Below are positions 1 to 64,000 of a DNA stretch of 64,000 bases, one piece after another. A program made the position numbers and the translations under genes. The notes below the pieces were generated by a model. The model was given only the letters and a program-made list of their open reading frames with translations, was not told the origin of the DNA and made no database searches. Origin of the DNA: an uncultured Planctomycetia bacterium. Lineage in GTDB: Bacteria > Omnitrophota > Gorgyraeia > 2-02-FULL-51-18 > JAGOUK01. How positions within the stretch are numbered: the first letter of the stretch is position 1; the number at the start of each line of letters is the position of its first letter. The stretch is from assembly GCA_964430735.1 (NCBI GenBank), contig CAYSFB010000002.1, forward strand, positions 94,027 through 158,026, written 5' to 3'.

Positions 1-3000
1 GGTCCAATCCGAACGGATTCAATACGCCCTCGGCCATATCCGTGAGCCGCATCGTCGCCATCAAATACTGGACATCCCTGAACCTCAGTACTTCCAGCGC
101 GACTGTCACCAGGTCTTGAAGATGTCCGTCTGTAATGCGGGGCACTTCCTCGAGTTTTCGGGCGGTCAAGACCACGGGATAATCTATGCCTTCGGAAGGT
201 CCGATGAAATACGGGTCGTTCAGCACGTTTTCCACAAATTGACGGGCCAATGCCTCATCCCGCAGATCGTGGCCGGCACGAACGATCTCAAGCGCCGCTT
301 TCTCGATCGGGCGCTTGGCTCCGGAGCCCTCCCACTGCGCATAGTATTCGCCGCTCAACGCTTCGTCGCTGCTCAAAGAACGCAGCAAGGACTGTGACAG
401 TGACATCAACTCGCTTTGAGCGTACGTCATGAGACTCGCACGATCCCGACGCAGGCTGGTGGGGTATTTTTCGCTCCAATAGAACATTCCGCCTTCGTTC
501 ATATCCGCCAACCCCAAAAGACCCAAAAAGTAGAGCTCGGAAGCGAGGCGGTGGATGAAATGGTGGGCTGCTCCCGCGTCTTGAGCCGCGCCCTTTAACC
601 TCAGGATCAGCCGATGCATCCGGTACACCCGATCGCTGTAATAGCGGCCGAGCGACGCTCCCAGGTAGGGGTGATCCTCGCTCAGATAAGCCCGTCGCAT
701 CTCCATCAGGTAGCCTTGAAGTTTTTCCAGCTCGGCCGCCAATTGGGGGTCCCGGACCTTTTTGAGCGCTTGCTCCGGAGAGAGGAAAACGATCTGCCGG
801 ATCCCGCGCTCAGGCAGGTCCTCCCCGGTGTCCGGCAGCAGATCGAGACCGATTATCTCCTCTTCGATCTGAGAGTGATAAACGACGCTCTGGATGTGCA
901 GAAGCGTCCATTGATTCGATCCGGGGGATTTGAATTTGTTGTGGTCCAAGATATCGACGATGATTCCGATCCGACCCTTGATCTGAGCGGTGGCTTCGCT
1001 GATCCGCAGCAGCTCAGCCGTGGAAAAGCCTTCGGCTTTTCCACGTTCGCCCAGCCGGATGACCTCATCAAGATCATCGATCAAATACCGGCGGAGCCAG
1101 CCGCTCCACTCGGCGTCACCGATCCGCGCCGGAGGCGTCTTCGGATCGAGTCCCGAAGACTTTAGAGCCGCCGCGAGCATGTCCACCCCTTCTCCGGAAA
1201 CGTGCTTTTTTTGAATACGCGACATGGTCTCCAAGACACAGCTCTGCGCCTCGTCTCTTGCCGGTCCGGGCTTCAGCATATCCCCCAATACCCAGCTCGT
1301 TTCGCGGATGAATTTGCCATTTTCGACGATAAAATCCGCCAACGCCGTCTCGGCGCGGCTCACATCCGGACGGTCTGATAACAAGACTTGGGGCGTGTCT
1401 TTGCCGTCCGCATCCTCGGCCGCTTCGAACACCAGTTTTGCCGGGTCGATCACGATCGCGGAATCTTCGCCGCGCATGGCGTCGGAGAGATAGTACAAAA
1501 ACTGCCCAGCGGCCTCCGCGTCCTTCAAAACGAGAACGCCCGGTTCCGACGGATGCTGTTGGAAGCCCGCGGCCTTTAGCCAGTTGACGATCATGAAGCG
1601 TTCCGGATGAAGCCGGAGCTTCACCGAAAAGCCGTCGTTTTGAGCGGCCATGATCTCGGACGCCAACTGCCTCAAATAGGCCGGCAACGCCACGGAATAA
1701 TCCCGATCCCCGATCTCCTTGACGCCGGCGGCCATCCTCGCGCCAAGCTCCTTCGACCCGTCCCTCTTTGCGGATCCGGAACCGGGTTCGGTTTCCACGA
1801 TCAGAGCCGGCTCTTGCCGCCGGTTCTCGGTTAGTCGGATTGTCTTGGGACTGCGGTCTCTTTGCGCCAGCCGCGCGGCTTTTGTTGGCGCAAAATAAGA
1901 TAACCCGGTAATTTCATCGACGGCTTCTTCGGCGCGAGGGCCCACAGCGGACACGGTAAGCATCGCTCCTTGACCGGCTGCCAACAAACCTATTTCGGAC
2001 ATTTCTTTTGCATTCACCGATTGCCTGCCGTCATGCAGGCGTATTTCGGTGCCTTGATAAGCTCGTGCAATCGACGCAATCTCCAGGGAGGGATGAAGGT
2101 GAATGCCGCCATCCCTGATCACAGTCACCATTCTTTGGAAAGATGCGTTTGGATTTTTTTCCGGCTGAACTTCCGCCAGCCGCGCGCCGCGGGGTGATGC
2201 AAAAACACGGTCGGACCGGGAAATCACCAGCAATGGACGCTCTCCCCATCTGGCGGGTCCGACGGGTCTCACAAAAAAGCCTTTTTCCTTGAATCTCCAT
2301 TCAGGCGCCGGACCACGGATAAAGGCCGCCCCGTTCTCGCCCACGAGCTCCCCGAGCCCTTCGATGGCCTGTGGCCAAGTCGCAAGCCTTCTCCCGCCCC
2401 GTCGGAATTCACCTTCCAAAAAGTCGTCATTGAAGACAAAATCGGAATAGACGAGGCTGTAGGTTCCGGTCAGATTCCGGTCGTCCCAAAAAGGCTTGTG
2501 ATGCAGCTTGGTCCTGGACCGGATGTCGTCGCTTACGGCCGGATCAGCCTCCAACCGGCGCTTGATCTCCACGAGGTTGGACGGACTCAAGTCGATCACG
2601 GCTTCGCGGCGCATTTGAGGAAATTCCTGATGAAGCATCATAATCTCCTGGGTGTTGCGCCCGGGACCGATGATCAGGTTGTTGCCGGCGGCCATCGCCG
2701 ACCGCGCTTCAGGAGTCAGAAGCTCCAGGCCTTTTTGGAATTGCGTTGTTTTTTCCGCTAGACGGTCGGGCGTCAGTTCGTCCCCGGTCTCGATCCCGAG
2801 ATCCAGATCAGACGAATCCGCCAAAGCCTCGCGCGAGACGCGGATCCAGTAGGGATTCAGTCCTCCGACGATTTCGACAGACCCCTGACCTAAAAACGGT
2901 TCGAGGTCCACGTCCAGCCGGATTGCGTCCAATTCGTCCGCGGTCTTGGCATTTTGGATCCGGTCATAAAGCTCGTTCACCCGCACGCTGGCCAACGTAA

Positions 3001-6000
3001 CTTTGGGGATGAGCGCCTTCAGCGCGATCTCAACCGCCTTGAATTCCTTCAGATAACCAGGATCGAACTCTCCGCGCTCAGCTGCGGCGGCGGCGGCCTT
3101 CCACACACGCGCTTCCAGATGGTAATACTGCCGCCGGGAAACACTCCGATGATCTTCAACGCCAAAGTCGTTCATTTTTGATCCCAGCATCCGCATCGTG
3201 GCGGCGACCCCATCGAATTGCTCTTCCAAATAAACCGGGTTTGAGGCGCAATTTTCACGGGTCAGCCATTGATTCGCCACTTCACGCCAGAATCCGTCTT
3301 TGCCGTGATTCGCGAAGCCTCGGATGGTTTGAACAATTTCCTGCGATTTGGGATGAAGATAATCCGCAAACGCTTCGTTGAGTTGCACTTTTTTATCCAG
3401 CCATTTACGCCGGAACTCCTCATCCATTGCCATCCGCGCGCCGTCGGCTGTTGCGGGTCTTAAGTCAGCGTCAGAAAGGTCAGGATCGCCTGTCGGCGGA
3501 TCATTCCCGTCCCAGTCCCATCCGCCTGAATTATCGCCATCGGAGTCTTCCTGATGAAAATGCAAAAGTCCGTCCCAGGCCTTCTGATAGGCGTCACCTT
3601 GTAGGATCGATCGAAAGGGGCCGATGACGGCGGACCGCTTCAAGTCGATTCCGAATTCAGGAAGCTCAAGCGCCTCGATAAGGTCATGACGATCTTTGTC
3701 AAAACCGTTGATTCCGGAATCGACACGGAGCGCTATCGTCCGATGTCTTCGTTCGGATGGAATGCTCTCGAATTCCAGAACCAGAGAGTCCGCTCTGGAG
3801 GATCGGTCCGTATCCGACCCGATGAGCGGGCCAAGAACGACCGTGGGCGGAAACTTGTGCTTCGCGAGCTGATCGTGCAGCTGACGCGCAGCCGCCTGCG
3901 TCCTGAGCTCCCCGCGCAAACGATGATCGTCGGGCGCATAAAAGATGAATTTAAAGCCCTGTTGCCGCAATTCTGACAATAGGCCGAGCGTCTCAGACTT
4001 GATCTCCTTCAAATCGCTCTTAGAGGGCCTCTCATCCGCATAATCAACGTTGACCCATGTGCTGGCATCACGCGATATCACAGAAAAATCCCCACCCTCC
4101 AGAATTTTGTCCAAATGCGGCAGGGCGCGCGGAGGCAGCGGAAGCGCGCAGTATTCCAGCAATCCTTTTCGCCGAAGCTCCTTCAATTGCTCGAGGACCT
4201 TTTCTGCCAAACCGGCGCCGAACCAATCCAGGTCCAGCATCAGCACCTCGCCCTCACGATTCAAAAGGGACTCCAGGTAATCCGCCGGTTTTTTTCCGAA
4301 TTTTTTCACATCGGCTCTCACGTTTATCCGAAAAGCGATCTGCTCCGGGTCCAAGGAACTTCGGTCTTTCCCGGATTCCGGATCGGGACGGCGGGAAGGC
4401 GTGGACAGCGCCAGGTCCGCCCGGCCTTGGTTGATTTTTTGATAAAGTTCCTGGGCGGCTGGAAAATTGGGGTTGTCTAAAAGATTCTTCCACCGCGTGT
4501 CAAAAGCCATGCTTCGTTGGATCGTGAAGGCTGCCTGATCAATCTTGTGGAGCCGGGCGGCAAGATCAAGCTGACGTTCGATTTCTTTTAGAAGTGCGGC
4601 CGGATTTCCTAAGGATGAGAGTGACTGCAGATCGTCCTCCCTCAGCGCGTCTTCCCTGCCTGCTGTCGCCACTCTTTGGATAAAATGAAGGTAAGACCTC
4701 ATTCCGTGCGTCGGCTTCCGCGCCTCGCGCATGGAATCCATAACCGCACCACCGACCAAATACAGGCCTTCCAGGACATTCTCGGACTGACGCAGGTCGA
4801 GCCAATCAAATCGCGCAGAGAACGTGTGTCGTATCAAGGCGAGCATGAACTGGTCGATGTCATCCCGCTCAATTCCGGCGGGGGCCGCACTCTCTTTTGC
4901 AATGATCCCAAAGACCCATTCGCGCACCGCGTCGATCTGATACCCGTATTCGACGAGCCATCGAAAGGCGGCTCTTTGGATGTCCGCATCGTCGGTCTGG
5001 TCATACACGGCCATGGTTCTGGTCAAAATATCCTCCGGAACGCTTTGGATCGGATCGGCAAGCTCGCGGATCGCAGCGATCGCGATTTGTTTCCGCTCAG
5101 AGTCCGTATCGGACGATTCCAAAATGCTCAGATGGTAACGGATCTGCTGCTCGACATTCGCCGCCAGCCGCGCACCGTCAGGTTCCGAATGCCGCGCCAG
5201 CTGGGAAGAAATTGTAGAATCGTACGCGTTTCGGATCGCGATCGCGTGGTCAAACGTGTCCTGCGAACCCTTGAGCAGCCCCAGAAACGCGTCGAAGCTC
5301 CAGTCCACGAATTTAAAACTGTCGCGGAGTTTTTTGGCGACCTTCTGATTGATGCCGAAGATCGTGTCCCGTCCGAGCGGAGCGAGATACGGATATTCCT
5401 GCGCGAAGTCGGCGGAACGGCCGTGGGTTACGAGAACATCCAGATCCGACTGCCACCAGCGCAGAAGGAAAAAAAGCTCCTGCAGGGATAGCGTGCGTTC
5501 GATCGAAAGGGGGCTGTACCAAAAATCGTCGGGATGCGCGGCGATCCACGGCCGGTAGACGTTCTGCCAGAGCGCGAGCTGGCTGCTCATAGACAGTCTC
5601 GGAAAGTTCCCGGGCTGGGCGTGATCGAACTTCAGCCATTCCCCGTCTTCGGTGAGTTTGCGCCGGATCAACCCCTCTTCCAGCCGCGCCTCGGCTACCT
5701 CCACGTGCGGCTGACTCTCCGGCGACAGCCACTCGTAGATGGAAAAGATCGCCGCGGCACGGGCGTGCGCGATGCGACCTTCCCGGTCATAGCCGGGGTT
5801 CTTTGCCTGGTGGGCCTTCAGGATCGTTTCGGTGTCATAGGGTGAAGGCAGGCGGAGCGTCGTAATAAAATCCAGCACTTGCCCCATCTCCACCGCGGTG
5901 TCTGAATCGGCTGTCCACTCGCGCGCCATCGACCGGCGAACAGCGGGATTTGTATCAAAGATCCCCTCATACACCTCTTTACGCGATCCGATGTCCGCCA

Positions 6001-9000
6001 GCCGCGCGCCGGAAGCGGATAGGGCCGGAAGTCCGGATTCGATCAGAAGGGACTGGAGCGCTTCTTCCTGCCGGGCCGCTGCGGTCACACCGGAGAGGGT
6101 TTCCCGATGCTGCTGGTAGAACCGCCTGCTTGCTGCTTCGCCGGCAGCGACCGCGTCGAGCGTCAAGTCGGGGCTTTGCACGTCCCGCAAAACAGCAACA
6201 AGATATTGTTCCGTGAACATGAAGGGTCTTTCGATCAAAAATCCTCGGTCTTCCTCAGGAAGTGCACGCCAGGCGGAGCGCACCAGCGAACGGACATCCG
6301 TTCCGCTGGACTCTGTCAATTCGTCCAAGAGGTCCCGAAGCTCGGGCTTACGGGGCCGCGCATCAGCACCCGCCGATTCAGGAAACACCAACGCATTCAA
6401 CAGCCATCTCTGGCGCCTGCGGTACGACACCTCTTCAGAGGCGGTGCGCATCTTGTTTTGTAGCCGGGCAAGCGCCGGGAGGGAACGTGAGAGAAAAAGC
6501 TTTATTCCGATCAGGTCTTCGTCATCAAAGCCCGTGCGATTATTCCGAAGGTGGGGACCAAAAAACGCGGCTCTCCAAGCGAGCGTTTCGTCCGAAGCCA
6601 CGGCAGCGAGCGTGCGCAATCTTTGTTCATAAAGCTGCTGACCGTCGATGTGGTACATCGTATGGAATGCCAGCCAGCGGTCGGCCGTGCCCAATTGTCT
6701 GGCCCAAGGACTTCCGGTGGACCGGAGATCCGGGATGACTTGGGCGTCAACCCGGAGCATCCACGCGGCGATCCTGTCCGCATCCCCGCTGTCCAAAATT
6801 GATTCCGCCTGGAAAAAAAGTTCGCGTTCCGAGGGATTCAACAGCAGGTAAGATTTTTCTGCGGGCGCTTGTTTAAGCTGATGGGTCATGTAGGCGCTTC
6901 TGTCAGATGCCCCTTCCGCAGTACGGTCTTTGGCTACCGACAGCCGCGCCGCGGATATCCGCGGAAACGGCGATTTTAGATGACCAGAGTCAAAAATCGC
7001 CATATGGTTTTTGTCGTCGGGCAGTCGGCGCACGTCGACCCGCATCGGGTAGGATGCGGACTGAAGCAGACGTGTCGGGATGTCGTTGTCGATGATGCTG
7101 AGAAGCCCCGCTCCGAAGCGGGCCCGGGTTCCGGTGAGATCGATGTGACGGAAAACGCCGTCCTCGTCCGGGTAAGAGAGGAAGTGGATGGTTTCGCAGT
7201 ATGCGGCGAGGCGCGGAATGGCCTTTCGCAGGGCTTCGGCGTCTTTCAGATCGACCCGGACGACCAATGGGTCGTTGAATCGCTCCATGATCCAAACCGC
7301 CAAATGGCGCAGCCCGGCAACCGCCAAATATAGAGGAGACAAAAACACCCATGCAGCCATCCGCGCGCCGGAATCATCCGCCCCGTCTCCATGTGACGAT
7401 TTGGGACCGGGAGCGGGTTTGGTTTTCGCGGCTTCCGTCGCGATGCGGGTGATTTTGGAACTCACGAACCACACCCAGACAGCCGAGGCGACCGAGGTGA
7501 CTGCAAAGAAATTCCACGGGTTATCCGATCCGTAAGCCAGGCGCGTCACGGGATACCAGTAACAAAAATTGTATGGCAGCATCTCGAGCACCATGCGGAC
7601 CTGCGGATTTCGAACGAACCCGGTCAGGCCTTGCTGCCGCAGTTCGCGCCAGAGATTGATTTTTTCTCCGAACACGAACGCCATCGTCAAACTGAGGGGG
7701 GTGTGCACCAAATTCGCGGCGATGCCGATATCAAAAGCCGATCGATGCGCCGCGTCTGGAATGGCCTTCAGCACGAACGGCAGCCAGACAGTGTATTGAT
7801 GAAACGATCCGATGAGGCCCGAACTGAGCGCCCATCCCCATGCGCTGGAAACGCGATCCGCAATCGAGCCCTCCTCTCTCATTGTTTTGGCGACAAAAAT
7901 GGTGACGAACACCGTGCATACGCGGGCCAGCGCCCGTCCGAGGTTTTGCAGGTTCATGTGATCCAACCCGAACGCGAACATCAGCCCGATCGGCGCACCC
8001 ACGATCGCCACCTGCTTCCACTTGTTGGGGTATTGACTGGCAAAAATAATCAATGCGAGGAGCGACCACCCCTTGAGCATGGTGGGAATGCCATTGCTCC
8101 AACCCCAGGCATACTCCCAATAGACTTGCGGACTCAAACTACTCAAGGCAACTACGGACATATACGCGATGCCGACCCACCCGGTCAGTTTCAGCGCCTC
8201 ATTCAAAAAGTGCCTGACGGATTTTTGATGCGACATTCGCGCGCCCACGGGGCTTGAGGAGGAAGTCAGGTCGGGGTTGAACCAGTCGAAGGAGCGGTTC
8301 CGCTGCGGTTGGAGCCAATCGGACAAAAAGCCTTCGAGCCATGGAAAACGGCGCGTTCTCTTTCTGGAAATATCGATATCATAGTTCTGCAGTGTGCCGT
8401 CCGGAACTGTCGTCACCGACAAGCCACCCGCATAATCGCCCCCATCTCGCGGCCCGGACGGATCCCGGATCACCTCAATTCGGTAATACCTATCCACGGC
8501 TCTTTCGGATCCATGCCCGCCCTCATCCGTTTGCAGCCGGATCATATAAGGAACGCCGTTGGCCGTATATTTGAGGCAGATCACCTCAGGGGTTCCCTCG
8601 GGCGCAAACCGCGTGACAAAGTAGAGATCCGGTCGATCAAGAGCCTGATGAAACGCATCCGGTTCCTCGAGGTTCCATCCTTCAAGAGCCAGGGCGAGCC
8701 GCAGCAACGGATACGCGACTCCCCAAACCGCCGGGCGATCGCTCTCTCCGGGTTCAAGGCGGATCCGAGCGGTGCGTTCCGGCCCTGCAAGAAGCTCGAG
8801 ATAACCGATCTTCCGAACGCCCTCCCCGCCCCTCACCTGAACGGATCCGTCATCCGTCACCAGGAGCCGGGTTCTTGAGGCCGTCTCCTGAGAGCGTGAG
8901 CCCGGATGCGTCGGGATGAAGCGCGGATGATCGTCAAAGAATTGTGCGACCGAAGCGATCGCAAGCGCACCCGCGCGGTCGTGATTCGTTTGTATTGGAA

Positions 9001-12000
9001 AAAGCGTGTCCAATCCGGCATGCGGCGAGCCCTCTTGATCGATGTCCAGCATCTCGACCGCAGGGACTTGCGCTTCGCCGGCCGGCCGCACGGAGGCATC
9101 CAGCCGATCCAAAATTTTTTGAATCACGGCAGTCCGGTATTTCTTTTCGAAAAAATGCCCCATCCCTTTGACGATGGTGAGCGATGCAGGGGCATGCAGG
9201 TTGATAAAGCGTGCATACATCGCGTAAAAAATCGCGAGGATCGGCCCGCCCAAAAACATGAGATTGTCCATTTGGCCGACGACGTAATGATGGGGAATCT
9301 CCTGCATAAAGGAGATGTCGAACGGATCGTTCACCCATTCCCCGGTCTGTGCAAACCAGGGCTTAAAACCCTGCCACTTGCCGATCGGCGCACGAGCCGC
9401 GGTTCTCCATTCACGCCACTTTTGCTCAAGACGATAATCCGGAACCGCCGCAGCAATGGACCGCGCAAATGCGCCGTTACGGATAATCTGAAGAAGCGCT
9501 CGGGACGGATCAAGGGGTGAGGCCATGCCGAACACGGCCCCGATCTTCAATCCGGCGAATCTCGGATCGTTGCCGCCGGCTGCCAGCGAGGCGATGCGCT
9601 CTACCGTCCAGCCTCCGTAACTATGGCCGAACCAGAAGGTTCGCTCAAGATCCATTCGAGGATACATGCCGGGCTGTGCGGTTCGAAGCGATGATAGGAT
9701 TCGGTGCAGATCGTCGATCGAATCGCCCCACGTGAAAGTGGAGACATCTCCGCTGCTGGCGTTGCGGTTATCGGCGGAGGCGCGCGTGGTTTCGTCCCAA
9801 ACCCTGCCGCGATGTCCTCGAAGATCGGGCCGAACCACGGCAAAGCCGCGGCCGGCGACCGCCCGGGCAAGTTCGGCAATCAGGGGTTCGGAGGCGCTGC
9901 TTTGCCACCCATGGACGATAAAGGCCGTCGGAAACGGTCCCTCGCCGTCCGGGTAATCAACATAAAAAACGATTCTTTCGTCCGGTTTGCCGGTGAGCGG
10001 AAAAGACAGCTCATATGCCGCCTCCCACAGATCGCCGACACGCTGCGGCTCCCTGAGCCGGCGCAGACTCTGACGATTTCCCCGCGACTCACGATCCATC
10101 CCCAGACGCAGAGCCCCGACTTCCAACGGATCAACGTTGACGGCTCCGGATCCGGTCGGCTGGACAAAGTTCGATAAGTCGGGCCGCGCATCCAGGCCTC
10201 CCGCGAACCGGCGGTCGGCCAAACCTCCGGTCAATGCATCGATCTCATCCAGCAGGATCTCCGCACGTGACGCAAGCCCTATGGCTGCTCCGGCGCCGGA
10301 GGCGGACGATTGAATAAGCTGCTCATACAGGTCTTCGAGTGATTCTCCCTCCACATAGCGCATCCAAATCGCAGGCGCCGTTTCGCCGGCCCCGGTCCGG
10401 ACTTCAATCACCCCGAGCATTTCGACGACATCCAGCCCATGTCGTTTCAGGCCTCCATTGACCTCAACGACGCGGTCCAAAACCCGGGTCGTGACGCCCG
10501 GTATTTGGTCAAAAATCTTGATCGCCAGCCCTTTCGCGTGATTCACATACACGCTTCCCTGTGCGCCCGAGTCGTGATACGCATACGGTTCCCCTTCGAA
10601 ATACACCGTCGCCACACTCCCCCGCCCGCGATCCGATGCCGCCATCCGGGCGCCGTCCTGACCTTCCTCCGGCAGCAATTCACCGGGCTGCTTCTCGAGC
10701 GGCCAGTAGTCCGGCTGGCCGGAGAGTTTGATAAAGGTCCGGCTGTCCTTGGCGAGCTGCAGTTCCAGCATCGTGCCTTCGGGCCCTCTACGCAGCCAGA
10801 CATCCACGCCCGAAGCCGCGTCTCCCCTCAGAAGAAAATCTCCCAACTCGAGATCATTGATGCCGGGAGCCAGATAGATGCCGTTTATCTTGTAGACTTC
10901 GATCAAATGCCGGATATAGGCATAGAATTTTCTATCCGCTTCGTCGAGCCACGGCAACGAAAACCAGGACAGCGTGCTCATCGTAGGCCCCCCGTCTGGA
11001 AGCTTCTCCCGGCCTTCGGGTCCGTAGAACCGGCTGATCCCCATTTTTTCCAAGGCTCTGACCACCTTCGTCATCGGCTCCTTCCGCCGCTCCCAGGACC
11101 AGTCGCTGTTTTTGTCGTGGCTCCACGACCAGGCCATCCGCGCGCCTGATGCCGGCTTCGCATTCCTGCGGAATACGGCAGCAGCGGTCGGGGCTTGAAC
11201 ATTCACGCCCATGAAGTTGAATCTGCTGAACGTGCTGCCCGAGCCGGCCACGGCACGAAGCGACGATTCCAGCGCCTCCTTTTCCTCCCGCGAAAGCCAT
11301 TCGTCGTACAGCGTGTATTCCCCTCCCTCCGTCAGAACGCGCCGAGCGACATCGAGGTCGGCGGCATCCGAGACGATAATTTGGGCCGGACGCAGCAACC
11401 GGACGGCCTGTTTCAGGTAATTTCCCAAATCTGCGTCCGCTTTAGCCTGCTCCCTAAAACCAAAAACGTAGGACCTCAGCCCTTTAATGAGGAGAGTCAA
11501 GCTATCCGCGGAATTGACGTTCGCCAAACTCCTGGCTTTGGCATACATTCGGTCATCCAAAATATCGCCTTTGACATAACTCATGCGGACCCGGTCGTAC
11601 GGAAGGCCCAGCATGCCGGCGGCGGCTGCGCGCGAAGAGTGCTCGAGAAAATCGATCCGTTCGTCGCTTCGGGTGATCGCGACTGTCGGAGCGTATAAGC
11701 CGATATACCCGTCATATCCCGCTGCAGGATAAATGACCGTCTGCCCGTCCAGGAGGCCGCGTGAATCCAGGAGCCCGAAGTACGCCGCGGAATATCGGGC
11801 GACGGAACCGTCCTTCGAACCCGGCGCCTTCGGATCGCCCCCGCTGATCCCGCGCATGAGGACAGTCCAGGGGTCTTCGAGACCCGCCAGCCGCGCGCCA
11901 TATACCTTCCGGCCGTCCGGAAGATTGGCGAGGATATGAACCGGTCGGGGGTTGTCCCCGGCCTGTGTCCGACGGATCTCGACCTTGCCCCCGCCGAGAT

Positions 12001-15000
12001 CGTCGATCTCGATCTTTCCGAAATAAACGTTGGAATGGACCTGGGACATCACCCGGCCGTTGATCCGAATTAACGGCTCCGTCCCCCCGTCCATTTGAAC
12101 GACGATCCTGGGCGGCTGGCCAGCCTCGATCGTGACCGGATAAATGTTATCCAGCTCCCGCATTTGGACGTAAGGCCTACCGGTGTAAGAAGTCTTGTCG
12201 GCGGGCCCGTCGTCCAAAGCAAGGACAAAAGACTGGGAACCGCTGATGATGCGCGTCGAATGACCGGGCAGAAGATCCAAAACAACCGGCTGCCAGGGGA
12301 CCAGCTGGGCCAATCGGCTCCCCTCGATCAACCCCTCGGCCTCCAGTTCTTTTAAAAACCGCCGGACCTGTTCGTAGTGCTCCCAATACTCGGGAGAAGG
12401 CGCCCATCCTGAATCGGCGTCCTGAGGGTAGATATCCAACAGGTTGTACAGATACTCTTCGGCCCTGTCGCCCGGACGCAGCGGACGGACGCTGCCGGTG
12501 TCCAGCAGGATATAGCGGTCCGGATTCTGCAGTCGGTAACCGAGCTGCTTCAGGGAAAAAATATCAGCAAAGATATATCCTTTACGAAGCAATTCTTTGA
12601 ACAGCCGGAAATATGCCGGATAATCCATGCGACGCACCAGTCGGTGCCGCTTCTGCAGGATCACGTACGGAAATTCATCCGAGATCATTTCCCGCATACC
12701 GTCGGACAACGACGCGATGTCCTCCGCGCTCAAAGGAATCAAAATGGGCTCCGTCGTGCTTCCCCGCAGCTCGGGGTTCTGCGCGGTCAACGCCCCTTCG
12801 AGCACGTCGCGGATGATGTCCTGGTGGGTCTGTTTGATTCTGACCCAGCCCTGATAGAGGGGGTGAGTACGCTTGGGTACGATTTTGAGGACCAGATCGG
12901 GATAAGTCATGCTTTTCAGAACGAACACCTGCGTGCCGACATTCGCGGATTCAAAAATCTTCCAGTCCGCGGACAGGATTTTTTTCAAAATGGCTGTCCG
13001 CTCGTGCGGCCAATCCGCCATCAGCAGCTGCCCGTCCAAATATCGCTCGAGATACAGAACCGCGTCATCCAGCGCCGCGTGTCGCATTCGTTCGTCTTCC
13101 GACAATCCCGAGAGTGCCGTGCGGATGTTCTCCAACGTCTGAACGTCCGTCAGTTCCAGATGCCCGGCTTTGATCCGGATCTTTTCCAGTCCGTCCAAAA
13201 TCCGGAATCGGGCCGCTTCTCCGTAGCGTGCGGCCAATGAATCGACCTGCTGGGCGACAACTGCGTCCTCCGCCAGCCGCGCGCCCTGCCCCGCGCGGAG
13301 ACGCTGCTTCAGCCGCTCATATCCGTCCAAGGCCGGCTGGCGCGACGGGCGTTCCAGAAGTCTAAAATAATCGGCTGCGATCGGTCCGCCGATGACCAGG
13401 TCGTTCAAATCCGCCGCCGTCGAGGTTGCGGCCTCGGTCCGGTGCATCAGGTACAGGATCGACTCAGAAACAGACCACTCCACGGCCCACCGATAGGGTT
13501 CCGGCAACGCTGAAGGCGATAACGATTCGACGACCGCGACCGCTTCACCCAAATACGCGCGCGCCGGGATCCCCGCTTGCTCGGCTCCCGACAGGAGCGG
13601 CTCCCATGCGTCAACACCGGCGAGCGGGTGGATCAGCATCTGCGCGCGCTGCGAAACGTCCCGTCGTTTCGCCCACTGCGGCCAGTGCGCAAGCAGCCGT
13701 TTATAAAACAATCCGACACCCCAGGCCTCGGCTTCGCCATCCCGCGGCGACTTGCCGCGAAGCGCCATTCCCGAAAGTGCGGTCCGAAGCAGGAGGGTGT
13801 CGTCGTCTGCGATCTCGTTCAAGGCCGCAAAACGCTTCTTGAGCATCTCCGCCGGCATGGGATAGGTCGTGTGGAACAGCCACCACCGCGCGGCGCTCGG
13901 AAGTGATTCGTACGCGGCGCCTTCGGGACGTAATTTTTGAATGACGTCATCGACGAGCTTCATCCGTACGCGGACGAACTCGATCCGCTCCGGGTCCGTC
14001 ACGTTGTAACCGGCCGGATCCGAACCGTCGAGCCGGATCGCGCTCGAGGCGATATTGAGGAGGATTTCCGTCAGGTCAAAAAGCTTTTTGCCTCCGGCTC
14101 CGCGGCTCGAAAACACCGCATCCCACTCGACCACCGTGTCGATCTTGCCGAAGGGCAGGTCGTCGAAGTGCGCCGAGCCGAGGGTGAGTTTTTTCCTGGC
14201 CCAGGACCATTTCTGGGCTGTCGTTTCGCCGGCAAGTACCTTGGTTCCGGAAAGCTCGAGCGTGCGGCGCAGAATATCGTCCAGCACCGGGTCGGCTTCC
14301 TGCTCGAGTTTTTCCAGCCGCGTCTGACCGACGCCCGGGTGCCGCGGAGCGCCGGTAAACTCCAATGCGATCTGGTCCAGCAGCCCGTAAATGCGCTGCT
14401 CGACCAGGGTCAGGATCTCGTAATCGTCCCTTTCCGAGTCGCCGGCGTCTCCGGTATCGCTGTCCTGCGTTCGCAGAACCTCGAGCTGGCGCCGGATCGT
14501 AAACCCGATCCATTGATGAAAGGCGTCTCCGGCCAGGTCAGCAAAGATCTTTTTTTCCTCCCGGACAGAGATCTTTTCGTTCGTATGGGAAACGACCCAG
14601 CCTCGGGCGTCCAACGTCGGGATTTGAACCTTCATATAGCCGTTTTTCATCGCCGTCAGGATGTCCAGGAACGCTTCGTACCGGCCGGTTCTCAGAAGGT
14701 TCTTTAAAAAGCGCAGGAACCGCTCCGGGATCAGAAGCCCCGTGTCCACCACCGGAAGCAGGGACAAAAACTGTCCGCTCCAGCCGTTGATCCGGTACAC
14801 CAGATCGAATTCGCCCAACGCCATCGCCCGGTGCGTCAGCCGCAGCAGTCCCGTCTGATATTCGATGATGCGTTCCCGAAGCTTGCGGAAGAGCATCCTC
14901 CGTCTTTCGAATGCGGGATCTTTTTTCGAAGCAGACGCGTACTGCTCTTCATGCTGGATGCGGTCGATCATTCCGTCCGGCGTCCGGGGGGCGTGACGGG

Positions 15001-17617
15001 CGATCTGCGTTACCTCCAGAGCCAGCGGCTTGGCCTCGAGCATCAGCTGCTCGAACTCGTCCCGGATCTTCCGGGCCTGCAGGCGTGTTTGAACCCAATC
15101 GATCAGGTACTGGAACCAGGCGCGTATGCGGAGCCGGGACGAGACGTATTCTTTTTCCTTGAGACTCCACTCGCGGTCGAACTGCCTCATCGACCACGCC
15201 ATCGTGCCGGCGGTCACGCGCGCTTGGCGCAACTTTTGGATCTGCTGATACCATTCCCATCCGTACAGAATGTCGAAGGCCATCCGAATCACTTCCGGCG
15301 ACCGCTCCCGTCCGTCCAGCCCCGAGGAGCTGCTCAGACGCGCCAACTCCTCCATCGAACAGTACATCATCGGCCGGTTCCGGCTGATCCGCCATCTTCC
15401 CCAACGATACCGGAACGACGGAGTCGGCACGAGGAGCCGCGTCTGCGGGATCACCGCCGCGATCATCATGTTCCTGCGTACTTGACCGGCTGAAGGGAAC
15501 TGGTCCCGGGGAAAGATCCTCTCGTCTTCCAGCGCGGCGAACACCGCCCGCAAATTGATCTCCGCACGCGGAAACAGCCGCGTGTAGCGCTCGAGCTTCT
15601 CACGGGCTTCGGCGAGTTCGCGGGCGAGCCGCTCGGAGCGGACCTCGCGCAGATCTGAGACAGGTTCGCGGCCGGTCCGCTCCAACTCCTCCTCCAGCAG
15701 CTTGATGTCGGTTCTCAGCTTGGACGGATTGATCGGATCGGATTCGTCGGGACGCTTCGAGTAATGCCCATCGCCCTGATGCATCAGCTTCCACGGAAGT
15801 GAACGGATCTTGCTGTCTGCGATCAGCATCAGCTTCATCGGCCCGCGCAAGTGGAGACGTCCCGATTTTTTCAGAGTCTCGTCCTCCTGTCCCGACGCCA
15901 GCCGCGCGCCGGAATCTTCACGAAGATCTCTTTGGCGTAAATGGCTCAGCGCCGAGCGGATCTGAGATTCGGTCCCTTCCGCGCCGGCAAGCCGGGCAGC
16001 AGCCATAGAGTCGAAGACGCCGGTGTCGGCCAGCGCCAGTTTGGGGATGTGGCGAAAAACACCGGGCGAAGCAGAAGTGTTGATACCGCGCTTCAAAGGC
16101 ATGAGCAGGATTTTTTCGTATTGGACGCGGTCGGTTTGTGTCCGGACTTGAGGGGTCAGGATCGCCCAGCCGTACCCCTCCTGCGCCAGAAGCTCTTTGA
16201 GGTGGTCGGTGTGATAACCGCCGGCGATGAGAACCGCGGCCTTTTGCCCCGAGGCATCCAGCGTCCGGCCGGCGCGGGCGACGAGCGAATGATCGCGGAG
16301 ATTCACGAGCGTGTAAAAAGCACGGATCAGACTCCAGGAGCGGTCCAAAACGGCTGTTTCCGGAATCCGGACATCCAAAAGTCCGAGCTGATCCGATTTT
16401 TTATGTAAAAAGCTTTTCCACTCCCCTGATTCAAAATACTTACGGTTCTGCCGGAGCTGCCGGAACTCACGGGAGGTGAGCTTGAGGTCGAAGGCCTTTT
16501 GGATCAGGTCAAAATAAATGCCGAGCAGCGCGATCTTGCGCGCGTCCTCGTCCGGAAGCAGTTGACGGTAGGAGCGGGCTTCGAGCTCCTCGGATTCACG
16601 GGCGAGAGCGTCCCAATCCATCCCGCGAAAAGTCCCCAGATATTCCGCGTAGCGGCGCAGATGCGGATATTCCCCTTCCGCGAGGTCCAGGAGCGACCGG
16701 ACGAGACGCTCGCGCTCGGCGGGAAGCGCGGCGCGGCCCAATCCATCCGCCAACGCCTGTGCGGCCTGCGACCGGGGACCGGACTCCAGCCGCCGCAGCA
16801 GGGCGTCCTGCTCCAGCGACAATGCCTCGTAGTTCATCGACGCATCCGTCCATTTGAGAACCTTGAGCTTCAAAAAAGACGGGTACGCATTGAGACTCAC
16901 GCGCGCCGCGTCCGCCAGCTTGAGCAAACCATCGATCGCCCGGATCGAGCCATCCGCTCCCGCTTCACGTTTCGCCCGCTCATAGTCCAGAAGCGTATCC
17001 GGATACAGCCGGTCTTTGAATGCCTGAAGCGCGTTCCGAACCTCCTGCCATTCGCGCGATGCGGCTCCCCTCACCGACGCGACGCGCGCATACGCCAACA
17101 ACGCCGCGCCGTAATGCCGGGTGTTTTCCACGCCGTGTAATTCCACGTCGGCTCCGCCGGTCAAACTCAGGTGCTCAGGTCCGCTCAAAATTCCTTCGCG
17201 AAGCAACTGCTCGGCGCCGAGCTTCAATTCACGCGGGCCGACCACCGCGCGCAACGAACCCAGGTCCGCGCGGCGGCTGCCGCCTTCGAGCAGGACGGTG
17301 CGGATGCCGTAGGTTGAAGACAGGGCGCGGATCGCAGCGGCGATGTTTTTTTGGCCTTCGTAATTGCCGTGGGGATCTTCGATGAGGACGAGAAGGCGGC
17401 CGTTCGATCCGGCATGCGCTTCTTTGAGCTGAACCGTTCCGGCGGGAAGGTCGATGCGCAGCGGGTTGGCGACCAAACCGGCCAGACCGGAGCCTTTGGC
17501 TTCCGGCCGCACCGGCACACGCTCTCCCAGCGACGCCGCCGCCCAGGAAATATCCTGAGCGATCAAAGCGATCGCCAAAGTCATAGCCGTTGTTTTTAAA
17601 AAGCGCTTAAAGCCCAT
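1..17617 (-). CDS. Giant multidomain protein (giant A), partial: the start codon and more than 5,870 N-terminal codons are in the window, the C-terminus lies beyond window position 1. It has a signal peptide, an N-terminal Tiki/TraB/ChaN/erythromycin-esterase-like domain (paralogous to the N-terminus of the 4429-aa protein at 48158..61447) and an internal alpha/beta-hydrolase domain (~9100..9990)
   Basis: Not listed in the ORF track because there is no in-window stop. Every minus-strand ORF the track lists between 1 and 17600 has its start coordinate = 0 or 2 mod 3, and none is in the frame = 1 mod 3, so that frame must be open all the way to the window edge. Hand translation from ATG 17617..17615 (RBS-like AAGAAGGG 5 nt upstream, in-frame TAA further upstream) gives MGFKRFLKTTAMTLAIALIAQDISWAAAS..., a signal peptide. 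It then reads ...NGRLLVLIEDPHGNYEGQKNIAAAIRALSSTYGIRTVLLEGGSR... and ...AAVLIAGGYHTDHL... The frame stays open and protein-like for ~1,350 codons (17617 to ~13550) and at every other point sampled (10018..9540, 9060..9000, 5100..5040, 240..180). Translating 10018..9540 gives ...FIVHGWQSSASEPLIAELARAVAGRGFAVVRPDLRGHRGRV...ERTFWFGHSYGGWTVERIASL..., a textbook alpha/beta-hydrolase nucleophile elbow (G-H-S-Y-G) preceded by an HG oxyanion motif. Confidence 0.65.
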   Translation of the reverse strand, partial: MGFKRFLKTTAMTLAIALIAQDISWAAASLGERVPVRPEAKGSGLAGLVANPLRIDLPAGTVQLKEAHAGSNGRLLVLIEDPHGNYEGQKNIAAAIRALSSTYGIRTVLLEGGSRRADLGSLRAVVGPRELKLGAEQLLREGILSGPEHLSLTGGADVELHGVENTRHYGAALLAYARVASVRGAASREWQEVRNALQAFKDRLYPDTLLDYERAKREAGADGSIRAIDGLLKLADAARVSLNAYPSFLKLKVLKWTDASMNYEALSLEQDALLRRLESGPRSQAAQALADGLGRAALPAERERLVRSLLDLAEGEYPHLRRYAEYLGTFRGMDWDALARESEELEARSYRQLLPDEDARKIALLGIYFDLIQKAFDLKLTSREFRQLRQNRKYFESGEWKSFLHKKSDQLGLLDVRIPETAVLDRSWSLIRAFYTLVNLRDHSLVARAGRTLDASGQKAAVLIAGGYHTDHLKELLAQEGYGWAILTPQVRTQTDRVQYEKILLMPLKRGINTSASPGVFRHIPKLALADTGVFDSMAAARLAGAEGTESQIRSALSHLRQRDLREDSGARLASGQEDETLKKSGRLHLRGPMKLMLIADSKIRSLPWKLMHQGDGHYSKRPDESDPINPSKLRTDIKLLEEELERTGREPVSDLREVRSERLARELAEAREKLERYTRLFPRAEINLRAVFAALEDERIFPRDQFPSAGQVRRNMMIAAVIPQTRLLVPTPSFRYRWGRWRISRNRPMMYCSMEELARLSSSSGLDGRERSPEVIRMAFDILYGWEWYQQIQKLRQARVTAGTMAWSMRQFDREWSLKEKEYVSSRLRIRAWFQYLIDWVQTRLQARKIRDEFEQLMLEAKPLALEVTQIARHAPRTPDGMIDRIQHEEQYASASKKDPAFERRRMLFRKLRERIIEYQTGLLRLTHRAMALGEFDLVYRINGWSGQFLSLLPVVDTGLLIPERFLRFLKNLLRTGRYEAFLDILTAMKNGYMKVQIPTLDARGWVVSHTNEKISVREEKKIFADLAGDAFHQWIGFTIRRQLEVLRTQDSDTGDAGDSERDDYEILTLVEQRIYGLLDQIALEFTGAPRHPGVGQTRLEKLEQEADPVLDDILRRTLELSGTKVLAGETTAQKWSWARKKLTLGSAHFDDLPFGKIDTVVEWDAVFSSRGAGGKKLFDLTEILLNIASSAIRLDGSDPAGYNVTDPERIEFVRVRMKLVDDVIQKLRPEGAAYESLPSAARWWLFHTTYPMPAEMLKKRFAALNEIADDDTLLLRTALSGMALRGKSPRDGEAEAWGVGLFYKRLLAHWPQWAKRRDVSQRAQMLIHPLAGVDAWEPLLSGAEQAGIPARAYLGEAVAVVESLSPSALPEPYRWAVEWSVSESILYLMHRTEAATSTAADLNDLVIGGPIAADYFRLLERPSRQPALDGYERLKQRLRAGQGARLAEDAVVAQQVDSLAARYGEAARFRILDGLEKIRIKAGHLELTDVQTLENIRTALSGLSEDERMRHAALDDAVLYLERYLDGQLLMADWPHERTAILKKILSADWKIFESANVGTQVFVLKSMTYPDLVLKIVPKRTHPLYQGWVRIKQTHQDIIRDVLEGALTAQNPELRGSTTEPILIPLSAEDIASLSDGMREMISDEFPYVILQKRHRLVRRMDYPAYFRLFKELLRKGYIFADIFSLKQLGYRLQNPDRYILLDTGSVRPLRPGDRAEEYLYNLLDIYPQDADSGWAPSPEYWEHYEQVRRFLKELEAEGLIEGSRLAQLVPWQPVVLDLLPGHSTRIISGSQSFVLALDDGPADKTSYTGRPYVQMRELDNIYPVTIEAGQPPRIVVQMDGGTEPLIRINGRVMSQVHSNVYFGKIEIDDLGGGKVEIRRTQAGDNPRPVHILANLPDGRKVYGARLAGLEDPWTVLMRGISGGDPKAPGSKDGSVARYSAAYFGLLDSRGLLDGQTVIYPAAGYDGYIGLYAPTVAITRSDERIDFLEHSSRAAAAGMLGLPYDRVRMSYVKGDILDDRMYAKARSLANVNSADSLTLLIKGLRSYVFGFREQAKADADLGNYLKQAVRLLRPAQIIVSDAADLDVARRVLTEGGEYTLYDEWLSREEKEALESSLRAVAGSGSTFSRFNFMGVNVQAPTAAAVFRRNAKPASGARMAWSWSHDKNSDWSWERRKEPMTKVVRALEKMGISRFYGPEGREKLPDGGPTMSTLSWFSLPWLDEADRKFYAYIRHLIEVYKINGIYLAPGINDLELGDFLLRGDAASGVDVWLRRGPEGTMLELQLAKDSRTFIKLSGQPDYWPLEKQPGELLPEEGQDGARMAASDRGRGSVATVYFEGEPYAYHDSGAQGSVYVNHAKGLAIKIFDQIPGVTTRVLDRVVEVNGGLKRHGLDVVEMLGVIEVRTGAGETAPAIWMRYVEGESLEDLYEQLIQSSASGAGAAIGLASRAEILLDEIDALTGGLADRRFAGGLDARPDLSNFVQPTGSGAVNVDPLEVGALRLGMDRESRGNRQSLRRLREPQRVGDLWEAAYELSFPLTGKPDERIVFYVDYPDGEGPFPTAFIVHGWQSSASEPLIAELARAVAGRGFAVVRPDLRGHRGRVWDETTRASADNRNASSGDVSTFTWGDSIDDLHRILSSLRTAQPGMYPRMDLERTFWFGHSYGGWTVERIASLAAGGNDPRFAGLKIGAVFGMASPLDPSRALLQIIRNGAFARSIAAAVPDYRLEQKWREWRTAARAPIGKWQGFKPWFAQTGEWVNDPFDISFMQEIPHHYVVGQMDNLMFLGGPILAIFYAMYARFINLHAPASLTIVKGMGHFFEKKYRTAVIQKILDRLDASVRPAGEAQVPAVEMLDIDQEGSPHAGLDTLFPIQTNHDRAGALAIASVAQFFDDHPRFIPTHPGSRSQETASRTRLLVTDDGSVQVRGGEGVRKIGYLELLAGPERTARIRLEPGESDRPAVWGVAYPLLRLALALEGWNLEEPDAFHQALDRPDLYFVTRFAPEGTPEVICLKYTANGVPYMIRLQTDEGGHGSERAVDRYYRIEVIRDPSGPRDGGDYAGGLSVTTVPDGTLQNYDIDISRKRTRRFPWLEGFLSDWLQPQRNRSFDWFNPDLTSSSSPVGARMSHQKSVRHFLNEALKLTGWVGIAYMSVVALSSLSPQVYWEYAWGWSNGIPTMLKGWSLLALIIFASQYPNKWKQVAIVGAPIGLMFAFGLDHMNLQNLGRALARVCTVFVTIFVAKTMREEGSIADRVSSAWGWALSSGLIGSFHQYTVWLPFVLKAIPDAAHRSAFDIGIAANLVHTPLSLTMAFVFGEKINLWRELRQQGLTGFVRNPQVRMVLEMLPYNFCYWYPVTRLAYGSDNPWNFFAVTSVASAVWVWFVSSKITRIATEAAKTKPAPGPKSSHGDGADDSGARMAAWVFLSPLYLAVAGLRHLAVWIMERFNDPLVVRVDLKDAEALRKAIPRLAAYCETIHFLSYPDEDGVFRHIDLTGTRARFGAGLLSIIDNDIPTRLLQSASYPMRVDVRRLPDDKNHMAIFDSGHLKSPFPRISAARLSVAKDRTAEGASDRSAYMTHQLKQAPAEKSYLLLNPSERELFFQAESILDSGDADRIAAWMLRVDAQVIPDLRSTGSPWARQLGTADRWLAFHTMYHIDGQQLYEQRLRTLAAVASDETLAWRAAFFGPHLRNNRTGFDDEDLIGIKLFLSRSLPALARLQNKMRTASEEVSYRRRQRWLLNALVFPESAGADARPRKPELRDLLDELTESSGTDVRSLVRSAWRALPEEDRGFLIERPFMFTEQYLVAVLRDVQSPDLTLDAVAAGEAASRRFYQQHRETLSGVTAAARQEEALQSLLIESGLPALSASGARLADIGSRKEVYEGIFDTNPAVRRSMAREWTADSDTAVEMGQVLDFITTLRLPSPYDTETILKAHQAKNPGYDREGRIAHARAAAIFSIYEWLSPESQPHVEVAEARLEEGLIRRKLTEDGEWLKFDHAQPGNFPRLSMSSQLALWQNVYRPWIAAHPDDFWYSPLSIERTLSLQELFFLLRWWQSDLDVLVTHGRSADFAQEYPYLAPLGRDTIFGINQKVAKKLRDSFKFVDWSFDAFLGLLKGSQDTFDHAIAIRNAYDSTISSQLARHSEPDGARLAANVEQQIRYHLSILESSDTDSERKQIAIAAIRELADPIQSVPEDILTRTMAVYDQTDDADIQRAAFRWLVEYGYQIDAVREWVFGIIAKESAAPAGIERDDIDQFMLALIRHTFSARFDWLDLRQSENVLEGLYLVGGAVMDSMREARKPTHGMRSYLHFIQRVATAGREDALREDDLQSLSSLGNPAALLKEIERQLDLAARLHKIDQAAFTIQRSMAFDTRWKNLLDNPNFPAAQELYQKINQGRADLALSTPSRRPDPESGKDRSSLDPEQIAFRINVRADVKKFGKKPADYLESLLNREGEVLMLDLDWFGAGLAEKVLEQLKELRRKGLLEYCALPLPPRALPHLDKILEGGDFSVISRDASTWVNVDYADERPSKSDLKEIKSETLGLLSELRQQGFKFIFYAPDDHRLRGELRTQAAARQLHDQLAKHKFPPTVVLGPLIGSDTDRSSRADSLVLEFESIPSERRHRTIALRVDSGINGFDKDRHDLIEALELPEFGIDLKRSAVIGPFRSILQGDAYQKAWDGLLHFHQEDSDGDNSGGWDWDGNDPPTGDPDLSDADLRPATADGARMAMDEEFRRKWLDKKVQLNEAFADYLHPKSQEIVQTIRGFANHGKDGFWREVANQWLTRENCASNPVYLEEQFDGVAATMRMLGSKMNDFGVEDHRSVSRRQYYHLEARVWKAAAAAAERGEFDPGYLKEFKAVEIALKALIPKVTLASVRVNELYDRIQNAKTADELDAIRLDVDLEPFLGQGSVEIVGGLNPYWIRVSREALADSSDLDLGIETGDELTPDRLAEKTTQFQKGLELLTPEARSAMAAGNNLIIGPGRNTQEIMMLHQEFPQMRREAVIDLSPSNLVEIKRRLEADPAVSDDIRSRTKLHHKPFWDDRNLTGTYSLVYSDFVFNDDFLEGEFRRGGRRLATWPQAIEGLGELVGENGAAFIRGPAPEWRFKEKGFFVRPVGPARWGERPLLVISRSDRVFASPRGARLAEVQPEKNPNASFQRMVTVIRDGGIHLHPSLEIASIARAYQGTEIRLHDGRQSVNAKEMSEIGLLAAGQGAMLTVSAVGPRAEEAVDEITGLSYFAPTKAARLAQRDRSPKTIRLTENRRQEPALIVETEPGSGSAKRDGSKELGARMAAGVKEIGDRDYSVALPAYLRQLASEIMAAQNDGFSVKLRLHPERFMIVNWLKAAGFQQHPSEPGVLVLKDAEAAGQFLYYLSDAMRGEDSAIVIDPAKLVFEAAEDADGKDTPQVLLSDRPDVSRAETALADFIVENGKFIRETSWVLGDMLKPGPARDEAQSCVLETMSRIQKKHVSGEGVDMLAAALKSSGLDPKTPPARIGDAEWSGWLRRYLIDDLDEVIRLGERGKAEGFSTAELLRISEATAQIKGRIGIIVDILDHNKFKSPGSNQWTLLHIQSVVYHSQIEEEIIGLDLLPDTGEDLPERGIRQIVFLSPEQALKKVRDPQLAAELEKLQGYLMEMRRAYLSEDHPYLGASLGRYYSDRVYRMHRLILRLKGAAQDAGAAHHFIHRLASELYFLGLLGLADMNEGGMFYWSEKYPTSLRRDRASLMTYAQSELMSLSQSLLRSLSSDEALSGEYYAQWEGSGAKRPIEKAALEIVRAGHDLRDEALARQFVENVLNDPYFIGPSEGIDYPVVLTARKLEEVPRITDGHLQDLVTVALEVLRFRDVQYLMATMRLTDMAEGVLNPFGLD

Positions 17618-17682
17618 CCAACCCTTCTTTTATTTGCCGCTTATTTATATAGAGGGGAAAAAGAATATTACCCGCAAGTATA

Positions 17683-17719
17683 AGGAAAAAAACACCCGCT
17701 TCAATGATGAAGCGGGTGT
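17683..17719 (-). terminator. Rho-independent terminator of tkt
   Basis: Perfect 12-bp inverted repeat ACACCCGCTTCA / TGAAGCGGGTGT (17692..17703 and 17708..17719) with a 4-nt loop. On the minus-strand transcript it is followed by a 7-8 U tract (the complement of the A-run at 17683..17691). It sits 27 nt after the tkt stop codon (17748..17746). Confidence 0.75.
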
Positions 17720-17745
17720 ATATAACTGACTGGAGCTGACTAAGT

Positions 17746-19767
17746 TTAAGCTTTTTTAAGCAGCTTGAGCGCGCGGTCGAGAACGTTCTGGGCCGTGAAG
17801 CCGAAACGCTCGAGCGCAACCGGAGACGGGGCGGACGCGCCGAAGCTCGTCATGCCGATCACCGCGCCCTCAAGACCCACCCACTCGTGCCAACCTTGCG
17901 TGGACGCGGCTTCAACCGCCAGGCGCACGGTCGATTCGCGGGGCAGGACGCTTTCGCGGTATTCGGCGCTCTGCGCGCGGAAAAGCTCCCAGCTCGGCAT
18001 GCTGACAACGCGGGTTGAGATCCCCTTTTCTTCCAGGGACTTCCTGGCCGCGGAGCACAGATGCACTTCGGAGCCGGTCGCCATCAAGATGATGTCGGGC
18101 GAGGACTTGGATTCTTTTTCGAGGATGTACGCGCCGCGCGACACGGCTTCGGGCTGCGAGGCCGCGCCGGCGAGGAATGGAACGTTCTGGCGCGTCAGGA
18201 TGATCGCGCAGGGGCCGGCCACGCGCTCGAGCGCGAGGATCCAGGAGGAGCGAGTCTCGTTGGCGTCGGCCGGACGCAGCACGGTGAGATTCGGGATCGC
18301 GCGCAGGCCGGCGAGCTGTTCGATCGGCTGGTGCGTCGGACCGTCTTCGCCAAGACCGACCGAGTCGTGCGAGAACAAAAAGATCGTCGGGACTTTCATG
18401 AGCGCGGCGAGGCGGATCGACGACTTCATGTAATCGGAAAAGATAAGGAAGGTTCCGCAGGCGCTGATCGGTCCGCCGTGCAGCATCATGCCGTTGGCGA
18501 TGGCGCCCATCGCGTGCTCGCGCACGCCGTAATGGACGTTGCGTCCGGCCGGCGTCGCGGGCGAGAAAGATCCGCCGTTTTTGATCGTCGTGTTCACCGA
18601 TTCGCTCAAGTCGGCCGAACCGCTGAGGAGATTCGGAAGCGCGGCCGCAGCGAAGTTGAGGACTTTGCTCGAGGCGGCGCGGGTCGCAAGCGCCCCGTCT
18701 TCGGGCTTGAATGCCGGGACGGCCTGGGTCCAATCCTGCGGCTTCTTGCGGCTGAGCCAGGCGTCGAACTCCTGGGCTTCGGCGGCGTATTTTGCGGCAT
18801 AGGCGGCCTTGGCCTTCTGCCATGCGCTCTGCGCCTCCCTGCCCTTCGTCAGAGCCTGGGAGAACTGTTCGCGGGCTTCGGCCGGAATATCGAATTCGGC
18901 GTACGGCCAGTCCAGCGCCTGACGGGCGCCCTTCACTTCTTCTGCACCCAGCGGCGCGCCGTGGCAGGAGTGGGAATTCTTCTTCTTGGGAGCGCCGTAA
19001 CCGATCGTCGTGCGGACAAGGATGATCGAGGGCTTGTTCTTTTCGGCCTGCGCCTGACGGATCGCCGCGTCGATGGCGGCCAAGTCCTCGTCGCCGTTCG
19101 TGACGCGCAGCACCTGCCAACCCATCGCTTCGAAGCGGCCGGCGACGTTCTCGCCGAACGCGAGGTCGGTCGTGCCGTCGATCGTGATCCGGTTGTCGTC
19201 GTACAGGCAGATCAGTTTGCCGAGCTTGTGATGGCCGGCGAGCGACGCGGCTTCGTACGAGATGCCTTCCATGAGGTCGCCGTCGCCGCAGATCATGTAG
19301 GTGTAATGGTCGACAAGCGTCGCGTCCGGACGGTTGAACCGCGCGGCCATGAAGCGCTCGCCCATCGCCATGCCGACGGCCGTCGCGAAGCCCTGGCCGA
19401 GCGGACCGGTGGTCGTCTCGACGCCGGGCGTGTGGCCGAACTCGGGGTGGCCGGGGGTGTTCGATCCCCACTGGCGAAAATTCTTGATGTCGTCGAGGGA
19501 CAGGCCGTAGCCGGTCAGGTGCAAAAGGCTGTAGAGGAGCATCGACGCGTGACCCGCTGACAGGACGAAGCGGTCGCGGTCGGGCCAGCTGGGATCGGCC
19601 GGATTGTGTTTGAGAAAACGGCTCCAGAGCACGTAAGCCATGGGCGCCATGCCCATCGGAGCGCCCGGATGGCCGGACTTGGCTTTTTCGACCGCATCGG
19701 CGGACAGGAAGCGGATGGTGTTGATGCAAAGCGTGTCGAGCTGGGTCGCGGAGGCGGCTGAATTCAA
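17746..19767 (-). CDS. tkt: Transketolase
   Basis: 673-aa ORF. The N-terminus [28 protein letters not shown] carries the TPP-binding GHPG motif, and the protein is transketolase-like along its full length. The start codon is TTG (19767..19765) with AGGA 8 nt upstream. An intrinsic terminator lies downstream. The overlapping ORFs 17912..19729(-) and 18061..19560(+) are Arg-rich frame artefacts. Confidence 0.93.
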
Positions 19768-19887
19768 AGGTTTTTCCTTAAAAAAAGTGCGCGAGGGGGC
19801 GTGTAAAAGTCCCTAGTTTAGACACCAAATCCGCCTGCGTCAAATTGTATCGGTTTTATGCCGGTCTAAGGAAAGAGAGGGCGGGAT

Positions 19888-22800
19888 TTAATCGACGAAC
19901 ATCTGATAGAGGCCGGATGCCAGACTCGAAACAGCCCGGCCGGCGTTCGCTTTGCCCCAGCCGAAATAGGCATCCCAACCCGAGTCGCCCAGGTCCGTGG
20001 AGGACGCGCGCATCGCGCCCAGGATCTGGTTCTCGTTATAGGAGCCCCCCATCATCGACAATCCGGCGAACATGCCGGTCAGCATCGGAGCCGCAAACGA
20101 GGTGCCCGTCCAGAGCTTGCCTTCACTGAAGACCTTGTAGCCGGAGGCCATGAAGTCCAACGCCGATCCATAGCCCGAGCCGGCGATGCGACGGCCCATA
20201 TAATCCGTGGCGCCGACCGAGATCACGCCGTCCAGTTCGGCCAGGACGGAAAAGTCCTTCCCCTGATTGCCTGCCGAGGCGATGATGGTCGCACCCAGGC
20301 CGCGGGCGAAGTCCACCGCGCTTTGGAGCAGGGACTTGAATTCGCGGACGGCCCGGTCGGCGTCGTAACCGAGCGCCGCGCCCCATCCGATGATGCCGTC
20401 GCGCATGAATTCCAGGGACAGGTTGATGACTCGGAAGCCGGACGTCGCAGCCATCTTGATAGCGTCGATCACCCGGATATGGTCCGGCGCGGTAAAAACA
20501 CTGACTTGAGAGTTCTGGCCGGTGATGCGGCGGAGAATGCCGGCCACGGCCATGGCGTGGTCCGAATCGGCGGATCCGGTCTCGATCACAGCCACCCGCG
20601 CCCCTCCGGTTCCCGCGGCGGACCAATCCGATCCGAAGCCCATGTCTTCCTTCCAGCATTCGTCGAGGAAGCAGTCCAGCGTGCGCGCATTCTCCGTCAC
20701 CATGCGGCGGACCTGTTCTCCCTTGGAATTGTAGATAAGCGTGCGCAAGTGCTTGCCGTTCTTGTCAAAAAACGTCTCCGTGTTCAGGGCGGAGGCCGCG
20801 AGCGCCGGGTCGTCCTTGTAAGTGGCGACGATATAGGATTCGTCCGAAAAAACGGTCTTGATGCGGCGGGATTTGGAATCATACTCGTACGCGACCGCGC
20901 CCTCCGCATCGGCCTTGGAGAACCGCTCCCCGATAAGCTGCTTGGAATCGGAGAAAAGCTGGTACGACCCGTCGGGATGCCGGACCGATTTGAGCGTGGT
21001 TCCGTCCGCGTGATAGGTGTATTCGTGCGCGCCGGCGGCGTCGTAGACGGTCTTCGAGAGAAGCTTGCCGGACGCCGTACGCGTCTCGACCTGTTTCAGA
21101 ATCCGGGTCAGCCCATCGTAGCCGTAATCCTGCGTCTGGCCATCGGCGATCTGAGTTCTGCGGACGAGGCGTCCGACGCGGTTTTGCACGTCGGCGGTGT
21201 CGTAAGCCAGGATCGCGTGGTCATTCTGCTCGAGAGTGACGTTGCCCGCCCGGTCGAGCAGCCGGAAGCTCTTGTCCGAACGCTCTTCGCGGTAGACCCA
21301 GCCTTCGGAGTTGTAGAGACGATTGGTGCCATCGGCCAGCTTTTCCATGACGGGTCTGCCCTGGGCATCGTTGAGAAGCACGCGACCATCGGGGTATGCG
21401 ACACGCAGCGCCGTTCCGGACGGGGCGTACTCGGTCAGAATTCCGGCCGCGTTGTCGAAAAAGCTCCGGAGCTTGCCGTCCGCGTCAAGAGCCCGGACGT
21501 CTCCGGCGCGGTTCATGCCTGCGGCGTTGAAGCCGTCCCGCGCGTATCCGGACGCGTCCAAGCCGGTGGTCCGGTGAAAACCGTCTCGGCCGTAGCCCTG
21601 GCGGTTGAACCCGGTCGCCGCGTGGTAACCGTCGCGGCCGTAGCCTTCGGGATCGAGGCCGGTGGAGGGATCGAAGCCGTCCTTGGCGAAGCCCTTGCGG
21701 TCGAGGCCGGTGACGGAATGAAACCCGTCTGCCGCATAACCTTCGCGGTCGATTCCGCTCGGGTTAAAACCGTCGCGGCCGTAACCCTCGCGGTCGAGGC
21801 CGGTGGTCTTATGGAAGCCGTCCCGGCCGAAGAGCGCCCGGTCGTAACCGTCACGGTCGAACCCGTCGCGGCCGTAACCCTGACGGTTGAACCCGCTGGT
21901 TCCGTGATAACCGTCGCGGCCGTAACCCTCGCGGTCGAGGCCTGAAGTCTTGTGGAAGCCGTCGCGGCCGAAGCCGTCCTGGTCGTACCCGTCCTTGTCC
22001 ATACTCCGGACGACCTTGCCCTGCGCGTCCATTTCCTTCCATCCTCCGTCGGCGTATTCCTCGCGGACGAGGATGCCGTCAAGATAACGGCGGACGGTGC
22101 CGTTTCCGGCGGAGTAAAACACGGAGGTCTTCCCGGCGGAGTCGAACAGGCGGTAATCGCCGTTGGCGAATTCCTCCCGGGCGGGCTTGCCGCCGGAATG
22201 GATCAGGATCCGGCCGTCGCCGAACAGGATTTTTTGGACCGCTCCGTCCGCCGGATCGTATTCAGTCCGGTTGCCGGTGGCGGACTCAAAGGCATAAACC
22301 TTCACACCTGTATTCGAAAAGACCGCATAGTCCCCGTTCGGCTCATCTTGACGGACAAGAACACCGTCCATTCCGTATGTCTTGGTCACTCCGCGGAGAT
22401 CCGTAACCGATTTGATCCGGTCCGTCCCGGGATGATAAGCCGTGGTGGTCTTGGCCGCAGCGTCATAAAACTCGGTGACCCGGCCGTCCGCTCCGAACTT
22501 CTTCACATCCCCGTTGACGAATGTCGTCTGAATAAGCCGGCCCGAAGCGTCGTATTCGCTCTTGTCCTTGGGACGCAGGTTGTCCGAAAGGTTCGTGAAG
22601 CTCTTCCAGACATCGGGGTTGGCGGCTTGGTGCAGGGCCAGCGCCTTTTCGTACCCGGCCGTCCGCGTCACGGTCCGGATCCCGTTGGTGACGGTCGTCG
22701 ATTCACTGCCGTTCGCCTGAGAACCCATGTTGATGTACACCGAACTCGACGACGATTCGGAGACGGACAGGTCCATATGCGAAAGGACGCGGTTCGTCGT

Positions 22801-24444
22801 GTCGATGAGCCGGATGTAGCCGCCGTCAGTCGTGCGCTCCTGGGTAAGCTGATTCTGTGACGTAGTCGTGGACAGAACCCCTGACCGGAATTCATCCACC
22901 GAGTAACTGTAGACCGTATTGGTCCGCAGAGTTTTTCCACCAAAAACCTCGTATTCGCTGCCCTGCGTCTGCTGACTCCGGAAGTACATATTTCCCATCC
23001 ACTCCTCTCCGCGGGTGTCGACTGTCGCCGTAACGACCTCGGTGCCGATTTTCTTCATCCCGTACACGGTGGTGTAGAAGCGCTTGCGGCCCGTCGAATA
23101 GTACAACTCTCCGTACACCGAGGCGAGATAGGCCTTGCCATCGATCCTGGTGTAATCGAAGGTATACCGCTCGTCGACGATCTGGCCGGAATAGCTGAAC
23201 AGCATGTTGGGGTTGTAGTCCGTCCGGGAGGAGAGCAGGAGATCGTTTCCAAATACCTTAAATTCCCGTGCGCTTCTCCGAACCTGGGTCACTGCCCCCG
23301 CCGCGTTCGTGACCTTGGCATCCATTCCGGTCAGCCGGACGACACGGACGCCGTTCAGATCATAAGTCTGATGCTTAAAATCGCGGCGTGTGACGAGACC
23401 GTCCTTCTTATAAGTCATCTCCGTACGCACCACGAGTCCGTTGCGGTCCAGATAAACTCCCATTTCCCAGGGATGCGTCGTGTAGGTGGTGGAGGTGGTA
23501 TACGACTTGGTGTTGCCCTTGAAATAGAACTCCGAGACTCCCGACGGCCCGCGTCCGTTCAGATCTTCCGCGAGCCGCATCCGGATAGTTCCGTTGCTGT
23601 AACGTGTATCGGGAAGGGTGATCGTAAGCGCGCCGGTCACGGCGTCCCACGTGGCGCCGGAGCAAAGGGCATTCGCGCACCGGGCGGTGCCGTCGGGCAA
23701 AATGTCGATGCTCCAGTCTCCGACCAGTTGCTGATCGTTGATCGGGCCCAAATCCGAAAGCAGCGAAAGCCCGCCGCTGAGCGCTTCCCCGCTCCCCACG
23801 TTATATTTGTAATCATTCAATCCGCGTTCGCCGTTCGATATTTCAAAACGGGAGAGCTTCCGGAGACCCCCGTCGATACGGTACGTGAACTTGTACGAAG
23901 TGCCCGACGCGAGGCCTCGAACACCGACGGCAACATAGTCGACACCGGCCGTCTTGGTATAGGTGTAGGTAAAAATGTGAGTCAGAACCTTGTCGGAATT
24001 GTACCGCTCCACTTTTTTGGGCTGGTCCGTATTGCCTTCGTAAGAGAGAATTTTTTCTTCACTGCCGTCCGCATAGAGCACGCGCGAGATCCGGTTCAGC
24101 GCATCATCGGCGTATTCCGTGACGGTTCCGGTTTTGGCATCCCGGCTGCGCAGGAGGCGACCGCTCGGGTACCGCGTGATGTCGGACTCGGTAGCCTGTT
24201 GGACCTCAACTTCGTCCCATTCCCCCGTCTGGCCCAAAATGGCGTCAGGAGTTTTGGCGGTACCCTGCGGGGCTTGGTTCGACGAACCGCCCGGGACGAG
24301 GTCTGAAGCCAGGGCAAAGGAAGCTTCACCGGCGAGGATCTGGCCCAAGAAGGCCAAAAGAACCGCCAAACTCAGAACGCGTATCCGATGGAGTTTATAT
24401 CGGTAACTGACTTTCATAGGCAGAGTATGCCCAAAATTTATCAA
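19888..24444 (-). CDS. Secreted 1518-aa protein: signal peptide, YD (RHS-type) repeats, a 10 x 16-aa tandem repeat block, more YD repeats, and a C-terminal subtilase-like (S8-like) domain
   Basis: The N-terminus MKVSYRYKLHRIRVLSLAVLLAFLGQILAGEASFALA is a Sec signal, so the true start may be the internal ATG at 24417 rather than 24444. YD motifs are scattered through the protein (SEYDASGRLIQTTF, TEYDPADGAVQKILFGDGRIL, YEYDSKSRRIKTVF, YDTADVQNRVGRLV). The C-terminus contains ARVAVIETGSADSDHAMAVAGI, SAGNQG and GTSFAAPMLTGMFAGL, which are the subtilase Asp/His/Asn/Ser motif analogues. The Asp position is occupied by Glu, and the D-to-H spacing is unusually short. Confidence 0.8.
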   Translation of the reverse strand: MINFGHTLPMKVSYRYKLHRIRVLSLAVLLAFLGQILAGEASFALASDLVPGGSSNQAPQGTAKTPDAILGQTGEWDEVEVQQATESDITRYPSGRLLRSRDAKTGTVTEYADDALNRISRVLYADGSEEKILSYEGNTDQPKKVERYNSDKVLTHIFTYTYTKTAGVDYVAVGVRGLASGTSYKFTYRIDGGLRKLSRFEISNGERGLNDYKYNVGSGEALSGGLSLLSDLGPINDQQLVGDWSIDILPDGTARCANALCSGATWDAVTGALTITLPDTRYSNGTIRMRLAEDLNGRGPSGVSEFYFKGNTKSYTTSTTYTTHPWEMGVYLDRNGLVVRTEMTYKKDGLVTRRDFKHQTYDLNGVRVVRLTGMDAKVTNAAGAVTQVRRSAREFKVFGNDLLLSSRTDYNPNMLFSYSGQIVDERYTFDYTRIDGKAYLASVYGELYYSTGRKRFYTTVYGMKKIGTEVVTATVDTRGEEWMGNMYFRSQQTQGSEYEVFGGKTLRTNTVYSYSVDEFRSGVLSTTTSQNQLTQERTTDGGYIRLIDTTNRVLSHMDLSVSESSSSSVYINMGSQANGSESTTVTNGIRTVTRTAGYEKALALHQAANPDVWKSFTNLSDNLRPKDKSEYDASGRLIQTTFVNGDVKKFGADGRVTEFYDAAAKTTTAYHPGTDRIKSVTDLRGVTKTYGMDGVLVRQDEPNGDYAVFSNTGVKVYAFESATGNRTEYDPADGAVQKILFGDGRILIHSGGKPAREEFANGDYRLFDSAGKTSVFYSAGNGTVRRYLDGILVREEYADGGWKEMDAQGKVVRSMDKDGYDQDGFGRDGFHKTSGLDREGYGRDGYHGTSGFNRQGYGRDGFDRDGYDRALFGRDGFHKTTGLDREGYGRDGFNPSGIDREGYAADGFHSVTGLDRKGFAKDGFDPSTGLDPEGYGRDGYHAATGFNRQGYGRDGFHRTTGLDASGYARDGFNAAGMNRAGDVRALDADGKLRSFFDNAAGILTEYAPSGTALRVAYPDGRVLLNDAQGRPVMEKLADGTNRLYNSEGWVYREERSDKSFRLLDRAGNVTLEQNDHAILAYDTADVQNRVGRLVRRTQIADGQTQDYGYDGLTRILKQVETRTASGKLLSKTVYDAAGAHEYTYHADGTTLKSVRHPDGSYQLFSDSKQLIGERFSKADAEGAVAYEYDSKSRRIKTVFSDESYIVATYKDDPALAASALNTETFFDKNGKHLRTLIYNSKGEQVRRMVTENARTLDCFLDECWKEDMGFGSDWSAAGTGGARVAVIETGSADSDHAMAVAGILRRITGQNSQVSVFTAPDHIRVIDAIKMAATSGFRVINLSLEFMRDGIIGWGAALGYDADRAVREFKSLLQSAVDFARGLGATIIASAGNQGKDFSVLAELDGVISVGATDYMGRRIAGSGYGSALDFMASGYKVFSEGKLWTGTSFAAPMLTGMFAGLSMMGGSYNENQILGAMRASSTDLGDSGWDAYFGWGKANAGRAVSSLASGLYQMFVD
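21510..21990 (-). repeat. In-frame tandem DNA repeat (~48 bp x 10) encoding the 16-aa unit DGFHxTTGLDREGYGR inside the 1518-aa protein
   Basis: Near-identical repeated units are visible in the nucleotide sequence (gtcgcggccgtaaccctcgcggtcgaggccggtg...). The translated product is DGFHKTSGLDREGYGR DGYHGTSGFNRQGYGR DGFDRDGYDRALFGR DGFHKTTGLDREGYGR ... (10 units). Confidence 0.75.
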
Positions 24445-24664
24445 AAATCAATATATGTCATAATAAAATTGACAATTGTAATCACAAATAATTTAATAGA
24501 ATAAATATATTGAATGGGTGCTGATTCAGAGCACGACAAGTGAGATGTTAAAGTCCCTTGCACCAAATTGTATGGACTGAGGGAGAGGCGGGGTTGGCCA
24601 GAACATCGAATCCGCTTTTTTCCGTTTAGCGTTATAATGCCCTTTTACCCAACAAGAGATAATC
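24445..24664. promoter_or_regulatory. AT-rich divergent promoter region between the 1518-aa protein gene (-) and the AAE transporter gene (+). The -10 TATAAT for the + gene is at 24633..24638 (leader ~26 nt, with aagaga RBS). On the other strand there is a TTGACA/TTGTCA-like hexamer with A/T-rich -10 candidates.
   Basis: This is a ~220-bp island of ~35% GC in a 64% GC background, and it contains tataat, ttgaca and taataaaattgacaattgtaat elements. The element assignment is by eye only. Confidence 0.5.
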
Positions 24665-26320
24665 ATGAATCCCTTAGCCGATCTTTTGAACCCCGCTTCT
24701 TCCGCCTGGACCGTTCTCATCCTGTCCTTGAGTATTGCTCTTGGACTTTGGGTCGGGAGCTTCCGCCTTGTCACATTCAAACTCGGTGTCGCGGGTGTCC
24801 TCTTTGCAGGTCTGCTCTTCGGCCACTTCGGCCTGACGATGAACCCCGAGATTCTCGAATTCATGCGCGAGTTCGGCCTCATCCTTTTTGTCTATACGAT
24901 CGGGGTGCAGGTGGGACCCGGATTTTTTGCCGGGTTCAAAAAAGACGGTCTCAAACTCAACGGGGCGGCCGCGGCCATCGTCCTCCTGGGAGCCGTGATC
25001 ACCGTGCTCGTGAGCCGGGTCCTGCACATTCCCTTCGAAGCCGCGGTGGGAATGCTGTCCGGCGCGACGACCAACACGCCTAGTCTCGCCGCCGCCCAGC
25101 AAGCGCTACGCGACCTGCATGGACCGGAAGCGCAGACCGCCCTGACGGGCATGGGCTACGCCGTCTGCTATCCATTCGGCATCCTCGGCATCATCGTCAC
25201 AATGCTGGTCATCAAAAAAGCATTCCGGCTGGATCCCGAGCAGGCCGCCCACGACTACGCCAAACTAGACCGCGCGTCGATCGCCAAAGTCGAAGTCATG
25301 GATCTTCGGATCGAAAACCCCAACCTCGCCGGCATCCGCGTCAAAGACATCCCCTCGACGAAGGGTCTCGTGCTCTCGCGGATCGTACACGACGGCCACC
25401 TGCACGCGGCGCTGCCCGACATGCAGGTCCAGATCGGCGACTTGTTGCGCGCGGTCGGTCCTCATGAGAGCCTGGAAGCGCTTCGGCTCGTGGTCGGCAG
25501 CGCGGCAAAGATCGAACATCGCGAAATCAAGGGACGGCTGATCACCAGCCGCGTGATCGTAACCAAGCGGGAGATGTTCGGCAAGACGATCAAGGAGCTC
25601 AACGCTTATCATTTCGGCGTCACGATCACCCGGGTGATCCGCACAGAGCTGGAATTTGCGGCGACGCCGGAAACACAACTGCAGCTGGCCGACACGCTCC
25701 TGGTCGTCGGGTCCGAGGAAGCGGTCGCCAAATTCGCCAGTCAGGTCGGCAACTCCGTGAAGGATCTGTCCCATCCCGAACTCATCCCCGTTTTCATCGG
25801 GATCACGCTCGGCGTCGTGCTGGGATCCTGGCCGTTCCAGATCCCGGGCATTCCGGCTCCGGTCAAACTGGGGTTGGCGGGAGGTCCGCTTATCATCGCG
25901 ATCCTGCTCAGCCGGATCGGACGTGTCGGATCATTGGTGTGGTACATGCCCCCGAGCGCGAACTACATGTTGAGAGAAGTGGGAATCGCGATATTCCTGG
26001 CGTGCGTGGGATTGAAGTCGGGCGGAAAATTCGTCGAGATCTTCTTGAGCGGCCAAGGCGCGCTCTGGTTCCTGGGCGGGGCGCTGATCACCCTGATCCC
26101 CCTGCTGGTCGTCGGGATCTTCCTGCGGATCAGGCAAAAGACCAATTATCTGACGCTGTGCGGACTCCTCGCCGGAAGCATGACCGACCCGCCGGCGCTC
26201 GCCTTCGCGAACCAAATCACCTCGTCCAACGCCCCGGTCGTCGCCTACGCGGCCGTGTACCCGCTCGTCATGGTCCTGCGCATCGTCGTCGCGCAGGTTC
26301 TCGTTATCTTTTTTTCCTAA
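24665..26320 (+). CDS. AAE-family (YidE/YbjL-type, putative aspartate:alanine exchanger-like) transporter with two RCK_C/TrkA_C domains
   Basis: 551 aa. The N-terminal membrane half begins MNPLADLLNPASSAWTVLILSLSIALGLWVGSFRL...GVAGVLFAGLLFGHFGL. The central soluble region has two RCK_C-like segments. The second membrane half follows the duplicated YidE architecture. Confidence 0.8.
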   Translation: MNPLADLLNPASSAWTVLILSLSIALGLWVGSFRLVTFKLGVAGVLFAGLLFGHFGLTMNPEILEFMREFGLILFVYTIGVQVGPGFFAGFKKDGLKLNGAAAAIVLLGAVITVLVSRVLHIPFEAAVGMLSGATTNTPSLAAAQQALRDLHGPEAQTALTGMGYAVCYPFGILGIIVTMLVIKKAFRLDPEQAAHDYAKLDRASIAKVEVMDLRIENPNLAGIRVKDIPSTKGLVLSRIVHDGHLHAALPDMQVQIGDLLRAVGPHESLEALRLVVGSAAKIEHREIKGRLITSRVIVTKREMFGKTIKELNAYHFGVTITRVIRTELEFAATPETQLQLADTLLVVGSEEAVAKFASQVGNSVKDLSHPELIPVFIGITLGVVLGSWPFQIPGIPAPVKLGLAGGPLIIAILLSRIGRVGSLVWYMPPSANYMLREVGIAIFLACVGLKSGGKFVEIFLSGQGALWFLGGALITLIPLLVVGIFLRIRQKTNYLTLCGLLAGSMTDPPALAFANQITSSNAPVVAYAAVYPLVMVLRIVVAQVLVIFFS

Positions 26321-26332
26321 ACGCCGCCGGAA

Positions 26333-29300
26333 TCAGCGGGTCTGCCCCGCACGAAACAGGAACGGGTCCGTGCCGATGGTGCCGACGAGGCTTTCGCGGT
26401 AAGCGGCGGTCTTCGCATGCGCGAGTTTTTTCTGCGCGTCCGCCAATTTCTGACGAACCGCCTCCTTCTCGCCTTCCGACACCCGGGCCGTCGGCCCTGA
26501 GAGCTCCGTCAGATAATCGACATGGGATTGGTACAGCAGCAGGTCATTGCGCTGCTTCATGTCGAGCCGCTCACGATACCAGGCGCTTCGGACCACTTCG
26601 TCCCGCTCGAACATCCGGCGGATGTCCGGATGCATGACGGGCTTCGACTCGTAATGTCCGTGCGCCATGATATGCAGCAGCGCCTTCAGCGGCGGACAGG
26701 CCGCTTCGATACTGCCGTCGTTGAAGTAGTGCTCGGCGACGCGCCGATAGGTGACGAGGATGTTTTCGATCCCCTCCACGAACGCGTCCGCGTCCTGAAG
26801 CTCGGGCTTCAGCATCTCGCGGGTAAAAACGATGTTCGGATTGTTGAACACGCGGCCTAGGAACGCGTTGACGAAACGCTGCGTGATCCGATATCCCAGA
26901 ATGCTGGCCTGGACCCGCTTGCCCTTGTGGTCAAAGTCCTCCACCCGTTCCAAAAATCCGTTTCGGATCAGATAAACGGCCTCTTGCTCTTCCGCGCGCA
27001 TCCGGCACCAAATCTCGGGAACGAGCAGGGAGATGTCGTGGTCCACCCGGTAATTCGGACCGATGTAGCTCGCCGCCGAAGAAAATCCGTCGTACCCGGT
27101 GAGAACGAACGACAGAAACGCGTTGTTGAGGTCCACGATCGGAGGCAGCGCATTGAAGGGGCCTTTTGTGAGCGCGCCTTCGGAACCGAAGCCGGTGGTC
27201 GAAGGCGACTTTCCGGTCAGCGAAGAAATGAAGTCCATGAACAGTTCCGGCAATTCCTGAAAATGAACCGGATTGTACACGGCCAGCGCCGGCACGCCCG
27301 CCTTGCGGTCAGGCGGATTGTTCCGGCGGCCGGGCAGAACCGCGTTCACGGGCTGATGCACCGGCTTGTCGACCGGAACCAGGCGGCGCAGCCGTGCGGC
27401 GAGTTCGGCAATGTAGACGGAGCGCGGGTTCACATGGTCGGGGCGCTTCTGCAGGTAGCGCGGGTTCTTGGTCGGCTTGCCGTCGACGATCCGGGAATGC
27501 GCCGACGAGACCACGAACTGGTCCGGCCCGGCGTTGGCCGCGAAGTCGCGGAGCAGCTTCTTCATCGGATCCGTGAACTGATCAAACTTCACGACGTCCT
27601 GAACGATGTCGCGGACCGGCTCGAGCCCGAGCGGTTCGAAGTTGGAAATAAAAGTCCCCGGCGTCGCAAGGTCCGTCTCGGCCTGCTTGTCGAATCCCCG
27701 GTAAACGGCGTCGTCCGGACGCTGGAACAGATAGTTCTCGCAGTTGCGGATCATCTTCAGACTGGGGTTCGAAAAGTCAGGGTTCAAATGCTGCATCGCC
27801 GCGCGCGGAACCGTGACGGAGGCCGTGATGTCGTCGGCGGCCTGGATCTTGTTGGCAGCCGAATAGTCCGTCCGAACGCGGAAGATGCGCCAAGATCCGT
27901 CCTTTTCGCGTCCGACACGCAGATAGTTGGCGACCAGCTTGCGGTTTTTAAATTTGAGCTCGTGCCCCGGATGGCCGTTCACGAGGTCGACCGAAAAACG
28001 GCTGCGCCAATCCCCGCCCCAATCGGCGCGGTAGAACCGCTTCACGCAGAACAGAATCTCCTTGATGTAATCCGGGATCGACTGGAGCCACGCGTTGTAC
28101 TCGTCCGTGTGCTCTTCCGAAACGGTGAACAGCTTGATCACCGAGCCGAGAGAACGTTCGTTCGACAGCACCGGCCGGCTCGGGCGTCCGGGAGGGGGCG
28201 CGCTGCCGGGCCTGAACCGGCCCGAGTAATCGCGCTTCAGAAGCTCTTCGACCGCGTCCATGTCCTTGTTGAAATCGGCGACAAAAACGGGTCCCTGGAT
28301 CATCGCGTCGACGATCGACTTGGAGATCTCGGACTTCCCGCCGCCGGACACGGTGCAGGGCTTGTGGCACAGCACGCCTTCGGGCACGGTGCCGATCAAA
28401 TGCCAGGCATAACCGCCGGTCTGGCGCTTGATCCGCACCTTGTAACCGGACGGGAGCAGGTACGTGTGGTCGGCCAGGAGCTTGATCCTGCAGGCCTTGC
28501 CCCCGCGATTCCAGCTGATCGCCTGGTCTTGAAGGTTGAAGCGCGCGTCTTCCGGGACGAGGATGACATCGCGATGCGTCCGGTCGACCGCGTGCCCTTC
28601 CGGCATCACATCGACGTTCTTGCCGTAGATCTTGAGCGCGTCGGCCATCGTATTGCGGCTGCGCGACATATGCGGTTCAAGGACAAATTCTTCGCCGAGG
28701 TCGTAGGTCGCGTATGCCAGCGCGCCGCCGGAATGCTCCTCTTCGCACAGACCGTAGAGGTTCGCGGCGTAGCTGATCTGGGTCTTCACTTCCTTTTTGC
28801 AGTACCCGAAATAATTGTCGGCGATGATCGTGACGATGACGCCGCGCGCGTCACGGCAGGTGATTTTAAAGGCGCCGCCGTCGTTATAGAGCTCGGACGC
28901 GTCCTTCCAGCACATGCCGTCGCGCCGCTGACGTTCGTTCGCCTGGTCGTAATGCGGGAGGCCGAGATCCTTTTTCCGGAAGGTCGTGAGATGCGGCGCG
29001 AGGATCACGCAGCCGGTGTGGCCGGACCAGTGTTCGACGTCGCGGCCGGCGTCGTGATCGGGAATATAGGGATCTCCGGCATTGCCGAAGATCGTTTCGA
29101 CGAAGTCGAGATTGGAAACGAGGTTGCCGGGGACGAAAAAGCGGATCTCCATCGATTTTTCGCTGATGAATCCCGGGACGTCGGGACAAATCACCGGTCT
29201 GAGCAGCAGCGAAACAAAAAGTTCGGCAGGCTTCGCTTCGGCGGACGTGAACGGAAGCTGCAGCAGTTCTTTGGGCGGGCGGAACGCCTCGATCAGAAGC

Positions 29301-29812
29301 CGCCCGAAGACCGATTTGGGCACCGCTTTTTTATCATCCGGGATCGGGAGGCCCCCTTCGGTGACGTGGAACACTCCCTGCGTCGTCCGGCGATCGTTGC
29401 GCGGGTTGTGGAGAACTCCCTGCCAGATGCGGTACGAATCGATGATCGCCGAATGAAATTCGTCGCTCGCGCTCGGCAGCGACATCAGACGCGCCATTCC
29501 GGGACGATCGAGGATGAAGGGATTGAGCGGCAGACGGGTGGAGGCACGGGGCAGCCCTTCGACGCCGGACAAAACGTCGTCCAGATAATCCTGAATGCGC
29601 TGGTCCGCGGGACTCAGCGCGTGATCGGCGAAGCGGCTCCGTTCGCGATGGCTGCGGAACAGCGGGTCAGCGAGCTTAAGAAGCTCAGACTCATCCGAAA
29701 CCTGCTCGATGTCAAAGCCCATGTAATTGAGCTTCAGGCGAATGTAGTCAGCCAACTGCTGGGCATGGGGATCCGCTAGGCTGGAACGCATGGAACACCT
29801 CTTATGGGTCAA
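26333..29812 (-). CDS. Large (1159 aa) conserved cytoplasmic protein. The size and composition are compatible with PPi-type phosphoenolpyruvate carboxykinase (PPi-PEPCK family); the assignment is tentative.
   Basis: The amino-acid composition is diverse and non-repetitive, and there is no signal peptide or TM segment. The length matches the ~1150-aa PPi-PEPCK family. The overlapping + strand ORF 26927..29779 (950 aa) is Arg/Val/Gly-rich antisense. A -10 TATAAT (minus strand, plus coordinates 29853..29858) and a GAGGTG RBS lie upstream. Confidence 0.75.
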   Translation of the reverse strand: MTHKRCSMRSSLADPHAQQLADYIRLKLNYMGFDIEQVSDESELLKLADPLFRSHRERSRFADHALSPADQRIQDYLDDVLSGVEGLPRASTRLPLNPFILDRPGMARLMSLPSASDEFHSAIIDSYRIWQGVLHNPRNDRRTTQGVFHVTEGGLPIPDDKKAVPKSVFGRLLIEAFRPPKELLQLPFTSAEAKPAELFVSLLLRPVICPDVPGFISEKSMEIRFFVPGNLVSNLDFVETIFGNAGDPYIPDHDAGRDVEHWSGHTGCVILAPHLTTFRKKDLGLPHYDQANERQRRDGMCWKDASELYNDGGAFKITCRDARGVIVTIIADNYFGYCKKEVKTQISYAANLYGLCEEEHSGGALAYATYDLGEEFVLEPHMSRSRNTMADALKIYGKNVDVMPEGHAVDRTHRDVILVPEDARFNLQDQAISWNRGGKACRIKLLADHTYLLPSGYKVRIKRQTGGYAWHLIGTVPEGVLCHKPCTVSGGGKSEISKSIVDAMIQGPVFVADFNKDMDAVEELLKRDYSGRFRPGSAPPPGRPSRPVLSNERSLGSVIKLFTVSEEHTDEYNAWLQSIPDYIKEILFCVKRFYRADWGGDWRSRFSVDLVNGHPGHELKFKNRKLVANYLRVGREKDGSWRIFRVRTDYSAANKIQAADDITASVTVPRAAMQHLNPDFSNPSLKMIRNCENYLFQRPDDAVYRGFDKQAETDLATPGTFISNFEPLGLEPVRDIVQDVVKFDQFTDPMKKLLRDFAANAGPDQFVVSSAHSRIVDGKPTKNPRYLQKRPDHVNPRSVYIAELAARLRRLVPVDKPVHQPVNAVLPGRRNNPPDRKAGVPALAVYNPVHFQELPELFMDFISSLTGKSPSTTGFGSEGALTKGPFNALPPIVDLNNAFLSFVLTGYDGFSSAASYIGPNYRVDHDISLLVPEIWCRMRAEEQEAVYLIRNGFLERVEDFDHKGKRVQASILGYRITQRFVNAFLGRVFNNPNIVFTREMLKPELQDADAFVEGIENILVTYRRVAEHYFNDGSIEAACPPLKALLHIMAHGHYESKPVMHPDIRRMFERDEVVRSAWYRERLDMKQRNDLLLYQSHVDYLTELSGPTARVSEGEKEAVRQKLADAQKKLAHAKTAAYRESLVGTIGTDPFLFRAGQTR

Positions 29813-29910
29813 GGGGGTTGGGGCCTTATCTCAAAACCGGATTTAAAAGTCTTATTATACACCCGCCCGCCCCCGAAGCCGGCCGGCGGGCAGTACAAAA
29901 AATCGGGCTT
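29813..29910 (-). promoter_or_regulatory. Intergenic region with a GC hairpin (GCCCGCC-13 nt-GGCGGGC, 29864..29890) lying directly over the -35 position of a TATAAT promoter (29853..29858 on minus) for the 1159-aa gene
   Basis: The inverted repeat and the TATAAT are both read directly off the sequence. The hairpin has no U-tract downstream on either strand, so it is not a canonical intrinsic terminator. It may be an operator or an attenuator-like element. Confidence 0.4.
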
Positions 29911-30519
29911 TTAGAGGAGAACGAGCGAGTAGGAAACGGTCGAAGAGTAATCGCCGCCCGGAAAGTCCGGTGGAATACCCACCCAGCCAGGGAAAGGAGC
30001 GGAACCGTCGGAGTTCGCGCCGCTGATGCCGTAAGTCAGATTGATCACAGCCGAATCGCCCGCGGTGGAGGAAGTATAGATAATCCGATTACTCATCACG
30101 GCGGCCTGTGCGCTCGGATTAAACGAGTCGCCGGTGATGTCCGCGCCGGCCTTGGTCGCACCGATAATCTTGAGCAACGTGGCGTTGGGAAGCGTATTGG
30201 TTCCGCTCGTCGGAGCCGGCATGGTTCCGGCGACCGTGTAAGGACGCGCGGACGTATTGGTGCTCAAAAAAACGCCGAAGGCCCGGGTTCCCCACTGGGC
30301 GTTAAGCCCGTCTTTGACCAGCGCTCCGAAGTTCATGGCCGTGCCCAAGTCCGAACCGATCGGGTTGCCGCTGGTGTCGAGCTCTTTAACGACCACCGTC
30401 ATCGAAAGGCTCGCCGCCACATCCGCCGTCACCGTAACACTTTGCTGAAAAGCGCAGTAACCCGTCGATGAGAAAAGTGTGCAGCAGGCCGCTAGAAGCG
30501 GTAAAAAGTATTTTTTCAT
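29911..30519 (-). CDS. Small secreted/lipoprotein-like protein (~202 aa), beta-rich, function unknown
   Basis: The true start is most likely ATG 30519 (MKKYFLPLLAACCTLFSSTGYCA..., a signal peptide with a possible lipobox LAAC). The track start at 30567 is a TTG that is itself the -35 hexamer TTGACA. The protein is Thr/Ser/Gly/Ala-rich and ends in SYSLVLL. Confidence 0.6.
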   Translation of the reverse strand: MKKYFLPLLAACCTLFSSTGYCAFQQSVTVTADVAASLSMTVVVKELDTSGNPIGSDLGTAMNFGALVKDGLNAQWGTRAFGVFLSTNTSARPYTVAGTMPAPTSGTNTLPNATLLKIIGATKAGADITGDSFNPSAQAAVMSNRIIYTSSTAGDSAVINLTYGISGANSDGSAPFPGWVGIPPDFPGGDYSSTVSYSLVLL

Positions 30520-30536
30520 AGTTTTTCTAAGTCGCA

Positions 30537-30567
30537 ATATTAAAGCAGTACTTTGATTTTTTGTCAA
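30537..30567 (-). promoter_or_regulatory. Sigma70-like promoter of the small secreted protein gene: -35 TTGACA (30567..30562), 18-nt spacer, -10 TAATAT (30542..30537)
   Basis: The minus-strand sequence reads TTGACAaaaaatcaaagtactgctTTAATATtgcgacttagaaaaactATG. Confidence 0.5.
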
Positions 30568-30582
30568 ATTAAGGTTTTCGAC

Positions 30583-32802
30583 TCAAACCAGGTCGTCGAG
30601 CTGGCGGCGATAGAGGGGCAGGTCGGTCGAAGGGAGCTGGCAAACCCCGTCGCGGCAAATATAAGCCGTCGTTTTGCCTGGAACGGCCGGCTGCTGAGCA
30701 ATCCACGGGACCAGCGACCGAATCAAGTCCCCCAGTGAACCGGCCGGATGGCGCAGAATGACCCGGTTGGGAATGAACCGAAGATAGACCTCCCGGACCA
30801 TTTCCCGGCCTTGCGCGCTGTCTGCGTCACCGGCGATGACGATTTCGGATCTGGGGCCGAGCCAGAAGTCAGCCGCAATCAACGCCTGGGCATGTGCAGA
30901 CGGACTCTGCGTCAACGGCTCGTGCAGCGCGCGCAACTCGCGGTCGGCGGTTTCGCCGTAAGTTCCGTCGCGGCGAATCGCTTCGAGCGTCAGAAGATTG
31001 AGCAGCGCAATGGAATTACCCGAAGGCAGCGCACCGTCGTTCACATCCTTGGGCCTCATGATGAGATCGGCGGACGCCGCTTCGGACGTCATAAAAAATC
31101 CGCCGGCGGGGTCGCCGAAGTCCAACAGCGCCCGGTCCATGTACGACTGGGCCAGTCCTAGATATTTTTCCCGGCCGCCGGCCTGATACAGCTCGAGAAG
31201 GCCGTAAGCCAAAAACACCGTGTCGTCGAGCTGGGCAGCGATCCCCGCCTCCCCCGCCCGGTACCGATGGAGCAGCCGTCCGTCCGCGGTGACGAGTTTT
31301 TCCAAAATAAACTCCGCCGCTTTCTCGGCGGCGGCCAGATAACGCGGCTCGCCGAGCGCCTGGGACGCGAACGCCAGATGCGCGATCATGAGGCCGTTCC
31401 AATCGGTCAGAATTTTGTCGTCCAGATGGGGCCGGGGCCGTGCGAGGCGCGCGACGGCCAAGTTTTTCTTGGCGGAGTCCAAGAGCGTTTCGGCCTCCTG
31501 CTTCGAGATCTCGAGTTCCCTGGCGGCATCTTCGACCGTACGGGCGACCTTCAGAATATTCGCTCCGGTAAATTCTCCTTGAGGGTCGTGCTTCACGTTT
31601 CCGCTGTCCTCGACGCCGAACACAAGCTCGGCGACCCGCATTTCCTTTTCCGTGAGCAGCGCGCGCATCTCCGCGGCGCGCCAGACGTAAAACGCGCCTT
31701 CTTTTTTATGCGCGGTCTTCTGCGCTTCGGCGGACAGGCCCGGCTCGTAGCTGTCGGCGTCTTCCGCCGAATAGAACCCGCCGCTCGGCGCGGTCAGGCA
31801 CGTCAGCACGTAATCCGCGATGCCGCGCGCGGCCGCCGCGTAGGACGGATCCTGCGTCATCTGGTACATCTCGGAATAGGCACGCAGCAGCATCGCCTGA
31901 TCGTAGAGCATTTTTTCGAAGTGCGGGACGAACCACTCGCGGTCCACCGAGTACCGGTGGAACCCGCCGCCGATCTGGTCATGTATGCCGCCCCTGGCCA
32001 TCGCCGTGAGCGTCTTTTCGACGGCCGCGAACGCGTCCTCGTCGCCCGTGCGGCTGTAATACCGGAGCAAAAACGACAGCACATGCGGCGACGGGAATTT
32101 GGGCGCGCGGCCAAAGCCGCCGTGCACGCCGTCGTAATTTTCGTAGAGAGCCCGGAACGCGCGCGTCATCGTCCCCTCGTCCGGGAGTTTGAGCTCGGCT
32201 TCGGAAGGCGCGGTCCGCGCGTTCGCGTAACGCACAAAGTCGTCGCCGGCTTGAGCGATCTGGTCGCGCTTGGTGCGCCAGGCGCTCTCGATGAACTCGA
32301 GCACGCGGCGGAAGCTCGGCCGGCCGTGCGCTTCGGTCGGCGCGAAGTAGGTTCCGCCGAAAAACGGCTTGCGGTCCGCGTCGAGAAACACCGTCATCGG
32401 CCAGCCGCCGGATCCCGTCGCAGAAATCACGTAGCTCATGTAAATCTGGTCGAGGTCGGGCCGCTCCTCGCGGTCGAGCTTGATCGAAACGAAGTGCCGG
32501 TTGAGGTATTCGGCGATCGCGGGGTCTTCGAATGACTCGTGCGCCATGACGTGGCACCAGTGGCAGGTGGAATATCCGATCGAGAGGAAGATCGGTTTGT
32601 TTTCCGCGCGCGCCTTGGCGAACGCCTCCTCGCCCCACGGGTACCAGTCGACCGGGTTGGAGGCGTGCTGGAGCAGATACGGGCTTTTTTCGCCGGCGAG
32701 GCGGTTGGTCCGTTCGGATCCGGGAGTTGAAGCAGCGGCACTGGAGGAAGTCATGATCCCGATAAGCCCCAGGGTTAAGATAAAGATTCTCAAGGCGCTC
32801 AT
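30583..32802 (-). CDS. Secreted thioredoxin-domain protein of the DUF255/YyaL family (N-terminal thioredoxin-like domain plus C-terminal six-hairpin glycosidase-like/N-acylglucosamine-epimerase-like domain)
   Basis: 739 aa. A signal peptide is followed by [80 protein letters not shown], which is the hallmark DUF255 CxxC-type thioredoxin region. Confidence 0.85.
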
Positions 32803-32840
32803 GGTATCACGGCCGGGGTCGGGAAGGAAAAGGCGGCGGC

Positions 32841-35800
32841 CTAAGCGACGAGGGCCATGCCCAGAAGCGCGTCTTCCTCAGGAAGGAGGTTGGGATTCTG
32901 GATCATCCCAGCGTTCATCCCGCTTAAGTCGAGGCTCGCAAAAAGCTCGTTCTGAATCTCCGGGGAACTTTCGAAGAGGTTCTGACTCGAGAAGATGCCA
33001 AATCCGCCTCCTTCCAACTGAAGGGACCCGAACCCGGGCGAACTCGACGAGATGCCGCTTCCGGAGACATAGGCGCCCAAGACACGGGTTAAATCCACCG
33101 ACTCGCTGGCCACGCCTTTTACCCCGGTGGCGGAGCCGGGGACATTCGTCAATCCGACAAAAATGATTTCGATGTAATCGTAGCTGCCGGGACCATCCGG
33201 GATATAACGCGTCACGCGGTTGCTGTCGCCGTTGTAGTAGCTCATAGTTGCCAACCAGCGAATCAGATTGAGCGCTCCCGCCTTCTGGGAAAACCCGGCT
33301 CCCCCGTCGGTGAGCGTGATGAGCTTGCCGTCTCCCCGGAGGAATTCCGAGGTGTATTCGTGGGTCAGATAGATGCCGAAGGCGTCTAAGTCCGCGTCCA
33401 CATCGGCGTCGGTGTCCGAGGTGTCGTTGAAGACAAGGAAGGTGTTCGCATCAGGGGCTAAATTCGTGGACCAATTGTCCGCGTCGCTCGTAAGACCGTT
33501 GGCGTCGCCATTATCCCAGAAGATGCCTTGAATATTGGAAGCCGAAGGGGTCCAATCCGAATCGCTTAGAGTGCAGCTGTAGCAAGTGATCGTGGTGCTG
33601 GCTCCGTTGTCCTGATCCGAAACGTTCACATCAGTCAGCATGAACACGCCGCTGCCCGACTTGGTCCAGGTGCGGTCGTTTAAGGCGTTGGTGGAGGTGA
33701 TGGCGATTTCATCTGCGCCGTTGCCGTATCCGCTGCCGTTGAACATGATAAGACCTGCGTTGGTCAAATTCCCGCCGAGCACGACATCTCCCGTGCTGTT
33801 GTTGATCCAGTTGCCGTTGGCGCTGATCGTGACAGTGCCGTCGACACTGATGTTGCCAGTCCCTTGATAGATGCCGCCGGCGGTGACCGTGAGATTGCCG
33901 TCCACATCGAGGTTGCCCGACAAGGTCCAGCTCGCCTGGGCATTGAAGGTCACGTTGTTAAAGGCGCCTGACCCGAAGATCATCGTTCTGTTACTGCCGT
34001 CTCCTGAGAAGGTGATCGTCTCCGATTGATTGGAGTCCTTGGTGTATGTTCCGTCTTCACCATCCCAGATTCCGGAAATGGCAATCGCTATCGCCGAGGT
34101 GTGATTCGCATCGAATATGCCTGTGCCGTTGATTTCTAAATTGGTTGCCGTTACGTTCCCTTGTGGGGCGAAGGTGTCGCCGGTGTGGATAAAAAGCTCT
34201 TTATTGGTCGCGACCGTAAGATTGCCTCCCGAGACCGTGTATATGGCCGTGATATCGGCATCGGCGTTCGTCTCAGCGGTCTCGAGGTTGGCGTTGGTGA
34301 TACTGGAGCCGGTCTCATAGCGCACGATGAGTTTGTTCTGGTAGATGTCGATACCCGTAAGCGCTGCTCCGTCTGTGACGGTCACGGTGACGCCATCCTG
34401 TGTCTCCCCGTCGAGGTACAGAGTCAGAACATCTCCGGAAACGATCGTAAGACCCGTGATCGAGTAGGCTCCGGATCCGTTGGTGTCGTCGGTTCCGGCG
34501 GCGATTGCGCCGTTGATCGAGATGGCGACGGTCACGTTCGCGATGCCGGTGACGCCTTCGTCGCTGTAGACGGTGCCGCTCACGTCCACGGTGCTCGACA
34601 GCGTCCAATTGGTGTTGTTGCCGCCGTCGTTCGTGTCGGCCGGAACGACCGTGCTGCCGCCGCCGGCGTCGGAATCGGTCACATCCGCCCAATCGATGTC
34701 TGCGGTTCCGTTGAGCACCAGCATCCATTCCGTTCCCGGGGACGAAGAAACCAGATTCACCCGGTCGTTATCGTCGATGCCGGTGATGGTCAGCGTCCCG
34801 CCGACTCCTATCGTAAAGGTGTCGCCGGCCGCGAAGGTCAGCGTCACGTCCGTCGTATTGTTGCTCGCGTCGGTCTTGGTCAGGTTATAAAAAGTAACGC
34901 TGTCGCCGGTTAATATCTGATTGGCAGTGCCGTTGAACACGAACGTGGAAGTTCCCGCCGTGAATGTGCCGGACGCCGTCCAATCCCCCGCCACGTTCCA
35001 GGTGTCGTCCCCGGCGCTCAGGGTTTGGTTGGCGGCGATGACGAAATCGTCAGACACCGTGATCGCCCCGGACCCCGTTTTGGTCGAAGTCGCGCCGCCC
35101 GAGCCGTCGCCGAAGGTTAAATCGTTGAACGTCCAGCCCGTATTGCCGCCAAAGTTCCCGGTCCCGTCGAGGAGGAAAACCCCGCCGGTCAGATTGATTG
35201 TACCGTTGCCGGTGACATCTCCGCCGTTCACCGTGATGTCAGACGTGCCCGATAGCGTTCCGGCGGTGACGGTTAAATCGTTCGAGATCACGGTCGCATC
35301 GGCAAAGCTCCAACCGCCGCCGGAGCCGTTAAACGTCACATTGTACCAATCGGATCCGCCGTCGGTGATCGTGTTGCCGGTGTCGGTCGCGTCAAACGTC
35401 ACCGTTCCGCTGCGGGCTGTGAAGGTGTCGGCGTTGGACCAATTATTCCCAACCGTGATCCCAAAATTGGATCCCGACTTCACGTCGAGCGTGCCGCCGG
35501 TGATCGTCAGATTGTTGTTGGTGTCGAGCGCGTCCTGCAGCTCAAAGGTCGCCGTGCCTCCGCCGTCGTTCAGGGTCAGATTGTAGAAGGACGATCCGCC
35601 GGAGGTGATGGTCTTCGTTCCTGAGGCGCCGTTGAATGTCACTGTCCCCGATCTGGCCGTGAAGGTGTCCGCATTGGACCAGTTGCCCCCGACCGTGATG
35701 GCGGCGTTCGTTCCGGACTTGGTGTCGAGCGTGCCGCCAGTGATCGTGAGGTTGTTGTCGACGTCGAGTGCGTCCTGAAGCTCGAAGGTGGCCGTTCCGC

Positions 35801-38800
35801 CGCCGTCGTTCAAGGTCAGATTGTAGAAGCTCGTCGACGCGGAAGTAATCGTCTTGGTGCCCGATGTTCCGTCCAGCGTCACGGTGTTGGTGCCGGCTGT
35901 GAAGGTGGGACTGTTGGAGACGGTCCAGTTGCCGCTCACGGTGAACGTGCCGGAGGGGGCCGTCAAGGTCCCGCCCGAGAGCGCCAGGTTACCGTTCACG
36001 TCGACTGTGCCGCTGGATCCGGTAAAGGTGCCGCTGGAGATCGTGAGACCGCCGTTGAAGGTCTGAGTGGCGGTGGAAGCCGTGTAAGTTCCGCCGTTCA
36101 CGGTGGCGGCTCCGGTAACAGTAGTAGTCCGGGTGTTGGCGCTGTAGGTGCCGGAGGTGACAGTCATGGTTCCGGCGACGGCCAGATCCTGACCGTTCAT
36201 CCGGAAGGTTTCGTCTCCGGCGGTGGAATTGATCGTAAGGTTATAGAAGTCGGTGGATCCGAAGTTCTTGATATCAAAGGTGGTGGTACCGCCCGCGCCG
36301 TCACCGACGTATTCCCAGGTGCCCGAATCGGTGTCCTGGGTGAGCGAGATCGTGTTGCCGCCGTTCAGCTTCACAATGTCGCTGTTGGAAAAAGTTCCCG
36401 TGACCGTGATGCTCTGGCCCTTCAAGTGCAGGGTGCCGCCGGTGAGAGTGAGATTGTTGCCGACCGAGAGGGCGTCTTGCAGCTCCCAGGTGGCCGTTCC
36501 TCCGCCGTCGTTGAAGACGAGGTTGTAGAAGCTTTCTCCTGCCGACGTGATCGTCTTGGTACCGCTTGCGGCGTCAAAGGTGACCGTTCCTGAGCGAGCG
36601 GTTAAAACCGAGTTGGCGTCCGCAAAGGTCATGTTGCCGCCGACGGTGATCGCGTAATTGCTGGTACTGGAGTCCAGGGTCACCAGATTACCGGTAACAT
36701 CATCGATCAGCATATTACGGTCCACATCAAGATCGGCTGACAAAACATAAGTAGCCGCACCCGACCCGTTAGACAGCGTGAGGTCGTAGAAGGGCGCCGA
36801 AGATGTTCCGCGCAGGTAAACCGTGGCTCCGGCAGTCAAAAAAGAAACCGTTCCTGCTCCAGGATTGAAGGTTCCGCTTGAATAAGTCCACGAACCGGTC
36901 GTCGTAAACGAACCGGATGTCGCGATGAGCGTTCCGCCGAAGATACCGACGTTGTCCAGCGTCAAGGTTCCCGAATCGCCGTCCAAAGTTCCGCCCGTGA
37001 GTATCACCGCTCCTGTCAGCGTGCTGGTATTTACATCCAAGGTCCCCGCCGCAATCTCAGTGGTCAAAGGGGACAGGTTCGCGTTCATAGTCACAGTTAC
37101 GTTGTTGATATACAAGTAGTTAACCGAAAGTGCGGCATCGATCGTCGTCGAGCCTCCTCCGATCAGCTCAAGGTAGTCGACAGAGCCGCCGAATGACGCG
37201 TCAACGGTCGTCACATATGCATTTATCTGGACGTAGTCGCTGCTTGTGGGCTCCACGTCTCCGCTCCAATTCGCATCATCCGACCAATTTATGCCGTCTC
37301 CTCCCCCGTCCCAAGTAATAACCGATCCCGGAAACACGAAGTGTAAGTTGCCGCCGGTGTTGGTGCTGCTGGCGGCAAGGATGGTCCGGCCGCTGGCCGT
37401 CTGACTGGTCAGATCCACATCCGTAAAGTTAAAAGTGCCTGCACCCTGCCACGTCGCGGCCCCGGTAATCACGATATCATCGGCGTCGCCTGCCCCTCCT
37501 CCATTCCCGTTGAAGGTCACAGCGCCGTTATTGGTCACAGTACCGCCGGTGAAGTTGATATCGCCCGTCGAATTGTTTGTCCACGCGCCGGTTCCATGAA
37601 TAAACACAGTAGCCAAATCCATGTTGTGCACACCCTGATCGAGCGTTCCGGATTTGATCGTCAGGGTTCCGGCGACGGCGATCGCATCGCCGAGCGTGAC
37701 CGTCTGACCGCCCGTAATTTGAAGATTGTTGAATGACGAACCCGCCCCGGAGGTGATTGAATTTGACGACCCATTGTTCATGACGACGGTGCCTGAGTTA
37801 TGGGTAAACGCGCCTCCGCTCCAAGCGCCCGTGAACGTGAGTATCCCGCTCGGCAGTGTGAGAGACGTGCCGCTCAAGGTGACGTTTGTCGCCGAGATAT
37901 TGCCGGCTATGCCGACAGTCTTGGATGCCGTTCCTCCCGAACCGGCGGCACCTGGATTGCCGGCCTCATCATCATTGCCCGCGGAGCCTGCAGCGCCGCT
38001 GCTGCCGGAAGCAGTCAATGCCCCGGCAAAATTGAAGGTTCCGGATGACGTGTCAAGCTGCGCCGTGGAATTGCCGCCGGCGCCGCCATTGCCGCCGTTT
38101 GCGCCGGAATCCCCGCCGCCATTGCCGCCGCCGCCCGCAACTGCAGAAATTGTAAAAGTCCCGCCGACAGTGACGGTCCCGCTAAACCCGGTCACCCTCG
38201 CAGTGCCACCATTGCCGCCATTGCCGCCATTGCCGCCATTGCCCGCGCCGCCGGCTTCACCGTTTGCTCCGGCGCCTCCTGCACCCGCGTCGATATTGAG
38301 GTTGCCTCCGACCGAAAAGGAGGTTGAGGTCCCCGTCAGAGTCGCGCTTCCTCCGCTGCCGCCGTTGCCGCCGTTGCCGCCGGCTCCAGTGCCGCTGTTG
38401 CCGTCACCGGGCGTGCCGCCGCCGGCACCGATCCCACCCGCAACAGAAACGTTACCGGTAATGCTGGTAGATCCGGACCCAATTGTAAACGACGCCGCAC
38501 CGCCATTGCCGCCATTGCCGCCGGGGCCGCCGCTCGAAGACTGCCCATTATCGCCGGCGCTGCCGCCGTTGCTCCCCCAGGCAGAATTATTCGTCAGCGC
38601 ACCGCCGGCACCGCCGGCAATACTCAAAGCGCTGCCGATCGTAAGTGACCCCGAACCCATCGTCATGCTCGCGCTGCCGCCCGAACCGCCCGAACCGCCC
38701 GAACCTCCGCCCGTTGCGTTGTCATCGCTTCCTTCACCACCCGAACCGCCCGAACCGCCATCGCCTCCGCTGATATTAAGATTGATCGTCACCGAAACGT

Positions 38801-41800
38801 TGAATGAGCCCGAAACAAGCGATCCGTTGGTACCGTTCGCTCCATCGGATCCGGGAGTTGCATCTCCATCTCCGCCGTCTGTGCCGTTGGTGCCGCTGGT
38901 GCCGGTGATCGAGAGAGAACCTGTGACGCTGAGGTTATCCTGAAGCGTGGCGGTATTCCCGGAAATCGTGAGATTATAAAATGACGACGCGCCCGAGGTG
39001 ATATTCCTGGCAGTCGTGCCGTTGAATGTGACCGTACCATTTCTTGAAGTGAAGGTGCCGGAGTTGGACCAGTGTCTTCCTATGACGATGTTATAGTTGC
39101 TTCCGCTCTTCGTGTCGAGCGTACCAGCGGTGATGGTGAGATCGCGGTTCACGCCTACGTTGCCGCTCAAGATCCATGTGCCGCCAGACCCATTGAAGGT
39201 TAAGTCATAGTAGGTGCTGCCAACCACAAGGCCCGACGAGTAGGTACCCGTACCGTTGTAGACGACCGTTCCGGAGTCGGTGTCGTTGGTGAAGTTGGTG
39301 AGCGTCTCGCCGCCCTGGAGTCGGAGGGTGGAGTTGTTCACGAAGGTAGCGCCGCTCATCGTAAGGTTGTTGCCGTTGAGGTCCAGGATTCCTTGCGTCA
39401 GTGTGAGTGTGCCGCTGCTGCCGATCACCTTCGCCGCGCCTGACTGGAACACATCGGTTGAATCCGTTGCATTGATCGTGAGATTGAAGTAATCCGTGGA
39501 CCCGAAGTCGGGGAGCGTGAAGGTGTCGGCCGAGCTGTCTCCGTCGCCGACAAAGGTCCAAGTACCGGAATTGGTATCCTGGGTGAGGCCGGTGATCGTC
39601 TCGGACCCCTTGGCCTTTACATTTGCAGTGTTGCTGAAAGTGGCGCTGGTCATGGTCCAGTTGATTCCATTGAGATCGAAGGTGCCGGCAGAGTTGGTGA
39701 AGTCGTTCGTCACGGTGAGCGTCGTGTCGTTGGCCAGCTGCAGGGTGCCGGAGCCGGAATGAGTTATCCGGTAGAACGAAGTCCCTCCGGAATCCAGAGT
39801 CTGGGTGCCGCTTGAGTCAAACGTCACACGGTTGGTGCCGGGGGTAAAGGTACCGCTGGTTTGAGACCAGTTACCTCCTACGGTAAAGGTATCTGAGGGA
39901 GCAGTGAGGGTTCCGCCGTTGATCGTGACGTTGCCGTCAATGTCTAAAGTCCGGGTGGAGCCGTTAAAGGTTCCGGTCGTGACGGTGAGGCCGCCCGCGA
40001 TCACGGTGCCGCTGCCGAGCGCAAAAGTTTCGTCGGACCGGGCATCAATCGTGAGGTTGTAGTAATCGGTGGATCCGAAGTCTTTGATGGTGAAGCTGGT
40101 GGTGCCTCCTGCCCCGTCTCCATAGTAGGTGAAGGTGCCGGAGTTGGCGTCGATGGTGCTGATGCTCACGGTGGTCTCAGAACCTTTTAGTTTGACGGTG
40201 CCGCTGTTATCCAATATCCCCGAAACAGTCAGGTTGAATCCCGCCAGATCCAGAATACCGCTCGAATTCACCGTCAGACCAAAAACGGTGACGTTGGTAT
40301 CCAAAATAGGGTCGGTGGCCACGTCGGCGATCACAGCCAAGTCAATTGATGTGGGTACCGCGTCCCCACTCCAGTTGGCCGCCGTATTCCAGGCGGTACT
40401 GGAGCTTCCGTCCCAGGTGCGGGTCGTGCCGAAGGTCCAGCTCGTGTTGTTGCCGGAATTGGTCGAGACGGCTGTCGAGGCTGCAGTCGTTGCTATGCTG
40501 TCTCTTACGTCCAAGTACGAAAAATTCTTGGTCCCGCTCGCGTCGATGGTATACGTGCTGCCGTTGGAGGACGATCTCAGAGACAAGAGCTGTCCCGAAG
40601 CGCCATTAAGCGTAGCGGTGCCGGTGATCGTGGTGGTCGTTCCCGCCGCAAACGTGAGCGTCCTGGCCGTCGTGACGCTCTTGGTCAGAACCGCAAACGT
40701 GAAGTTCCCGTCAAGCGTCTGGTTGGTTCCGTTCAGAACCACAATGCCGCCGTTGGGGTCAAATGTGCCGGTTAAATTCTTGGTCATATTTCCCGCAATG
40801 TTCGTCTGCCCGAACCCGGTAAACGTAGCACTGCCTGCGGAACCACCCGAGCCACCAGCACCGTCGGAACCCGCTGTGCCGCCGGAACCGATCGTTCCGC
40901 CGCCGCCGCCATCATTACCGCCTGCGCCGGCCGCAGGACTTCCTGCTCCGTTCGAACCAGAAGACCCGGCTGTCCCTCCGGTGATGGTCAAAGAACCGCT
41001 AATGGTGCCATTGAACGACGGCGCACTCGCAGCGCCGCCCGCACCACCGGAACCGCCGGTGCCGCCAGCTCCACCGTTGCCTGCATTGCCGCCGTTACCC
41101 GTGTCCGCTGGAGCAGCGGCATCACCGCCCATTCCACCGCTGCTGCCGTTACCGCCTGATCCGCCGCTTGAGGATGCGCCGCCGATCAGCGTCAAGTTGC
41201 CCGTAATAGTGCCGGTGCCAACTGAGGCGGCGGCTGCGCCGCCGGCGCCGGCATTACCGCCGTTGCCGCCCGCACCAGCGCTGCCGCTATTCGATCCGTT
41301 CGAAGCCGTCCCGTCTTCGCCGTCCGCGGCGGTGCCGGCGCTGCCGCCAGCGCCTGCAGTTCCGGCATTACCGCCCGTAACCGTTACGCTTCCACCGATT
41401 GTGGTTGTGGAGCCGGCCGTAAAGCTCGCCGTTCCGCCCGCTTGCCCATGCCCCCCGATGGCGCCCGAACCGCCGTCACCCCCGGTGCCGTGTGCTCCTA
41501 CGCTTCCCGCCTCACCGTTGCCTCCGGAAGAACCCCCACCGCCGCTTCCGCCGTTTCCGCCGGTGACCGTGAGGTTACCCGTCAAGGCAACGACACCGCC
41601 CGAACCGTCAAAGCTCGCATTCAAGTCAGGATCCGCCCCGTCGGTTCCCGGAGTGCCTGCCGTACCGTTTACGCCACCCGCCCCATCGACTCCGGCAGAG
41701 CCCGTTGTGCCGTCAGCTCCATTACGCGCGGTGATGGACAAGCTTCCTCCGATATTTATGGTGTGTGCGCCTAGGGCAAAGTTACCTCGATTGATGGTCA

Positions 41801-43880
41801 AGTTACCTACTGTCAGGGTTGCAACATTGACGGTGACCGTCCCTATATAGGATGCGTCCATCGTCAGATCGCCACCCGACCAAGTACCGATGTTATCGAT
41901 ACTGATGTTAAAAGTACCCGTTAGAACGACGGCGTCGGTTCCGTCCGGAACCACATTCCCGTCCCAATTGGTGCCATCGCTCCAGCTTGTGCCATCCCCG
42001 CCCCCGTCCCAAGTCGGGTCGATGAGGAGGTTGGAGTTGTTGCCCCGGTTGGCACCGTGCTCGATGAAGCTAAAGTGAACCATCCGGACATCCTGGAACG
42101 AGACACGGTCCCAATTAACCCCCGGGCGAATCTGACTATTTGGATTATTTAAGTCCAGGAAGTATTGAGTTCCGCGGATGGAGGACCAAAACTTGATGTG
42201 CTGTTCGCCGCCTTCAGACTGCGGCTTATCCTTGGCTCCGATGATCCGTACGTCTCCCAAAAAGCGGTAAGTCTCCCCCGCCTGGAACGTGATCTCGATG
42301 TCGGGGATGATGGCAGTGAAGTTGCCGCCGAAGGTGCGGGAGCCGTCTATATAGATGTTGGAGAGGAGGTTGACCGAGTCCGGGGTACCCGGGACAAAGC
42401 CGCCGGACCAGTTCAAGGGATCGGAGAACAGGTTCGAGGAAGAACCGGTGAAGTCCAGGGCCTGGAAGGAGATGTTCTGATTGTTGCCTTCGTTCTTCGT
42501 GAGTGAGACTTCCAGACTTGGCGGGCCATGGGCATAGACATAGACCGTATCCTGGAGACTTGAGAACTTGATGTCCGAAGTATTCACCTGTCCGATCATC
42601 CAGGGAGTGCCATTCTGGGTGGACCGGATATTTAAGAGCTTGCCATAGGATCCTTGAAGCGTGAGACTCCCGGTGAAACTTTGGGTCCTGCCGGCTTCGA
42701 AGCGCATCGTCTTCTCAGGCGTTAATACATAAAAGTCGTGGAAGGTATTGGATCCCGAGATCAGGGAATCCTGGGTTGTGATGAACTCGACTTTGGAATC
42801 CCCGGCCAGGAAAGATCCTTCATTCGTCCAATCGTTTTGGATCAGGAAGTGCGTGTTGCCCTGGACCTGGAGGACGGCATCTTCCGTGATATGAAGCGAC
42901 TGGGCGGAGATCTGGGTATTGGGAAGGGTCTGGATCAGGCCGTTTAAGGTGAGCTTGCCTTCTACGGTCAGGTCCCCTGTGATGGTGGCGTTCTTGGCCT
43001 CTACTTTGACTTCCTGGGCCTTGAGGGTTCCCTCGACCTGCACCTCATCCGCCATGAGTTCGATGACACCGTTGGTCTCAACGATTTTTCCGGCTTCAAT
43101 GACGCCTGTGTTGTTGACGACGGAGGTCATGGCTTCATCAAAGCTCTTGGCAGTCAAGGTGACGTTATGTCCGGCTGAGAGGGAGCCTGAGTTTGAGACT
43201 TGGGGGTTGGAACTTAAGGCTTCGTGCAGGCCTTCGGTGATGGTGAAGTGAATAAGGCCTTCATTATCAAAGGAGAGGGTGGCTTTTTCGGCGGAGCCGA
43301 GGATGACTTTGCCGGCATGGGCTTGGATGGTTCCGGAGTTCAGGACTTCCGGGGCTAAGAGCAGGGCGTTACCGGAGGCTGAGATATGGCCATTGTTTGT
43401 GATGCCCTGAGCATTGCCGGAATTGGAGAAGTTGTAGTTGCCGGAGGTGAAAAGAGCGTTTGAGATGTCCAGGGTCGAGGCGATGAAGTCCCCTGTCTGA
43501 ATATCGGCCGTATCATGGATATGGATGCCGTTGGGGTTCACGAGAAAGAGCCTTCCATTGGCTCGTAAGACGCCGAAGATATCGGAAACGGTGTTGCCGG
43601 TGACCCGGGCCAAGACACTGGCGTCGACTGAGGGCTGGATGAAGCGGACTTCCTGGCCTTCGGCGATCGAGAAAGAATCAAAGTTGATGACGGCGTTGTC
43701 GGAAGCGGTGATCTCGAGAAGATTGGGCTGGGAAGTGTCAAAGGTGGCTTGGCCGGATTCAACGACGGGGTCGGCGGCTGCGGGCCCGGCCCACAGACAC
43801 AGAGCCAACGACGCCCCTGCCATAATAGAGGGAATCAGCGCCGATCGTCCGCTAAGTTGAGGCCTTATGACTCTCCGCAT
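32841..43880 (-). CDS. Giant (3679-3685 aa) TpsA-like exoprotein: extended signal peptide, a filamentous-hemagglutinin N-terminal (TPS/haemagg_act) secretion domain, then ~3,300 aa of beta-helix-type repeats with two Gly-rich low-complexity blocks
   Basis: The N-terminus [36 protein letters not shown] is followed by a segment of TPS-domain signature character: ...[81 protein letters not shown]. The track start at 43898 (MIACGC) overlaps a TTGACA promoter; ATG 43880 or 43823 is more likely the real start. There are long arrays of TGTFT/NLTI/FYNLT beta-strand repeats. GGNGG(A/S)GG tracts fall at ~40750..41900 and ~37800..38900. Confidence 0.85.
37800..38900 (-). repeat. Gly-rich low-complexity block 2 of the TpsA-like protein
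   Basis: The sequence reads [32 protein letters not shown]...GGNGGNGGNGG. The antisense reading gives the PPLPPLPP artefact ORF 37726..38943(+). Confidence 0.7.
40750..41900 (-). repeat. Gly-rich low-complexity block 1 of the TpsA-like protein ([21 protein letters not shown] repeats)
   Basis: Seen in the translation. The antisense reading produces the Pro-rich artefact ORF 40129..41850(+). Confidence 0.7.
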
Positions 43881-43973
43881 ACACCCACACGCTATCATGC
43901 GAGTCAGTGTATGTCAACTTGTGATAAGTATTGTTTATTATGGATTAGAAGGATTTAACTCGGAAATGGGCGT

Positions 43974-44861
43974 CTATTTGTTCTTTTTGACCCATTCCAT
44001 CGACCGGCGCGCCGAGGCCCGGTAATGGATGTCGTAGACGATTTTGCGGATGGCGGTCTTGAGAATTTTGGTCAAAAGTGACCCGTCGGCGTAGTCGGCC
44101 TCGGCAAAGTGGTCCGCCCGGCCCGCGAAGACCATCTCCTTCACCTCGTCGGACACACCAATGTTCTTGTCGAACACGGCGATAGCCTGGCCGCCCGCTT
44201 TTTGCGTCAGCGTCATGGAAGGAATATCCGTCGCTCCGTCGCCGATATAAATCATGTTGCGGAACGGGATCGGCCGTTCGTTGTCCGGCATATGCGAATT
44301 GATGTCCTCGGACAGGTCCAACTTCCCTTTATTGATGCGGAACAGGAATTGCGTCTTGTTGGTGTCGTTGATCACGAGCTTCGGAAAAACGGGACGGCCG
44401 TTCTCGTAGGCAAATTCGCAGGCATAGGCCTTGCGGAAGCGGCCGGCGATGGTGCAACCGGACAGAATTTCCATCAGTCCGCTGGAAATGACGTAATGCT
44501 CGATCGTGATGCCGCGTTCGACGGCTTCCGGAATGTCTTTTAAAAAAGCGTCCATCCGGTCGAAGTATGTCTCCACTCCGTTGAAATACCGGATCCGCTC
44601 TTTGGCCAACTCGGCCAGGCGCGACGGATTGAGCGGCCGCTTCGCGAAAATGGGCTCCGAAATCAGCATCTTGAGGTACGCGAGCGTGCGTTCGTACCCC
44701 TGCTCGCGCGTCAGCGCCTGCGACCGCTTCCAGAATTCGTCCTTGTCGAGTCCGTAGTCCTCGAAAATCGTCCGCTCCTGCATGTTGTCGGGGCTCAGCG
44801 TTCCGTCGAAGTCGTAGACGATGGCGATGACGTTCTGCTTGGGAAGGATGGTGTCTTTCAT
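43974..44861 (-). CDS. HAD-superfamily hydrolase/phosphatase
   Basis: 295 aa. Motif I is IVYDFDGTLSP (DxDG[TV]), with downstream HAD motifs. The start ATG overlaps the upstream gene's stop as ATGA. Confidence 0.75.
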   Translation of the reverse strand: MKDTILPKQNVIAIVYDFDGTLSPDNMQERTIFEDYGLDKDEFWKRSQALTREQGYERTLAYLKMLISEPIFAKRPLNPSRLAELAKERIRYFNGVETYFDRMDAFLKDIPEAVERGITIEHYVISSGLMEILSGCTIAGRFRKAYACEFAYENGRPVFPKLVINDTNKTQFLFRINKGKLDLSEDINSHMPDNERPIPFRNMIYIGDGATDIPSMTLTQKAGGQAIAVFDKNIGVSDEVKEMVFAGRADHFAEADYADGSLLTKILKTAIRKIVYDIHYRASARRSMEWVKKNK

Positions 44862-46282
44862 GCGGCTGCTTTCTTATGGCGGTTGATCAGCAGCGACAAT
44901 GCAGGCGGCGTCAGAATCGTCGTCAGCATCACCATGATGACGATGACCGCGAATTCCTCGTCCGAAACGACCCCCAGCTTCATACCCATCATCGCGAAGA
45001 TCAATCCGACTTCGCCGCGCGGAACCATCCCGACGCCGACGACCCACTTGTCCACCTTGCCAGCCGCAAGACCCGCGACGATTTTGCCGGCGACGGCGAC
45101 CGCCGTGATGCCGAGAGCCAGGAGCAGCGCGTGCGCGTCAAAAAGTGTTTCGAGCCGGACCGAAAAGCCCGTCATGATGAAAAAGATCGGGACCAAAAAC
45201 CCGGCCACCGGCTCGACCAGATGCGCCGCGTGATGGTCCTTGTGATGGTCCAGAACCCGCTTAAGATCCGTCCGGGCCGGCTCCGGCCACCTGGCCGATG
45301 CGCTCTCGAGCTCCTGCACGATCTTGGGATCGTCGAAGTGCTTAAAGTGAAACGGCGTGAGCACGAGCCCGGCGGCAAACGCGCCGACGATCGGAGCCAA
45401 TTCGATCAGATGGGCCGCATAGGCGAACAGAAGGCAGGTCGCCAGCGCGAGCGTCAACTTCATCGCTGGAGCGGTCGAAAAGCGCGACATGAGCACATTG
45501 TTCACGGGCGCCAGCATGCGGCCGACGACGAGGGATCCGGCCAGGAACAAAAATGCCTTGAGCGTGATCCAGCTGATCATCACAGGGCTCGCCGCACCGG
45601 TCGTGACGACGAGCGATACCACGGCCAGAATGATCAGCCCGAGCACGTCGTCGATCACTGCCGCTCCCAAGACGATTCTGGCTTCCGGCAGGTGGATCTT
45701 ACCCAGGTCCTGGAACACACGCGCGGTGATGCCGACCGAGGTCGCGGTCAGCGTCGCGCCGAGGAAGAGGTAGGCGTTAAAGCCGGCATCCGGAAAAAAC
45801 AACGGGCCGACGACGAACGTCCCCAAAGCGAACGGGACCACGACGCCGACGCAGGCAACCAAAAACGCGCGGATGCCGACCTTGCGCATCTCGTCCACGG
45901 TCGTCTCGAGTCCGACCTGAAACAGCAGCAGGACCACGCCCAATTCGGCCAGGAAGTGAATCATGGGATCAGTTCGAAGCGGTTCGAGTCCGTGGAATCC
46001 GATCAGGGTGAGATTTCCGAGCAGAACACCGAAGAGAATCTCGCCGAGCACGGCGGGCTGTCCGAATTTTTCGATCATCCCGAACACTTTGGCTCCCAGA
46101 ATGAGCAGCGCGATCCACAGAAAAATCTGCGCCGCGCCTGCTCCGTGGCCGGAATCCGGGGCGGCTCCTGCGGCTGCAAACAAGGGTGTGCAGAACCATA
46201 AAGTCGGCAAGGCGATGATTGCCGCGGCCGAAGTCAGACCGGGACGTCCGATACGCGGGAACTTGAAAAAGCTCGGCTTCAT
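44858..46282 (-). CDS. Monovalent cation:proton antiporter (CPA1/CPA2, NhaP/KefB-like)
   Basis: The likely start is ATG 46282 (MKPSFFKFP...), which overlaps the hemA stop as ATGA. The track start at 46378 would run into hemA. The protein has 11-13 predicted TM helices, including GAKVFGMIEKFGQPAVLGEILFGVLLGN, typical of the CPA N-terminus. Confidence 0.8.
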   Translation of the reverse strand: MKPSFFKFPRIGRPGLTSAAAIIALPTLWFCTPLFAAAGAAPDSGHGAGAAQIFLWIALLILGAKVFGMIEKFGQPAVLGEILFGVLLGNLTLIGFHGLEPLRTDPMIHFLAELGVVLLLFQVGLETTVDEMRKVGIRAFLVACVGVVVPFALGTFVVGPLFFPDAGFNAYLFLGATLTATSVGITARVFQDLGKIHLPEARIVLGAAVIDDVLGLIILAVVSLVVTTGAASPVMISWITLKAFLFLAGSLVVGRMLAPVNNVLMSRFSTAPAMKLTLALATCLLFAYAAHLIELAPIVGAFAAGLVLTPFHFKHFDDPKIVQELESASARWPEPARTDLKRVLDHHKDHHAAHLVEPVAGFLVPIFFIMTGFSVRLETLFDAHALLLALGITAVAVAGKIVAGLAAGKVDKWVVGVGMVPRGEVGLIFAMMGMKLGVVSDEEFAVIVIMVMLTTILTPPALSLLINRHKKAAA

Positions 46283-47334
46283 GATTTTTCCTCTGCGTTG
46301 AGACGGGTCGTATCGGGAGATCCTGCCGTCAGCCAGGCCAAAAATTGTCCAGTCGACCGGTCGATGATCGATCGGCATGCCGCCACCGCCGCCTGGCGCG
46401 CGCGGGCGTTGCGGTCGGCGATCACCTGGAGGTTGTCCAGATTATAAAGGTAGACGTCCGGGAGCTCGTTGACGTCCTCGTGAGCGTTCCGCGGCACGCC
46501 CAGGTCGATCAAAAAAATCGCACTGCCGTTCTTGCGCTTCATCCAGGTCCCGACGCGGTCCCGGTGGATAAAGGCAGTCGGCGTTCCGGCCGACGAGATC
46601 ACGATGTCGGCCGAAGCGGCCTCCTCGTCAAGCCGCTCATACGGAACCGCGCGGCCGCCGAACTCCTCGACCAAACCTTCGGCGCGTTCGGTGTTCCGGT
46701 TCACGATGACCAGCTCTCCGATTCCCCGGCCCATCAGCGACTCGCAGACCGCGCGGGCCATCTGGCCGGACCCGATGAGGAGCACCCGCTTGTTTTTGAG
46801 CGAGCTGAAGATTTTGAGCGCCAGGTCCACCGCGATCGACGCCATGCTGATCTTGCCCTCGCCGATGGGCGTTTCGGTCCTCACCTTTTTGCCGACCCGG
46901 AGCGCGCGCTGGAACAGCGCGTTCATCGCGCGAGACGTGCGGCCGGACGCATGTGCCTTGGCGTAAGCGTCCTTGACCTGACCGAGAATTTCGGTTTCGC
47001 CGAGCGCCATCGAATCCAGGCCCGCGGCAACCGCAAAGAGATGCCGGACCGCATCGGCGTCCGTGCTGAAATAGGTGTGGCTCCGGAACGACGACTCCGG
47101 CTCGCCCGAGAATTCGGCGAACGCGCGCACGACGTGCTGCAGCGCCGCGTCGGGGTCGGCCGCCCACCCGTACACTTCGGTCCGGTTGCAGGTCGACAGG
47201 ATGACCTGCTCCGCGATCCGGCCGCCCGAAGCGAGAAACGCGCCGAACGCCTGATAGCGAAGGTCGGTGACGGAGAACTTTTCGCGCAGGCCGATGGGCG
47301 CGGTCTTGTGATTCATACCGACGACGAAGATCAT
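46279..47334 (-). CDS. hemA: Glutamyl-tRNA reductase
   Basis: MIFVVGMNHKTAPIGLREKF...VILSTCNRTEVYG (catalytic Cys motif), followed by an NADPH-binding LLIGSGQMARAV segment. The true start, ATG 47334, overlaps the upstream stop (ATGA). The track's 485-aa version begins in an Arg/Gly-rich non-coding-like extension. Confidence 0.9.
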   Translation of the reverse strand: MIFVVGMNHKTAPIGLREKFSVTDLRYQAFGAFLASGGRIAEQVILSTCNRTEVYGWAADPDAALQHVVRAFAEFSGEPESSFRSHTYFSTDADAVRHLFAVAAGLDSMALGETEILGQVKDAYAKAHASGRTSRAMNALFQRALRVGKKVRTETPIGEGKISMASIAVDLALKIFSSLKNKRVLLIGSGQMARAVCESLMGRGIGELVIVNRNTERAEGLVEEFGGRAVPYERLDEEAASADIVISSAGTPTAFIHRDRVGTWMKRKNGSAIFLIDLGVPRNAHEDVNELPDVYLYNLDNLQVIADRNARARQAAVAACRSIIDRSTGQFLAWLTAGSPDTTRLNAEEKS

Positions 47335-48128
47335 GGCTTCGAGTGCGCCCCCCAAAACACGAACAGCATCAGCAGATAAAACGCCGCGCTGACGGACGCC
47401 ACGGTCCGGGAGCGGCCCCGGGCGCCAAAACGCATCCAGACCAAAAAGACATACAAAACCAGCATGAGCACCGACAGCGCCACGGTCGGGTCCCCAAAAA
47501 CGTCGGCGGGCCGGTCCAAGCCGCCCATGACCTTGGCTCCTCCGGCCACGCCCATCGCCAACGCCGCCGTTCCGACGGTCAGCGCCGCAAAATTGAGCCG
47601 GGCCGTCAGCTCGAGCGGCGGGAGCGTCGACAGATGCGCCGCGAGCGCGCGCTGCTTGATCATCCGGTCCTGAATCAAAAAGAGGGCAGAAAATATAAAG
47701 GAAAGCGTAAACGCGGCCAACGCCGTAAACATGCAAAAAACATGGCCTTTGAGCAGGCCTTCGAGCGCGGCTCCCGTGCCGAGACCGGCCGGTCCGCCCG
47801 CGCGGTACAGCGCCATCACTCCCAAGGCGAGGCTGACGGCGGACAGGATCGCCGAAGCCCAGCGGACGCGGACGAACAGGCGCACCGCGCCGTATGCAAC
47901 CGCGAGGATGCAGAGCGTGAGCAGCACGCCGTCAAAAAAATGAGCGGGCTGCCAGGACCCTTGAGCCCGCAAACGGCCGGTCAGAACGGCCGCCGTCATG
48001 AAGGCTCCGAGCGCGTAGCTGATCTTGGAGGCTAAATGGGCGTAGCGGAGCTCGGTCCGGCCGCCGGCCACCGCCAGCAAAAGACTCAGCAGGTAGAGGA
48101 AAAGGGAGAAGAGAAAAAAGCGTTCCAT
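47331..48128 (-). CDS. hemX: HemX-like / CcsA-family (cytochrome c assembly protein family) integral membrane protein
   Basis: 265 aa with 8 TM helices. The segment FTLSFIFSALFLIQDRMIKQRAL closely matches the corresponding B. subtilis HemX/CcsA-family segment. It is immediately upstream of hemA and translationally coupled to it, as in the Bacillus hemAX arrangement (here in the order X then A). Confidence 0.7.
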   Translation of the reverse strand: MERFFLFSLFLYLLSLLLAVAGGRTELRYAHLASKISYALGAFMTAAVLTGRLRAQGSWQPAHFFDGVLLTLCILAVAYGAVRLFVRVRWASAILSAVSLALGVMALYRAGGPAGLGTGAALEGLLKGHVFCMFTALAAFTLSFIFSALFLIQDRMIKQRALAAHLSTLPPLELTARLNFAALTVGTAALAMGVAGGAKVMGGLDRPADVFGDPTVALSVLMLVLYVFLVWMRFGARGRSRTVASVSAAFYLLMLFVFWGAHSKP

Positions 48129-48135
48129 CTACCGG

Positions 48136-48141
48136 ATTATA
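48136..48141 (-). promoter_or_regulatory. Perfect -10 TATAAT located 7 nt upstream of the hemX-like ATG (possible leaderless transcript start for the hemX/hemA/antiporter/HAD operon)
   Basis: The minus-strand sequence reads ...TAAaaggccccggagTTGATATAATccggtagATG. It lies in the 29-bp gap after the giant B stop. Confidence 0.4.
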
Positions 48142-48157
48142 TCAACTCCGGGGCCTT

Positions 48158-51100
48158 TTAAGCAGACTGATACGCCACGCGGGCGCCGCGGACAAATTCC
48201 TCCAGGTAACGGGAAACATCGCCCTTGAATTCAAAGATTCCGATGCCGCCTTTCCACGAGACGCCCAAGATCAGGCCCTGATTTTCTTCATAACCCTTAT
48301 ACAGCACATGCATGCCGGCCTCCAGGAACCGAACCGTCGTTTTAGAATCCGGCGCAAGCGCCAGAATCCAGTTCCGGCGGGGCCCTTGCGGCGTTTCCGG
48401 GCGGAACGTGCCGGGATCCGGCAATAGATAGGCGGCCTTGCCCTGGATACGGCGGGCGGAATCGTATTCTGTGACCGACTCGACCGAATCTGCGCCGGGG
48501 GCGAAGATCACATTTTTTCCGTACCACTCCGTCTGCGGGTACTTCTGACGCAGGGCCTTCAGATTCGGAAGGGACGGGTCACGCACCAAAAGCACCTGTT
48601 CGAACTGGGCTGCCAGACGCTTGGCACGCTCGAGCCGGTAACGGAACGGCAGCCCTTCCTCGCCTTTTTTCCCGTCCTTGATGAAGACTTCGAGGTCCGT
48701 CACGATCGTTCTCGTATCCGTATTGTCAAAACGGAGCGGGTCCCGGTAGCTTCGGTCGATGACGGCGAGCCGCGAGCGGCGCAGACGGGCCGTCTGCCCA
48801 GCGATCAAGGACGCGCGTCTTTGGACCTCGGCTTCGGACAGGGCTGCGGCGGATTCTGCGCCGCCGGTCAGATAATCCGCGATCTTCCTGGAGATCGCAT
48901 TCAAACGGTTGACGGCTTCACCGGCTGAATCCTGACGCTCGGGCATCAGCGCCAGCGCCAGGCGCTCGTCGAGCAGTCCGGCCAATGTCGCGGGATCCAA
49001 ATCGGCGGCCTGGATGGAATCGATTTCGCCGGCCGGCGCGGCTAGCTCGGGAGCAAGCGTCGGTGCGCCGCCGGCGTTGCCGGCAAGGATCAGCCGCTTG
49101 GCCGGCGGCGGAATCGACCTGGCCAAAGCCATCACAAGCGCGGCCAGCTGCGCAGACGTCAGCTTGGCGGAATTCTCTCCGGAGAGAAGCTTTTCGGCAA
49201 AGGGCGTCACGATCCGCAGATCCGCCGCGTCTTGTTCCGCCAATTTGCCCAGGATGGCGGCGACGGCCTCGGGGCGCTTGACGGTGGAACGGTCCAACAT
49301 CAGGTCGATCCCCTCCAACGCATCCTCCCCTTCTCGGTTCCCGCGGAATTCCAAATCAGACTGTGAAAGGAAGCGGACGGTGATCCGGGAATTCAATCCG
49401 GGTGAATAAGGCGCGATCGACTCGAACGCGTCCTTCCACAACGCTTCGATATTGTCCTTGCTCTCGCCGGACCGGAGAATGCCGACCGTCAATTTGCCCG
49501 GAAGCCGGACCGCGACGGGCTCCGGAGATGCAGGAATCAAATAGGACGCCGCGAATTGCTTTCCGGCCAGACGCGCGCCCGAGGACGGCGCAGTCGAACG
49601 GGATTTTTGATCGAGTTCTTCGATCATCCGTTCCGCAGCAGCGGCTTCGGCCCGGACTCGAACCAGATTTTCTTCCAACGCTTGGAGCTCGCTTTGTTGT
49701 TCGGCCGCCCAGGCGTCGCGGGCCGCATCGGCTGCCTTGAGTAAAGGCGCCAGATCCGGCAGGGCCTGCGGGTTGACCGCCGGTTTTTTGAATCCGGGGA
49801 CCACGTAATACAACTCGTTGGGGTTTCCGGCTTGCATGGGTCCGGCCACCACGCAAAGCGTCTCACGCGGCAGGGTGAAGCCGCCATACCTGAAGTCGGT
49901 GCTGTTTTCCTTTTTGGCCACGCCGATGGCTTTGAGCGCTTTTTGATCCCATTTTTCGAACAGTTCGCCGATGGGGCGGACGCCGGCCATGTAGGAATGG
50001 TTGAATATGGCATAGTTCAGCGCGTAAGGATCGGTCGACAGGTGGCTCGTCATCCCCGAGATGAAGGGATGGCCGATCCATGCGGAGTCCTGCAGTGTGG
50101 AAACATACTTTTGGGCGGCGGCGTTGCTCTCGAATCCGGGAGCTGCGCGCAAACGGTCGATGATCGCCCGGCTCCGCGTGCGGAACTGGGCCAGACGCTC
50201 CCAGTCGGCGTCGAGGGTCCGCTGGGCTGCCAGGGTGACCGCCCGTTGAAGCGTTTCGCGGAGGCCGTCAGTCGCCGAAAAACGGATCGGCCTGACGTCG
50301 GCGGGACGTGAATTGTCAGGAAGGTACCCGATGTTTCCATTATTGACGACAAGACGCTCAGCAAGCTCTGAGGACGGGACCTGGGTCCAGACGCCGGTCT
50401 CCATCTGCGTCCACGCGGCCAGACCGGTCGAGGGCCGGACCTCCGCCTGAAACGACGCGAATCTGGATTCCAGCTCTTTTTGCTGATCGCGCAATTCGCC
50501 GAGTTTGGTGCGCTGCCCGATAATCTGCGCCTCTATTTCGGCTTTGCGGCGCAGAACCTCAGGATCTGCCTTCGGAGCGGCCGCAGGCGGATTCAAGGGT
50601 GGAAGCGGAGGAAGCGGTGTGGGCTCATCCTTCGCGGGCTGCATGGGCGTCGACACGGCAGGCGCCGGCGCGGCCGGAGCCGGTTCGACGGACAAAGACT
50701 GCGCGGCCTTGGGTACGTTCACAGGAACCTTTGGTAAATCTTGGGTGCGCTTGTAGAGCGTGACGCCTCCGTACACCGCCGCTCCCAAAAAGAAAAGGGT
50801 GAACGGCCGGCGCAGCACCGGCATCAGAACGCCGCTCCACAGCGGGTGCAGCAAAAACCAGGCGGCCGCCAACGCCGCGGAACCCGCCGCCTGCAGCGCA
50901 TGACCCCATAAAATCTGAGAAGTCGGGTGTGCGGACTCAGGAGAACCTGAAAAAGCGGCCGGCTCTTCGGCCGCCTCCTGCCGTTCGACCGTTGCCGTGG
51001 CCGCCGCACTTGCCGTTACCGCTTCGGCTGCCGCAGGCTCCGGCCGCTCCTCCGGCGCCGAACGGTGCAACAGCCCCGCGCCCGAACGGATCAGCTCGGC

Positions 51101-54100
51101 GCCGAACGTCAGAACGGCCCTCGCTTTGGGTTCACCCGGATTCGGATTGGGAGCGTACCCCGACGGACCGGTTTTGACCAAGCGCACGATCCTGACCGCC
51201 AACAGCGTTCCGAGCTCAACCACGAACAAGAACGCCGGCAGCCAGTACCACAACCACTGGGTCACCCGCCAATACTCCAAAAAGCTCAACAGCCTCATCT
51301 CCCAAACGCTGCCGCTCATCAATTCCCGGTAGCGCTCGGGGTTGACCTTCTTGAGGATCTTGCGCATGTAAATCTGCTGGGCGTGCGTTTGTCCCTCCTC
51401 ACGCTCGAGGGATTCCAGGACTGCCGGCTCCATATGCCCTTCAAGCGCGCCCGCCAGATGCTCGAGCAGCGCCTCGGCCGACGTCACCATCCGCTCGCGG
51501 TTGCCGTAGGGAAGCGCGTTCCAAAGCATGCGGGCGTCGTGCAGCGAACTCCAGTAGCGCCGGTTGATGTCGAACGCGCGCGAATCGCCGATCTGCGCGA
51601 GCACCCGGAGCGCCTGCAGCTGCACATACGGCTGTTCCGGCTGCGGCCGTTCCGTGTTGAAAATCCGCTCCCGGTACTTCCGCACTTCCTCCCATTCGGC
51701 AGGATCCTTCCAGAGGGTGCGCAGATCTTTTTCGATTTCTTCGCTCCCGACACCCAGCACGATTGACAGGAGGTGCAGCGCCTTCTGCTGGTTTTTGAGC
51801 GTGCCGAAGCCCCGCACGATGTCAACGCGCGAATCGATGTCTTCGTTCGAGAAGGTGTTCAGCGACTGCAGCATGTCCAGAATTTTTGGGTCACGCGCGT
51901 TCGCATCCCCATTCACCGTAAAATACCCGAGCGCCGCCGCGGCCCGGGACCGGACAGTCGGATCGGAGTCGTGGATCAGCCAGCGCACGTATTTTTCGTA
52001 TCTCGGGTTGCCCGAAGCTCCAAGCTTCCAAGCCGCGTACGCGCGGACCGGAGGGTTCGGGTCGGTAATCACGGGAATCAGGCCCTCCAAGCGGCCCGAC
52101 ACGACCGCGGCCTCAAATGCAGCCTTGCGCTCAGCATCCTCATCCGAACGGATGGGAAAAACCGCCGCTCCGCGACCGCGGTCGCGTCGCTGGTACTCCT
52201 GCAGCGTCCAACGCTGGGACGCATGGTTGTCGTAGTCGTGGGCATCGGACTCAAAGCCGAAGTCCGGGAGCGGCGTCGGCACGGTGTGATTGTAAATTTC
52301 CTGGATCGGGGCACCCAGGTCCGACAGCAGATCGTGAAGGGCGGCGGCGGTCGGCGTCCCGCGGTACATCATCCGGTCGGCCTCGCGGCCGCTCCCCGGC
52401 TGCCTGCCGGCCGGATCATCGCCGCGCCACACATCCATGAGTTTGGGCAAGGCCGCGGGTCCGACTCCGCGCAGGGCATCGTCGATGGCGCGCAGATAGT
52501 TCATATAAGCGCGGGCCTTTTCGGGAGTGTGCAGGTCGTCCCGCGTAAACTGATCGTCAAGTCCTTCGTACAGATGGCACAGCGGGTTGACGAGCCGGAT
52601 ATCGCCGCGGTGATTCTGCGTCATAAAGCCGATCAGCCGGATCCTCGCTTCCATCGCGATCGGCTTGTGGTCCAGCAGCCGGAACAGGATCGAGATCCGC
52701 TCCTCCTCGAGCTCCTGGAGGCGCGTCTTGAACTCGGTCATCTTGGCCTCGTACTCGGCAGTCATGTCGATCTTGGTTCTCATGTAATGGTGGTATTCCT
52801 CCGCCGAAGCCGCGCCCTTCTGGTAGATGCTGCGGAGGGCTTCTTCGAATTGCCAGGTATGCTTTGTCTTGGATTGGAAGCTGGCAAAGAACTCCGCATC
52901 GTAATTGGTCCTTTCGGCTTCGATCAGCCGGTACCGGCTGCTCCACTGCTTGAGAAACGGCGTCAACACCGACTTGATCGCGCTGTCCGCCAGGTCTCCG
53001 TCGATCATCGCGGTCAACTGCGCGTCGTAGCGGGCCCGAACCTCCGGCTTGGACAGATCCGGCCGCGCGGCTTCGGTCTGTGACGGCGCGGGGCCGGCAG
53101 CCGGAGCGCTGGGCGTGATGGCGGCGGAATTCCCTGCAAAACCCTGCCGCGGAGGAAAAGTCAGGGTGATCTCGCCTCCGGGATTGAGCCGTTGTTCGAG
53201 CGCGCCGAACGGCTTGTCCGAAAACGTTTCCGGGTGGAACCACGCGTATCCGCCCGTAAACAGGAGGAGGGTCCACAACACCGCGTGGCGCGCGGTTCTG
53301 AATATCTGGCCCGCAAAATCAAGCAGCGGGTTGTGATACTCTGCCATCCGCGCTCCGGAAGCAGACCGCATGCCGGCCGGCGGTTCGAGTTCTTTGAGTT
53401 TTTGAGCCGCTTCTTCGAGATCGGCCTCCAGTATCTTCAGCGCTTCCTTCTGCCGCTCAAGCTCCTGCTGCCGGCTGTTGACTTCGGACTCCAGCTGACG
53501 GATTTTTTCTTCCATCGGGACACGGACCGCCTTGGCTTCCGACGCTTCTTTCCCTTCCCAGGCGGCCTTGTCCAACGCGGTCCAGGGATCGCCGCCGCTG
53601 ATCGCCACTCCCAGTTTCACTTCATACAGCGCGGGTTGTTTGTTGCGGTTGAGGATCAAAACCGGCGTGTCAGGCGCCAAATCCACCGGCAGGGATCCGG
53701 CTTCCCGGGACGCGGGCAATGTAAAAAGCTTGCGCGCGGAATCAAAGACAAGCCCAAGTGATTCCCGCTGCTCAGCGGCCAACCGCTCGACCGGACGGAT
53801 CCGGGTCAACGGATGATCCGCGAAGCCCTGGAACATTTCGGCAACGGTGTAGGTCCGGGGCGCCGGCATCCCGAGTTCATGGATGGTTCCGTTGTTCAAG
53901 ATGTGGTGTTTGACTTCCTCGAGCGCCTTTTCGACGCGGACCCGGCGCTCGGCCGCATCCTTCGTCCGCTCGTCGGTCCACCGGGTCAGCGATGCCTGGG
54001 CGGACCGCAGCTCTTCCCGCTTGCGGTTCAAACCGGTTTCGGCCTCTATGACCATGACTTCCTGTAAAAAGCGCTGGTTGTCCAGATCCGCCTGCCGAAG

Positions 54101-57100
54101 CCGCCATTTCTCGATTTCGGGGTTGGCGCGGACCGGTTCCGCCTTCGGCTGGACGGGATCAGCGTGCGGTGCCGGGGCCGGTGCGGCCGGCTGAACACCT
54201 GCAGCGGGCGCGGCGGGCGCGTCCGGCATCTCCGCTGAGCGCGGCAATAATCCGTAAAACGCCAGTGCTGCGGTCAAGCCCGCGGCCCAACGCACGGCAG
54301 GACGCCGCATCATGGTCGACGCGATCCAGCCGACCCAATAAATTGCGCCGACGAGCGCCAACCCCGCGACCGCCAGAAGCGCCCGGATGGTTCCGGCGCT
54401 CAGTCGGTCGGGTCCCTTGTCAGCGGCGGAATCCGGGCGTGCGGCCGGTGCCGACGACCGTGCCGATGCGGCCGGAGCCGGAGCGGACTGGACGGACGGC
54501 TTGTCGTCAGCAGCTGGGTTGGACGCTTCATCCCCTGGAATGATTTGCGCCAAAAAGGTGTCGGCTCCGCCGGAAAGCGGCGCGGGATTCAGCAGCCCGT
54601 TTTCCGATTCAAAAAACCGGCCGAGCCCTTGAGGGTCATCAAGATTCAGCGAACCGGCCGTTTTCCTGGAACCAGGATTTGAGCGCTTCATGGACGGCAG
54701 ATAGCGGGACGGATCATCGGAAGGCCGCATGATAAACGGTTCAGGACCCTGAGCCGGCGAAACCGATGGGGAAGCAAAAGAATTATCGATCGGCGCAGGC
54801 GCTGGAACGGCGGGACCTGACGCGCCGTTGGCTGCGTTTCGCGTCTGGGCGGATTGAAAGTCCTGTATCTGCCTGTCGATCTGCGCCTGGGATTCCTGAC
54901 GCATTTGGTCGTATACGGCGTTCAGCGCGTCCAAATATTCCTGCAGCGCCGGATTATCGGCGGGATTGGGAGCCGGGGTTGGAGTCGGAGCCGGTTGCTG
55001 CGCGGCCGCCGATCCGGCGGCGGCCAGGCCGAGTAAAACGGCGAGCGAGCCGGCTGTAACCATCTGACGCATCCGCCGGAGGAGACCGCTGCCGCGGGAC
55101 GGCGCGTGGGCGCGGAGCAGCACGGCCAATTGATCGGACGACAGACCCGAGGCTTTGACCGCAAACAAGGGGTTTCCGTTCTCGCGGACAATGAGTTGGG
55201 GCGTCGATCCGGACACATTCCATTCCGCGCGCCATTCACGCGTCTCATCTTTGACGCCCTGGTATCCGTCGCCCGCCGGCTCCAGCAGATAATCCCGCGT
55301 TTCCCCGTCCTCCTCAGTGGTGATCAGAATGAACCCGTTGTCCTGAATTTGAACGAGCGCCTGGGAAGGCATTTCTTCCGGAACCGAATCGGCGGAAGGA
55401 GCGTTCGGGTTCCGGTAACTCATCGTCGGAAGACTCGTCGAACCGGCGCCGACGGGATGCTGGGTGGATTGGGTCTTCGCCTCATTCACGGTGTTCCCCG
55501 GCTCGAAGGCGCGCTGCACTCCCAACACCCGCGCCAGACCGGTGCCGATGCGTTTGCCGAAAAGGGTTTGAAGGTGTTTTTCAAAAACCCCGGAAATAAG
55601 CGACGCCTGCCGGTAACCGATCCACATTTCCGCAACGATTCCGTCGCTCAGATCCAGAAGGAAACGGTTGATCCAGTCAAGCCCGTACCGGCTGAGCCGG
55701 CCGTTGTACTTCGCGCGCAGAGGACCCATATGATCGGAAAGGATCGTGAGCGGAGGCGAATCGGGACGGATCTGGCGTTTGGAAAACGCCGAACCCTCGC
55801 GGACCTTGATGTGCGCCTGGGGCCGGCCGTAGTTGAATTCGATTCCGCCGATCTGACCGAGCACGGTGTTGGCGTCCTGGGCCTCTAACGCGACTTCCTC
55901 TCCCAGCCGTTCGTCGGTGATCCGGTGGATCGTGACCACGCCGCGGTGCGAGACGATGCCGAACCGGTGCAGAGCCCCGCGCACGATATCCGCGCCCCAC
56001 GTGATCGGGGTCAAAAACGAAAACGCCAGTGAGAAAAGCGTCGCGTTGTACCGGTCGACGATGCTTGCGACGGGCCCCCGGTCGATGAACACCTCGGGCT
56101 TGGGTCCCATGCGGTCGAACAGCGGCCGGCCGTGCGAAGTCCGGATCACCAAATGCCCGATCCACAGCGCGAAAAGCGCAAAAACGCCGTTGAGCGCTCC
56201 GATCACGTGCGCCGGAACCCAGGGCATCAAAAAGCTGAACGCGCCCCAGCCGATCGTGGAACTCACAATCACATACAGCGCGAACGGAACATAGGCGTCC
56301 ACCCACTCGGTCACATTGTCCGCACGGTAACGGGCGGCCGATTCGAGAACGGCCAGCTGCGGGGATTCCGTACGCGCGTCGGCCGACGTGACGCCCACCC
56401 GTTCCGGCAGTTCCAGACCGTAACTGACCTGCTGGAACGCGCGGAAGCCGCGCAGGTCCTGGCGGCTGATCTCTTCTTGAAGGCCGAAAGGCCGCCGGCC
56501 GGTCTCCTCGTGGATGGTCACGAGTTCGTCCATGATCCCCATGAAGATTTCTGTGAGCGCGGCCTTCGTCGCGGCGACTTCAACCGTCGCCGCCTCGTTC
56601 CAGCGCATCCGGTACTTGCCCTCCCGCGTCAGGTGCGAAAGCGTCTGGAACGTGATCGGCAGCACGGGGTCCCCCGGCATGTACCCCTGCCCCGCCGCTT
56701 CGCTCGCGGCGTTGAAGAGCTGCTGCGACACGGTGATCACACGGCCGGGGTTCGCGACCGTCGCGCGCGGCGCGTTTTGGAACTTGCGGGCCAGATGATT
56801 GGCGACAAGCACCGACTGCGTCTGGGCGGAGGTGCTCACGCCGATCACGATAGTCTTGTCATTGATGCCGCGGGTCTTCAACCCCCGGTTTTTCTGGTTC
56901 TGGGCGCGCTTCAAAAACCGGATGAACTGTCCCGAATTCATTTTGACGATGTTCAGGTGCGGCGCTGCGTCGCGCATCAGCTGGATCTGCTGGTCGAGCA
57001 GCTCCTCGTTATGGTCGACTCCGTGAAAAATGAGGTCGTACGCGCCCGATTGATCTTCATCGCCGTCAACCTTGCCCGCGCGTGCCTGCGCCTTGTCGCG

Positions 57101-60100
57101 GATCAGCCGGCGAAGGTACTGCATCGGCGCGTGGTTGCGTTTGCCCGGACGGACGGAATCCCGGACAGCGGCGGCGACGTACGGGATGTCGCGGAGGTTG
57201 TGCTTCAATTCGTCCATGTTGGCCCAATCCGCTCCCGGAGAGGGCACGTCGATTTTTTGATTGCCGTGCACCGGAAACCACGGGTTTTCACCGCGCGGGT
57301 CCTGCAGCCGGTTTGGAGCATCTTCCTGCACGTCATAGATGCGGACCGTGTTCGAATCGGCTCCGTACGTCACTTTTTCAGCGGCCAATTCCACGAGCGC
57401 GTATTGGCCGCTGCGCAGCATGACCTGCCGCGCGTCGTCTTCCAGGCGGCCCGTGGCCAAAGCGGAGGTCACCCCCATCGGCTCGGCGCTGCCGACGATC
57501 TCGCCGCGGGCTGGATTCACGCCGATCGAGAACGACTGCGTGTAATTGTAGATACCGACCCGGCGTTCGAGCGTCGTCACGACCTGAAGCGCGAACGTGC
57601 CCTCGAATTCCCGGGCGATGCTGGCCATCACCCACTGCAGACTGTGGTCAAAAAATGCCTCTTCGGCCAACTGCACGAATTCCTCCAGCCGGTCCGCGGG
57701 AATTTCCCGTCCGACGCGGCGGCGTACGATCGCCCGGAAATCCTCACGGACTTCCGGCAGCGCGCCGGACAGATCCGCCGCTCCCGGAGCAAGGATTTGC
57801 GCGGCCGTACGTCCCAGAAGCCGCGCGACGTCGCCTTCGATCCGCGACTCCCATCCGTCAAACGGCGGGCGCTTGAACTTTCCATCGACAACATCCTCGA
57901 AGTTGGGAACGCGCGAGAACCAGGCATGACGCAGCGATTTGCCCAGCAAGCCCTGAGTGAGATTAAAGTCCACATACTCGGCGGTCGTCTTGGAATCGGA
58001 ATCGCCCTTCGAACTCGATCGTGGCATGGCGTTCACGAAAAACGCGCGCGCGTGGCGCCGGCTGCTGGAATCGTTCTGGATGATGGTCCGTGTCTCGAGG
58101 ACTCCGCCGAATCGGAGCTTCATGCGCACCGCGTCCATGTCGCCGTTGTGTTCGTTCATGTTGGCGACAACAAGTTTTTCGGCGGACACGGCCCGAGTCG
58201 CGTTCGACAGATCGACCTTAAAATGTTTGAGCAATACGGGGTCCTCGTGCCAGACCGGCTGCGCGTTGTGCCAATGGGTCGCGCCGATCGTCGCGTACCG
58301 CAGGTGGATGAAGATGGCCTCAAAGCGCTTCAGCGCGCGATAACCCTTGGCGGTCACCGCCTCTAAAAAAGTGTTGAGGTTCTGCGCCAGAACATCCACG
58401 ATCTTGCGGCGCTTGCCCTTGACCAGTTTGTCGAACAGCAGATTCACCGATTTTCCGATCTGCGCGAACATCACGTATCCGGCCGACTGTCCGCCGCGGG
58501 TGGACGCGTGACGGGAGAGGATGTTCGAAAGTTCGAGCGTCCTTCCGCTGAGAACGGAGACGCTCTTTTCGCCGGCCGGGCGAAGGCGGATCACAAAGTA
58601 CGGTCCACAGGCGGAGGCTCCGCCGCCGCCGAAGATCACGCCCAGATCCGGCAGCGAAACAGCCGTGAGGGCCGAAACCGCAGCCACCGAATAAGCCGCA
58701 AAATTGAGGAAGGAGTGCCCTAAACCCGAAAAATCGGAGGCCCAACCGCTCACCGCCGCGGCGGCGGCCATCGTGGCCGTGTTGAAGGCGATTCCTCCGA
58801 GCGCCGTCCAGCGCCTGGCTGGACCGCCGGCAATTTTTTCCAGGGAAACGACGGAGGCCAGGGCCTGCGGCACCGGAGCGAACGGAATCAGAGATGCTCC
58901 GACGTCACCCCAGGAAACCCCTTCACGGATAAAGTCCGACGAAGCGACCGGCGCACCGACCGTCGCGGCGTTCAGAGCATGGCCGGAGCCATGCGCCAAA
59001 AAGGCGGCGGCGTTCACGGCTCTGAAAAAAACCGCCAATCCCAGTACGAGCGGCCACCCCTGCGGCAGAAGAAAAACGGCGGAGCCGAATGACACGGCAA
59101 CTGCCGCGGCGGCGGCTTCCGGCAAAGCGCGGCGGATCAGGCCATTCCATACACCGGATGCCATACGCGCGGCGGCTGCCGGGAGCGGGCTTTTCTTTGC
59201 GGCCGGCGGCGGGAATTGGTTCAGATAGGCTTCGACGTCCGCGTCGCCCTCCTGGACCGTTCGCAGCTTGAGTGATCCGGCAGGCCGGGGAGCGGATTTT
59301 TTGGGAGCCGCGTGTGACGCTGCTGCAGCGGGCGGCGGGCGTCGGTCAGAAAGACGCCGTGCGGCGGGCGGACCTTCTTTGGATGTGTCGGGCTGCAAAA
59401 GCGCCGGCCGGATGAAAACCGGGTTCAAGCGCGTCGTGTCGATCTGAACGGCCTTCGGCAAACCGGCGATTTCTCCCTTCGGCGTCACCGGCACCTGCAG
59501 TTCGGCGCCGTCTCCGAAGGTGACCGCGTAAGCGGGTCCGGAGGGCGTTCCTATTTTTTGGACGCGCCGGATGCCGCCGAGCTCCCGCCGGACTTTTTCC
59601 GGCGAAACGCCGGTTCTCCCGGAATGCTTCCAGGCGCGCTCCAGCTGTTGCAAATAGGGGTCCGAATTTTCGCTTTTCAGCAGGTCCGCGCCGACCAGCC
59701 GCGCGCTCACAGCCAGAAGCGCTACGGTCTCGCGTAAATTGGCCTGCTGTCCCAGCCACTCGGGCGTAAAACGCTCCAGCGGCGCCGAAAGCGTGAACCG
59801 GCTGCCATCGAGCTGTTCGCGGATCTGCGAGGGGCGGCGTGTGAGAAGCGTCAGATACGGGCGTTCGCCGTCCTTCGGATCGAACTTGGGCATGATAACC
59901 AGGTGCGACACCTGGCCGTCCTTCATCAGCTGTGATAAGCCCTCGGAGTGGAACCCTCCGGTCACGAGTGCTGCCGTGCGCACGCCGTCCTGACGCATTT
60001 TTTTGAGCGTGTTCTCGAGCAGCATCCGGTCGCGTCGGATCGCCAATTGATAAAAGCGTCTCGCATCCGGCAACGCGCGGACCAGCCGGCGCTCGTCCTC

Positions 60101-61447
60101 CGCCGTGAGCGGCAGTCCGGCCGAAACATCCAAGCGCCGGACGGTATCGATCCAGCGGCTTCCGGCATTGTCCCTGAACCAGGACCGGACCCGGACATAC
60201 TCGGGATGACTCAGCTTGAGGCCGACCAGCTTCCGGATCAGCCCGAATTGCCGGGCGGCATCGAGCAATGCTTTTTCATCGGCGGTCTTCGCCAAACGGT
60301 TCTCGACGTTCTCCTGCCATTCGGCGATTTGAGTAATGAGCTCTGCGAGCTGGATGCGCTCATACAGGAAGACGTACCGCGCATACAAGGCCAACTGGGG
60401 ATAGCGGGTGATCCGGACACCCGCGCTGCGTGCCGTGCGAATCAGGAAGTTGTGGAACTCTGCGGTCGACGCCTTGCCGCGGCGGTACTGAAGCGTCTTC
60501 CATGCCAGGTGGCGGGCGCGCCGGGAGTCTAGCGTCTGTGCCAGCACGCGGAACAGCATTTCGCGTTCCTGGGCGGCTTGGGAAAAAGCAATGCGTTCTT
60601 CGATCGCGGCCGTGCGCTGCCATTTGCGGATCTCGCCAAAACCGTCCGGCCGGATGCCGGCAGGCGCGGCGGCGCCGGTCAGGCGTTTCCAGGACTTGCG
60701 CGAGTAATCGGCGTGCTCGATCCAGCGGCGGGCCTGAGCGCGGAATACCCGAAGCGGCCTCGAAAAAACACGGGCTTCCAATTTGTTCAGATAGGCATCC
60801 ACTGCCTGCATCGGCTCCGCCAGCCGCGTCTGACGGACGGCAACCCTGCGAAACGCCTGAAGGTTGCGGCGATAGAGCGTCTCTTCTTCTGCGCCGTACA
60901 GCGCGACGTTCCTGCCGGTATCAGTGATAATCGAAAAATATTCGCCGGCGGAGATCTGCCCGCTCTTCAACAGGAACTCACCTGTCTTTTTACGCGCTTC
61001 AGGACTCGGCAAACTCGAAACCACCGACGTATCGACCGTACCGCCCGCGCCTTCCAGCGCGACCATCCCGAGACCATAGCGCTGCGTCAGCTCTTCGAGG
61101 ATCGAGGCGATGCCGTATTGCGCGCCCATTTGATTGTGGGCGTCCTGGATATTGATGACGATCTCACCGCCCTGGCCGCCGCTCTGACGAACCACCTCGC
61201 CCAAACGGCGGGGAAACTCAAACGGCTTGGCTGCCGGCGCAGCCCACAAAATATCCTGCATCAGCATGGCGGCGACCAACGTGAGTGCGGTCAGGCGCAG
61301 GGCTGCGGGGAACGAGCTTTGCTTCACGCTTGGCTTTGCCCAAAGGTTCTTGAATGATTTGAAGTTCAGGCAAAAGAGATCCCGGTGGGTTTTGCCGGTG
61401 GCTGCTCCTTCGGCTGGAGGAAGCGGGGTCGGTATTTCGTGCGACAT
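48158..61447 (-). CDS. Giant (4429 aa) polytopic membrane multidomain protein (giant B). From the N-terminus: a signal-anchor; a Tiki/TraB/ChaN/erythromycin-esterase-like domain (aa ~90-530); a TM bundle (aa ~785-940); a class-II glutamine amidotransferase (Ntn)-like domain starting at Cys947, plus a SIS-like segment (GlmS-like module, aa ~947-1600); further TM segments; coiled coils; and PBS-lyase-type HEAT-like repeats
   Basis: ATG 61447 with AAGGA 10 nt upstream. Motifs IVINIQDAHNQMGAQYGIASILEELTQRYGLGMVALEGAGG and AALVTGGFHSEG are the His, Glu, His of the Tiki/TraB/ChaN/erythromycin-esterase fold. ...GGGGASACGPYFV...HLRYATIGATHWHNAQP...VVANMNEHNGDMD matches the GltS/GlmS-type Ntn amidotransferase signatures (CG..F, H.R[FY][AS]T...AQP, HNGEI). 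KTIVIGVSTSAQTQSVLVANHL...VITVSQQ resembles a SIS domain. DPNPPVRAYAAWKLG...DSDPTVRSRAAAALGYF are HEAT-like repeats. There are at least 12 hydrophobic TM segments. Confidence 0.85.
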   Translation of the reverse strand: MSHEIPTPLPPAEGAATGKTHRDLFCLNFKSFKNLWAKPSVKQSSFPAALRLTALTLVAAMLMQDILWAAPAAKPFEFPRRLGEVVRQSGGQGGEIVINIQDAHNQMGAQYGIASILEELTQRYGLGMVALEGAGGTVDTSVVSSLPSPEARKKTGEFLLKSGQISAGEYFSIITDTGRNVALYGAEEETLYRRNLQAFRRVAVRQTRLAEPMQAVDAYLNKLEARVFSRPLRVFRAQARRWIEHADYSRKSWKRLTGAAAPAGIRPDGFGEIRKWQRTAAIEERIAFSQAAQEREMLFRVLAQTLDSRRARHLAWKTLQYRRGKASTAEFHNFLIRTARSAGVRITRYPQLALYARYVFLYERIQLAELITQIAEWQENVENRLAKTADEKALLDAARQFGLIRKLVGLKLSHPEYVRVRSWFRDNAGSRWIDTVRRLDVSAGLPLTAEDERRLVRALPDARRFYQLAIRRDRMLLENTLKKMRQDGVRTAALVTGGFHSEGLSQLMKDGQVSHLVIMPKFDPKDGERPYLTLLTRRPSQIREQLDGSRFTLSAPLERFTPEWLGQQANLRETVALLAVSARLVGADLLKSENSDPYLQQLERAWKHSGRTGVSPEKVRRELGGIRRVQKIGTPSGPAYAVTFGDGAELQVPVTPKGEIAGLPKAVQIDTTRLNPVFIRPALLQPDTSKEGPPAARRLSDRRPPPAAAASHAAPKKSAPRPAGSLKLRTVQEGDADVEAYLNQFPPPAAKKSPLPAAAARMASGVWNGLIRRALPEAAAAAVAVSFGSAVFLLPQGWPLVLGLAVFFRAVNAAAFLAHGSGHALNAATVGAPVASSDFIREGVSWGDVGASLIPFAPVPQALASVVSLEKIAGGPARRWTALGGIAFNTATMAAAAAVSGWASDFSGLGHSFLNFAAYSVAAVSALTAVSLPDLGVIFGGGGASACGPYFVIRLRPAGEKSVSVLSGRTLELSNILSRHASTRGGQSAGYVMFAQIGKSVNLLFDKLVKGKRRKIVDVLAQNLNTFLEAVTAKGYRALKRFEAIFIHLRYATIGATHWHNAQPVWHEDPVLLKHFKVDLSNATRAVSAEKLVVANMNEHNGDMDAVRMKLRFGGVLETRTIIQNDSSSRRHARAFFVNAMPRSSSKGDSDSKTTAEYVDFNLTQGLLGKSLRHAWFSRVPNFEDVVDGKFKRPPFDGWESRIEGDVARLLGRTAAQILAPGAADLSGALPEVREDFRAIVRRRVGREIPADRLEEFVQLAEEAFFDHSLQWVMASIAREFEGTFALQVVTTLERRVGIYNYTQSFSIGVNPARGEIVGSAEPMGVTSALATGRLEDDARQVMLRSGQYALVELAAEKVTYGADSNTVRIYDVQEDAPNRLQDPRGENPWFPVHGNQKIDVPSPGADWANMDELKHNLRDIPYVAAAVRDSVRPGKRNHAPMQYLRRLIRDKAQARAGKVDGDEDQSGAYDLIFHGVDHNEELLDQQIQLMRDAAPHLNIVKMNSGQFIRFLKRAQNQKNRGLKTRGINDKTIVIGVSTSAQTQSVLVANHLARKFQNAPRATVANPGRVITVSQQLFNAASEAAGQGYMPGDPVLPITFQTLSHLTREGKYRMRWNEAATVEVAATKAALTEIFMGIMDELVTIHEETGRRPFGLQEEISRQDLRGFRAFQQVSYGLELPERVGVTSADARTESPQLAVLESAARYRADNVTEWVDAYVPFALYVIVSSTIGWGAFSFLMPWVPAHVIGALNGVFALFALWIGHLVIRTSHGRPLFDRMGPKPEVFIDRGPVASIVDRYNATLFSLAFSFLTPITWGADIVRGALHRFGIVSHRGVVTIHRITDERLGEEVALEAQDANTVLGQIGGIEFNYGRPQAHIKVREGSAFSKRQIRPDSPPLTILSDHMGPLRAKYNGRLSRYGLDWINRFLLDLSDGIVAEMWIGYRQASLISGVFEKHLQTLFGKRIGTGLARVLGVQRAFEPGNTVNEAKTQSTQHPVGAGSTSLPTMSYRNPNAPSADSVPEEMPSQALVQIQDNGFILITTEEDGETRDYLLEPAGDGYQGVKDETREWRAEWNVSGSTPQLIVRENGNPLFAVKASGLSSDQLAVLLRAHAPSRGSGLLRRMRQMVTAGSLAVLLGLAAAGSAAAQQPAPTPTPAPNPADNPALQEYLDALNAVYDQMRQESQAQIDRQIQDFQSAQTRNAANGASGPAVPAPAPIDNSFASPSVSPAQGPEPFIMRPSDDPSRYLPSMKRSNPGSRKTAGSLNLDDPQGLGRFFESENGLLNPAPLSGGADTFLAQIIPGDEASNPAADDKPSVQSAPAPAASARSSAPAARPDSAADKGPDRLSAGTIRALLAVAGLALVGAIYWVGWIASTMMRRPAVRWAAGLTAALAFYGLLPRSAEMPDAPAAPAAGVQPAAPAPAPHADPVQPKAEPVRANPEIEKWRLRQADLDNQRFLQEVMVIEAETGLNRKREELRSAQASLTRWTDERTKDAAERRVRVEKALEEVKHHILNNGTIHELGMPAPRTYTVAEMFQGFADHPLTRIRPVERLAAEQRESLGLVFDSARKLFTLPASREAGSLPVDLAPDTPVLILNRNKQPALYEVKLGVAISGGDPWTALDKAAWEGKEASEAKAVRVPMEEKIRQLESEVNSRQQELERQKEALKILEADLEEAAQKLKELEPPAGMRSASGARMAEYHNPLLDFAGQIFRTARHAVLWTLLLFTGGYAWFHPETFSDKPFGALEQRLNPGGEITLTFPPRQGFAGNSAAITPSAPAAGPAPSQTEAARPDLSKPEVRARYDAQLTAMIDGDLADSAIKSVLTPFLKQWSSRYRLIEAERTNYDAEFFASFQSKTKHTWQFEEALRSIYQKGAASAEEYHHYMRTKIDMTAEYEAKMTEFKTRLQELEEERISILFRLLDHKPIAMEARIRLIGFMTQNHRGDIRLVNPLCHLYEGLDDQFTRDDLHTPEKARAYMNYLRAIDDALRGVGPAALPKLMDVWRGDDPAGRQPGSGREADRMMYRGTPTAAALHDLLSDLGAPIQEIYNHTVPTPLPDFGFESDAHDYDNHASQRWTLQEYQRRDRGRGAAVFPIRSDEDAERKAAFEAAVVSGRLEGLIPVITDPNPPVRAYAAWKLGASGNPRYEKYVRWLIHDSDPTVRSRAAAALGYFTVNGDANARDPKILDMLQSLNTFSNEDIDSRVDIVRGFGTLKNQQKALHLLSIVLGVGSEEIEKDLRTLWKDPAEWEEVRKYRERIFNTERPQPEQPYVQLQALRVLAQIGDSRAFDINRRYWSSLHDARMLWNALPYGNRERMVTSAEALLEHLAGALEGHMEPAVLESLEREEGQTHAQQIYMRKILKKVNPERYRELMSGSVWEMRLLSFLEYWRVTQWLWYWLPAFLFVVELGTLLAVRIVRLVKTGPSGYAPNPNPGEPKARAVLTFGAELIRSGAGLLHRSAPEERPEPAAAEAVTASAAATATVERQEAAEEPAAFSGSPESAHPTSQILWGHALQAAGSAALAAAWFLLHPLWSGVLMPVLRRPFTLFFLGAAVYGGVTLYKRTQDLPKVPVNVPKAAQSLSVEPAPAAPAPAVSTPMQPAKDEPTPLPPLPPLNPPAAAPKADPEVLRRKAEIEAQIIGQRTKLGELRDQQKELESRFASFQAEVRPSTGLAAWTQMETGVWTQVPSSELAERLVVNNGNIGYLPDNSRPADVRPIRFSATDGLRETLQRAVTLAAQRTLDADWERLAQFRTRSRAIIDRLRAAPGFESNAAAQKYVSTLQDSAWIGHPFISGMTSHLSTDPYALNYAIFNHSYMAGVRPIGELFEKWDQKALKAIGVAKKENSTDFRYGGFTLPRETLCVVAGPMQAGNPNELYYVVPGFKKPAVNPQALPDLAPLLKAADAARDAWAAEQQSELQALEENLVRVRAEAAAAERMIEELDQKSRSTAPSSGARLAGKQFAASYLIPASPEPVAVRLPGKLTVGILRSGESKDNIEALWKDAFESIAPYSPGLNSRITVRFLSQSDLEFRGNREGEDALEGIDLMLDRSTVKRPEAVAAILGKLAEQDAADLRIVTPFAEKLLSGENSAKLTSAQLAALVMALARSIPPPAKRLILAGNAGGAPTLAPELAAPAGEIDSIQAADLDPATLAGLLDERLALALMPERQDSAGEAVNRLNAISRKIADYLTGGAESAAALSEAEVQRRASLIAGQTARLRRSRLAVIDRSYRDPLRFDNTDTRTIVTDLEVFIKDGKKGEEGLPFRYRLERAKRLAAQFEQVLLVRDPSLPNLKALRQKYPQTEWYGKNVIFAPGADSVESVTEYDSARRIQGKAAYLLPDPGTFRPETPQGPRRNWILALAPDSKTTVRFLEAGMHVLYKGYEENQGLILGVSWKGGIGIFEFKGDVSRYLEEFVRGARVAYQSA

Positions 61448-61478
61448 GGGGTGTGTCCTTCAAATCCGTTTTTCTTCC

Positions 61479-61547
61479 AGAGCACTTCGATGAGCAAATG
61501 TTACACGCACCATGTAACGGAATCGTTACGGAGGCGTGAAGTGCTCT
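61479..61547. promoter_or_regulatory. Nested inverted-repeat element in the giant B / resB divergent control region
   Basis: Outer 10-bp inverted repeat AGAGCACTTC (61479..61488) / GAAGTGCTCT (61538..61547). Inside it is the palindrome GTTACA-N7-TGTAAC (61500..61518) and a third GTTAC half-site (61525..61529). The element lies 32-100 nt upstream of the giant B ATG. Confidence 0.4.
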
Positions 61548-61713
61548 TTGCGAAATTTATACGGGGTAAAAAACACCCCGGGCCTCGAATGTCCAAAGGC
61601 CTGTTTGAACTGCATAGGAACGGGAACGGTTGATAACCGGCGCTTACTTTGAAGAACGCAAGCACGGCCATCCAGTATCCAGGTGGGGTCTGTCCTGAAG
61701 GCTATGGGTCGAG

Positions 61714-61719
61714 TATAAT
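61714..61719 (+). promoter_or_regulatory. -10 TATAAT located 6 nt upstream of the resB ATG (possible leaderless transcript)
   Basis: The sequence reads gagTATAATgacccgATGaaa. The expected TSS (~7 nt downstream of the hexamer) coincides with the A of the start codon at 61726. Confidence 0.4.
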
Positions 61720-61725
61720 GACCCG

Positions 61726-63489
61726 ATGAAACTAATCAAGACCCTCGGCTCCTTATCGTTTGCCGTCTTTTTAATCTCCGGGCTCACGGGCATTCTTATC
61801 GTGTCCACCTACCTGGAATCCCTGCACGGAACTCCGTTCGCCAAGCGGCACTTTTATGAAGCCCGCTGGTTCGACGTGTTTTTGGGATTGGTGTGGGTGA
61901 ATATTTTTTGCGCCACGCTCACGCGTTGGCCGTTCAAGAAACGCCATGTCGGCTTCATCATCACCCACATCGGCATCCTGACCCTGCTCATCGGAACGCT
62001 CATCACCCGCCTCACCGGCGCCGAGGGCCAGATGACCTTGCTCGAAGGCGAGCAATGGAACCGGCTGCAGCAGACGGGCTCGGATATCTTGGTTTCGCCC
62101 CAGGAAGGCTCCGGTTACCAGTTCCGGCTTCCGCAAAACGCTTCGGACAAACCCCACCGCCTCAAGGTGCCGGATTCCGAACTGAAGCTTTTTTTCCATG
62201 AACTGTCGGACAACGCCGGTTCGCGCCTGAACGTCACGAACGACAATGAGTTCTACAACCCCGCCGTCCAATTCACGCTCGCCAGCGAACGTGTCGGCGT
62301 CCGCCGGCAGGAGTGGCTCATCCTCCGCGATCCCGAGAACCCGTTCGCGGATGAGTTGGAGCTGGGGCCCGCGCGTTTCCGGCTCGAAGACGCGGACGAA
62401 GCGGCGGAAACGGCCGCAGCCGGTCCGGAACTGCACGTCCACCCCGCCCGGCTCGTCTTATATAGGAAAAGCGGCGTCCCCATCGATTCCGTCGAACTGC
62501 CCTTGGCCGCCGGATCGTCCGACCCGCTCCCGATCGCCGACGGCGAATTCACACTGTCGAACGTGCGCTTTTTGACCCACGCCCGCGTCGCCGACAACCG
62601 GCTGGTCGACGAACCGGCCTCCGGCAAATGGAACCCGGCCGTGGAGTTCACCGTCGCCGACCGCAAGGGAGCCAAGGAACACCACACCCGTTTCGCCCTG
62701 TTTCCCGACTTCGACTCCCTGCACGGCAAGGACACGCCGAATATTTTCGATCTGCGCGTCGAGTTGCGCGCGGAAGAACCGCACTCGGCCGCCGAACACG
62801 ACGCCTCGCAGCCGGAACTGGTGTTCGAGGTCCGAGACAAAGGCGAATGGACCTGGAAGTCCAAAAAGAGCGACGGCACCGGCAAATCCGGAACGGTCCA
62901 AAAGGGCGCCACGTTCGAAACGGGCTGGATGGACATGAAGATCACCGTCGACCAGATCCTGCCGCACGCGGCCGTGAGCCGCACGACCGGCCCGCTTCCC
63001 ACGGGCTCCGACGAGGGCGAGACCGGCTCCCGCGTCACCTACGTTGACGCCAACGGCAAAACGCAGGAGGCATGGGTGCTCGTGTCCCGGCCGCTGCCGA
63101 TCCAAACGTCCTCCGGCCGCTGGACACTCAACCTCACCGACCGGTCGCTCGAACTCCCCTTCACGCTCCAGCTGCGGGACTTCAGAAAAATCGATTATCC
63201 GGGAACGTCCAACCCCGCGTCCTTCGAGAGCGACGTGACGCTGTTCGACGCGGCCAAAGGCGTCAAAATCGAGCGCACGATCAAAATGAACGAACCGCTG
63301 GATTACGCCGGATGGCGGATTTTTCAGTCGTCGTACATCCAAGATCCGCAGTTCGGCGAAGCGTCGGTCTTCACGATCGCCAAAAACCCCGGGATCGGCC
63401 TGACGTACGCGGGATCGCTCATTCTTCTGGCCGGTGTCATCACGTTGTTTTACATCCGACCCTTTTCAAGCGGAGACCATGTTCACTAA
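61726..63489 (+). CDS. resB: Cytochrome c biogenesis protein ResB/Ccs1 (system II, CcsB)
   Basis: 587 aa. The N-terminal TM helices carry conserved His residues (...FIITHIGILTLLIGTLI...). A large periplasmic domain follows, then a C-terminal TM helix (IAKNPGIGLTYAGSLILLAGVITLFYIRPF). This is the ResB topology and length. Confidence 0.85.
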   Translation: MKLIKTLGSLSFAVFLISGLTGILIVSTYLESLHGTPFAKRHFYEARWFDVFLGLVWVNIFCATLTRWPFKKRHVGFIITHIGILTLLIGTLITRLTGAEGQMTLLEGEQWNRLQQTGSDILVSPQEGSGYQFRLPQNASDKPHRLKVPDSELKLFFHELSDNAGSRLNVTNDNEFYNPAVQFTLASERVGVRRQEWLILRDPENPFADELELGPARFRLEDADEAAETAAAGPELHVHPARLVLYRKSGVPIDSVELPLAAGSSDPLPIADGEFTLSNVRFLTHARVADNRLVDEPASGKWNPAVEFTVADRKGAKEHHTRFALFPDFDSLHGKDTPNIFDLRVELRAEEPHSAAEHDASQPELVFEVRDKGEWTWKSKKSDGTGKSGTVQKGATFETGWMDMKITVDQILPHAAVSRTTGPLPTGSDEGETGSRVTYVDANGKTQEAWVLVSRPLPIQTSSGRWTLNLTDRSLELPFTLQLRDFRKIDYPGTSNPASFESDVTLFDAAKGVKIERTIKMNEPLDYAGWRIFQSSYIQDPQFGEASVFTIAKNPGIGLTYAGSLILLAGVITLFYIRPFSSGDHVH

Positions 63490-63490
63490 T

Positions 63491-64000
63491 ATGAAAAAAT
63501 TCATCCTTTTCCTCCCCGCGTTCCTGCTCCTCTCCGCCTCCGCCTCTCAGGCGCAACCCGACCTCCCGCGCGAGGTGCGCGAAATCGCGGTTCAGCACAA
63601 CGGACGCGTGAAGTCGTTCGAAGCGTTCGCCCGGCAAACGCTGCGGCTGGTCAGCGGGCGCGAAAGCTGGAAAAAGCAGCCGGCCTCCTCCGTCTTCTGG
63701 TCGATCGCCCTGGACCGTTCGGCTGCGGGCAAACTCGAATTCATCCGGCTCGACCTGCCGGAACTCAAAAAAATCATCGGAGCCGCCGAGGACCGCCACT
63801 ACTTCACGCTGAACGAGCTGGCTCACGCCTACCCGGAAGTGATGCGCCTGGCGCAAGCCTCCAAGGCCAAACGCGACAAGGACGAACGGCCGACGGCGGT
63901 CGAGCAGAAGGCCGAACAGCTTCTGGGCCGGCTGCACACCGTCAACATGCTCGTCTCGGGCGAGCTGTTCACCGTGGTCCCTCCGGATCCCAAGAGCGGT
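63491..64000 (+). CDS. ccsA: Probable cytochrome c biogenesis protein CcsA/ResC, N-terminal part (3'-truncated by the window end)
   Basis: Not in the ORF track because there is no stop in the window. ATG 63491 comes 1 nt after the resB TAA. The product reads MKKFILFLPAFLLLSASASQAQPDLPREVREIAVQHNGRVKSFEAFARQTL... and is open to position 64000. A signal peptide followed by a periplasmic N-terminal extension occurs in many system II CcsA proteins. The gene order resB-ccsA is canonical. Confidence 0.45.
   Translation, partial: MKKFILFLPAFLLLSASASQAQPDLPREVREIAVQHNGRVKSFEAFARQTLRLVSGRESWKKQPASSVFWSIALDRSAAGKLEFIRLDLPELKKIIGAAEDRHYFTLNELAHAYPEVMRLAQASKAKRDKDERPTAVEQKAEQLLGRLHTVNMLVSGELFTVVPPDPKSG

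Follow-up and report, generated by a model that had tools for sequence, protein, structure and literature searches.

A giant gene of an Omnitrophota-type bacterium encodes a string of exchangeable modules separated by a short arginine-containing junction: a putative polyprotein

Positions 1–17617 of the 64,000-nucleotide stretch of DNA analysed here (the window) cover the first three-quarters, from the 5′ end, of one genuine chromosomal gene on the minus strand, for which a start and upstream signals of its own are present. The product of this gene carries an N-terminal head domain followed by about 20 heterogeneous modules of protein size, most of them unannotatable, and successive modules are separated by a short junction peptide, [S/A]-G-A-R-[L/M]-[A/S/T]. 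As read from the sequence, the chances appear about even that this product is an exported or membrane-inserted polyprotein whose junctions would be cut, perhaps by the TIKI-like head that it carries itself.

A single gene at the left edge of the window

Six-frame translation that included edge-truncated frames recovered a minus-strand frame running from 17629 to 2 with 5,876 codons and 0 stops. The first ATG in this frame, at 17617, is the start of the gene, and the 5,872 codons that follow (17,616 nt; 2..17617, minus strand) are stop-free to the window edge. In 400-codon windows, this frame contains 0 stops, compared with 1–22 in each of the other five, and its GC content by codon position (~0.64/0.44/0.69) is coding-like throughout. 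Since roughly 200 stops would be expected over this length in a random frame at 60% GC, chance is excluded. The first 5,872 residues of P0007, a database protein of 7,894 aa, are 100% identical to the window product; the gene is therefore 23,685 nt (23.7 kb) long and extends ~6.07 kb beyond the left edge, with its stop outside the window. The intact polypeptide would have a mass of ~870 kDa. The original prediction of a single stop-free ORF of continuous protein-like sequence running past the edge is thus borne out by the full-length P0007 and by a search for in-frame stops between 1 and 17614, which found none. The module cut by the window edge (aa 5292–5872) extends in P0007 as far as the following junction, which lies at aa 6091; a contig search with this module as query found no leftward extension.

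The upstream transketolase gene ends at 17746. Between the two genes are its putative terminator, with a 12-bp stem (17719–17692, minus strand), and a promoter-like TTGAAG-16-TATACT before the giant gene (17704–17677, minus strand), both of which are consensus matches only. A Shine-Dalgarno-like stretch, GAAGGG, is found ahead of ATG 17617. Neither RNA genes nor long DNA repeats were detected in 1–17900.

Modules of the product

The product begins with a basic and hydrophobic segment (aa 1–27, MGFKRFLKTTAMTLAIALIAQDISWAA; 17537..17617, minus strand), which is a putative signal peptide or signal anchor. It forms a hydrophobic helix over aa 2–26 in both structure models, in agreement with the signal peptide originally predicted, and homologs keep “QDxSWAAP” at its end. 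The recognisable modules behind the head comprise an alpha/beta-hydrolase, an HPr, a GNAT and an HExxH module, multi-TM modules interspersed with soluble ones, and a conserved C-terminal TM module. Pfam scans of 7,866 residues matched solely the Abhydrolase, HPr and GNAT families. The alpha/beta-hydrolase (aa 2567–2823; 9149..9919, minus strand), which had been noticed by hand translation, is well supported in Pfam (Abhydrolase_6, E 5e-14; Hydrolase_4, E 4e-6); it has a GHSYGG nucleophile elbow and sits inside the module spanning aa 2322–3124. The next module (aa 3125–3416; 7370..8245, minus strand) is predicted by hydropathy scan to be integral to the membrane, with at least six hydrophobic segments, and has a 29% identical counterpart in the related protein P0071, where it is motif-bounded too. 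Across the family, modules have a median size of 318 aa.

The HPr domain, a PTS phosphocarrier fold (aa 5161–5238; 1904..2137, minus strand), matches Pfam PTS-HPr with an E value of 3.2e-12 and a score of 46.8 bits against a curated cut-off of 23. Its module is 103 aa long (aa 5144–5246) and is bracketed exactly by the junctions at aa 5144 and 5247. By eye, the sequence “GIHLHPS” keeps the equivalent of His15, with His in place of Arg17 and Glu in place of Ser46; because these two residues are replaced, it is doubtful that the module works as a canonical PTS carrier. The HExxH module (HELMH) contains a TM segment, occupies aa 6640–6894 of P0007 and is 90% conserved in the relative P0009. Cysteine is nearly absent from the giant product (8 in 5,872 aa, or 0.14%; family median 0.02%), compared with 1.0–1.45% in the window’s cytoplasmic enzymes.

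A kinase-like region discerned by eye at aa ~2340–2520 (GAQGSVYV...AIKIF...YVEG) was discarded, having no Pfam support. Internal duplication was likewise rejected as the source of the length: the product contains a single weak self-match (aa 570–1444 versus 3417–3869, 34% over 87 aa) and the DNA no long repeats, so that the gene is not a repeat array.

A recurrent junction peptide between modules

A motif scan located the junctions along the minus strand. The first, GARLA at aa 570 (15896..15910), lies just past the head domain and is preceded by a weaker variant, AARLA at aa 540 (15986–16000). GARLA recurs at aa 1445 (13271..13285), 1907 (11885..11899), 3870 (5996..6010), 4148 (5162..5176) and 5144 (2174..2188), the last directly before the HPr module, while GARMA is found at aa 2158 (11132..11146), 2322 (10640..10654), 3417 (7355..7369), 4726 (3428..3442) and 5292 (1730..1744). 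GARMS is present at aa 3125 (8231..8245), and two further variants are AARLS at aa 3556 (6938–6952) and AARLA at aa 5247 (1865..1879). The spacing is protein-sized, and domains never straddle junctions; in locus L038, for example, an HTH_3 domain sits between the junctions at 3597 and 3851.

The pattern GAR[LM][AST] was observed 12 times in the giant gene, with 0.11 expected, and elsewhere in the window only twice, both copies being in the giant B gene. Among 132 long divergent relatives it was observed 527 times versus 4.4 expected (120-fold), compared with 0.9-fold in reversed sequence and 2.4-fold when Arg was changed to Lys. In an unbiased scan of 4-mers, GARM, ARMA, GARL and ARLA were the top four in enrichment. 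The canonical motif is absent from 34 of the 132, of which 14 carry close variants. ORFs with the head domain carry 1.31 motifs per kaa; across 314 further ORFs from these loci, the figure is ~0.014 per kaa. The flanks are unconserved except for P/S/A at −2/−1. At the aa 570 junction, the AlphaFold2 (AF2) model built from an alignment of 6 sequences has a pLDDT of 23–33, consistent with a flexible linker. A short conserved motif in an accessible linker between modules, at protein-sized spacing, is a generic feature of polyproteins and is present here.

The same junctions could also belong to a single uncleaved, membrane-anchored multi-enzyme scaffold, with G-A-R-[L/M]-A acting as a hinge or as a motif where a partner docks, such as a chaperone, translocon or modifying enzyme. 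“Multi-enzyme” giants of Omnitrophota have been described as inner-membrane-anchored single polypeptides (Nielsen and Lui, 2026, bioRxiv 10.64898/2026.06.07.730766), multi-TM modules do occur here among soluble ones, and the AF2 model presents the junction as a flexible linker and nothing else. However, hinges rarely need a strict five-residue sequence with an essential Arg (the Lys substitution takes the enrichment from 120- to 2.4-fold) and a small fifth residue. The motif is also tied to an invariant hydrolase-like head, and its shortness, unconserved flanks and protein-sized spacing match known polyprotein sites, which together make an uncleaved scaffold rather unlikely.

Under the polyprotein reading, the product would be exported or inserted into the membrane, after which endoproteolytic cutting of the junctions would yield some 20 individual proteins. 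For the protease, the TIKI-like head, working in cis or in trans, is the most economical candidate, because it is the only domain present in every family member.

The head domain as candidate protease

The head domain (aa ~44–512; 16082..17488, minus strand) is predicted to have an alpha/beta core of the TIKI/TraB/Ere/ChaN fold, split by a helical insertion of ~300 aa. Residues D81, H83, N85, E111, E164, R441, D442 and H469 are invariant, as are T470 and T495; for D81, H83, E111 and H469 this holds in 152/152 representatives. In the predicted model, D81-x-H83, E111 (His+28) and H469 are placed at the C-terminal ends of core strands, and the core is a parallel beta-sheet flanked by helices, like those of solved TIKI members. 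Active TIKI members are defined by a 2His/2Glu set, E-x-H with a Glu ~28 residues on and a distal His (PMC6254334), and the spacing of the head residues matches that of RRSP and Bcr135 (PMC6254334). Among 50 family members, nine match PF04187 (“Haem-binding uptake, Tiki superfamily, ChaN”; best E 4.5e-5), which is the most recurrent family, while the head domain of the window itself has no match in Pfam or NCBIfam.

The TIKI superfamily comprises Tiki1/2, RRSP, TraB/PrgY, erythromycin esterases, ChaN, HopBA1 and PMT-C1. Two of its active members, Tiki and RRSP, are site-specific endopeptidases. The cut made by Tiki in Wnt3a is probably Leu|Ala, a site given no weight here; what is documented for this substrate is “eight amino-terminal residues”. 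Ere and ChaN, in turn, act as an esterase or a binding domain, and the head could be such a domain instead of a protease. Unlike known TIKI members, the head contains the ~300-aa insertion, lacks significant sequence similarity to the solved ones, and has invariant N85, E164, R441-D442, T470 and T495 without a described counterpart. To our knowledge, no known TIKI member heads a multi-module protein.

Several observations were counted against the head as protease. Its residue set reads D-x-H...E(+28)...H, the first acid being Asp where active TIKI members have Glu; the best Foldseek match is weak (E 0.019); profiles of the whole domain and of the core segment gave only noise against PDB sequences; and in the AF2 model from 6 sequences the first junction is predicted to be disordered and is not docked onto the head. 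Two other candidates, the HExxH module and the upstream S8 gene, could be the protease instead.

A polyprotein processed by another protease is accordingly a distinct alternative, in which the cuts would be made by the HExxH module, the S8 subtilase or a housekeeping Arg- or Leu-specific protease, and the head would serve as an esterase or in anchoring or export. The HELMH motif does lie in a TM-containing module that is highly conserved in P0009, and a Peptidase_S8 gene (19888–24444) is located 2.3 kb upstream, two genes from the giant gene past the transketolase. S8 and C39 domains have been proposed as processors of Omnitrophota giants (West-Roberts et al., 2023, bioRxiv 10.1101/2023.11.21.568195), and one motif-bearing gene, in locus L002, has no head domain. 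Yet P0009 was the only other family member in which a blast search detected the HExxH module, the S8 neighbour is not constant, and the head domain is the sole universal partner of the motif, the related loci having no conserved neighbour. Processing by such another enzyme is therefore regarded as unlikely.

Junction DNA and exchange of cassettes

Compared with P0007, the relative P0009 contains blocks of 82% (1,108 aa), 90% (263 aa) and 64% identity in a different order, and the block ends lie 0–8 aa from junctions in both proteins; the two heads are 64% identical. The junctions at aa 2322 and 3417 form the left and right borders, respectively, of the 82% cassette. Judged from these alignments, the modules behave as cassettes: relatives differ in which modules they carry and in what order, and homology breaks off at the junctions.

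At the DNA level, the junction is a 15-nt sequence, GGCGCGCGG[C/A]TGGC, that is more uniform than the peptide demands. Its codons in the giant gene are GGC in 11/12 cases, GCG in 12/13, CGG in 11/13 and CTG in 7/7. In 38 low-GC loci, CGG accounts for 63% of the junction Arg codons versus 15% expected (p 9e-44); 12 high-GC loci have no junction codon skew, and in homologs of 40–50% GC the junction codons vary while the peptide is kept. A repeat finder run de novo returned the junction motif as the only repeat family in the giant gene. The likeliest source of this uniformity is recombination or gene conversion from one junction to another, which would also be what moves the cassettes. The codon skew was counted against a reading in terms of the peptide alone, as it shows a further force at work on these 15 nt.

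Taken to its extreme, the DNA could come first: the 15 nt would be a recombination site (site-specific, Chi-like or based on microhomology) and the peptide its harmless in-frame translation. Codon usage does predict much less uniformity at the synonymous positions than is observed, exchange and re-ordering of cassettes take place exactly at the junctions, and the repeat finder picks the junction without prior knowledge of the peptide. Against this, many copies keep the peptide despite 5–8 nt changes (e.g., GGAGCCAGACTTTCT, GGTGCGAGACTAGCA and CACGCAAGATTAGCC), the 12 high-GC loci are without skew, every copy shares one frame and orientation, other frames and the opposite strand having none, and no recombinase is associated. 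A purely DNA-level origin is thus improbable, and the DNA signal may well be a second layer atop a peptide function and not its replacement.

That the region is not one gene, but an assembly chimera or a series of shorter genes started from ATG or CTG within the motif (ATG is present in 6/13 junctions and CTG in the rest), is effectively refuted by the stop-free frame, by the lack of a Shine-Dalgarno-like sequence before the motif, by the 28% of family Leu codons at this position that are the non-initiating CTT, CTC, CTA or TTA, by 88 ORFs with this layout of head and modules, drawn from dozens of independent MAGs, by the lack of long repeats that could mislead an assembler, and by the independent assembly of the neighbouring region in Logan SRR14271366, in a contig that ends within the S8 gene.

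Comparison with known systems

Giant genes are a hallmark of Omnitrophota, in which ORFs of more than 20 kb are common and their roles “poorly understood” (Seymour et al., 2023, PMC10066038); their function is an acknowledged open problem, and their cleavage points have been stated to be unknown (West-Roberts et al., 2023). The gene described here resembles them in its uninterrupted length, its few annotatable domains, its N-terminal signal/TM segment and scattered TM helices, and its combination of GNAT, receiver, methyltransferase or HTH-type domains in one polypeptide, as well as in the occurrence of several giant genes per genome and in the lineage labels of the related loci. Unlike the catalogued giants, its product (7.9 kaa) is below the published 10-kaa cut-off. 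A TIKI-like head, a junction motif and cassette exchange are not described in Seymour et al. (2023), West-Roberts et al. (2023) or Nielsen and Lui (2026).

MARTX and clostridial toxins are cut between modules at ...G-[AS]-L|[SG]..., where P1 is Leu and P1′ a small residue (PMC2900308), and the effector modules of MARTX toxins are exchanged by recombination (PMC5555677). The giant gene product shares with MARTX a large size, a presumed export, conservation of both ends and, between them, an array of unrelated modules, which in MARTX includes an alpha/beta-hydrolase, as here, and the TIKI-fold RRSP. The likeness is one of architecture only, namely of exchangeable modules separated by short sites, which here are putative processing sites. 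MARTX and the clostridial glucosylating toxins use an InsP6-activated cysteine protease domain, whereas the candidate here is the N-terminal TIKI-fold domain, and Pfam found neither the glycine-rich RTX repeats that MARTX toxins have at both ends nor a C80 cysteine protease domain, nor any T1SS context, in the 7,866 residues of the giant gene product scanned. An essential Arg in the junction, ~20 modules instead of 3–5 and an uncultured environmental host are further differences. By this comparison, the product can be regarded as an analogue of MARTX and not as a member. Viral polyproteins (with picornavirus 3C and flavivirus NS3 sites) and gingipain-type polyproteins are similar in yielding many proteins per translation product and in having a short, strict site for a protease that is itself part of the chain, a role for which the head is the candidate here. 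Unlike the viral ones, the giant gene is a cellular chromosomal gene among housekeeping genes, of a family absent from viral contigs, with cassettes shuffled between paralogs.

In its broadest form, which is put forward tentatively as a possibility, the polyprotein reading would extend to a phylum-wide “polyprotein cassette” system that replaces operons in Omnitrophota and allies. Thousands of genes would each encode a TIKI-like protease and a string of proteins that is exported or translocated unfolded, which would account for the near absence of cysteine, and is then cut at G-A-R-[L/M]|A into enzymes, regulators, membrane proteins and possibly effectors for host or prey cells, the 15-nt junction doubling as a recombination site. 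If so, the motif would be a cleavage map for the larger (10–150 kaa) giants of Omnitrophota as well. The junction, enriched ~120-fold and tied to the invariant hydrolase-like head in thousands of genes, provides a concrete cleavage map open to testing, which can guide in silico cutting for structures, semi-specific peptide searches and the choice of enzyme/substrate pairs. Confirmation would make this the first large family of cellular polyproteins, toxins and viruses aside, to carry its own processing signal, and would give the TIKI superfamily a new substrate class. That cassette breakpoints and DNA skew fall on the same 15 nt suggests a mechanism of modular protein evolution.

Distribution and genomic neighbourhood

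The family recognised by its N-terminal ~470 aa comprises ~9,000 clusters at 50% identity and is multi-copy within MAGs labelled Omnitrophota. Among the 79 related loci, 42 carry an Omnitrophota/Omnitrophica label, 32 the label “uncultured Planctomycetia”, four that of Eisenbacteria and one that of a proteobacterium; the “uncultured Planctomycetia” labels are those of third-party TPA assemblies, and the four Eisenbacteria loci belong to one MAG. The named relatives of the head domain thus agree with the earlier guess of a Planctomycetota/Omnitrophota-like lineage, from which that of the contig itself is inferred. No family member was found in viral contigs and the neighbours are housekeeping genes, for which reasons a phage or mobile-element origin was rejected. 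Apparently split pairs of head-only and tail genes in loci L040 and L066 proved to be single ORFs interrupted by masked runs of N. In the window, the four large ORFs together occupy ~46.5 of 64 kb, as originally estimated (~46 kb in four genes). One of them, giant B, is a paralog of the giant gene; this relationship, the repeated junction motif and the TIKI-like head domain go beyond what the original prediction contained.

A giant gene at the left edge

When all six frames are translated with edge-truncated ones retained, the minus-strand frame running from position 17629 to base 2 is free of stops over 5,876 codons, and its first start codon, ATG 17617, leaves 5,872 codons inside the window. 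Consecutive 400-codon windows contain no stops in this frame versus 1–22 in each other frame, while GC content by codon position (1/2/3) remains about 0.64/0.44/0.69 along the whole frame. The single edge-truncated ORF proposed in the original prediction is thus what the translation returns. Its full product, P0007 (7,894 aa; NCBI record with a 293-kb contig), was recovered by searching 1.84 billion cluster representatives with a profile, and it matches the window protein at 100% identity across all 5,872 residues. The 23.7-kb gene is real and, given the length and identity of P0007, measures 23,685 nt and extends approximately 6.07 kb past the window edge. Upstream lies a transketolase gene (Pfam, E 3e-150) ending at 17746, followed by a terminator (12-bp stem and T-run; 17719–17692), a promoter-like site and a GAAGGG-N6-ATG start. 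Neither Rfam families nor long DNA repeats were found within the giant-gene region of the window. Giant ORFs are already known in Omnitrophota (PMC10066038; bioRxiv 10.1101/2023.11.21.568195; bioRxiv 10.64898/2026.06.07.730766), and the gene as such is a further member of this group.

The product comprises protein-sized modules, with almost no internal duplication, and most have no match in Pfam or NCBIfam. The alpha/beta-hydrolase domain that had been read by hand was recovered as Abhydrolase_6 (E 5e-14) in the module at aa 2322–3124, next to a six-helix membrane module (aa 3125–3416). A strong HPr match (Pfam, E 3e-12; aa 5161–5238) sits in a module of 103 aa bracketed exactly by the junction peptides at aa 5144 and 5247. 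In this HPr module (window 1880–2188, aa 5144–5246), inspection by eye indicates that the phospho-accepting His is kept in GIHLHPS, while Arg17 is replaced by His and the regulatory Ser46 by Glu; the module may be non-canonical as a PTS carrier. Past the window edge, P0007 carries GNAT, second membrane, HExxH and C-terminal TM modules. The C-terminal module, of about 220 aa with two hydrophobic segments, is shared at the extreme C-terminus by several family members at 33–61% identity (P0007 aa 7676–7894, past the window edge; relatives P0009 aa 6986–7206 and P0058 aa 3586–3794). In some members, the variable cassettes are thus flanked on both sides by conserved modules.

The head-domain family

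The first ~520 aa of the giant protein align with proteins whose only name is 'Candidatus Omnitrophota'. Profile searches place this head domain in 9,033 50%-identity cluster representatives (4,800 at E≤1e-30), always at the N-terminus of proteins of about 450 to 7,894 aa. Among GTDB species representatives, 288 stretches encode it. The best 79 of these 288 loci include 42 labelled Omnitrophota/Omnitrophica, 32 labelled 'uncultured Planctomycetia' (third-party assemblies) and 4 from one 'Eisenbacteria' MAG, with up to nine loci in single MAGs. No family member was found on viral contigs.

Giant B, the second giant gene (48161–61459, minus strand; 4,433-codon open frame), has the same TIKI-like head at aa 53–535 (hmmsearch E 3.7e-82, 24% identity to the giant-gene head), so the window holds two paralogs. 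Giant B is deeply divergent from the left-edge gene. It contains HEAT repeats and junction-like sites at aa 552 (GSRFT), 763 (AARMA), 2702 (GARMA) and 3961 (GARLA), and has no cassettes in common with the left-edge gene.

The predicted model of the head shows a TIKI-like fold. Foldseek is in agreement on the top-ranking structures, with weak scores, and profile searches against PDB sequences gave no match. When 50 family members were scanned individually, the most recurrent Pfam match was PF04187 ('Haem-binding uptake, Tiki superfamily, ChaN'; 9/50, best E 4.5e-5). Active TIKI members have a common 2His/2Glu set (RRSP E3900, H3902, E3930 and H4030; Bcr135 H85/E113; PMC6254334). The putative head-domain counterpart comprises D81-x-H83, E111 (His+28) and H469, which all sit at core-strand ends in the predicted model; it begins D-x-H, whereas the set in RRSP begins E-x-H. 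These four residues, together with N85, E164, R441-D442 and G466-G467, are invariant in 152/152 representatives. This invariance argues for a head that is still an active enzyme and against a decayed, PMT-like scaffold.

The junction peptide

In the giant-gene translation, G-A-R-[L/M]-A recurs at apparent segment borders. The part of the gene inside the window has 12 copies of GAR[LM][AST] where 0.11 would be expected, and the whole of P0007 has 19; among other window ORFs, only giant B has the motif (two copies). The underlying DNA, GGCGCGCGG[C/A]TGGC, is present in 13 copies in the window, all on the minus strand, in frame and confined to the giant gene, where it was the sole repeat family recovered de novo by a repeat finder. 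Across 132 long representatives, mutually <50% identical, 527 copies were counted versus 4.4 expected (120-fold). One-position variants are enriched 7–15-fold, R→K and non-small fifth residues only 2.4-fold, and the reversed-motif control 0.9-fold. An unbiased 4-mer scan of family tails ranked GARM, ARMA, GARL and ARLA highest. Copies are spaced at a median of 318 aa, the first just past the head domain, and their flanks are unconserved except for Pro/Ser/Ala at −2/−1. Homologs with 40–50% GC keep the peptide with different codons. The junction is a family property that acts at the peptide level.

Motif density is 1.31 copies per kaa in head-domain ORFs. The other long ORFs of family loci (n = 318) contain 34 copies, 32 of them within four ORFs. 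Two of these four are the same gene, broken by masked stretches of N; the third is the tail of a family gene in tandem, and the fourth is a neighbouring gene that lacks a head. Those four aside, density elsewhere in the loci is about 0.014 per kaa, and the strict motif is tied to the head-domain family. Apparent gene splits at L040 (~12100–12250) and L066 (~6730–6840) were rejected, as runs of N interrupt two family genes and mimic splits. The head-less gene (L002, 8233–14122, downstream of P0003; at least 1,963 aa) has four GARL[AST] junctions. It follows a head-domain gene after 65 nt, in a different frame, and its product is the only clear motif-bearing protein without its own head, which suggests that the motif may be readable in trans.

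Cassette exchange

P0007 and its nearest relative P0009 (7,206 aa) share 64% identity in the head and about 60% in the C-terminal module. Few internal blocks are common to both (82% over 1,108 aa, 90% over 263 aa, 64% and 52% identity). Block ends fall 0–8 aa from junctions in both proteins, and the order differs: two blocks adjoining in P0009 are separated by >3,000 aa in P0007. Across the family, 20% of HSP ends lie ≤10 aa from a junction versus 5% for random positions. These alignments show exchange of cassettes at junctions.

Proposed processing, and compartment

The giant gene could encode a polyprotein, with the junctions as processing sites and the TIKI-like head as processing enzyme. 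Cleavage of some kind at the junctions is probable; that the head is the protease cutting them is put forward tentatively. The closest documented analogues are MARTX and clostridial toxins, in which a built-in protease releases unrelated modules by cutting between L and [SG] in ...G-[AS]-L-[SG]... (PMC2900308); exchange of MARTX modules by recombination has also been described (PMC5555677). The likeness is one of analogy, not membership, because the giant protein lacks the defining RTX repeats and C80 protease. Cleavage points of Omnitrophota giants have been stated as unknown (bioRxiv 10.1101/2023.11.21.568195), and a limited search of the key Omnitrophota giant-gene literature found no mention of the head domain, junction motif or cassette exchange. 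There is a realistic chance that these findings expose a general processing code for Omnitrophota giant proteins.

Alternatively, the protein could be an uncleaved scaffold with the junction as a conserved hinge or docking motif, which we consider unlikely. Junction 570 falls in a low-confidence, presumably flexible segment (AF2 pLDDT 23–33). Cleavage by another protease, such as the HExxH module or a neighbouring S8 gene, is a rather slim prospect. A 1,518-aa ORF (19888–24444, minus strand; Cys 0.26%), situated 2.3 kb upstream of the giant gene and beyond the transketolase gene, has Peptidase_S8 (E 9e-15) as its C-terminal domain and is a possible alternative protease for processing; however, family genes have no conserved S8 neighbour.

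The N-terminus of the giant protein has a basic and hydrophobic segment with a conserved ...S-W-A-A-P end. Cysteine makes up 0.14% of the giant protein and a median of 0.02% of family tails, versus 1.0–1.45% of the window's cytoplasmic enzymes; the family is cysteine-depleted. Such avoidance is typical of exported or unfolded-translocated proteins, including RTX toxins, autotransporters and T3SS effectors. The recognisable modules are of cytoplasmic type (HPr and GNAT; in relatives HTH, receiver and methyltransferase). Speculatively, both observations would fit if the proteins were delivered into another cell.

Codon usage at the junctions

Junction codons in the giant gene are nearly fixed (GGC 11/12, GCG 12/13, CGG 11/13, CTG 7/7); compared with codon usage in the gene itself, each bias has p~1e-3 to 1e-4. 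The same codons are strongly over-used in 38 low-GC family loci (CGG 63% vs 15% expected, p 9e-44), and the skew runs towards GGC-GCG-CGG-CTG-GCG far beyond each gene's own usage; twelve high-GC family loci show none. This skew exceeds what peptide selection alone explains and indicates some constraint at the DNA or RNA level. Most simply, junction-to-junction recombination or gene conversion would make the codons uniform, and the same process would move cassettes. An RNA-level signal or codon-specific pause could also produce the skew. That the junction is primarily a DNA-level recombination signal is very improbable, the peptide being kept where codons differ.

Other genes of the window

A 3,685-aa ORF (32841–43898, minus strand), called TpsA-like in the original prediction, has 0.14% Cys, as low as both family genes; it lacks the head domain and the junction motif, and Pfam gave no match at E≤1e-5. 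Ordinary chromosomal genes lie among the giant genes (17746–19767, 24665–32802, 44861–47931 and 61699–63486), encoding transketolase, an Asp-Al_Ex permease, a PPi-type PEPCK-like protein, a DsbH-like thioredoxin, a Na+/H+ exchanger, glutamyl-tRNA reductase and ResB. Because of this interspersion, a mobile-element nature of the locus was rejected. The same neighbourhood is present in the Logan assembly of run SRR14271366.

What the first reader, a model, noticed from the sequence alone, without database searches (positions are those of the whole stretch)
15937..17410. Giants A and B share a paralogous ~500-aa N-terminal module carrying Tiki/TraB/ChaN/erythromycin-esterase-type His-Glu-His motifs
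Giant A reads NGRLLVLIEDPHGNYEGQKNIAAAIRALSSTYGIRTVLLEGGSR ... AAVLIAGGYHTDHLKELLAQEGYGWAILTPQV. Giant B reads GGEIVINIQDAHNQMGAQYGIASILEELTQRYGLGMVALEGAGG ... AALVTGGFHSEGLSQLMKDGQVSHLVIMPKF (DNA 61180..59857). The two align residue for residue, and both follow a similar signal-anchor (QDISWAAAS / QDILWAAPAA). The pattern has three parts: hydrophobic-strand-x-H near the N-terminus, a hydrophobic A/L-L-E-G, and a distal G-G-[FY]-H. This is the catalytic His/Glu/His arrangement of the Tiki/TraB/PrgY/GumN/ChaN/EreA superfamily, which includes metalloproteases, macrolide esterases and a haem-binding lipoprotein. A conserved enzymatic head domain on two different giant proteins suggests a common export/processing logic or a shared substrate.
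Basis: partly seen in the sequence, partly recalled or inferred. Interest (0 to 1): 0.8.

Follow-up and report, generated by a model that had tools for sequence, protein, structure and literature searches.

The report
Hydrolase-like head domain of Omnitrophota giants
That domain heads thousands of large modular proteins of Omnitrophota bacteria, and many of them have modules joined by a short GAR[L/M]A linker that could mark the long-sought cutting points.

Summary
Giant A (minus strand, start 17617, runs off the window; full length 7,894 aa) and giant B (48158-61447, 4,429 aa) share one collinear N-terminal module (BLASTP E 9e-25, 23% identity over 577 aa) behind a similar signal-anchor. They share nothing else.

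The domain is always N-terminal, matches 9,729 protein clusters (almost all Omnitrophota, several per genome), and has no Pfam or NCBIfam model.

New here: a linker motif GAR[L/M]A occurs 15 times in A (0.2 expected) and 3 times in B. It is the top enriched 5-mer family-wide and sits exactly at the edges of modules that are permuted between homologous giants.

Most likely the head is a membrane-tethered exported hydrolase. A role in processing the giant at these linkers is an untested inference (about 0.25-0.3), weakened because about half of the large head-bearing proteins lack the motif.

The parts
2..17617 (-). Giant gene A, first 5,872 codons; it runs off the window. The full protein is 7,894 aa (P0004).
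17528..17617 (-). A residues 1-30: basic N-terminus, hydrophobic signal-anchor, and the post-anchor motif QDISWAAAS.
   Evidence: Read directly from the sequence. A motif [DE][ILV][AS][WYH]AAP-like follows the anchor in 92 of 142 relatives.
16082..17446 (-). A head domain, residues ~58-512: a TIKI-like alpha/beta core split by a helical insertion.
17102..17446 (-). A head, N-terminal half of the core (residues 58-172; strands 62-68, 75-81, 107-110, 159-162).
16343..17101 (-). A head, all-helical insertion ('lid', residues ~173-425).
   Evidence: EreC and Bcr135/136, which are about 400 aa, are the best fold matches.
16082..16342 (-). A head, C-terminal half of the core (residues 426-512; long helix, then strands 460-466 and 483-489).
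   Evidence: This is the stretch that the weak PF04187 hits of relatives map to ChaN profile positions 159-205 of 213.
17369..17383 (-). A motif I-E-D81-P-H83 at the end of a strand.
   Evidence: D 100% and H 99% conserved in 151 heads.
17279..17296 (-). A motif V-L-L-E111-G-G (Glu 28 residues after His83).
   Evidence: E and G 100% conserved.
16286..16303 (-). A motif N-L-R441-D442-H-S.
   Evidence: R 100% and D 89% conserved.
16208..16225 (-). A motif A-G466-G467-Y-H469-T (His 28 residues after Arg441).
   Evidence: G, G and H 100% conserved.
15986..16000 (-). First linker motif after the A head (AARLA, residue 540).
15896..15910 (-). Second linker motif after the A head (GARLA, residue 570).
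13271..13285 (-). GARLA linker, A residue 1445.
11885..11899 (-). GARLA linker, A residue 1907.
11132..11146 (-). GARMA linker, A residue 2158.
10640..10654 (-). GARMA linker, A residue 2322. It is the edge of a block shared with P0006.
8231..8245 (-). GARMS linker, A residue 3125. It is the edge of a membrane module shared with P0006 and P0147.
7355..7369 (-). GARMA linker, A residue 3417.
6938..6952 (-). AARLS linker, A residue 3556.
5996..6010 (-). GARLA linker, A residue 3870. It is a block edge.
5162..5176 (-). GARLA linker, A residue 4148. It is a block edge.
3428..3442 (-). GARMA linker, A residue 4726.
2174..2188 (-). GARLA linker, A residue 5144, just before the HPr module.
1865..1879 (-). 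AARLA linker, A residue 5247, just after the HPr module.
1730..1744 (-). GARMA linker, A residue 5292.
48158..61447 (-). Giant gene B, 4,429 aa (identical to P0003). HEAT repeats at residues ~3121-3191.
61223..61315 (-). B residues 45-75: hydrophobic signal-anchor plus QDILWAAPAA.
59783..61210 (-). B head domain, residues ~80-555.
61136..61150 (-). B motif I-Q-D102-A-H104.
61046..61063 (-). B motif V-A-L-E132-G-A.
60023..60040 (-). B motif I-R-R472-D473-R-M.
59945..59962 (-). B motif T-G-G-F-H500-S.
59159..59173 (-). First linker motif in B (AARMA, residue 759), just before a cluster of hydrophobic segments.
53342..53356 (-). GARMA linker, B residue 2698.
49565..49579 (-). GARLA linker, B residue 3957.

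Best explanation
Both giant genes open with the same cassette: a basic N-terminus, one hydrophobic signal-anchor, and then a ~450-480-residue 'head'.

Its parallel-sheet alpha/beta core comes in two halves. The N-terminal half carries Asp-x-His at the end of one strand and Glu 28 residues later at the end of the next. The C-terminal half carries Arg-Asp on a long helix and GG[FY]His 28 residues later at the end of a strand. The halves are separated by a ~250-290-residue helical 'lid' at the position where Ere enzymes also carry a helical domain.

The head is the hallmark N-terminal domain of a huge set of large, mosaic, mostly unannotated proteins of Omnitrophota, with several per genome.

Shown here: homology of A and B, family size, N-terminal position, residue conservation, predicted fold.

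Inferred: the head is exported or tethered at the outer face of the inner membrane and is an active hydrolase that uses a His/Glu-activated water, as proposed for Ere enzymes and RRSP.

My preferred but untested reading (about 0.25-0.3) is that it is a peptidase acting on the giant protein that carries it. The candidate sites are the P/S-rich GAR[L/M]A linkers that delimit the modules, so the giants would be matured into separate pieces, by analogy with MARTX toxins.
For: - Homology of the two heads: E 9e-25, and only two copies in the window.
- Family size and position: a 4-sequence profile matches 9,729 cluster representatives at E<=1e-3 and 6,228 at E<=1e-30. In all 150 listed the match starts at residue 1-93, in proteins of 496-7,894 aa.
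- Taxonomy: 520 confirmed genomic loci. Nearly all of the 80 listed are Omnitrophota-type MAGs, with 3-4 loci per MAG in several.
- Conservation in 151 heads: D81 100%, H83 99%, Q89 99%, E111 100%, R441 100%, G466/G467/H469 100%.
- Strand-end placement of the motifs in the models.
- Same residue set and spacing as RRSP and Bcr135 (PMC6254334).
- PF04187 is the only Pfam family hit recurrently (8 of 19 cores). It always maps the R...H segment to the C-terminal end of the ChaN profile.
- Linker motif: 15 in A against 0.2 expected, 3 in B, 0 in giant C. The 17 minus-strand DNA-pattern matches all lie inside giants A and B; the single plus-strand match (1170-1183) lies opposite giant A. An 18th peptide match, AARLA at A residue 540, falls outside the DNA pattern.
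- GARLA and GARMA are the most enriched 5-mers family-wide (124x and 307x). The context is P/S-rich, the median spacing is 352 aa, and in 41 of 57 motif-bearing proteins a copy lies within 150 aa after the head.
- Block edges between P0004 and P0006 coincide with the motif.
- The motif is 12-fold more frequent in head-bearing ORFs than in neighbouring ORFs.
Against: - No sequence or profile method gives a significant link to any TIKI family. Pfam and NCBIfam have no hit above cut-off. HMM against PDB sequences finds nothing. hhalign against YbaP or a 9-sequence TraB/GumN profile gives Prob 0.1-0.2%. Foldseek has no hit at E<=1e-3.
- The models come from a 4-sequence alignment (pLDDT 68-70). 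I could not inspect coordinates to confirm that the five residues cluster.
- The first acidic residue is Asp, not Glu.
- For the processing idea: 50 of the 98 head-bearing proteins longer than 1,500 aa among those listed have no GAR[LMF][AS] at all, yet keep the catalytic residues.
- Which bond, if any, is cut is unknown.
- The topology of the downstream modules relative to the head could not be determined.
- A 1,518-aa S8 subtilase gene lies two genes upstream of A, separated from it by the transketolase gene, and is an alternative protease.
Confidence: 0.6

Rival explanations
1. The head is an active TIKI-type hydrolase, but its substrate is not the giant itself. It would be an esterase or peptidase aimed at an external target, such as the prey or host envelope, a signalling peptide or a small molecule. 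It would be displayed at the N-terminus of many different surface giants.
For: The best fold matches are erythromycin-esterase-type enzymes with a helical lid. Half of the large head-bearing proteins have no GARxA motif yet keep all catalytic residues. Omnitrophota giants are proposed to act in predation and cell-wall attack (bioRxiv 10.1101/2023.11.21.568195).
Against: This reading does not explain why the domain is always the first module right after the anchor, nor why the head is itself usually bounded by the linker motif. No substrate-level evidence exists either way.
Confidence: 0.25
2. The head is a non-catalytic handling module. It would be a recognition, chaperone or anchoring domain for export of very long polypeptides, analogous to the TPS domain that heads giant C. 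Alternatively it would be a ligand or haem binder like ChaN.
For: Position is strictly N-terminal in all 150 listed proteins. Giant C in the same window starts with a TPS secretion domain (PF05860, E 5e-26), which shows the 'conserved head on a giant exoprotein' logic. ChaN is the only recurrent Pfam hint. B lies between cytochrome-c biogenesis genes (resB, ccsA-like) and hemA.
Against: The full 2His/2 acidic/Arg set is 99-100% conserved. The non-enzymatic TIKI member PMT lacks that set (PMC6254334). No partner transporter was identified next to A or B.
Confidence: 0.1
3. The head is not a TIKI-superfamily member at all. It would be a generic three-layer alpha/beta domain with a helical bundle, and its His/Glu/His pattern resembles TIKI by convergence or chance.
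Confidence: 0.1
4. The GAR[L/M]A motifs are not substrates of the head. They would be cut by another protease (for example the S8 subtilase encoded two genes upstream of A, beyond the transketolase gene). Alternatively they are never cut, and are simply flexible joints and/or in-frame recombination points left by cassette shuffling.
For: Half of the large head-bearing proteins lack the motif. Modules bounded by the motif are permuted between P0004 and P0006. In A the motif is nearly fixed at DNA level (GGC GCG CGG [A/C]TG GCG), and CGG, GCG and GGC are over-used across relatives. An S8 peptidase gene sits at 19888-24444, and West-Roberts et al. proposed C39/S8 domains as the processing enzymes.
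Against: The DNA identity at junctions is only ~15-19 nt, and codons do vary between genomes, so selection is mainly on the peptide. The motif was seen only in head-bearing ORFs or in ORFs cut by locus ends.
Confidence: 0.4

Closest known systems
Erythromycin-esterase-type enzymes (EreC 6xcq/6xcs; Bacillus cereus Bcr135/Bcr136 3b55, 2rad, 2qgm)
   Different: There is no significant sequence or Pfam PF05139 match. The helical insertion is about twice as long. The first motif is Q-D-A-H. From my own memory, not tested, Ere enzymes read G-E-x-H-G there. The head is membrane-anchored and fused to thousands of residues of other modules. The substrate is unknown.
ChaN / Cofac_haem_bdg (PF04187; 2g5g)
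   Different: All hits are far below the gathering score (best 15.7 bits against 27.7). ChaN is a small haem-binding lipoprotein, whereas the head keeps a complete catalytic-type residue set and has a large insertion.
RRSP, the TIKI-fold Ras/Rap1 endopeptidase module of MARTX toxins (5w6l), and MARTX toxins as a system
   Different: RRSP is an internal effector module, not the N-terminal head. MARTX processing uses a cysteine protease domain, and no such domain was detected here. No RTX repeats are present. Cleavage at GARxA is not shown.
TraB/PrgY/GumN and Tiki (PF01963; 8bqs_DQ)
   Different: hhalign Prob is 0.2% against a TraB/GumN profile. The spacings differ slightly (+26 / +24 in YbaP). 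TraB proteins have no long lid and are stand-alone proteins of ~250-400 aa.
'Archaeovorin'-type giant proteins of Omnitrophota (West-Roberts et al., bioRxiv 10.1101/2023.11.21.568195)
   Same: They share the phylum, the mosaic and mostly unannotated architecture, HEAT repeats (giant B), signal peptide plus transmembrane segments, and embedded 'cytoplasmic-type' enzyme domains (HPr and an alpha/beta hydrolase in A).
   Different: That paper says the N-terminal regions 'generally lack identifiable domains' and that cleavage points are unknown. Neither the head family nor the GAR[L/M]A joints are described there or in the 2026 Omnitrophota preprint. A and B are smaller (4-8 kaa) than the >30-kaa giants. 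I could not test whether those carry the head.

Membership tests
TIKI / Ere / ChaN / TraB superfamily | Core of a parallel beta-sheet flanked by helices (the TIKI fold) | tested here: met
TIKI / Ere / ChaN / TraB superfamily | 2His/2 acidic catalytic set at the ends of core strands (RRSP E3900, H3902, E3930, H4030; Bcr135 H85, E113) | tested here: met
   D81-x-H83 follows strand 75-81, E111 follows strand 107-110, and H469 follows strand 460-466. These residues are 99-100% conserved in 151 heads. The H->E spacing is +28, as in RRSP and Bcr135. The first acidic residue is Asp rather than Glu. Residue superposition was not inspected.
TIKI / Ere / ChaN / TraB superfamily | Conserved basic residue near the active site (RRSP R4001) | tested here: met
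   R441 (A) and R472 (B) are 100% conserved and lie 28 residues before the last His (29 in RRSP).
TIKI / Ere / ChaN / TraB superfamily | Statistically significant sequence or profile similarity to a member family | tested here: not met
   Pfam has nothing above cut-off; PF04187 reaches at best E 0.015 and 15.7 bits against a 27.7-bit cut-off. NCBIfam has nothing. HMM against PDB sequences has nothing. hhalign against YbaP or a TraB/GumN profile gives Prob 0.1-0.2%.
TIKI / Ere / ChaN / TraB superfamily | Hydrolytic (ester or peptide) activity dependent on the His/Glu residues | not testable with these tools
   Needs biochemistry.
Erythromycin esterase family (PF05139) | Match to the family profile | tested here: not met
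   No PF05139 hit in the two heads at E<=1. It is absent from the listed families in the per-member scans of 31 full heads (E<=1) and 19 cores (E<=5). Only fold-level similarity is seen.
ChaN / Cofac_haem_bdg (PF04187) | Match above the gathering score; haem-binding residues | tested here: not met
   Sub-threshold hits in 7 of 31 heads and 8 of 19 cores, over the C-terminal motif only. Haem ligands were not examined.
TraB/PrgY/GumN (PF01963) | Match to the family profile | tested here: not met
   No Pfam hit. hhalign Prob is 0.2%.
MARTX-like autoprocessing mosaic toxins (functional analogy only) | Modules exchanged or permuted between homologous giants | tested here: met
   P0004 (= A) and P0006 share a head of 64% identity plus blocks of 52-90% identity in a different order. 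Most block ends lie within 8 residues of a GARxA motif in both proteins.
MARTX-like autoprocessing mosaic toxins (functional analogy only) | Internal cysteine protease domain and RTX repeats | tested here: not met
   No such Pfam domains in A or B.
MARTX-like autoprocessing mosaic toxins (functional analogy only) | Proteolytic release of modules at inter-module linkers | not testable with these tools
   Needs proteomics or in vitro cleavage.
Omnitrophota giant proteins ('Archaeovorins') | Omnitrophota origin; very long mosaic ORF with signal peptide or TM segments, HEAT repeats, and a largely unannotated N-terminus | tested here: met
   Relatives are almost all in Omnitrophota MAGs. B has HEAT_2 at E 3.5e-13. 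Hydrophobic segments are present. Size (4.4 and 7.9 kaa) is below the >30-kaa class.

The most novel reading that the evidence does not exclude
Omnitrophota giant ORFs of this class are bacterial polyproteins. The TIKI-like head is first out of the translocon and tethered beside it. It would be the dedicated maturation peptidase that cuts the emerging chain at the GAR[L/M]A joints into dozens of separate proteins. The same ~15-nt in-frame joint sequence would double as a microhomology point that lets cassettes be shuffled between giants.
Probability: 0.2. Interest if true: 0.9.

Novelty: new variant of a known kind. Interest (0 to 1): 0.68.

Why it matters
Giant Omnitrophota proteins are a current puzzle. 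The main paper on them states that their N-terminal regions lack identifiable domains. It also says it is unknown whether the giants are cleaved, and that the lack of known cleavage points blocked structure prediction piece by piece.

This finding supplies three concrete handles:
1. A single, hugely expanded N-terminal domain family (about 10,000 clusters at 50% identity) that can be given a name, a fold and a testable catalytic site.
2. A short linker motif that partitions many of these proteins into modules. This immediately allows informatic dissection and gives proteomics a precise site to look at.
3. Direct evidence that the modules are permuted between homologous giants.

Together these turn 'are the giants polyproteins?' into an experiment.

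Tried and rejected
1. Pfam and NCBIfam scans of the heads gave no hit above cut-off.
2. Profile HMMs of the whole head and of a core-only construct (helical insertion removed), searched against all PDB sequences, gave only chance-level hits.
3. hhalign of the head profiles against E. coli YbaP alone and against a 9-sequence TraB/GumN alignment built from plasmid homologues gave Prob 0.1-0.2%. The C-terminal RD/RN and GGxH/GAxH columns happened to align, but without significance.
4. The word-indexed protein search was nearly blind to this family. It found 2 hits for head A, none for a membrane module of A, and 1 for the 31-sequence profile.
5. The afdb50 fold library was unavailable.
6. Internal translation starts: I considered that GAR[M/L]A marks them, because the fourth codon is ATG or CTG. 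I rejected this. There is no Shine-Dalgarno-like sequence, relatives also use TTG, CTT, CTC and CTA, and the reading frame is continuous.
7. A purely DNA-level repeat: rejected as the main explanation because codons vary between genomes and the identity spans only 15-19 nt. A codon bias remains unexplained.
8. A crude hydropathy scan could not settle the membrane topology of the modules relative to the head.
9. A literature search for the motif or for a TIKI link to Omnitrophota found nothing.

Full report
OBSERVATION

The window carries three very long minus-strand genes.
- Giant A is open from 17629 to the window edge, with its ATG at 17617 (MGFKRFLK...). Its 5,872 in-window residues are the exact start of a 7,894-aa database protein, P0004.
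- Giant B is 48158-61447, 4,429 aa, identical to P0003.
- Giant C is 32841-43898, 3,685 aa.

BLASTP of the two N-termini gives one collinear alignment: E 9e-25, 23% identity over 577 columns, beginning inside the hydrophobic anchor. An HMM of the module finds exactly two copies in the six-frame translation of the window. Outside the head, A and B share nothing.

HOW BIG THE FAMILY IS

The word-indexed protein search found only two relatives. An exhaustive HMMER scan with a four-sequence profile found 9,729 cluster representatives at E<=1e-3 and 6,228 at E<=1e-30. In all 150 listed, the match begins at residue 1-93 of proteins 496-7,894 aa long; 49 of them exceed 3,000 aa and 15 exceed 5,000 aa.

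A scan of one genome per species confirmed 520 loci. Nearly all of the 80 listed are Omnitrophota MAGs. That count includes TPA MAGs labelled 'uncultured Planctomycetia', plus two Eisenbacteria-labelled loci and one 'Deltaproteobacteria'. Several MAGs have three or four loci each.

The window itself is ordinary chromosome: transketolase, hemA, resB/ccsA, a Na/H exchanger and an S8 peptidase. It was assembled from run SRR14271366.

No Pfam or NCBIfam model covers the head. The two papers on Omnitrophota giants do not describe it. One states that the N-terminal regions 'generally lack identifiable domains'.

ANATOMY OF THE HEAD

Every complete member starts with a basic stretch and one hydrophobic segment. 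In 92 of 142 cases a [DE][ILV][AS][WYH]-A-A-P-like motif follows. Pro right after Ala-x-Ala argues for an uncleaved signal-anchor; this is my inference, as no predictor was available.

Conservation across 151 heads:
- I-Q-D81-A-H83-x-N-x-x-x-Q89 (D 100%, H 99%, Q 99%)
- E111-G112 (100%)
- G142, G162-x-E164, Y169
- F434-Y435, R441 (100%)-D442
- G466-G467-x-H469 (100%)
- P489, Y500

In B the equivalents are D102, H104, E132, R472 and H500.

AlphaFold models (A: pLDDT 70, pTM 0.62; B: pLDDT 68, pTM 0.55) give a small parallel-strand core. D-x-H sits at the end of strand 75-81, E111 just after strand 107-110, and GG-x-H at the end of strand 460-466. The core is interrupted between residues ~166 and ~456 by an all-helical domain.

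FOLD ASSIGNMENT

- Foldseek ranks EreC first and second and BcR135 fourth, but with E no better than 0.023.

The residue pattern adds weight. PMC6254334 defines the TIKI fold as a parallel sheet core with a 2His/2Glu set (RRSP E3900, H3902, E3930, H4030; Bcr135 H85, E113) plus a conserved basic residue (R4001). The head has the same order and almost the same spacings: His to Glu +28 in all three, and Arg to His +28 against +29.

At sequence level only a whisper remains. PF04187 (ChaN, 'Tiki superfamily') is the only Pfam family hit repeatedly: 7 of 31 heads, and 8 of 19 core-only constructs, best E 0.015. It always maps FY..RD..GGxH to profile positions 159-205 of 213. HMM against PDB sequences, and hhalign against YbaP or a home-made TraB/GumN profile, are negative.

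I therefore file the head as a divergent new family of the TIKI/Ere/ChaN/TraB superfamily with about 0.75 confidence. I do not file it in any of the named member families.

THE LINKER MOTIF (NOT IN THE FINDING)

While reading A, I saw [GA]-A-R-[ML]-[AS] again and again.
- Counts: 15 copies in the in-window part of A against 0.2 expected from shuffles (22 in the full protein), 3 in B, and none in C.
- At DNA level the pattern has 18 matches against 0.75 expected. Seventeen are on the minus strand inside giants A and B. The single plus-strand match (1170-1183) lies opposite giant A. One peptide match (AARLA at A residue 540) uses a GCT codon and falls outside that DNA pattern.
- Family-wide, GARMA and GARLA are the most enriched 5-mers in the tails: 83 against 0.27 expected, and 176 against 1.4.
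- The context is P/S-rich ([P]-[SA]-G-A-R-[LM]-A) with no wider conservation. The median spacing is 352 aa.
- In 41 of 57 motif-bearing proteins a copy lies within 150 aa after the head, and only one has a copy inside the head.
- The HPr domain of A (PF00381, E 3e-12, residues ~5161-5238) sits exactly between copies at 5144 and 5247.
- Comparing A (P0004) with a homologous giant, P0006 (7,206 aa): the heads are 64% identical, and blocks of 52-90% identity occur in a different order. Most block ends fall within 8 residues of the motif in both proteins.

So the motif marks the joints of exchangeable cassettes, and the head is the first cassette.

In related loci the motif is 12 times denser in head-bearing ORFs than in other ORFs. 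All seven exceptions lie in large ORFs cut by a locus end.

Two complications remain. First, 50 of the 98 listed head-bearing proteins longer than 1,500 aa have no such motif and no obvious substitute. Second, in A the codons are almost fixed (GGC GCG CGG [A/C]TG GCG), and CGG, GCG and GGC are over-used in relatives too. Even so, codons vary enough to show that selection is mainly on the peptide, and DNA identity at joints is only 15-19 nt.

MECHANISM

Shown:
- a conserved, N-terminal, anchor-preceded domain with a predicted TIKI fold and an intact catalytic-type residue set;
- mosaic downstream modules bounded by a short linker motif in about half of the family.

Inferred: the head is placed at the outer face of the inner membrane and is an active hydrolase, with a His/Glu-activated water as proposed for Ere enzymes and RRSP.

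My preferred reading is that it is a peptidase working on the chain that carries it, with the GAR[L/M]A joints as candidate sites. I put this at about 0.25-0.3, because motif-less members keep the active site. This would be a MARTX-like logic with a different protease.

Rivals:
- an outward-directed esterase or peptidase (0.25);
- a non-catalytic export-handling or ligand-binding head, like the TPS domain that heads giant C (PF05860, E 5e-26) (0.1);
- not TIKI at all (0.1).

Independently of these, the joints may be cut by another protease, such as the S8 enzyme encoded two genes upstream of A at 19888-24444. They may also never be cut (0.4).

NOVELTY AND VERDICT

The fold and chemistry belong to a known superfamily, so this is not categorically new. 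Its context is new: it is the invariant first module of Omnitrophota mosaic giants, and it carries an unusually long lid. Together with the cassette-joint motif, it gives a precise, testable answer to a question the field has stated openly: whether and where the giants are cut.

Rating: new variant of a known kind. Interest 0.68.

Noticed in passing
window 1730-16000 (15 sites in A) and 49565-59173 (3 sites in B), minus strand: A short linker motif [GA]AR[ML][AS] recurs 18 times in the two head-bearing giants and in no other gene of the window. It is the top enriched 5-mer across the family. It coincides with the edges of modules that are permuted between homologous giants.
   Followed up: yes
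same sites, DNA level: In A the motif is almost fixed as GGC GCG CGG [A/C]TG GCG, which uses the commonest codon for each residue. Across relatives CGG is used in 27 of 51 cases against 18% background. Translational accuracy, an RNA or DNA function, and microhomology for cassette recombination are all still possible explanations.
   Followed up: partly
window 1904-2137, minus strand (A residues ~5161-5238): A PTS HPr domain (PF00381, E 3e-12) is embedded in giant A, bounded on both sides by linker motifs. By eye, the His15-equivalent seems kept (GIHLHPS), while the Ser46 position reads Glu.
   Followed up: partly
window 9590-9922, minus strand (A residues ~2566-2676): An alpha/beta-hydrolase (Hydrolase_4, S33-like) match at E 2e-5, just below the Pfam cut-off. 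It lies inside the 800-residue cassette that A shares with P0006 at 87% identity.
   Followed up: no
window 32841-43898, minus strand: Giant C (3,685 aa) starts with a TPS two-partner-secretion domain (PF05860, E 5e-26; the NPNG motif is visible), followed by Gly-rich beta-helix-like repeats. It has no head domain and no GARxA motif. The whole-protein Pfam scan missed the TPS domain; only the N-terminal 450 aa scanned alone showed it.
   Followed up: partly
window 19888-24444, minus strand: A 1,518-aa protein with a C-terminal subtilase (S8) domain lies two genes upstream of giant A. It is a candidate alternative processing protease.
   Followed up: no
window 46279-48128 and 61726-63489; locus L082: Giant B is wedged between cytochrome-c biogenesis genes (resB, ccsA-like) on one side and a ccsA/hemX-like gene plus hemA on the other. 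This is curious given the head's weak likeness to the haem-binding ChaN, but it may be coincidence.
   Followed up: no
A residues 20-29 (window 17531-17560); B residues 63-72: Right after the hydrophobic anchor, a motif [DE][ILV][AS][WYH]-A-A-P is shared by 92 of 142 family members. The Pro after Ala-x-Ala suggests the anchor is not removed by signal peptidase I.
   Followed up: partly
A residues ~128-150 (window ~17168-17236): The conserved helix 'AE.lL..G.ISG.EYL' of the head weakly resembles the repeated 'AEsLLRNGSISVREF' segment of phycobilisome linker-type proteins in the PDB (E 0.035-0.57). This is probably chance.
   Followed up: no
P0006 (7,206 aa, database protein, not in the window): This is a close homologue of giant A: head 64% identical, with some cassettes 80-92% identical but in another order and most of the rest unrelated. 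It is direct evidence of recent cassette exchange. I could not tell whether it is a paralogue in the same genome or an orthologue.
   Followed up: partly

Follow-up and report, generated by a model that had tools for sequence, protein, structure and literature searches.

The question raised by this locus is what kind of protein its longest open reading frame encodes and, in particular, whether a C-terminal subtilisin-like domain with Glu in place of the catalytic Asp is a working protease. The locus lies in a window, i.e., the whole stretch of DNA analysed, of 64,000 nucleotides. The ORF at 19888..24444, as delimited in the original prediction, lies on the minus strand and spans 1518 codons counted from TTG 24444; it is the longest of the region. 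The deposited NCBI protein, P0001 (1509 aa, 100% identical), begins at ATG 24417. That ATG, 27 nt inside TTG 24444, is likely the translation start. The TTG falls within AT-rich, promoter-like DNA. Residue numbers used here count from the TTG, such that residue 10 is the ATG. A divergent neighbour gene begins at 24665 on the plus strand, a transketolase gene lies downstream of the stop across a 120-nt gap, and a tblastn search found no paralogue in the window. The source contig, 293 kb in length, has three giant genes, which may indicate a lineage in which such genes are frequent. Rfam and tRNA scans for taxonomic anchors gave no match. The order of parts is a signal-peptide-like N-terminus, weak YD/MORN-like β-hairpin repeats, a 16-aa repeat array and a C-terminal Peptidase_S8 domain. 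The features are as follows.

24420..24560, minus strand: AT-rich DNA upstream of the gene, in which TTGTGA-16-TATTAT at 24487..24460 resembles a sigma-70 site, as a consensus match only
19888..24417, minus strand: the complete gene, coding for 1509 aa, with ATG 24417 as likely start and TAA at 19888-19890 as stop codon
24307..24417, minus strand: signal-peptide-like N-terminus, residues 10-46, with a basic n-region, hydrophobic VLSLAVLLAFLGQILAG and A-L-A before S47, recognized by eye
24211..24306, minus strand: motif at the mature N-terminus (residues 47-78), conserved in the family alignment: SDLVPGGSSNQAPQGTAKTPDAILGQTGEWDE
22000..24210, minus strand: variable β-rich body (residues 79-815), differing in length between family members; its YD/RHS-like repeats are weak, and Pfam RHS_repeat matches best at 94-128
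21496..21999, minus strand: repeat array (residues 816-983) of two pentads and then ten units of 15-16 aa
20677..21495, minus strand: second β-hairpin-repeat block and conserved pre-protease segment, residues 984-1256, from AF2 and the family alignment
20638..20676, minus strand: motif D1257-C1258-x4-C1263-x5-G1269 (DCFLDECWKEDMG) at the junction just ahead of the protease domain, invariant in 9/9 family members
19915..20607, minus strand: compact Peptidase_S8 domain, residues 1280-1510, from Pfam, a PDB profile search and AF2/Foldseek
20581-20583, minus strand: Glu1288 codon, GAG
20557-20559, minus strand: His1296 codon
20266-20268, minus strand: Asn1393 codon
20098-20100, minus strand: Ser1449 codon

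The C-terminal domain had been called a subtilase from four motifs, VAVIETG at 1284, DHAMAVAG at 1295, SAGNQG at 1390 and GTSFAAP at 1447. All four are present, and profile and structure searches bear the assignment out. PF00082 matches with 55.2 bits, above its gathering score of 21.8, and a profile of the family finds AK.1 protease (E = 2e-29) and thermitase (1e-24) in the PDB. An AF2 model of the domain (pLDDT 76.9, pTM 0.81) has variants of subtilisin BPN' as its top Foldseek matches, with probability 1.0 and a TM score of 0.66. AF2 and Foldseek agree on the subtilisin α/β fold. In the model's own numbering, Glu ends the strand 29-35, His opens the helix 40-54 and Ser opens the helix 194-210, as in subtilisin. 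The fold and the order of catalytic elements are those of subtilisin BPN', thermitase and AK.1 protease; the likeness extends to the His at a helix N-terminus, the oxyanion Asn, the Ser in GTSxAxP and the N-L-S-L strand.

The departures from known subtilases are several. No canonical Asp is found at the end of strand β-1, where Glu1288 stands instead. This residue aligns with the catalytic-Asp column in pairwise and multiple MAFFT alignments, and the HMM alignment sets 'VAvIEag' opposite thermitase 'IAIVDTG', placing Glu1288 in the Asp38 column. From Glu1288 to His1296 is 8 positions, with 7 residues between. The segment between the two motifs, ~25-60 residues in subtilases and including an edge strand in subtilisin, is largely deleted, with 7-11 residues left of it. 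A second deletion follows strand 3, a ~19-residue insertion follows NLSLEF, and the domain is fused C-terminally to a repeat protein of more than 1200 aa. The His motif HGT has become HAM. The Pfam S8 alignment begins only at profile position 98, leaving the N-terminal third of the profile unaligned, and no I9-type propeptide was detected. Both the Glu-for-Asp exchange and the short spacer, first read from the letters of the DNA, therefore hold when the domain is aligned to its relatives. A canonical Asp elsewhere would speak against the exchange; the alignment of the nine family members contains no conserved alternative Asp in the loop after the Glu column.

That an S8 core can be very short is already seen in QhpE and the mycosins. 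The best NCBIfam match is to mycosin (TIGR03921), with 58.1 bits, far under the cut-off of 278.75, and QhpE (NF049966) scores 28.8 bits over profile positions 39-211 of 219, far under its cut-off of 165. Unlike these two, the present gene is not linked in the genome to quinohemoprotein amine dehydrogenase or type VII secretion.

A word-indexed search with the whole protein returned only the protein itself. Relatives emerged only in an exhaustive HMMER search with residues 986-1518, which found eight proteins of the same architecture, giving a family of nine, all from metagenome assemblies. The acid column of the family reads EEEEEEEDE, i.e., Glu in seven of the eight relatives and Asp in one. 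His1296, Asn1393 and the G-T-S of Ser1449 are invariant (9/9), such that the catalytic His, the oxyanion Asn and the nucleophile Ser are all in place. The whole of G-T-S-x-A-x-P is invariant although the members are only 25-50% identical, and the substrate-binding strand motif N-L-S-L is kept. The Asp/Glu-to-His spacer is 7-12 residues in every member. The S8 domain always forms the extreme C-terminus and is the best conserved region of the family, at 37-76% identity versus 12-31% for the body. Spacer and acid residue were surveyed in the 149 best representatives from 1.84 billion proteins. Of these, the nine-member family alone combines Glu and a short spacer; in 107 others, a long spacer follows an Asp. 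Scans of genome and metagenome contigs found only ordinary Asp-type S8 genes, 28-34% identical (L001, L002). The relative P0125 is adjoined by a tandem paralogue. Downstream genes vary by locus and include transketolase, LuxC, alpha-amylase-like and GGDEF genes.

The original prediction left open whether the domain is a divergent Glu-His-Ser variant or a pseudo-protease. The family tilts this choice towards a functional variant, because Glu (Asp once), His, Asn and Ser are conserved in 9/9 members. That is, conservation speaks for a compact, catalytically active Glu-His-Ser subtilase rather than for a pseudo-protease in decay, with activity in the presence of Glu inferred from that conservation. 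On the whole we lean, by a modest degree, to the view that the product is a modular protein exported through Sec and belongs to a rare uncharacterized family, in which a repeat stalk carries an active minimal Glu-His-Ser subtilase.

In a contrary account, S8 catalysis has been lost through the Asp-to-Glu exchange and the Asp-His deletion, and what is left is a module for binding or sensing, as in CspC/CspA. The missing canonical Asp, the HAM version of the His motif and the unaligned N-terminal third of the Pfam profile (which starts at 98) are what such decay would leave. Pseudoenzymes, however, usually lose the nucleophile or the base, and in CspC/CspA the triad residues are lost outright. 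In the present family every catalytic column is conserved and the exchange is a conservative one: the acid column admits only Glu or Asp, His, the oxyanion Asn and G-T-S-x-A-x-P do not vary at a mere 25-50% identity, and the N-L-S-L strand motif persists. Loss of catalysis is thus unlikely, if far from negligible. There is precedent for it within the fold, as CspC and CspA of Clostridioides difficile are documented S8-fold pseudoproteases with a non-canonical triad (PMC7200643, PMC6636752).

The active subtilase is envisaged as follows. The nucleophile would be Ser1449; His1296 would act as general base and Asn1393 as oxyanion residue, and where strand β-1 ends, Glu1288 would do the work of the usual Asp. 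Because the loop and edge strand that normally separate the first two motifs are deleted, β-1 would run nearly straight into the His helix. Loss of the edge strand could impair folding or stability of the sheet, which counts against an active protease. Within clan SB, catalytic residues are Asp-His-Ser (S8) or Glu-Asp-Ser (S53). Our literature search turned up no natural S8 enzyme described as having a triad Glu, and nothing relevant on Glu-His-Ser subtilases or YD-plus-subtilisin fusions. If the proposal is right, a conserved natural Glu-His-Ser S8 domain lacking the Asp-His segment would be a new solution in an enzyme fold that is among the most thoroughly studied, and a smaller natural subtilase core would be relevant to protease and peptiligase engineering. 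Enzymes of this sort will be misjudged by annotation pipelines that insist on an Asp in the first triad position or that lean on the N-terminal portion of the Pfam model.

The signal-peptide-like layout is common to 8/8 relatives, and the protein is predicted from it to be Sec-exported, with a mature N-terminus that would follow A46. Residues 47-78 follow the family pattern [LM][VI]PG..S...G.A.TPDAVLG.TG[DE]W and are 32-69% identical to the relatives (9% for P0130), whereas the next region falls to 12-31%. The repeats of the body are β-hairpins ~20 residues long with turns like D-x-x-G-R/K. In residues 984-1256, AF2 gives regular strands of 4-8 residues with a pLDDT mostly of 75-90, and family members share 31-71% identity in the pre-S8 segment. 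In a fold search with a 718-residue AF2 model, the S8 domain dominates the matches, and nothing informative was returned on the hairpin body. The repeat body may form an extended stalk or a binding module. The junction DC-x4-C-x5-G is a possible disulphide and/or cis-processing site. Subtilases commonly have N-terminal pro-regions that are cut in cis, and auto-processing in cis is general among them. The S8 domain may similarly cut at or near the conserved Cys junction.

Cis cleavage might even be the domain's sole task. It could be a C-terminal maturation domain that folds or assembles the repeat body and then cuts itself off, acting on no external substrates, as a functional analogue of the Peptidase_S74 intramolecular chaperone of phage tail fibres. 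The constant position of S8 at the extreme C-terminus, the invariant junction motif immediately upstream and the established cis auto-processing of subtilases fit such a role, as does the presence of the array repeat in proteins of tail-fibre modules that use S74 domains. On the other hand, the S8 domain has no sequence relation to S74, its full substrate-binding strand and oxyanion hole are those of a general protease, and nothing points to an oligomeric fibre. We regard this role, both as a self-removing domain and as an S74 analogue, as improbable. It overlaps with the active-protease explanation and does not exclude it.

Still less credit can be given to an Rhs/YD polymorphic toxin with a C-terminal protease delivered into competitor cells, a reading that extends the RHS/YD frame in which the gene was first placed. 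YD repeats can be seen by eye, as first noted, but the profile scores stay below threshold: RHS_repeat (PF05593) reaches 16.5 bits versus a gathering score of 22, and YD_repeat_2x (TIGR01643) 13.7 versus 15.8. Across the family, weak RHS_repeat matches occur in 6/9 members (best E = 1.3e-4) and MORN_2 in one. These matches, the large size and secretion of the protein and the tandem paralogue beside P0125 are what a toxin reading can draw on. As in the Rhs/YD proteins Tc toxins, teneurins and WapA, the hairpins are ~20 residues long, and AF2 draws a regular hairpin ribbon. Unlike those proteins, this one lacks the core, the closure/aspartyl-autoprotease motif, a polymorphic C-terminus and an immunity gene. 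The Rhs-associated core (TIGR03696) gives no NCBIfam match at E <= 1, and a regular-expression search for the closure motifs DPxGL and PxxxxDPxG, as well as for YxYDxxG, came back empty. A polymorphic toxin is expected to have a variable C-terminus and a downstream immunity gene; here the C-terminal domain is the most conserved part, the downstream genes differ, and the called neighbours at the sampled loci include no small conserved immunity-like gene, PAAR, VgrG or T6SS gene. The export signal is of the Sec type rather than a T6SS/T7SS marker. The toxin frame therefore fails, and such a function for the gene is very improbable.

The remaining part is the Gly/Asp/Arg/aromatic array, 168 residues long. 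It consists of two 5-aa units followed by units of 16, 16, 15, 16, 15, 16, 16, 16, 16 and 16 aa, with the consensus GRDG[FY]HxTTGLDREGY. A 16-aa unit can be read as a 5-aa pentad plus an 11-aa pentad-with-insert; that is, the pentad x[DE]G[FY]x alternates with a 6-residue HxxTGL insert. Tandem Repeats Finder reports, at 21562..21993, a 48-nt period (8.1 copies, 63% matches) and a 141-nt period (3 copies, 74% matches). The count of ten in an earlier description as ten perfectly periodic 16-aa units is thus essentially correct, and the perfection of the period slightly overstated. A tendency to assembly collapse was overstated as well: the DNA units are only 60-86% identical (best pair 86% over 90 nt), the array of P0125 is collinear, and the risk is modest. 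That the gene is an assembly or annotation artefact, its ORF chimeric or its array collapsed or expanded, is scarcely credible: the genome is metagenome-derived, the array holds 48-nt and ~141-nt DNA repeats and the Logan contigs that short reads give for this organism are interrupted within the 3' part of the gene, but P0125, from a different sample, is collinear including the array (74% identity over 145 aligned residues, differing by unit indels), the reading frame is intact through the array, and units this divergent are well resolvable.

The array is absent in 5/8 relatives, present in P0125 and in a short form in P0133, and represented in P0130 by a poorly aligned 31%-identical stretch. 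To judge by this distribution, it is an optional, lineage-specific insertion outside the family core. It would most likely add a flexible or short-strand β extension to the stalk. Structure prediction was suggested for the array at the outset; AF2 gives a pLDDT below 50 over its first ~100 residues. Calcium binding was considered in the form of EF-hand, thrombospondin-type-3 and β-roll readings. On inspection the array motifs did not match the consensus of any of them, and the array is nearly charge-balanced (29 acidic and 23 basic residues), which neither favours nor discounts calcium binding. The canonical pentapeptide repeat (A[DN]Lxx) was considered and rejected, as there is no PF00805 match and the register is wrong.

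The array was first described as novel. In agreement with this, it matches no known Pfam repeat family: at E <= 10 the sole Pfam match is DUF5972, whose 12.8 bits amount to noise. A PHROGs search gave no match, a PDB sequence search nothing below E = 0.09, and the motif strings have no relevant occurrence in the literature. The repeat is not, however, peculiar to this protein, since 114 others carry it, nearly all without a Pfam domain. The homologues reach E = 1e-30, far beyond chance. The x[DE]G[FYW]x pentad repeat is widespread and undescribed, and is otherwise found mostly in small hypothetical proteins or their tails. Frequent as it is in metagenomic and phage proteins, it has no family model, and a Pfam-type model with a structure would annotate more than 100 proteins now without an assigned family. 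A broader proposal, which we hold tentatively and with some doubt, is that there exists a natural Glu-His-Ser clade with a minimal core, always C-terminal on secreted hairpin-repeat proteins and matured at DC-x4-C, and that the pentad/16-aa repeat is an undescribed structural class common to bacterial surface and phage proteins.

Several of the sampled array homologues are in phage contexts. One lies between two Peptidase_S74 genes, some are in IMG/VR contigs, and others belong to Edwardsiella phage MSW-3 and Acinetobacter phage Acba_23. The small phage and hypothetical proteins (e.g., P0011-P0124, a hypothetical protein of phage MSW-3, IMG/VR locus L017) share the pentad and have (G[YFW][DN]xxG)n tails. 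They are 130-310 aa long, with unrelated N-terminal domains and neither S8 nor hairpin body, whereas in the present protein the array is an internal insert. Some of them (P0012, P0018, P0026) carry the same long unit, DGFHxxTGLDRxGY.

The window protein is encoded by a single long open reading frame on the minus strand, 19888..24444, of 1518 codons when counted from a TTG; residues are numbered here from that TTG, as in the original prediction. The protein deposited at NCBI (P0001) is 100% identical and 1509 aa long, which sets the start at ATG 24417. Because the TTG sits within the AT-rich stretch surrounding a sigma-70-like site (24487..24460), ATG 24417 is the more plausible start. The features of the gene and its flanks are as follows.

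24211..24306, minus strand: mature N-terminal motif of ~30 residues (LVPG...QGTAKTPDAVLGQTGEW), directly past the predicted signal-peptide cleavage site
Residues 816–983, minus strand: repeat array, two pentads followed by ten 15–16-aa units
Downstream, minus strand: transketolase gene, 120 nt past the stop codon (gap 19768..19887)
Upstream, divergent: Asp-Al_Ex/TrkA-C transporter gene

The original prediction described a YD-repeat protein ending in a subtilase domain with Glu in place of the catalytic Asp. The observation is confirmed, and the quoted motifs are all found, i.e., VAVIETG (1284), DHAMAVAG (1295), SAGNQG (1390), and GTSFAAP (1447). The domain matches Peptidase_S8 of Pfam at 55.2 bits (gathering score 21.8). 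The match spans profile positions 98–288 only, so the N-terminal part with the catalytic Asp is unaligned. NCBIfam matches to mycosin, PatA/G, and QhpE are all far below threshold. In a MAFFT alignment with subtilisin BPN' and the closest S8 sequences from the database, the column of the BPN' catalytic Asp32 holds Glu1288, and the columns of His64, Asn155, and Ser221 hold His1296, Asn1393, and Ser1449. A HMMER comparison of the family profile with thermitase agrees, placing 'VAvIEag' opposite 'IAIVDTG'. The usual 25–60-residue segment between Asp and His is absent; a second deletion lies past strand 3, and an insertion of ~19 residues follows NLSLEF. In the AF2 model of residues 1255–1518 (pLDDT 76.9, pTM 0.81), the Glu is at the C-terminal end of strand β1 and the His and Ser are at helix N-termini, a placement that matches the acid, His, and Ser positions of subtilisin. 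The Foldseek matches are subtilisins (probability 1.0, TM ~0.66). Together, Pfam, the alignments, AF2, and Foldseek leave no doubt about the subtilase fold and family membership, and the triad begins with Glu.

A word-indexed search with the window protein found zero relatives. When residues 986–1518 were used for an exhaustive HMMER search, eight relatives of 936–1589 aa and with the same layout (P0125–P0131 and P0133) were recovered from 1.84 billion representatives. Across the resulting family of nine, the residues in the acid column are E,E,E,E,E,E,E,D,E, the Asp belonging to P0131. The His, Asn, and G-T-S are present in all nine, and the substrate-strand motif N-L-S-L is retained. The Glu-to-His spacing is 7–12 residues in every member, and the family alignments contain no conserved Asp in this loop that might serve as a canonical acid located elsewhere. 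Among the best 149 representatives, the Glu with a short spacer is confined to the family, and 107 non-family proteins have the canonical Asp and a long spacer. The S8 domain is the best-conserved region (37–76% identity of the relatives to the window protein), followed by the pre-protease segment (31–71%); the repeat body reaches only 12–31%, and overall identity among members is merely 25–50%. That every catalytic column is kept at such identity, with the acid varying only between Glu and Asp, fits a working active site; this pattern would be predicted for a working site and not for a decayed one. The original prediction had offered a divergent variant or a pseudo-protease. Given the column conservation, the pseudo-protease is disfavoured, and a conserved Glu-His-Ser variant is the better reading of the domain. 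Judging from the alignments, this variant is a family trait and not an accident. The family is rare and uncharacterised, and its enzyme is an altered version of the known S8 type, of interest mainly to protease enzymologists and protein-repeat cataloguers.

The interpretation of a non-canonical subtilase therefore stands, and the RHS/toxin frame placed around it does not. The window protein reaches 16.5 bits for RHS_repeat (gathering score 22) and 13.7 bits for YD_repeat_2x (cut-off 15.8); weak RHS_repeat matches occur in six of the nine members and MORN_2 in one. The Rhs-associated core was unmatched in the NCBIfam search of the window protein, and a motif search of it found neither DPxGL nor YxYDxxG. 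Gene neighbourhoods vary among the family loci, with an upstream TRAM methyltransferase gene common to P0128 and P0129 only, and no immunity-like or secretion-system gene recurs among those sampled. On these grounds a Rhs polymorphic toxin is rejected. The body consists of divergent, YD/MORN-like hairpin repeats, which AF2 models over residues ~983–1257 as a regular ribbon of 4–8-residue strands (pLDDT mostly 75–90).

By eye, residues 10–46 resemble a Sec signal peptide, with a basic n-region followed by a hydrophobic core and by A-L-A just ahead of S47; such a start is common to all family members. It is followed by the mature N-terminal motif, [LM][VI]PG..S...G.A.TPDAVLG.TG[DE]W, kept in most members and weak in P0130. 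We know of no match to this motif, which might be a sorting signal, docking element, or pro-segment. At the other end of the body, D-C-x4-C-x5-G (residues 1257–1269) is invariant in the family and lies ~20 residues ahead of strand β1; a 718-residue AF2 model shows the junction as two short helices linking the ribbon to the S8 core. Since subtilases normally have their N-terminal pro-region cleaved in cis, a reasonable hypothesis is that the S8 domain cuts in cis near this junction.

The array was predicted to be 10 x 16 aa. It does have ten units, of 15–16 aa and with two pentads in front. Its [DE]G[FY] motifs are spaced by 5 or 11 residues, so the 16-aa unit amounts to two pentads, one with a 6-residue HxxTGL insert. 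The 48-nt DNA units are 60–86% identical. The AF2 pLDDT is below 50 for the first ~100 array residues, and the last ~60 are predicted to form two-residue bridges running into the ribbon (pLDDT 69–84). The array of P0125 is 74% identical over aligned positions, with unit indels. In P0133 there are about two units, in P0130 no more than a poorly aligned stretch (31% identity), and P0126–P0129 and P0131 lack the array. From this comparison the array is an accessory insertion whose unit number shifts over evolutionary time. The concern over assembly collapse is weak because P0125, an orthologue found in another sample, is collinear with the window protein. At the P0125 locus (L003), a tandem paralogue lies directly downstream (5155..7662, plus strand). 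It shares the N-terminal motif and, over 836 aa, has 35% identity to the window protein; the contig terminates where the paralogue's own array starts.

The repeat had been called unrecognised, and indeed Pfam, PHROGs, and the PDB hold no matching entry and a literature search found nothing. It is not unique: a query with the array alone matched 114 proteins (E down to 1e-30) of 108–310 aa, nearly all without a Pfam domain or name. Some contain the long unit, e.g., GYGRDGFHHSTKLDRQGYG in P0018. P0040 is flanked on both sides by Peptidase_S74 tail-fibre (chaperone) genes (L008, 5048..9701), and P0026 is among a run of small unannotated ORFs. Array relatives occur on two IMG/VR contigs, one of which (L017, 70 kb) has three tandem paralogues at 2782..6390, two with long (DGYDx)n tails and a third that lacks one. 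The repeat is also found in hypothetical proteins of two cultured phages. The sampled contexts are phage-like, and the repeat is undescribed yet widespread.

The neighbours of the gene in the window are ordinary chromosomal genes. The gap before the transketolase gene has a promoter-like site (19843..19815, minus strand) and no terminator-like hairpin; the two genes could be transcribed together or separately. Three sequencing runs contain the same organism and an identical transketolase: SRR14271366 (L014, 2..778), SRR14271365 (L015), and SRR14271372 (L016). P0129 and P0133 both come from one of the three. The short-read Logan contigs of these runs break in the 3′ part of the S8 gene and not at the array. 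An ORF of 1159 aa without a credible Pfam domain (26333..29812, minus strand) is flanked by the transporter gene and by a DUF255/thioredoxin-like gene (30583..32802). The 64-kb window also holds three giant minus-strand genes. The frame at 2..17629 has at least 5876 codons and is open past the window start; plus-strand ORFs at 4676..17140 have no Pfam match and are most likely its shadows. The gene at 32841..43898 encodes 3685 aa without a Pfam match, and that at 48158..61447 encodes 4429 aa, with HEAT_2 as the sole Pfam match.

Follow-up and report, generated by a model that had tools for sequence, protein, structure and literature searches.

A predicted giant TpsA-type exoprotein, probably an adhesin, with two unusual glycine-rich inserts and no TpsB gene within a 64-kb window

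EtpA of enterotoxigenic E. coli and HMW1 and HxuA of Haemophilus are TpsA adhesins and binding proteins in which a TPS domain is joined to a beta-solenoid passenger without a toxin tail, and their operons include their own TpsB. EtpA and HMW1 are N-glycosylated, and the operons of both also include a glycosyltransferase. FhaB, the filamentous haemagglutinin of Bordetella, is a giant adhesin (~3,600 aa) whose TPS domain is N-terminal and whose rod is beta-helical, and fhaB is linked to fhaC. CdiA/BcpA proteins also combine a TPS domain with large size, and they carry in addition FHA repeats, a VENN/LYN junction, a CdiA-CT and an immunity gene. An adjacent TpsB gene is usual rather than definitional for a TpsA, because other arrangements are known: unlinked genes and shared TpsB transporters have both been documented (see the TPS review, PMC5422565).

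The window analysed here, a 64-kb stretch of DNA from an uncultured Planctomycetia bacterium, encodes a giant protein whose sequence, with its canonical TPS domain, identifies it as an exoprotein of the TpsA type (Table 1). It resembles EtpA, HMW1 and HxuA in combining this domain with a predicted beta-solenoid passenger and no toxin tail. However, its passenger repeats are unrelated in sequence to those of the three proteins, none of which has glycine-rich blocks, and the window contains neither a TpsB gene nor a glycosyltransferase gene of the kind found in the EtpA and HMW1 operons. The protein groups with EtpA, HMW1 and FhaB, not with the CdiA toxins. Its mechanism looks ordinary; what is new is an additional adhesin-type TpsA with two unusual glycine-rich inserts.

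The translated reading frame gives 3,685 aa. Candidate start codons are M1, M7 and M26, the last of which is used in the Logan gene call and yields a product of 3,660 aa. The ORF is real and is not an artefact of assembly: a Logan contig from an independent short-read assembly (SRR14271366_9513) corresponds to positions 33974..54861 of the window, is 100% identical over its 20,888 bp and spans both glycine-rich blocks. The presence of long antisense ORFs (37726..38943 and 40129..41850, both on the + strand) might have raised the suspicion that the frame or its repeat blocks are artefactual, but these ORFs result from the repetitive, GC-rich sequence. In addition, the repeats have diverged at the DNA level (there is a single 240-bp array of 2.2 copies with 74% matches, plus a few 9-bp micro-arrays), and homologue matches span the entire protein. 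An assembly or frame artefact is essentially refuted already.

Table 1. Features of the TpsA-type gene, its product and the flanking genes (window positions; all on the - strand)
Feature	Position	Strand	Details
DUF255/Thioredox_DsbH + six-hairpin-glycosidase-like region, downstream	30583..32802	-	739 aa; starts 38 bp past the TpsA stop
TpsA-type gene	32841..43898	-	3,685 codons + stop, one unbroken ORF
C-terminal tail	32844..33266	-	aa 3545-3685; Ser/Gly-rich
'W..GG...W....NW....P' motif copy	33399..33518	-	aa 3461
DUF5649 repeat	33804..33959	-	aa 3314-3365; 26.6 and 33.3 bits, cut-off 25
AlphaFold-modelled all-beta solenoid	34719..36581	-	aa 2440-3060; three short strands per 20-aa coil
Second set, nine 'SFYNLT' modules	34719..37838	-	aa ~2021-3060; motif search, homologues, AlphaFold
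'W..GG...W....NW....P' motif copy	37194..37313	-	aa 2196
Gly block 2	37929..38936	-	aa 1655-1990; 336 aa, 35% Gly
First set, five 'SFYNLT' modules (predicted beta-solenoid)	38937..40166	-	aa ~1245-1654; motif search
'W..GG...W....NW....P' motif copy	40299..40415	-	aa 1162
Gly block 1	40779..41729	-	aa 724-1040; 317 aa, 37% Gly
'W..GG...W....NW....P' module-start motif, first copy	41886..42011	-	aa 630
TPS secretion domain	43023..43706	-	aa 65-292; PF05860, TIGR01901, solved-structure relatives
Putative Sec signal peptide	43773..43898	-	aa 1-42; read by eye
HAD-type hydrolase, upstream	43974..44861	-	295 aa

In the N-terminus, again read by eye and with three candidate starts, an n-region rich in Arg leads into a hydrophobic core, and AAA followed by DP stands at aa 40-44. 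The TPS secretion domain behind this segment, recognized as FhaB-type in the first-pass annotation, scores well above threshold when aa 1-700 are scanned alone (PF05860, 91.3 bits against a cut-off of 33.5, E 1.2e-25), and TIGR01901 gives 70.2 bits against a cut-off of 29.1. When the full-length protein is scanned instead, Pfam gives zero families, an artefact of the composition-bias correction; a PF05860 test on the full-length sequence would thus wrongly fail. The closest solved TPS domain is that of EtpA (8cpk, E 1.7e-35 over aa 47-306), followed by those of HxuA (8e-25) and HMW1 (2e-23). An NPNGI box at aa 121-125 aligns with LVNPNGV of EtpA; the domain has no NPNL box, and neither does the aligned EtpA sequence.

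The best N-terminal matches are Omnitrophica TpsA proteins, with best-match identities of 28-38%. Three such proteins from metagenome-assembled genomes of Omnitrophota (P0159, P0002 and P0001) are 34-38% identical over the first ~480 aa, and none of them has the glycine-rich blocks. P0159, a partial 887-aa fragment from a 2.8-kb contig, follows aa 11-756 colinearly and picks up again at aa 2814-2960, where identity is 70%; it lacks ~2,080 aa that are present here, and both glycine-rich blocks fall inside that stretch. P0002 is complete at 704 aa, much shorter than the protein described here, and has an adjoining TpsB gene.

The first-pass annotation had expected a TpsB gene next to the TpsA gene, and this was a fair expectation, as a POTRA_2/ShlB gene lies no more than 10 kb away in all six of the closest relatives with both flanks visible; TpsB adjoins or lies near the gene in L004, L005, L091, L090, L099 and L100. 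The reported lack of such a gene within 10 kb was borne out, and the label 'orphan' given in the first-pass annotation applies at the scale of the 64-kb window, which is part of a 293,361-bp contig from an organism of which scans of genome and metagenome collections found no copy. Within this entire window, Pfam searches of all large ORFs found no POTRA_2/ShlB gene, that is, none in the 32.8 kb downstream or the 20 kb upstream of the TpsA gene. Two Omnitrophota TpsB queries against all six frames of the window (tblastn, phmmer) likewise gave best E values >0.2. These absences, together with the retention of TpsB in the relatives, are what one would expect of a stranded TpsA, in a genome without a compatible TpsB, whose product would stay unexported, either as a decaying relic or taken over for a periplasmic role. 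Against this, the 11-kb ORF is intact and the TPS domain well conserved, which argues for ongoing selection, TpsB genes are common in Omnitrophota, and the neighbours of the gene are closely spaced housekeeping genes of the same strand. Stranding therefore seems unlikely, and export through a TpsB encoded elsewhere is the preferred reading. The gap to the upstream HAD-type hydrolase gene is 75 bp and AT-rich, and no terminator-like site was found in the 38-bp gap on the downstream side. By the best protein matches alone, at 28-38% identity, the host would probably belong to Omnitrophota. Transketolase did not resolve the phylum, as its best match stands at 59%, with matches scattered over many phyla.

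The passenger had been described as ~3,300 aa of FYNLT/TGTFT beta-helix repeats. Modelling supports the beta-helix part of this description, but the repeats do not fill the whole passenger, because the FYNLT-type motif occurs only 16 times: the 'SFYNLT' module, at 80-95 aa per copy and ~16 copies, accounts for roughly 1,400 aa. An AlphaFold model of aa 2440-3060, built on a 55-sequence alignment, is all-beta with a 20-aa strand period (pLDDT 94.2, pTM 0.88), and on the strength of this model the passenger modules are predicted to fold as a beta-solenoid. Nearly all Foldseek matches of this region in the PDB are beta-solenoid proteins (among them RsaA, an RTX toxin block, EtpA, UpaB, Hap, EspP and pertactin), none of the matches being significant.

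The modules are barely covered by Pfam, and most of the 208 homologues found are annotated as hypothetical. The module is widespread among uncultivated bacteria, where it co-occurs with TPS (in P0159), the autotransporter domain PF03797, the T9SS C-terminal domain PF18962, SLH and LamG. Its joining to several export and anchoring domains argues that it is a general cell-surface scaffold. The 'W..GG...W....NW....P' motif is similar to the N-terminal end of the Amnionless model in Pfam, and the DUF5649 repeat is the sole stretch of the passenger above a Pfam threshold. NxS/T sequons are enriched in the protein (115, compared to 75.6 +/- 7 in shuffles).

The absence of a VENN/CdiA-CT-like junction and of a small immunity ORF, both reported in the first-pass annotation, was confirmed. 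A string search of the protein found no VENN, LYN, ELYN or similar junction, Pfam found no PT-VENN or toxin domain in any segment (including the C-terminal 352-436 aa), and the next gene, 38 bp away, encodes the 739-aa DUF255 protein. These results weigh heavily against a CdiA/BcpA-like CDI effector, in which the C-terminal ~140-220 aa would act as a novel toxin and immunity would come from a non-adjacent or non-canonical gene. Such an effector would account for the TpsA architecture and giant size, and also for the finding that a search of 1.84 billion proteins gave no homologue of the last ~140 aa, as polymorphic toxin tips are often lineage-specific. However, the FHA-1/FHA-2 repeats (PF05594, PF13332) that are typical of CdiA/BcpA were not found here, the Fil_haemagg matches being sub-threshold (E 0.16-0.54), and the tail is Ser/Gly-rich, with a single-sequence AlphaFold model of the C-terminal region that is not confident (pLDDT 35). 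A CDI effector is accordingly considered very unlikely.

The two glycine-rich blocks had been described as ~350 aa of almost pure GGNGGxGG. This was an overstatement - they are 317 and 336 aa long, with 37% and 35% Gly. The unit of both blocks is a ~20-aa beta-coil followed by a G-x-x triplet run of 25-48 aa, and a 20-aa beta segment thus breaks up the GGX runs at intervals of 46-69 aa. Segmented by eye, block 1 consists of a 10-triplet G-x-x leader and four units of 63-69 aa; block 2 has a G-x-x leader and six units of 46-58 aa, and holds small 9-bp DNA arrays (GGN x3-4). There are eight GGX runs of at least three triplets (3-5 triplets) and twelve GXX runs of at least five. Searches for homologues of the blocks detected none, and no alignment could be built.

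The first-pass annotation likened these blocks to both PGRS and Ca-binding oscillin repeats. The PGRS likeness is confined to composition and to a Gly period of 3 residues: no sequence homology was detected, and the Pfam PE domain matched none of the scanned segments. The other comparison fared worse. An RTX/oscillin-type Ca-binding beta-roll that drives extracellular folding might be suggested by the richness of the blocks in Gly and Asn/Asp, by eight occurrences of GG.G.N across the protein, and by RTX and RsaA proteins among the Foldseek matches, none of them significant, of the solenoid region next to them. Nevertheless, GG.G.D occurs only twice in the protein, segment scans gave no HemolysinCabind (PF00353) match at E <=1, and in both blocks the Gly period is 3 residues rather than 9 (autocorrelation 0.35-0.37 at lag 3, 0.11-0.23 at lag 9). 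A Ca-binding beta-roll is highly improbable.

Considering all of these results, the protein is probably a type Vb passenger of the adhesin or fibre kind, exported by Sec and an unlinked TpsB and forming an external rod for attachment. After export by Sec, the TPS domain would be recognized in the periplasm by an Omp85-family TpsB through its POTRA domains, this TpsB being presumably encoded elsewhere in the genome and possibly shared with another TpsA. The passenger would thread through the TpsB barrel and fold outside as a rod, with a length of ~70-80 nm on the assumption of a mostly solenoid passenger in which each 20-aa coil adds 0.48 nm, and the rod could attach the cell to surfaces or other cells. 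Both glycine-rich blocks may be lineage-specific expansions in which a single 20-aa coil alternates with a 25-48-aa G-x-x excursion; the excursions may form loops, or may line one side of the rod as strands of polyproline-II/polyglycine-II type.

The Gly-rich domains of mycobacterial PE_PGRS proteins have been predicted to form bundles of polyproline-II/polyglycine-II helices (PMC13243192). They share with the blocks described here the GGX/GXX triplet runs and the strong 3-residue Gly periodicity; the blocks differ in having 35-37% Gly and in alternating their triplet runs with a 20-aa coil. PE_PGRS proteins are exported by a type VII route, whereas a TPS domain is a type V export signal. A more speculative reading, which we regard as doubtful, is that the blocks form polyglycine-II/polyproline-II layers in the solenoid, with 20-aa coils alternating with stacked G-x-x strands. 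If true, this would place a PGRS-like structural element, one without detectable homologues, outside mycobacteria and in a different secretion system. A second novelty, a TpsA exported without a dedicated TpsB, is less likely than the helix-layer reading.

FhaB is close to the present protein in size, and has in common with it an N-terminal TPS domain and, by prediction here, a beta-helical rod and an adhesin role, the last proposed from the architecture of the present protein. Unlike FhaB, the present protein has no Fil_haemagg/Fil_haemagg_2 repeats above threshold, and the linkage of fhaB to fhaC has no counterpart in the window; processing of a C-terminal prodomain is an FhaB feature of which there is no sign here. 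The giant proteins described from Omnitrophota are reported to lie beside genes for type II/IV secretion and pili and have antiparallel beta-helix or multi-enzyme architectures, and the terms 'two-partner' and 'hemagglutinin' are absent from the main text of both reports (bioRxiv 10.1101/2023.11.21.568195 and 10.64898/2026.06.07.730766). As in that group, the window analysed here holds further giant ORFs, two in number and of the HEAT/multi-domain kind.

The two-partner (type Vb) secretion passenger gene, called TpsA here, is an unbroken minus-strand reading frame of 3,685 codons that begins at 43898 and ends at 32841. The gene is not an assembly artefact, because a Logan short-read contig (SRR14271366, 43,182 bp) matches window positions 33974..54861 at 100% identity, with both glycine-rich inserts (Gly blocks 1 and 2) included. 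The gene call on that contig gives a product of 3,660 residues starting at Met26, and M1, M7 and M26 are all candidate start codons. The protein has an extreme composition (G 17.3%, T 14.3%, S 10.6% and N 8.4%, with K, R and C scarce). Its repeats are old at the DNA level: a search of the gene for DNA repeats turned up only one array of 2.2 copies of a 240-bp unit (74% matches), together with three 9-bp micro-arrays (38204-38243, 38353-38382 and 38677-38705). An exact look-up of the 3,685-residue product returned no record, a scan of genome contigs with the N-terminus found no copy or orthologue, and metagenome contigs gave only partial matches at 30%, none of them an orthologue.

Genes of the window and sequence features of TpsA
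Feature	Window positions	Strand	TpsA residues	Description
Giant ORF g3	2..17617	-		5,872 aa or more, truncated by the left window edge
Transketolase	17746..19767	-		
Subtilase protein	19888..24444	-		1,518 aa, C-terminal S8 subtilase
Asp-Al_Ex permease	24665..26320	+		
1,159-aa protein	26333..29812	-		no significant Pfam/NCBIfam match
218-aa protein	29911..30567	-		no significant Pfam/NCBIfam match
DUF255/thioredoxin-like protein	30583..32802	-		739 aa
TpsA gene	32841..43898	-		
W-motif copy	41886..42011	-	630	
Gly block 1			724-1040	37% Gly; 10-triplet G-x-x leader, then 4 units (read by eye)
W-motif copy	40299..40415	-	1162	
Gly block 2			1655-1990	35% Gly; leader, then 6 units (read by eye)
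W-motif copy	37194..37313	-	2196	
W-motif copy	33399..33518	-	3461	
HAD hydrolase	43974..44861	-		
Na+/H+ exchanger	44858..46378	-		
HemA	46279..47736	-		
Cytochrome c assembly protein	47331..48128	-		
Giant ORF g2	48158..61447	-		4,429 aa
Divergent ResB	61726..63489	+		

The first-pass annotation had placed a TPS secretion domain at the N-terminus, and both profiles and solved structures bear this out. The isolated first 700 residues score 91.3 bits against PF05860 (E 1.2e-25, residues 65-292), clearing the cut-off of 33.5 bits on which that assignment had been staked, and the first 340 residues score 70.2 bits against TIGR01901 (cut-off 29.1 bits). Among solved structures the domain aligns best with EtpA (E 1.7e-35, residues 47-306), followed by HxuA and HMW1. 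An NPNGI box is found at residue 121, and the domain is preceded by an Arg-rich, hydrophobic stretch with AAA|DP that was read by eye as a putative Sec signal peptide. A Pfam hmmscan of the whole protein returned zero families, which might be taken as evidence against a TPS domain; this reading was rejected given the 91 bits of the isolated N-terminus, and the empty result is an artefact of composition bias. Automatic annotation could overlook the TPS domain in biased giant proteins. On its testable features (TPS domain, NPNG box and solenoid passenger), the protein conforms to the definition of a TpsA.

The passenger carries the FYNLT-type repeats reported at first pass, as 16 copies of an SFYNLT-type motif spaced 73-96 residues apart. 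The corresponding modules, which account for a large part of the passenger, measure about 80-95 residues, with a 20-residue coil, and fall into two main sets (residues ~1245-1654 and ~2021-3060). Pfam and NCBIfam leave the passenger modules uncovered, with the sole exception of DUF5649 at residues 3314-3365. Residues 2440-3060 are predicted to be a beta-solenoid: the AlphaFold model, built on a 55-sequence alignment (pLDDT 94.2, pTM 0.88), consists entirely of beta-structure, each 20-residue coil contributing three short strands. Foldseek found no significant match to this model in the PDB, and its non-significant list consists almost entirely of solenoids (RsaA, an RTX toxin block, EtpA, UpaB, Hap, EspP and pertactin). 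A homology search with residues 2380-3060 retrieved 208 proteins, mostly annotated 'hypothetical', from Omnitrophica, Patescibacteria, Bacteroidota, Chloroflexi and other groups. In the homologues the module occurs together with a TPS domain (P0159, a partial Omnitrophica TpsA), an autotransporter barrel (PF03797), a T9SS sorting domain (PF18962), SLH, LamG or CarboxypepD_reg, and these many partners argue for a general scaffold at the cell surface that serves several routes of export or anchoring. A family model for this widespread module, which is hardly represented in Pfam or NCBIfam, would annotate hundreds of 'hypothetical' surface proteins.

The passenger is further split by four copies of the motif W..GG...W....NW....P...D, each of which starts a super-module. 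In large, unrelated surface proteins of the RTX, cadherin, Ig and GLUG types, this W-motif stretch matches the Pfam Amnionless model in its N-terminal portion, and one Ser/Thr kinase shares the same match. N-x-S/T sequons are enriched in TpsA (115, versus 75.6 +/- 7.0 in composition-preserving shuffles), with the highest density within the SFYNLT modules. EtpA and HMW1, the nearest TPS relatives of solved structure, are N-glycosylated adhesins; the window encodes no HMW1C-like glycosyltransferase, and the sequon Asn residues may be simply structural.

The two Gly blocks had been described as almost pure GGNGGxGG, which overstates a Gly content of 35-37%. Gly positions in both blocks recur with a strong period of 3 residues (lag-3 autocorrelation 0.35-0.37). 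Each unit consists of a ~20-residue segment of the form ASFTxGSxxxIxGxLxVxGG, exactly one solenoid coil in length, followed by a G-x-x or GGX run of 25-48 residues, with a period of about 62-68 residues in block 1 and about 45-48 in block 2. The suggested likeness to the Ca-binding repeats of cyanobacterial oscillin finds no support, since the RTX-type GG.G.D occurs only twice in TpsA and the protein has no HemolysinCabind match. A phmmer search of the blocks against 266 fetched relatives found no match, and the core of block 2 is covered by no homologue among them; a PDB match at E 0.19 was dismissed as chance. Two other TPS proteins, P0033 and P0035, have shorter Gly-rich turns of similar flavour. 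P0159 is colinear with residues 11-756 of TpsA (28% identity) and then jumps to residues 2814-2960 (70% identity). The ~2,080 residues that it lacks (757-2813, window 35460..41630, minus strand) hold both Gly blocks, and from this comparison the stretch looks like a lineage-specific expansion. Antisense reading frames of 405 residues (37726..38943, plus strand) and 573 residues (40129..41850, plus strand) lie over the blocks; these are by-products of the GGN-rich coding strand and not genes.

The C-terminus was examined for a toxin/immunity arrangement. As claimed at first pass, it has no VENN/CdiA-CT-like junction: a motif search of TpsA found no VENN, LYN or related string, and the C-terminal 352-436 residues match no toxin or pretoxin family in Pfam or NCBIfam. 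The claim that no immunity gene follows also stands, in that only 38 bp separate the stop codon from the DUF255 gene (739 codons) and this gap contains no small ORF and no terminator-like site. For the last 246 residues, a word-indexed search was empty, a PDB sequence search found no relative, and an exhaustive phmmer search of 1.84 billion representatives gave 19 weak matches (best 1.1e-10), 18 of them restricted to the first ~100 query residues, that is, the W-motif stretch. The profile check proposed at first pass thus recovers W-motif relatives of this region and no homologue of the final ~140 residues, which are therefore an orphan, Ser/Gly-rich sequence. A single-sequence AlphaFold prediction of the C-terminus is not confident (pLDDT 35).

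A TpsA normally partners with TpsB, an Omp85-family transporter, and the first-pass annotation had found none within 10 kb on either side. The absence extends to the entire window: no Omp85, ShlB or POTRA protein occurs among the genes listed for the 64 kb, and tblastn and phmmer searches of its six frames with two Omnitrophota TpsB proteins gave nothing better than E 0.2, so TpsA has no such gene in the 32.8 kb downstream of it or in the 20 kb upstream. Rfam and tRNA scans of the window also found nothing. The premise that TpsB is usually encoded nearby was checked in the loci of eight of the closest homologues. A POTRA_2/ShlB gene adjoins TpsA in five (L004, L005, L091, L099 and L100) and lies 5.9 kb away in L090, giving six of six uncut loci; the two without TpsB (L007 and L089) end at a contig edge inside TpsA. 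The missing linkage is therefore unusual for this clade. Other gene arrangements exist among TPS systems, and in some cases one TpsB exports multiple TpsA proteins (PMC5422565); with this precedent, an unlinked TpsB opens no new question by itself. In the Omnitrophica locus L090 (10001..20023), two TpsA genes in tandem are followed by those for a CHASE2-GGDEF protein, a FecR-domain protein and TpsB; a single transporter apparently serves both passengers there, and a c-di-GMP link is possible. Upstream of the TpsA start in the window, the 75-bp gap (43899..43973) is AT-rich with a TTGACA hexamer inside, and the first 2 kb of the gene (42001..44000) have a G+C of 0.54 versus about 0.60 around; the gene may have a promoter of its own.

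The giant ORFs g2 and g3 lie on the same strand as TpsA, and a secretion theme common to all three was considered and rejected, as g2 and g3 are unrelated to TpsA in sequence and composition. Both are Ala/Leu/Arg-rich and their N-terminal ~430 residues are paralogous (24% identity, E 9e-21); g2 has a HEAT_2 repeat (residues 3121-3191), and g3 an embedded PTS-HPr domain (46.8 bits) and a weak Hydrolase_4 match. They are similar to giant proteins of the HEAT-scaffold or multi-enzyme kind described from Omnitrophota (bioRxiv 10.1101/2023.11.21.568195 and 10.64898/2026.06.07.730766). This likeness, together with best TPS and passenger matches from Omnitrophota, suggests that the host is probably a member of that phylum; the best matches of the transketolase are 59% identical and spread across many phyla. 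The subtilase protein, with Peptidase_S8 at residues 1324-1497, is encoded 8.4 kb downstream of TpsA. In Bordetella, the subtilisin-like SphB1 matures FhaB, and by analogy it is conceivable that the window subtilase processes TpsA.

From established knowledge of type Vb secretion, TpsA would be moved to the periplasm by Sec export, where a TpsB with its gene elsewhere in the genome would capture the TPS domain through its POTRA domains. Translocation would be accompanied by folding outside the cell to give a rod about 70-80 nm long (taking 20 residues per 0.48-nm coil), which could serve as an adhesin or surface fibre. Two-partner secretion adhesins would thereby be extended to Omnitrophota, a poorly known and probably host-attached or predatory phylum.

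TpsA fits best within the adhesin-type TpsA family, as a member whose transporter is unlinked and which bears an unusual, so far orphan glycine-triplet insertion. It shows none of the CdiA-type toxin or RTX-repeat features tested, and no segment scanned with Pfam matched the PE domain of PE_PGRS proteins; GGX runs of 3-5 triplets do occur, interrupted every 46-69 residues by a 20-residue beta-segment. Neither the unlinked TpsB nor the missing toxin would come as much of a surprise to a specialist; what merits follow-up is the SFYNLT module, which is unannotated, and the Gly blocks. For PGRS domains, the predicted structure is a bilayer of polyproline-II helices formed from GGX repeats (PMC13243192). 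The Gly blocks are a small structural puzzle, and if they form layers of this type, PE_PGRS proteins could usefully be compared with them. The PGRS likeness raised at first pass holds for triplet periodicity but not for homology, and the alternation with beta-coils sets the Gly blocks of TpsA apart.
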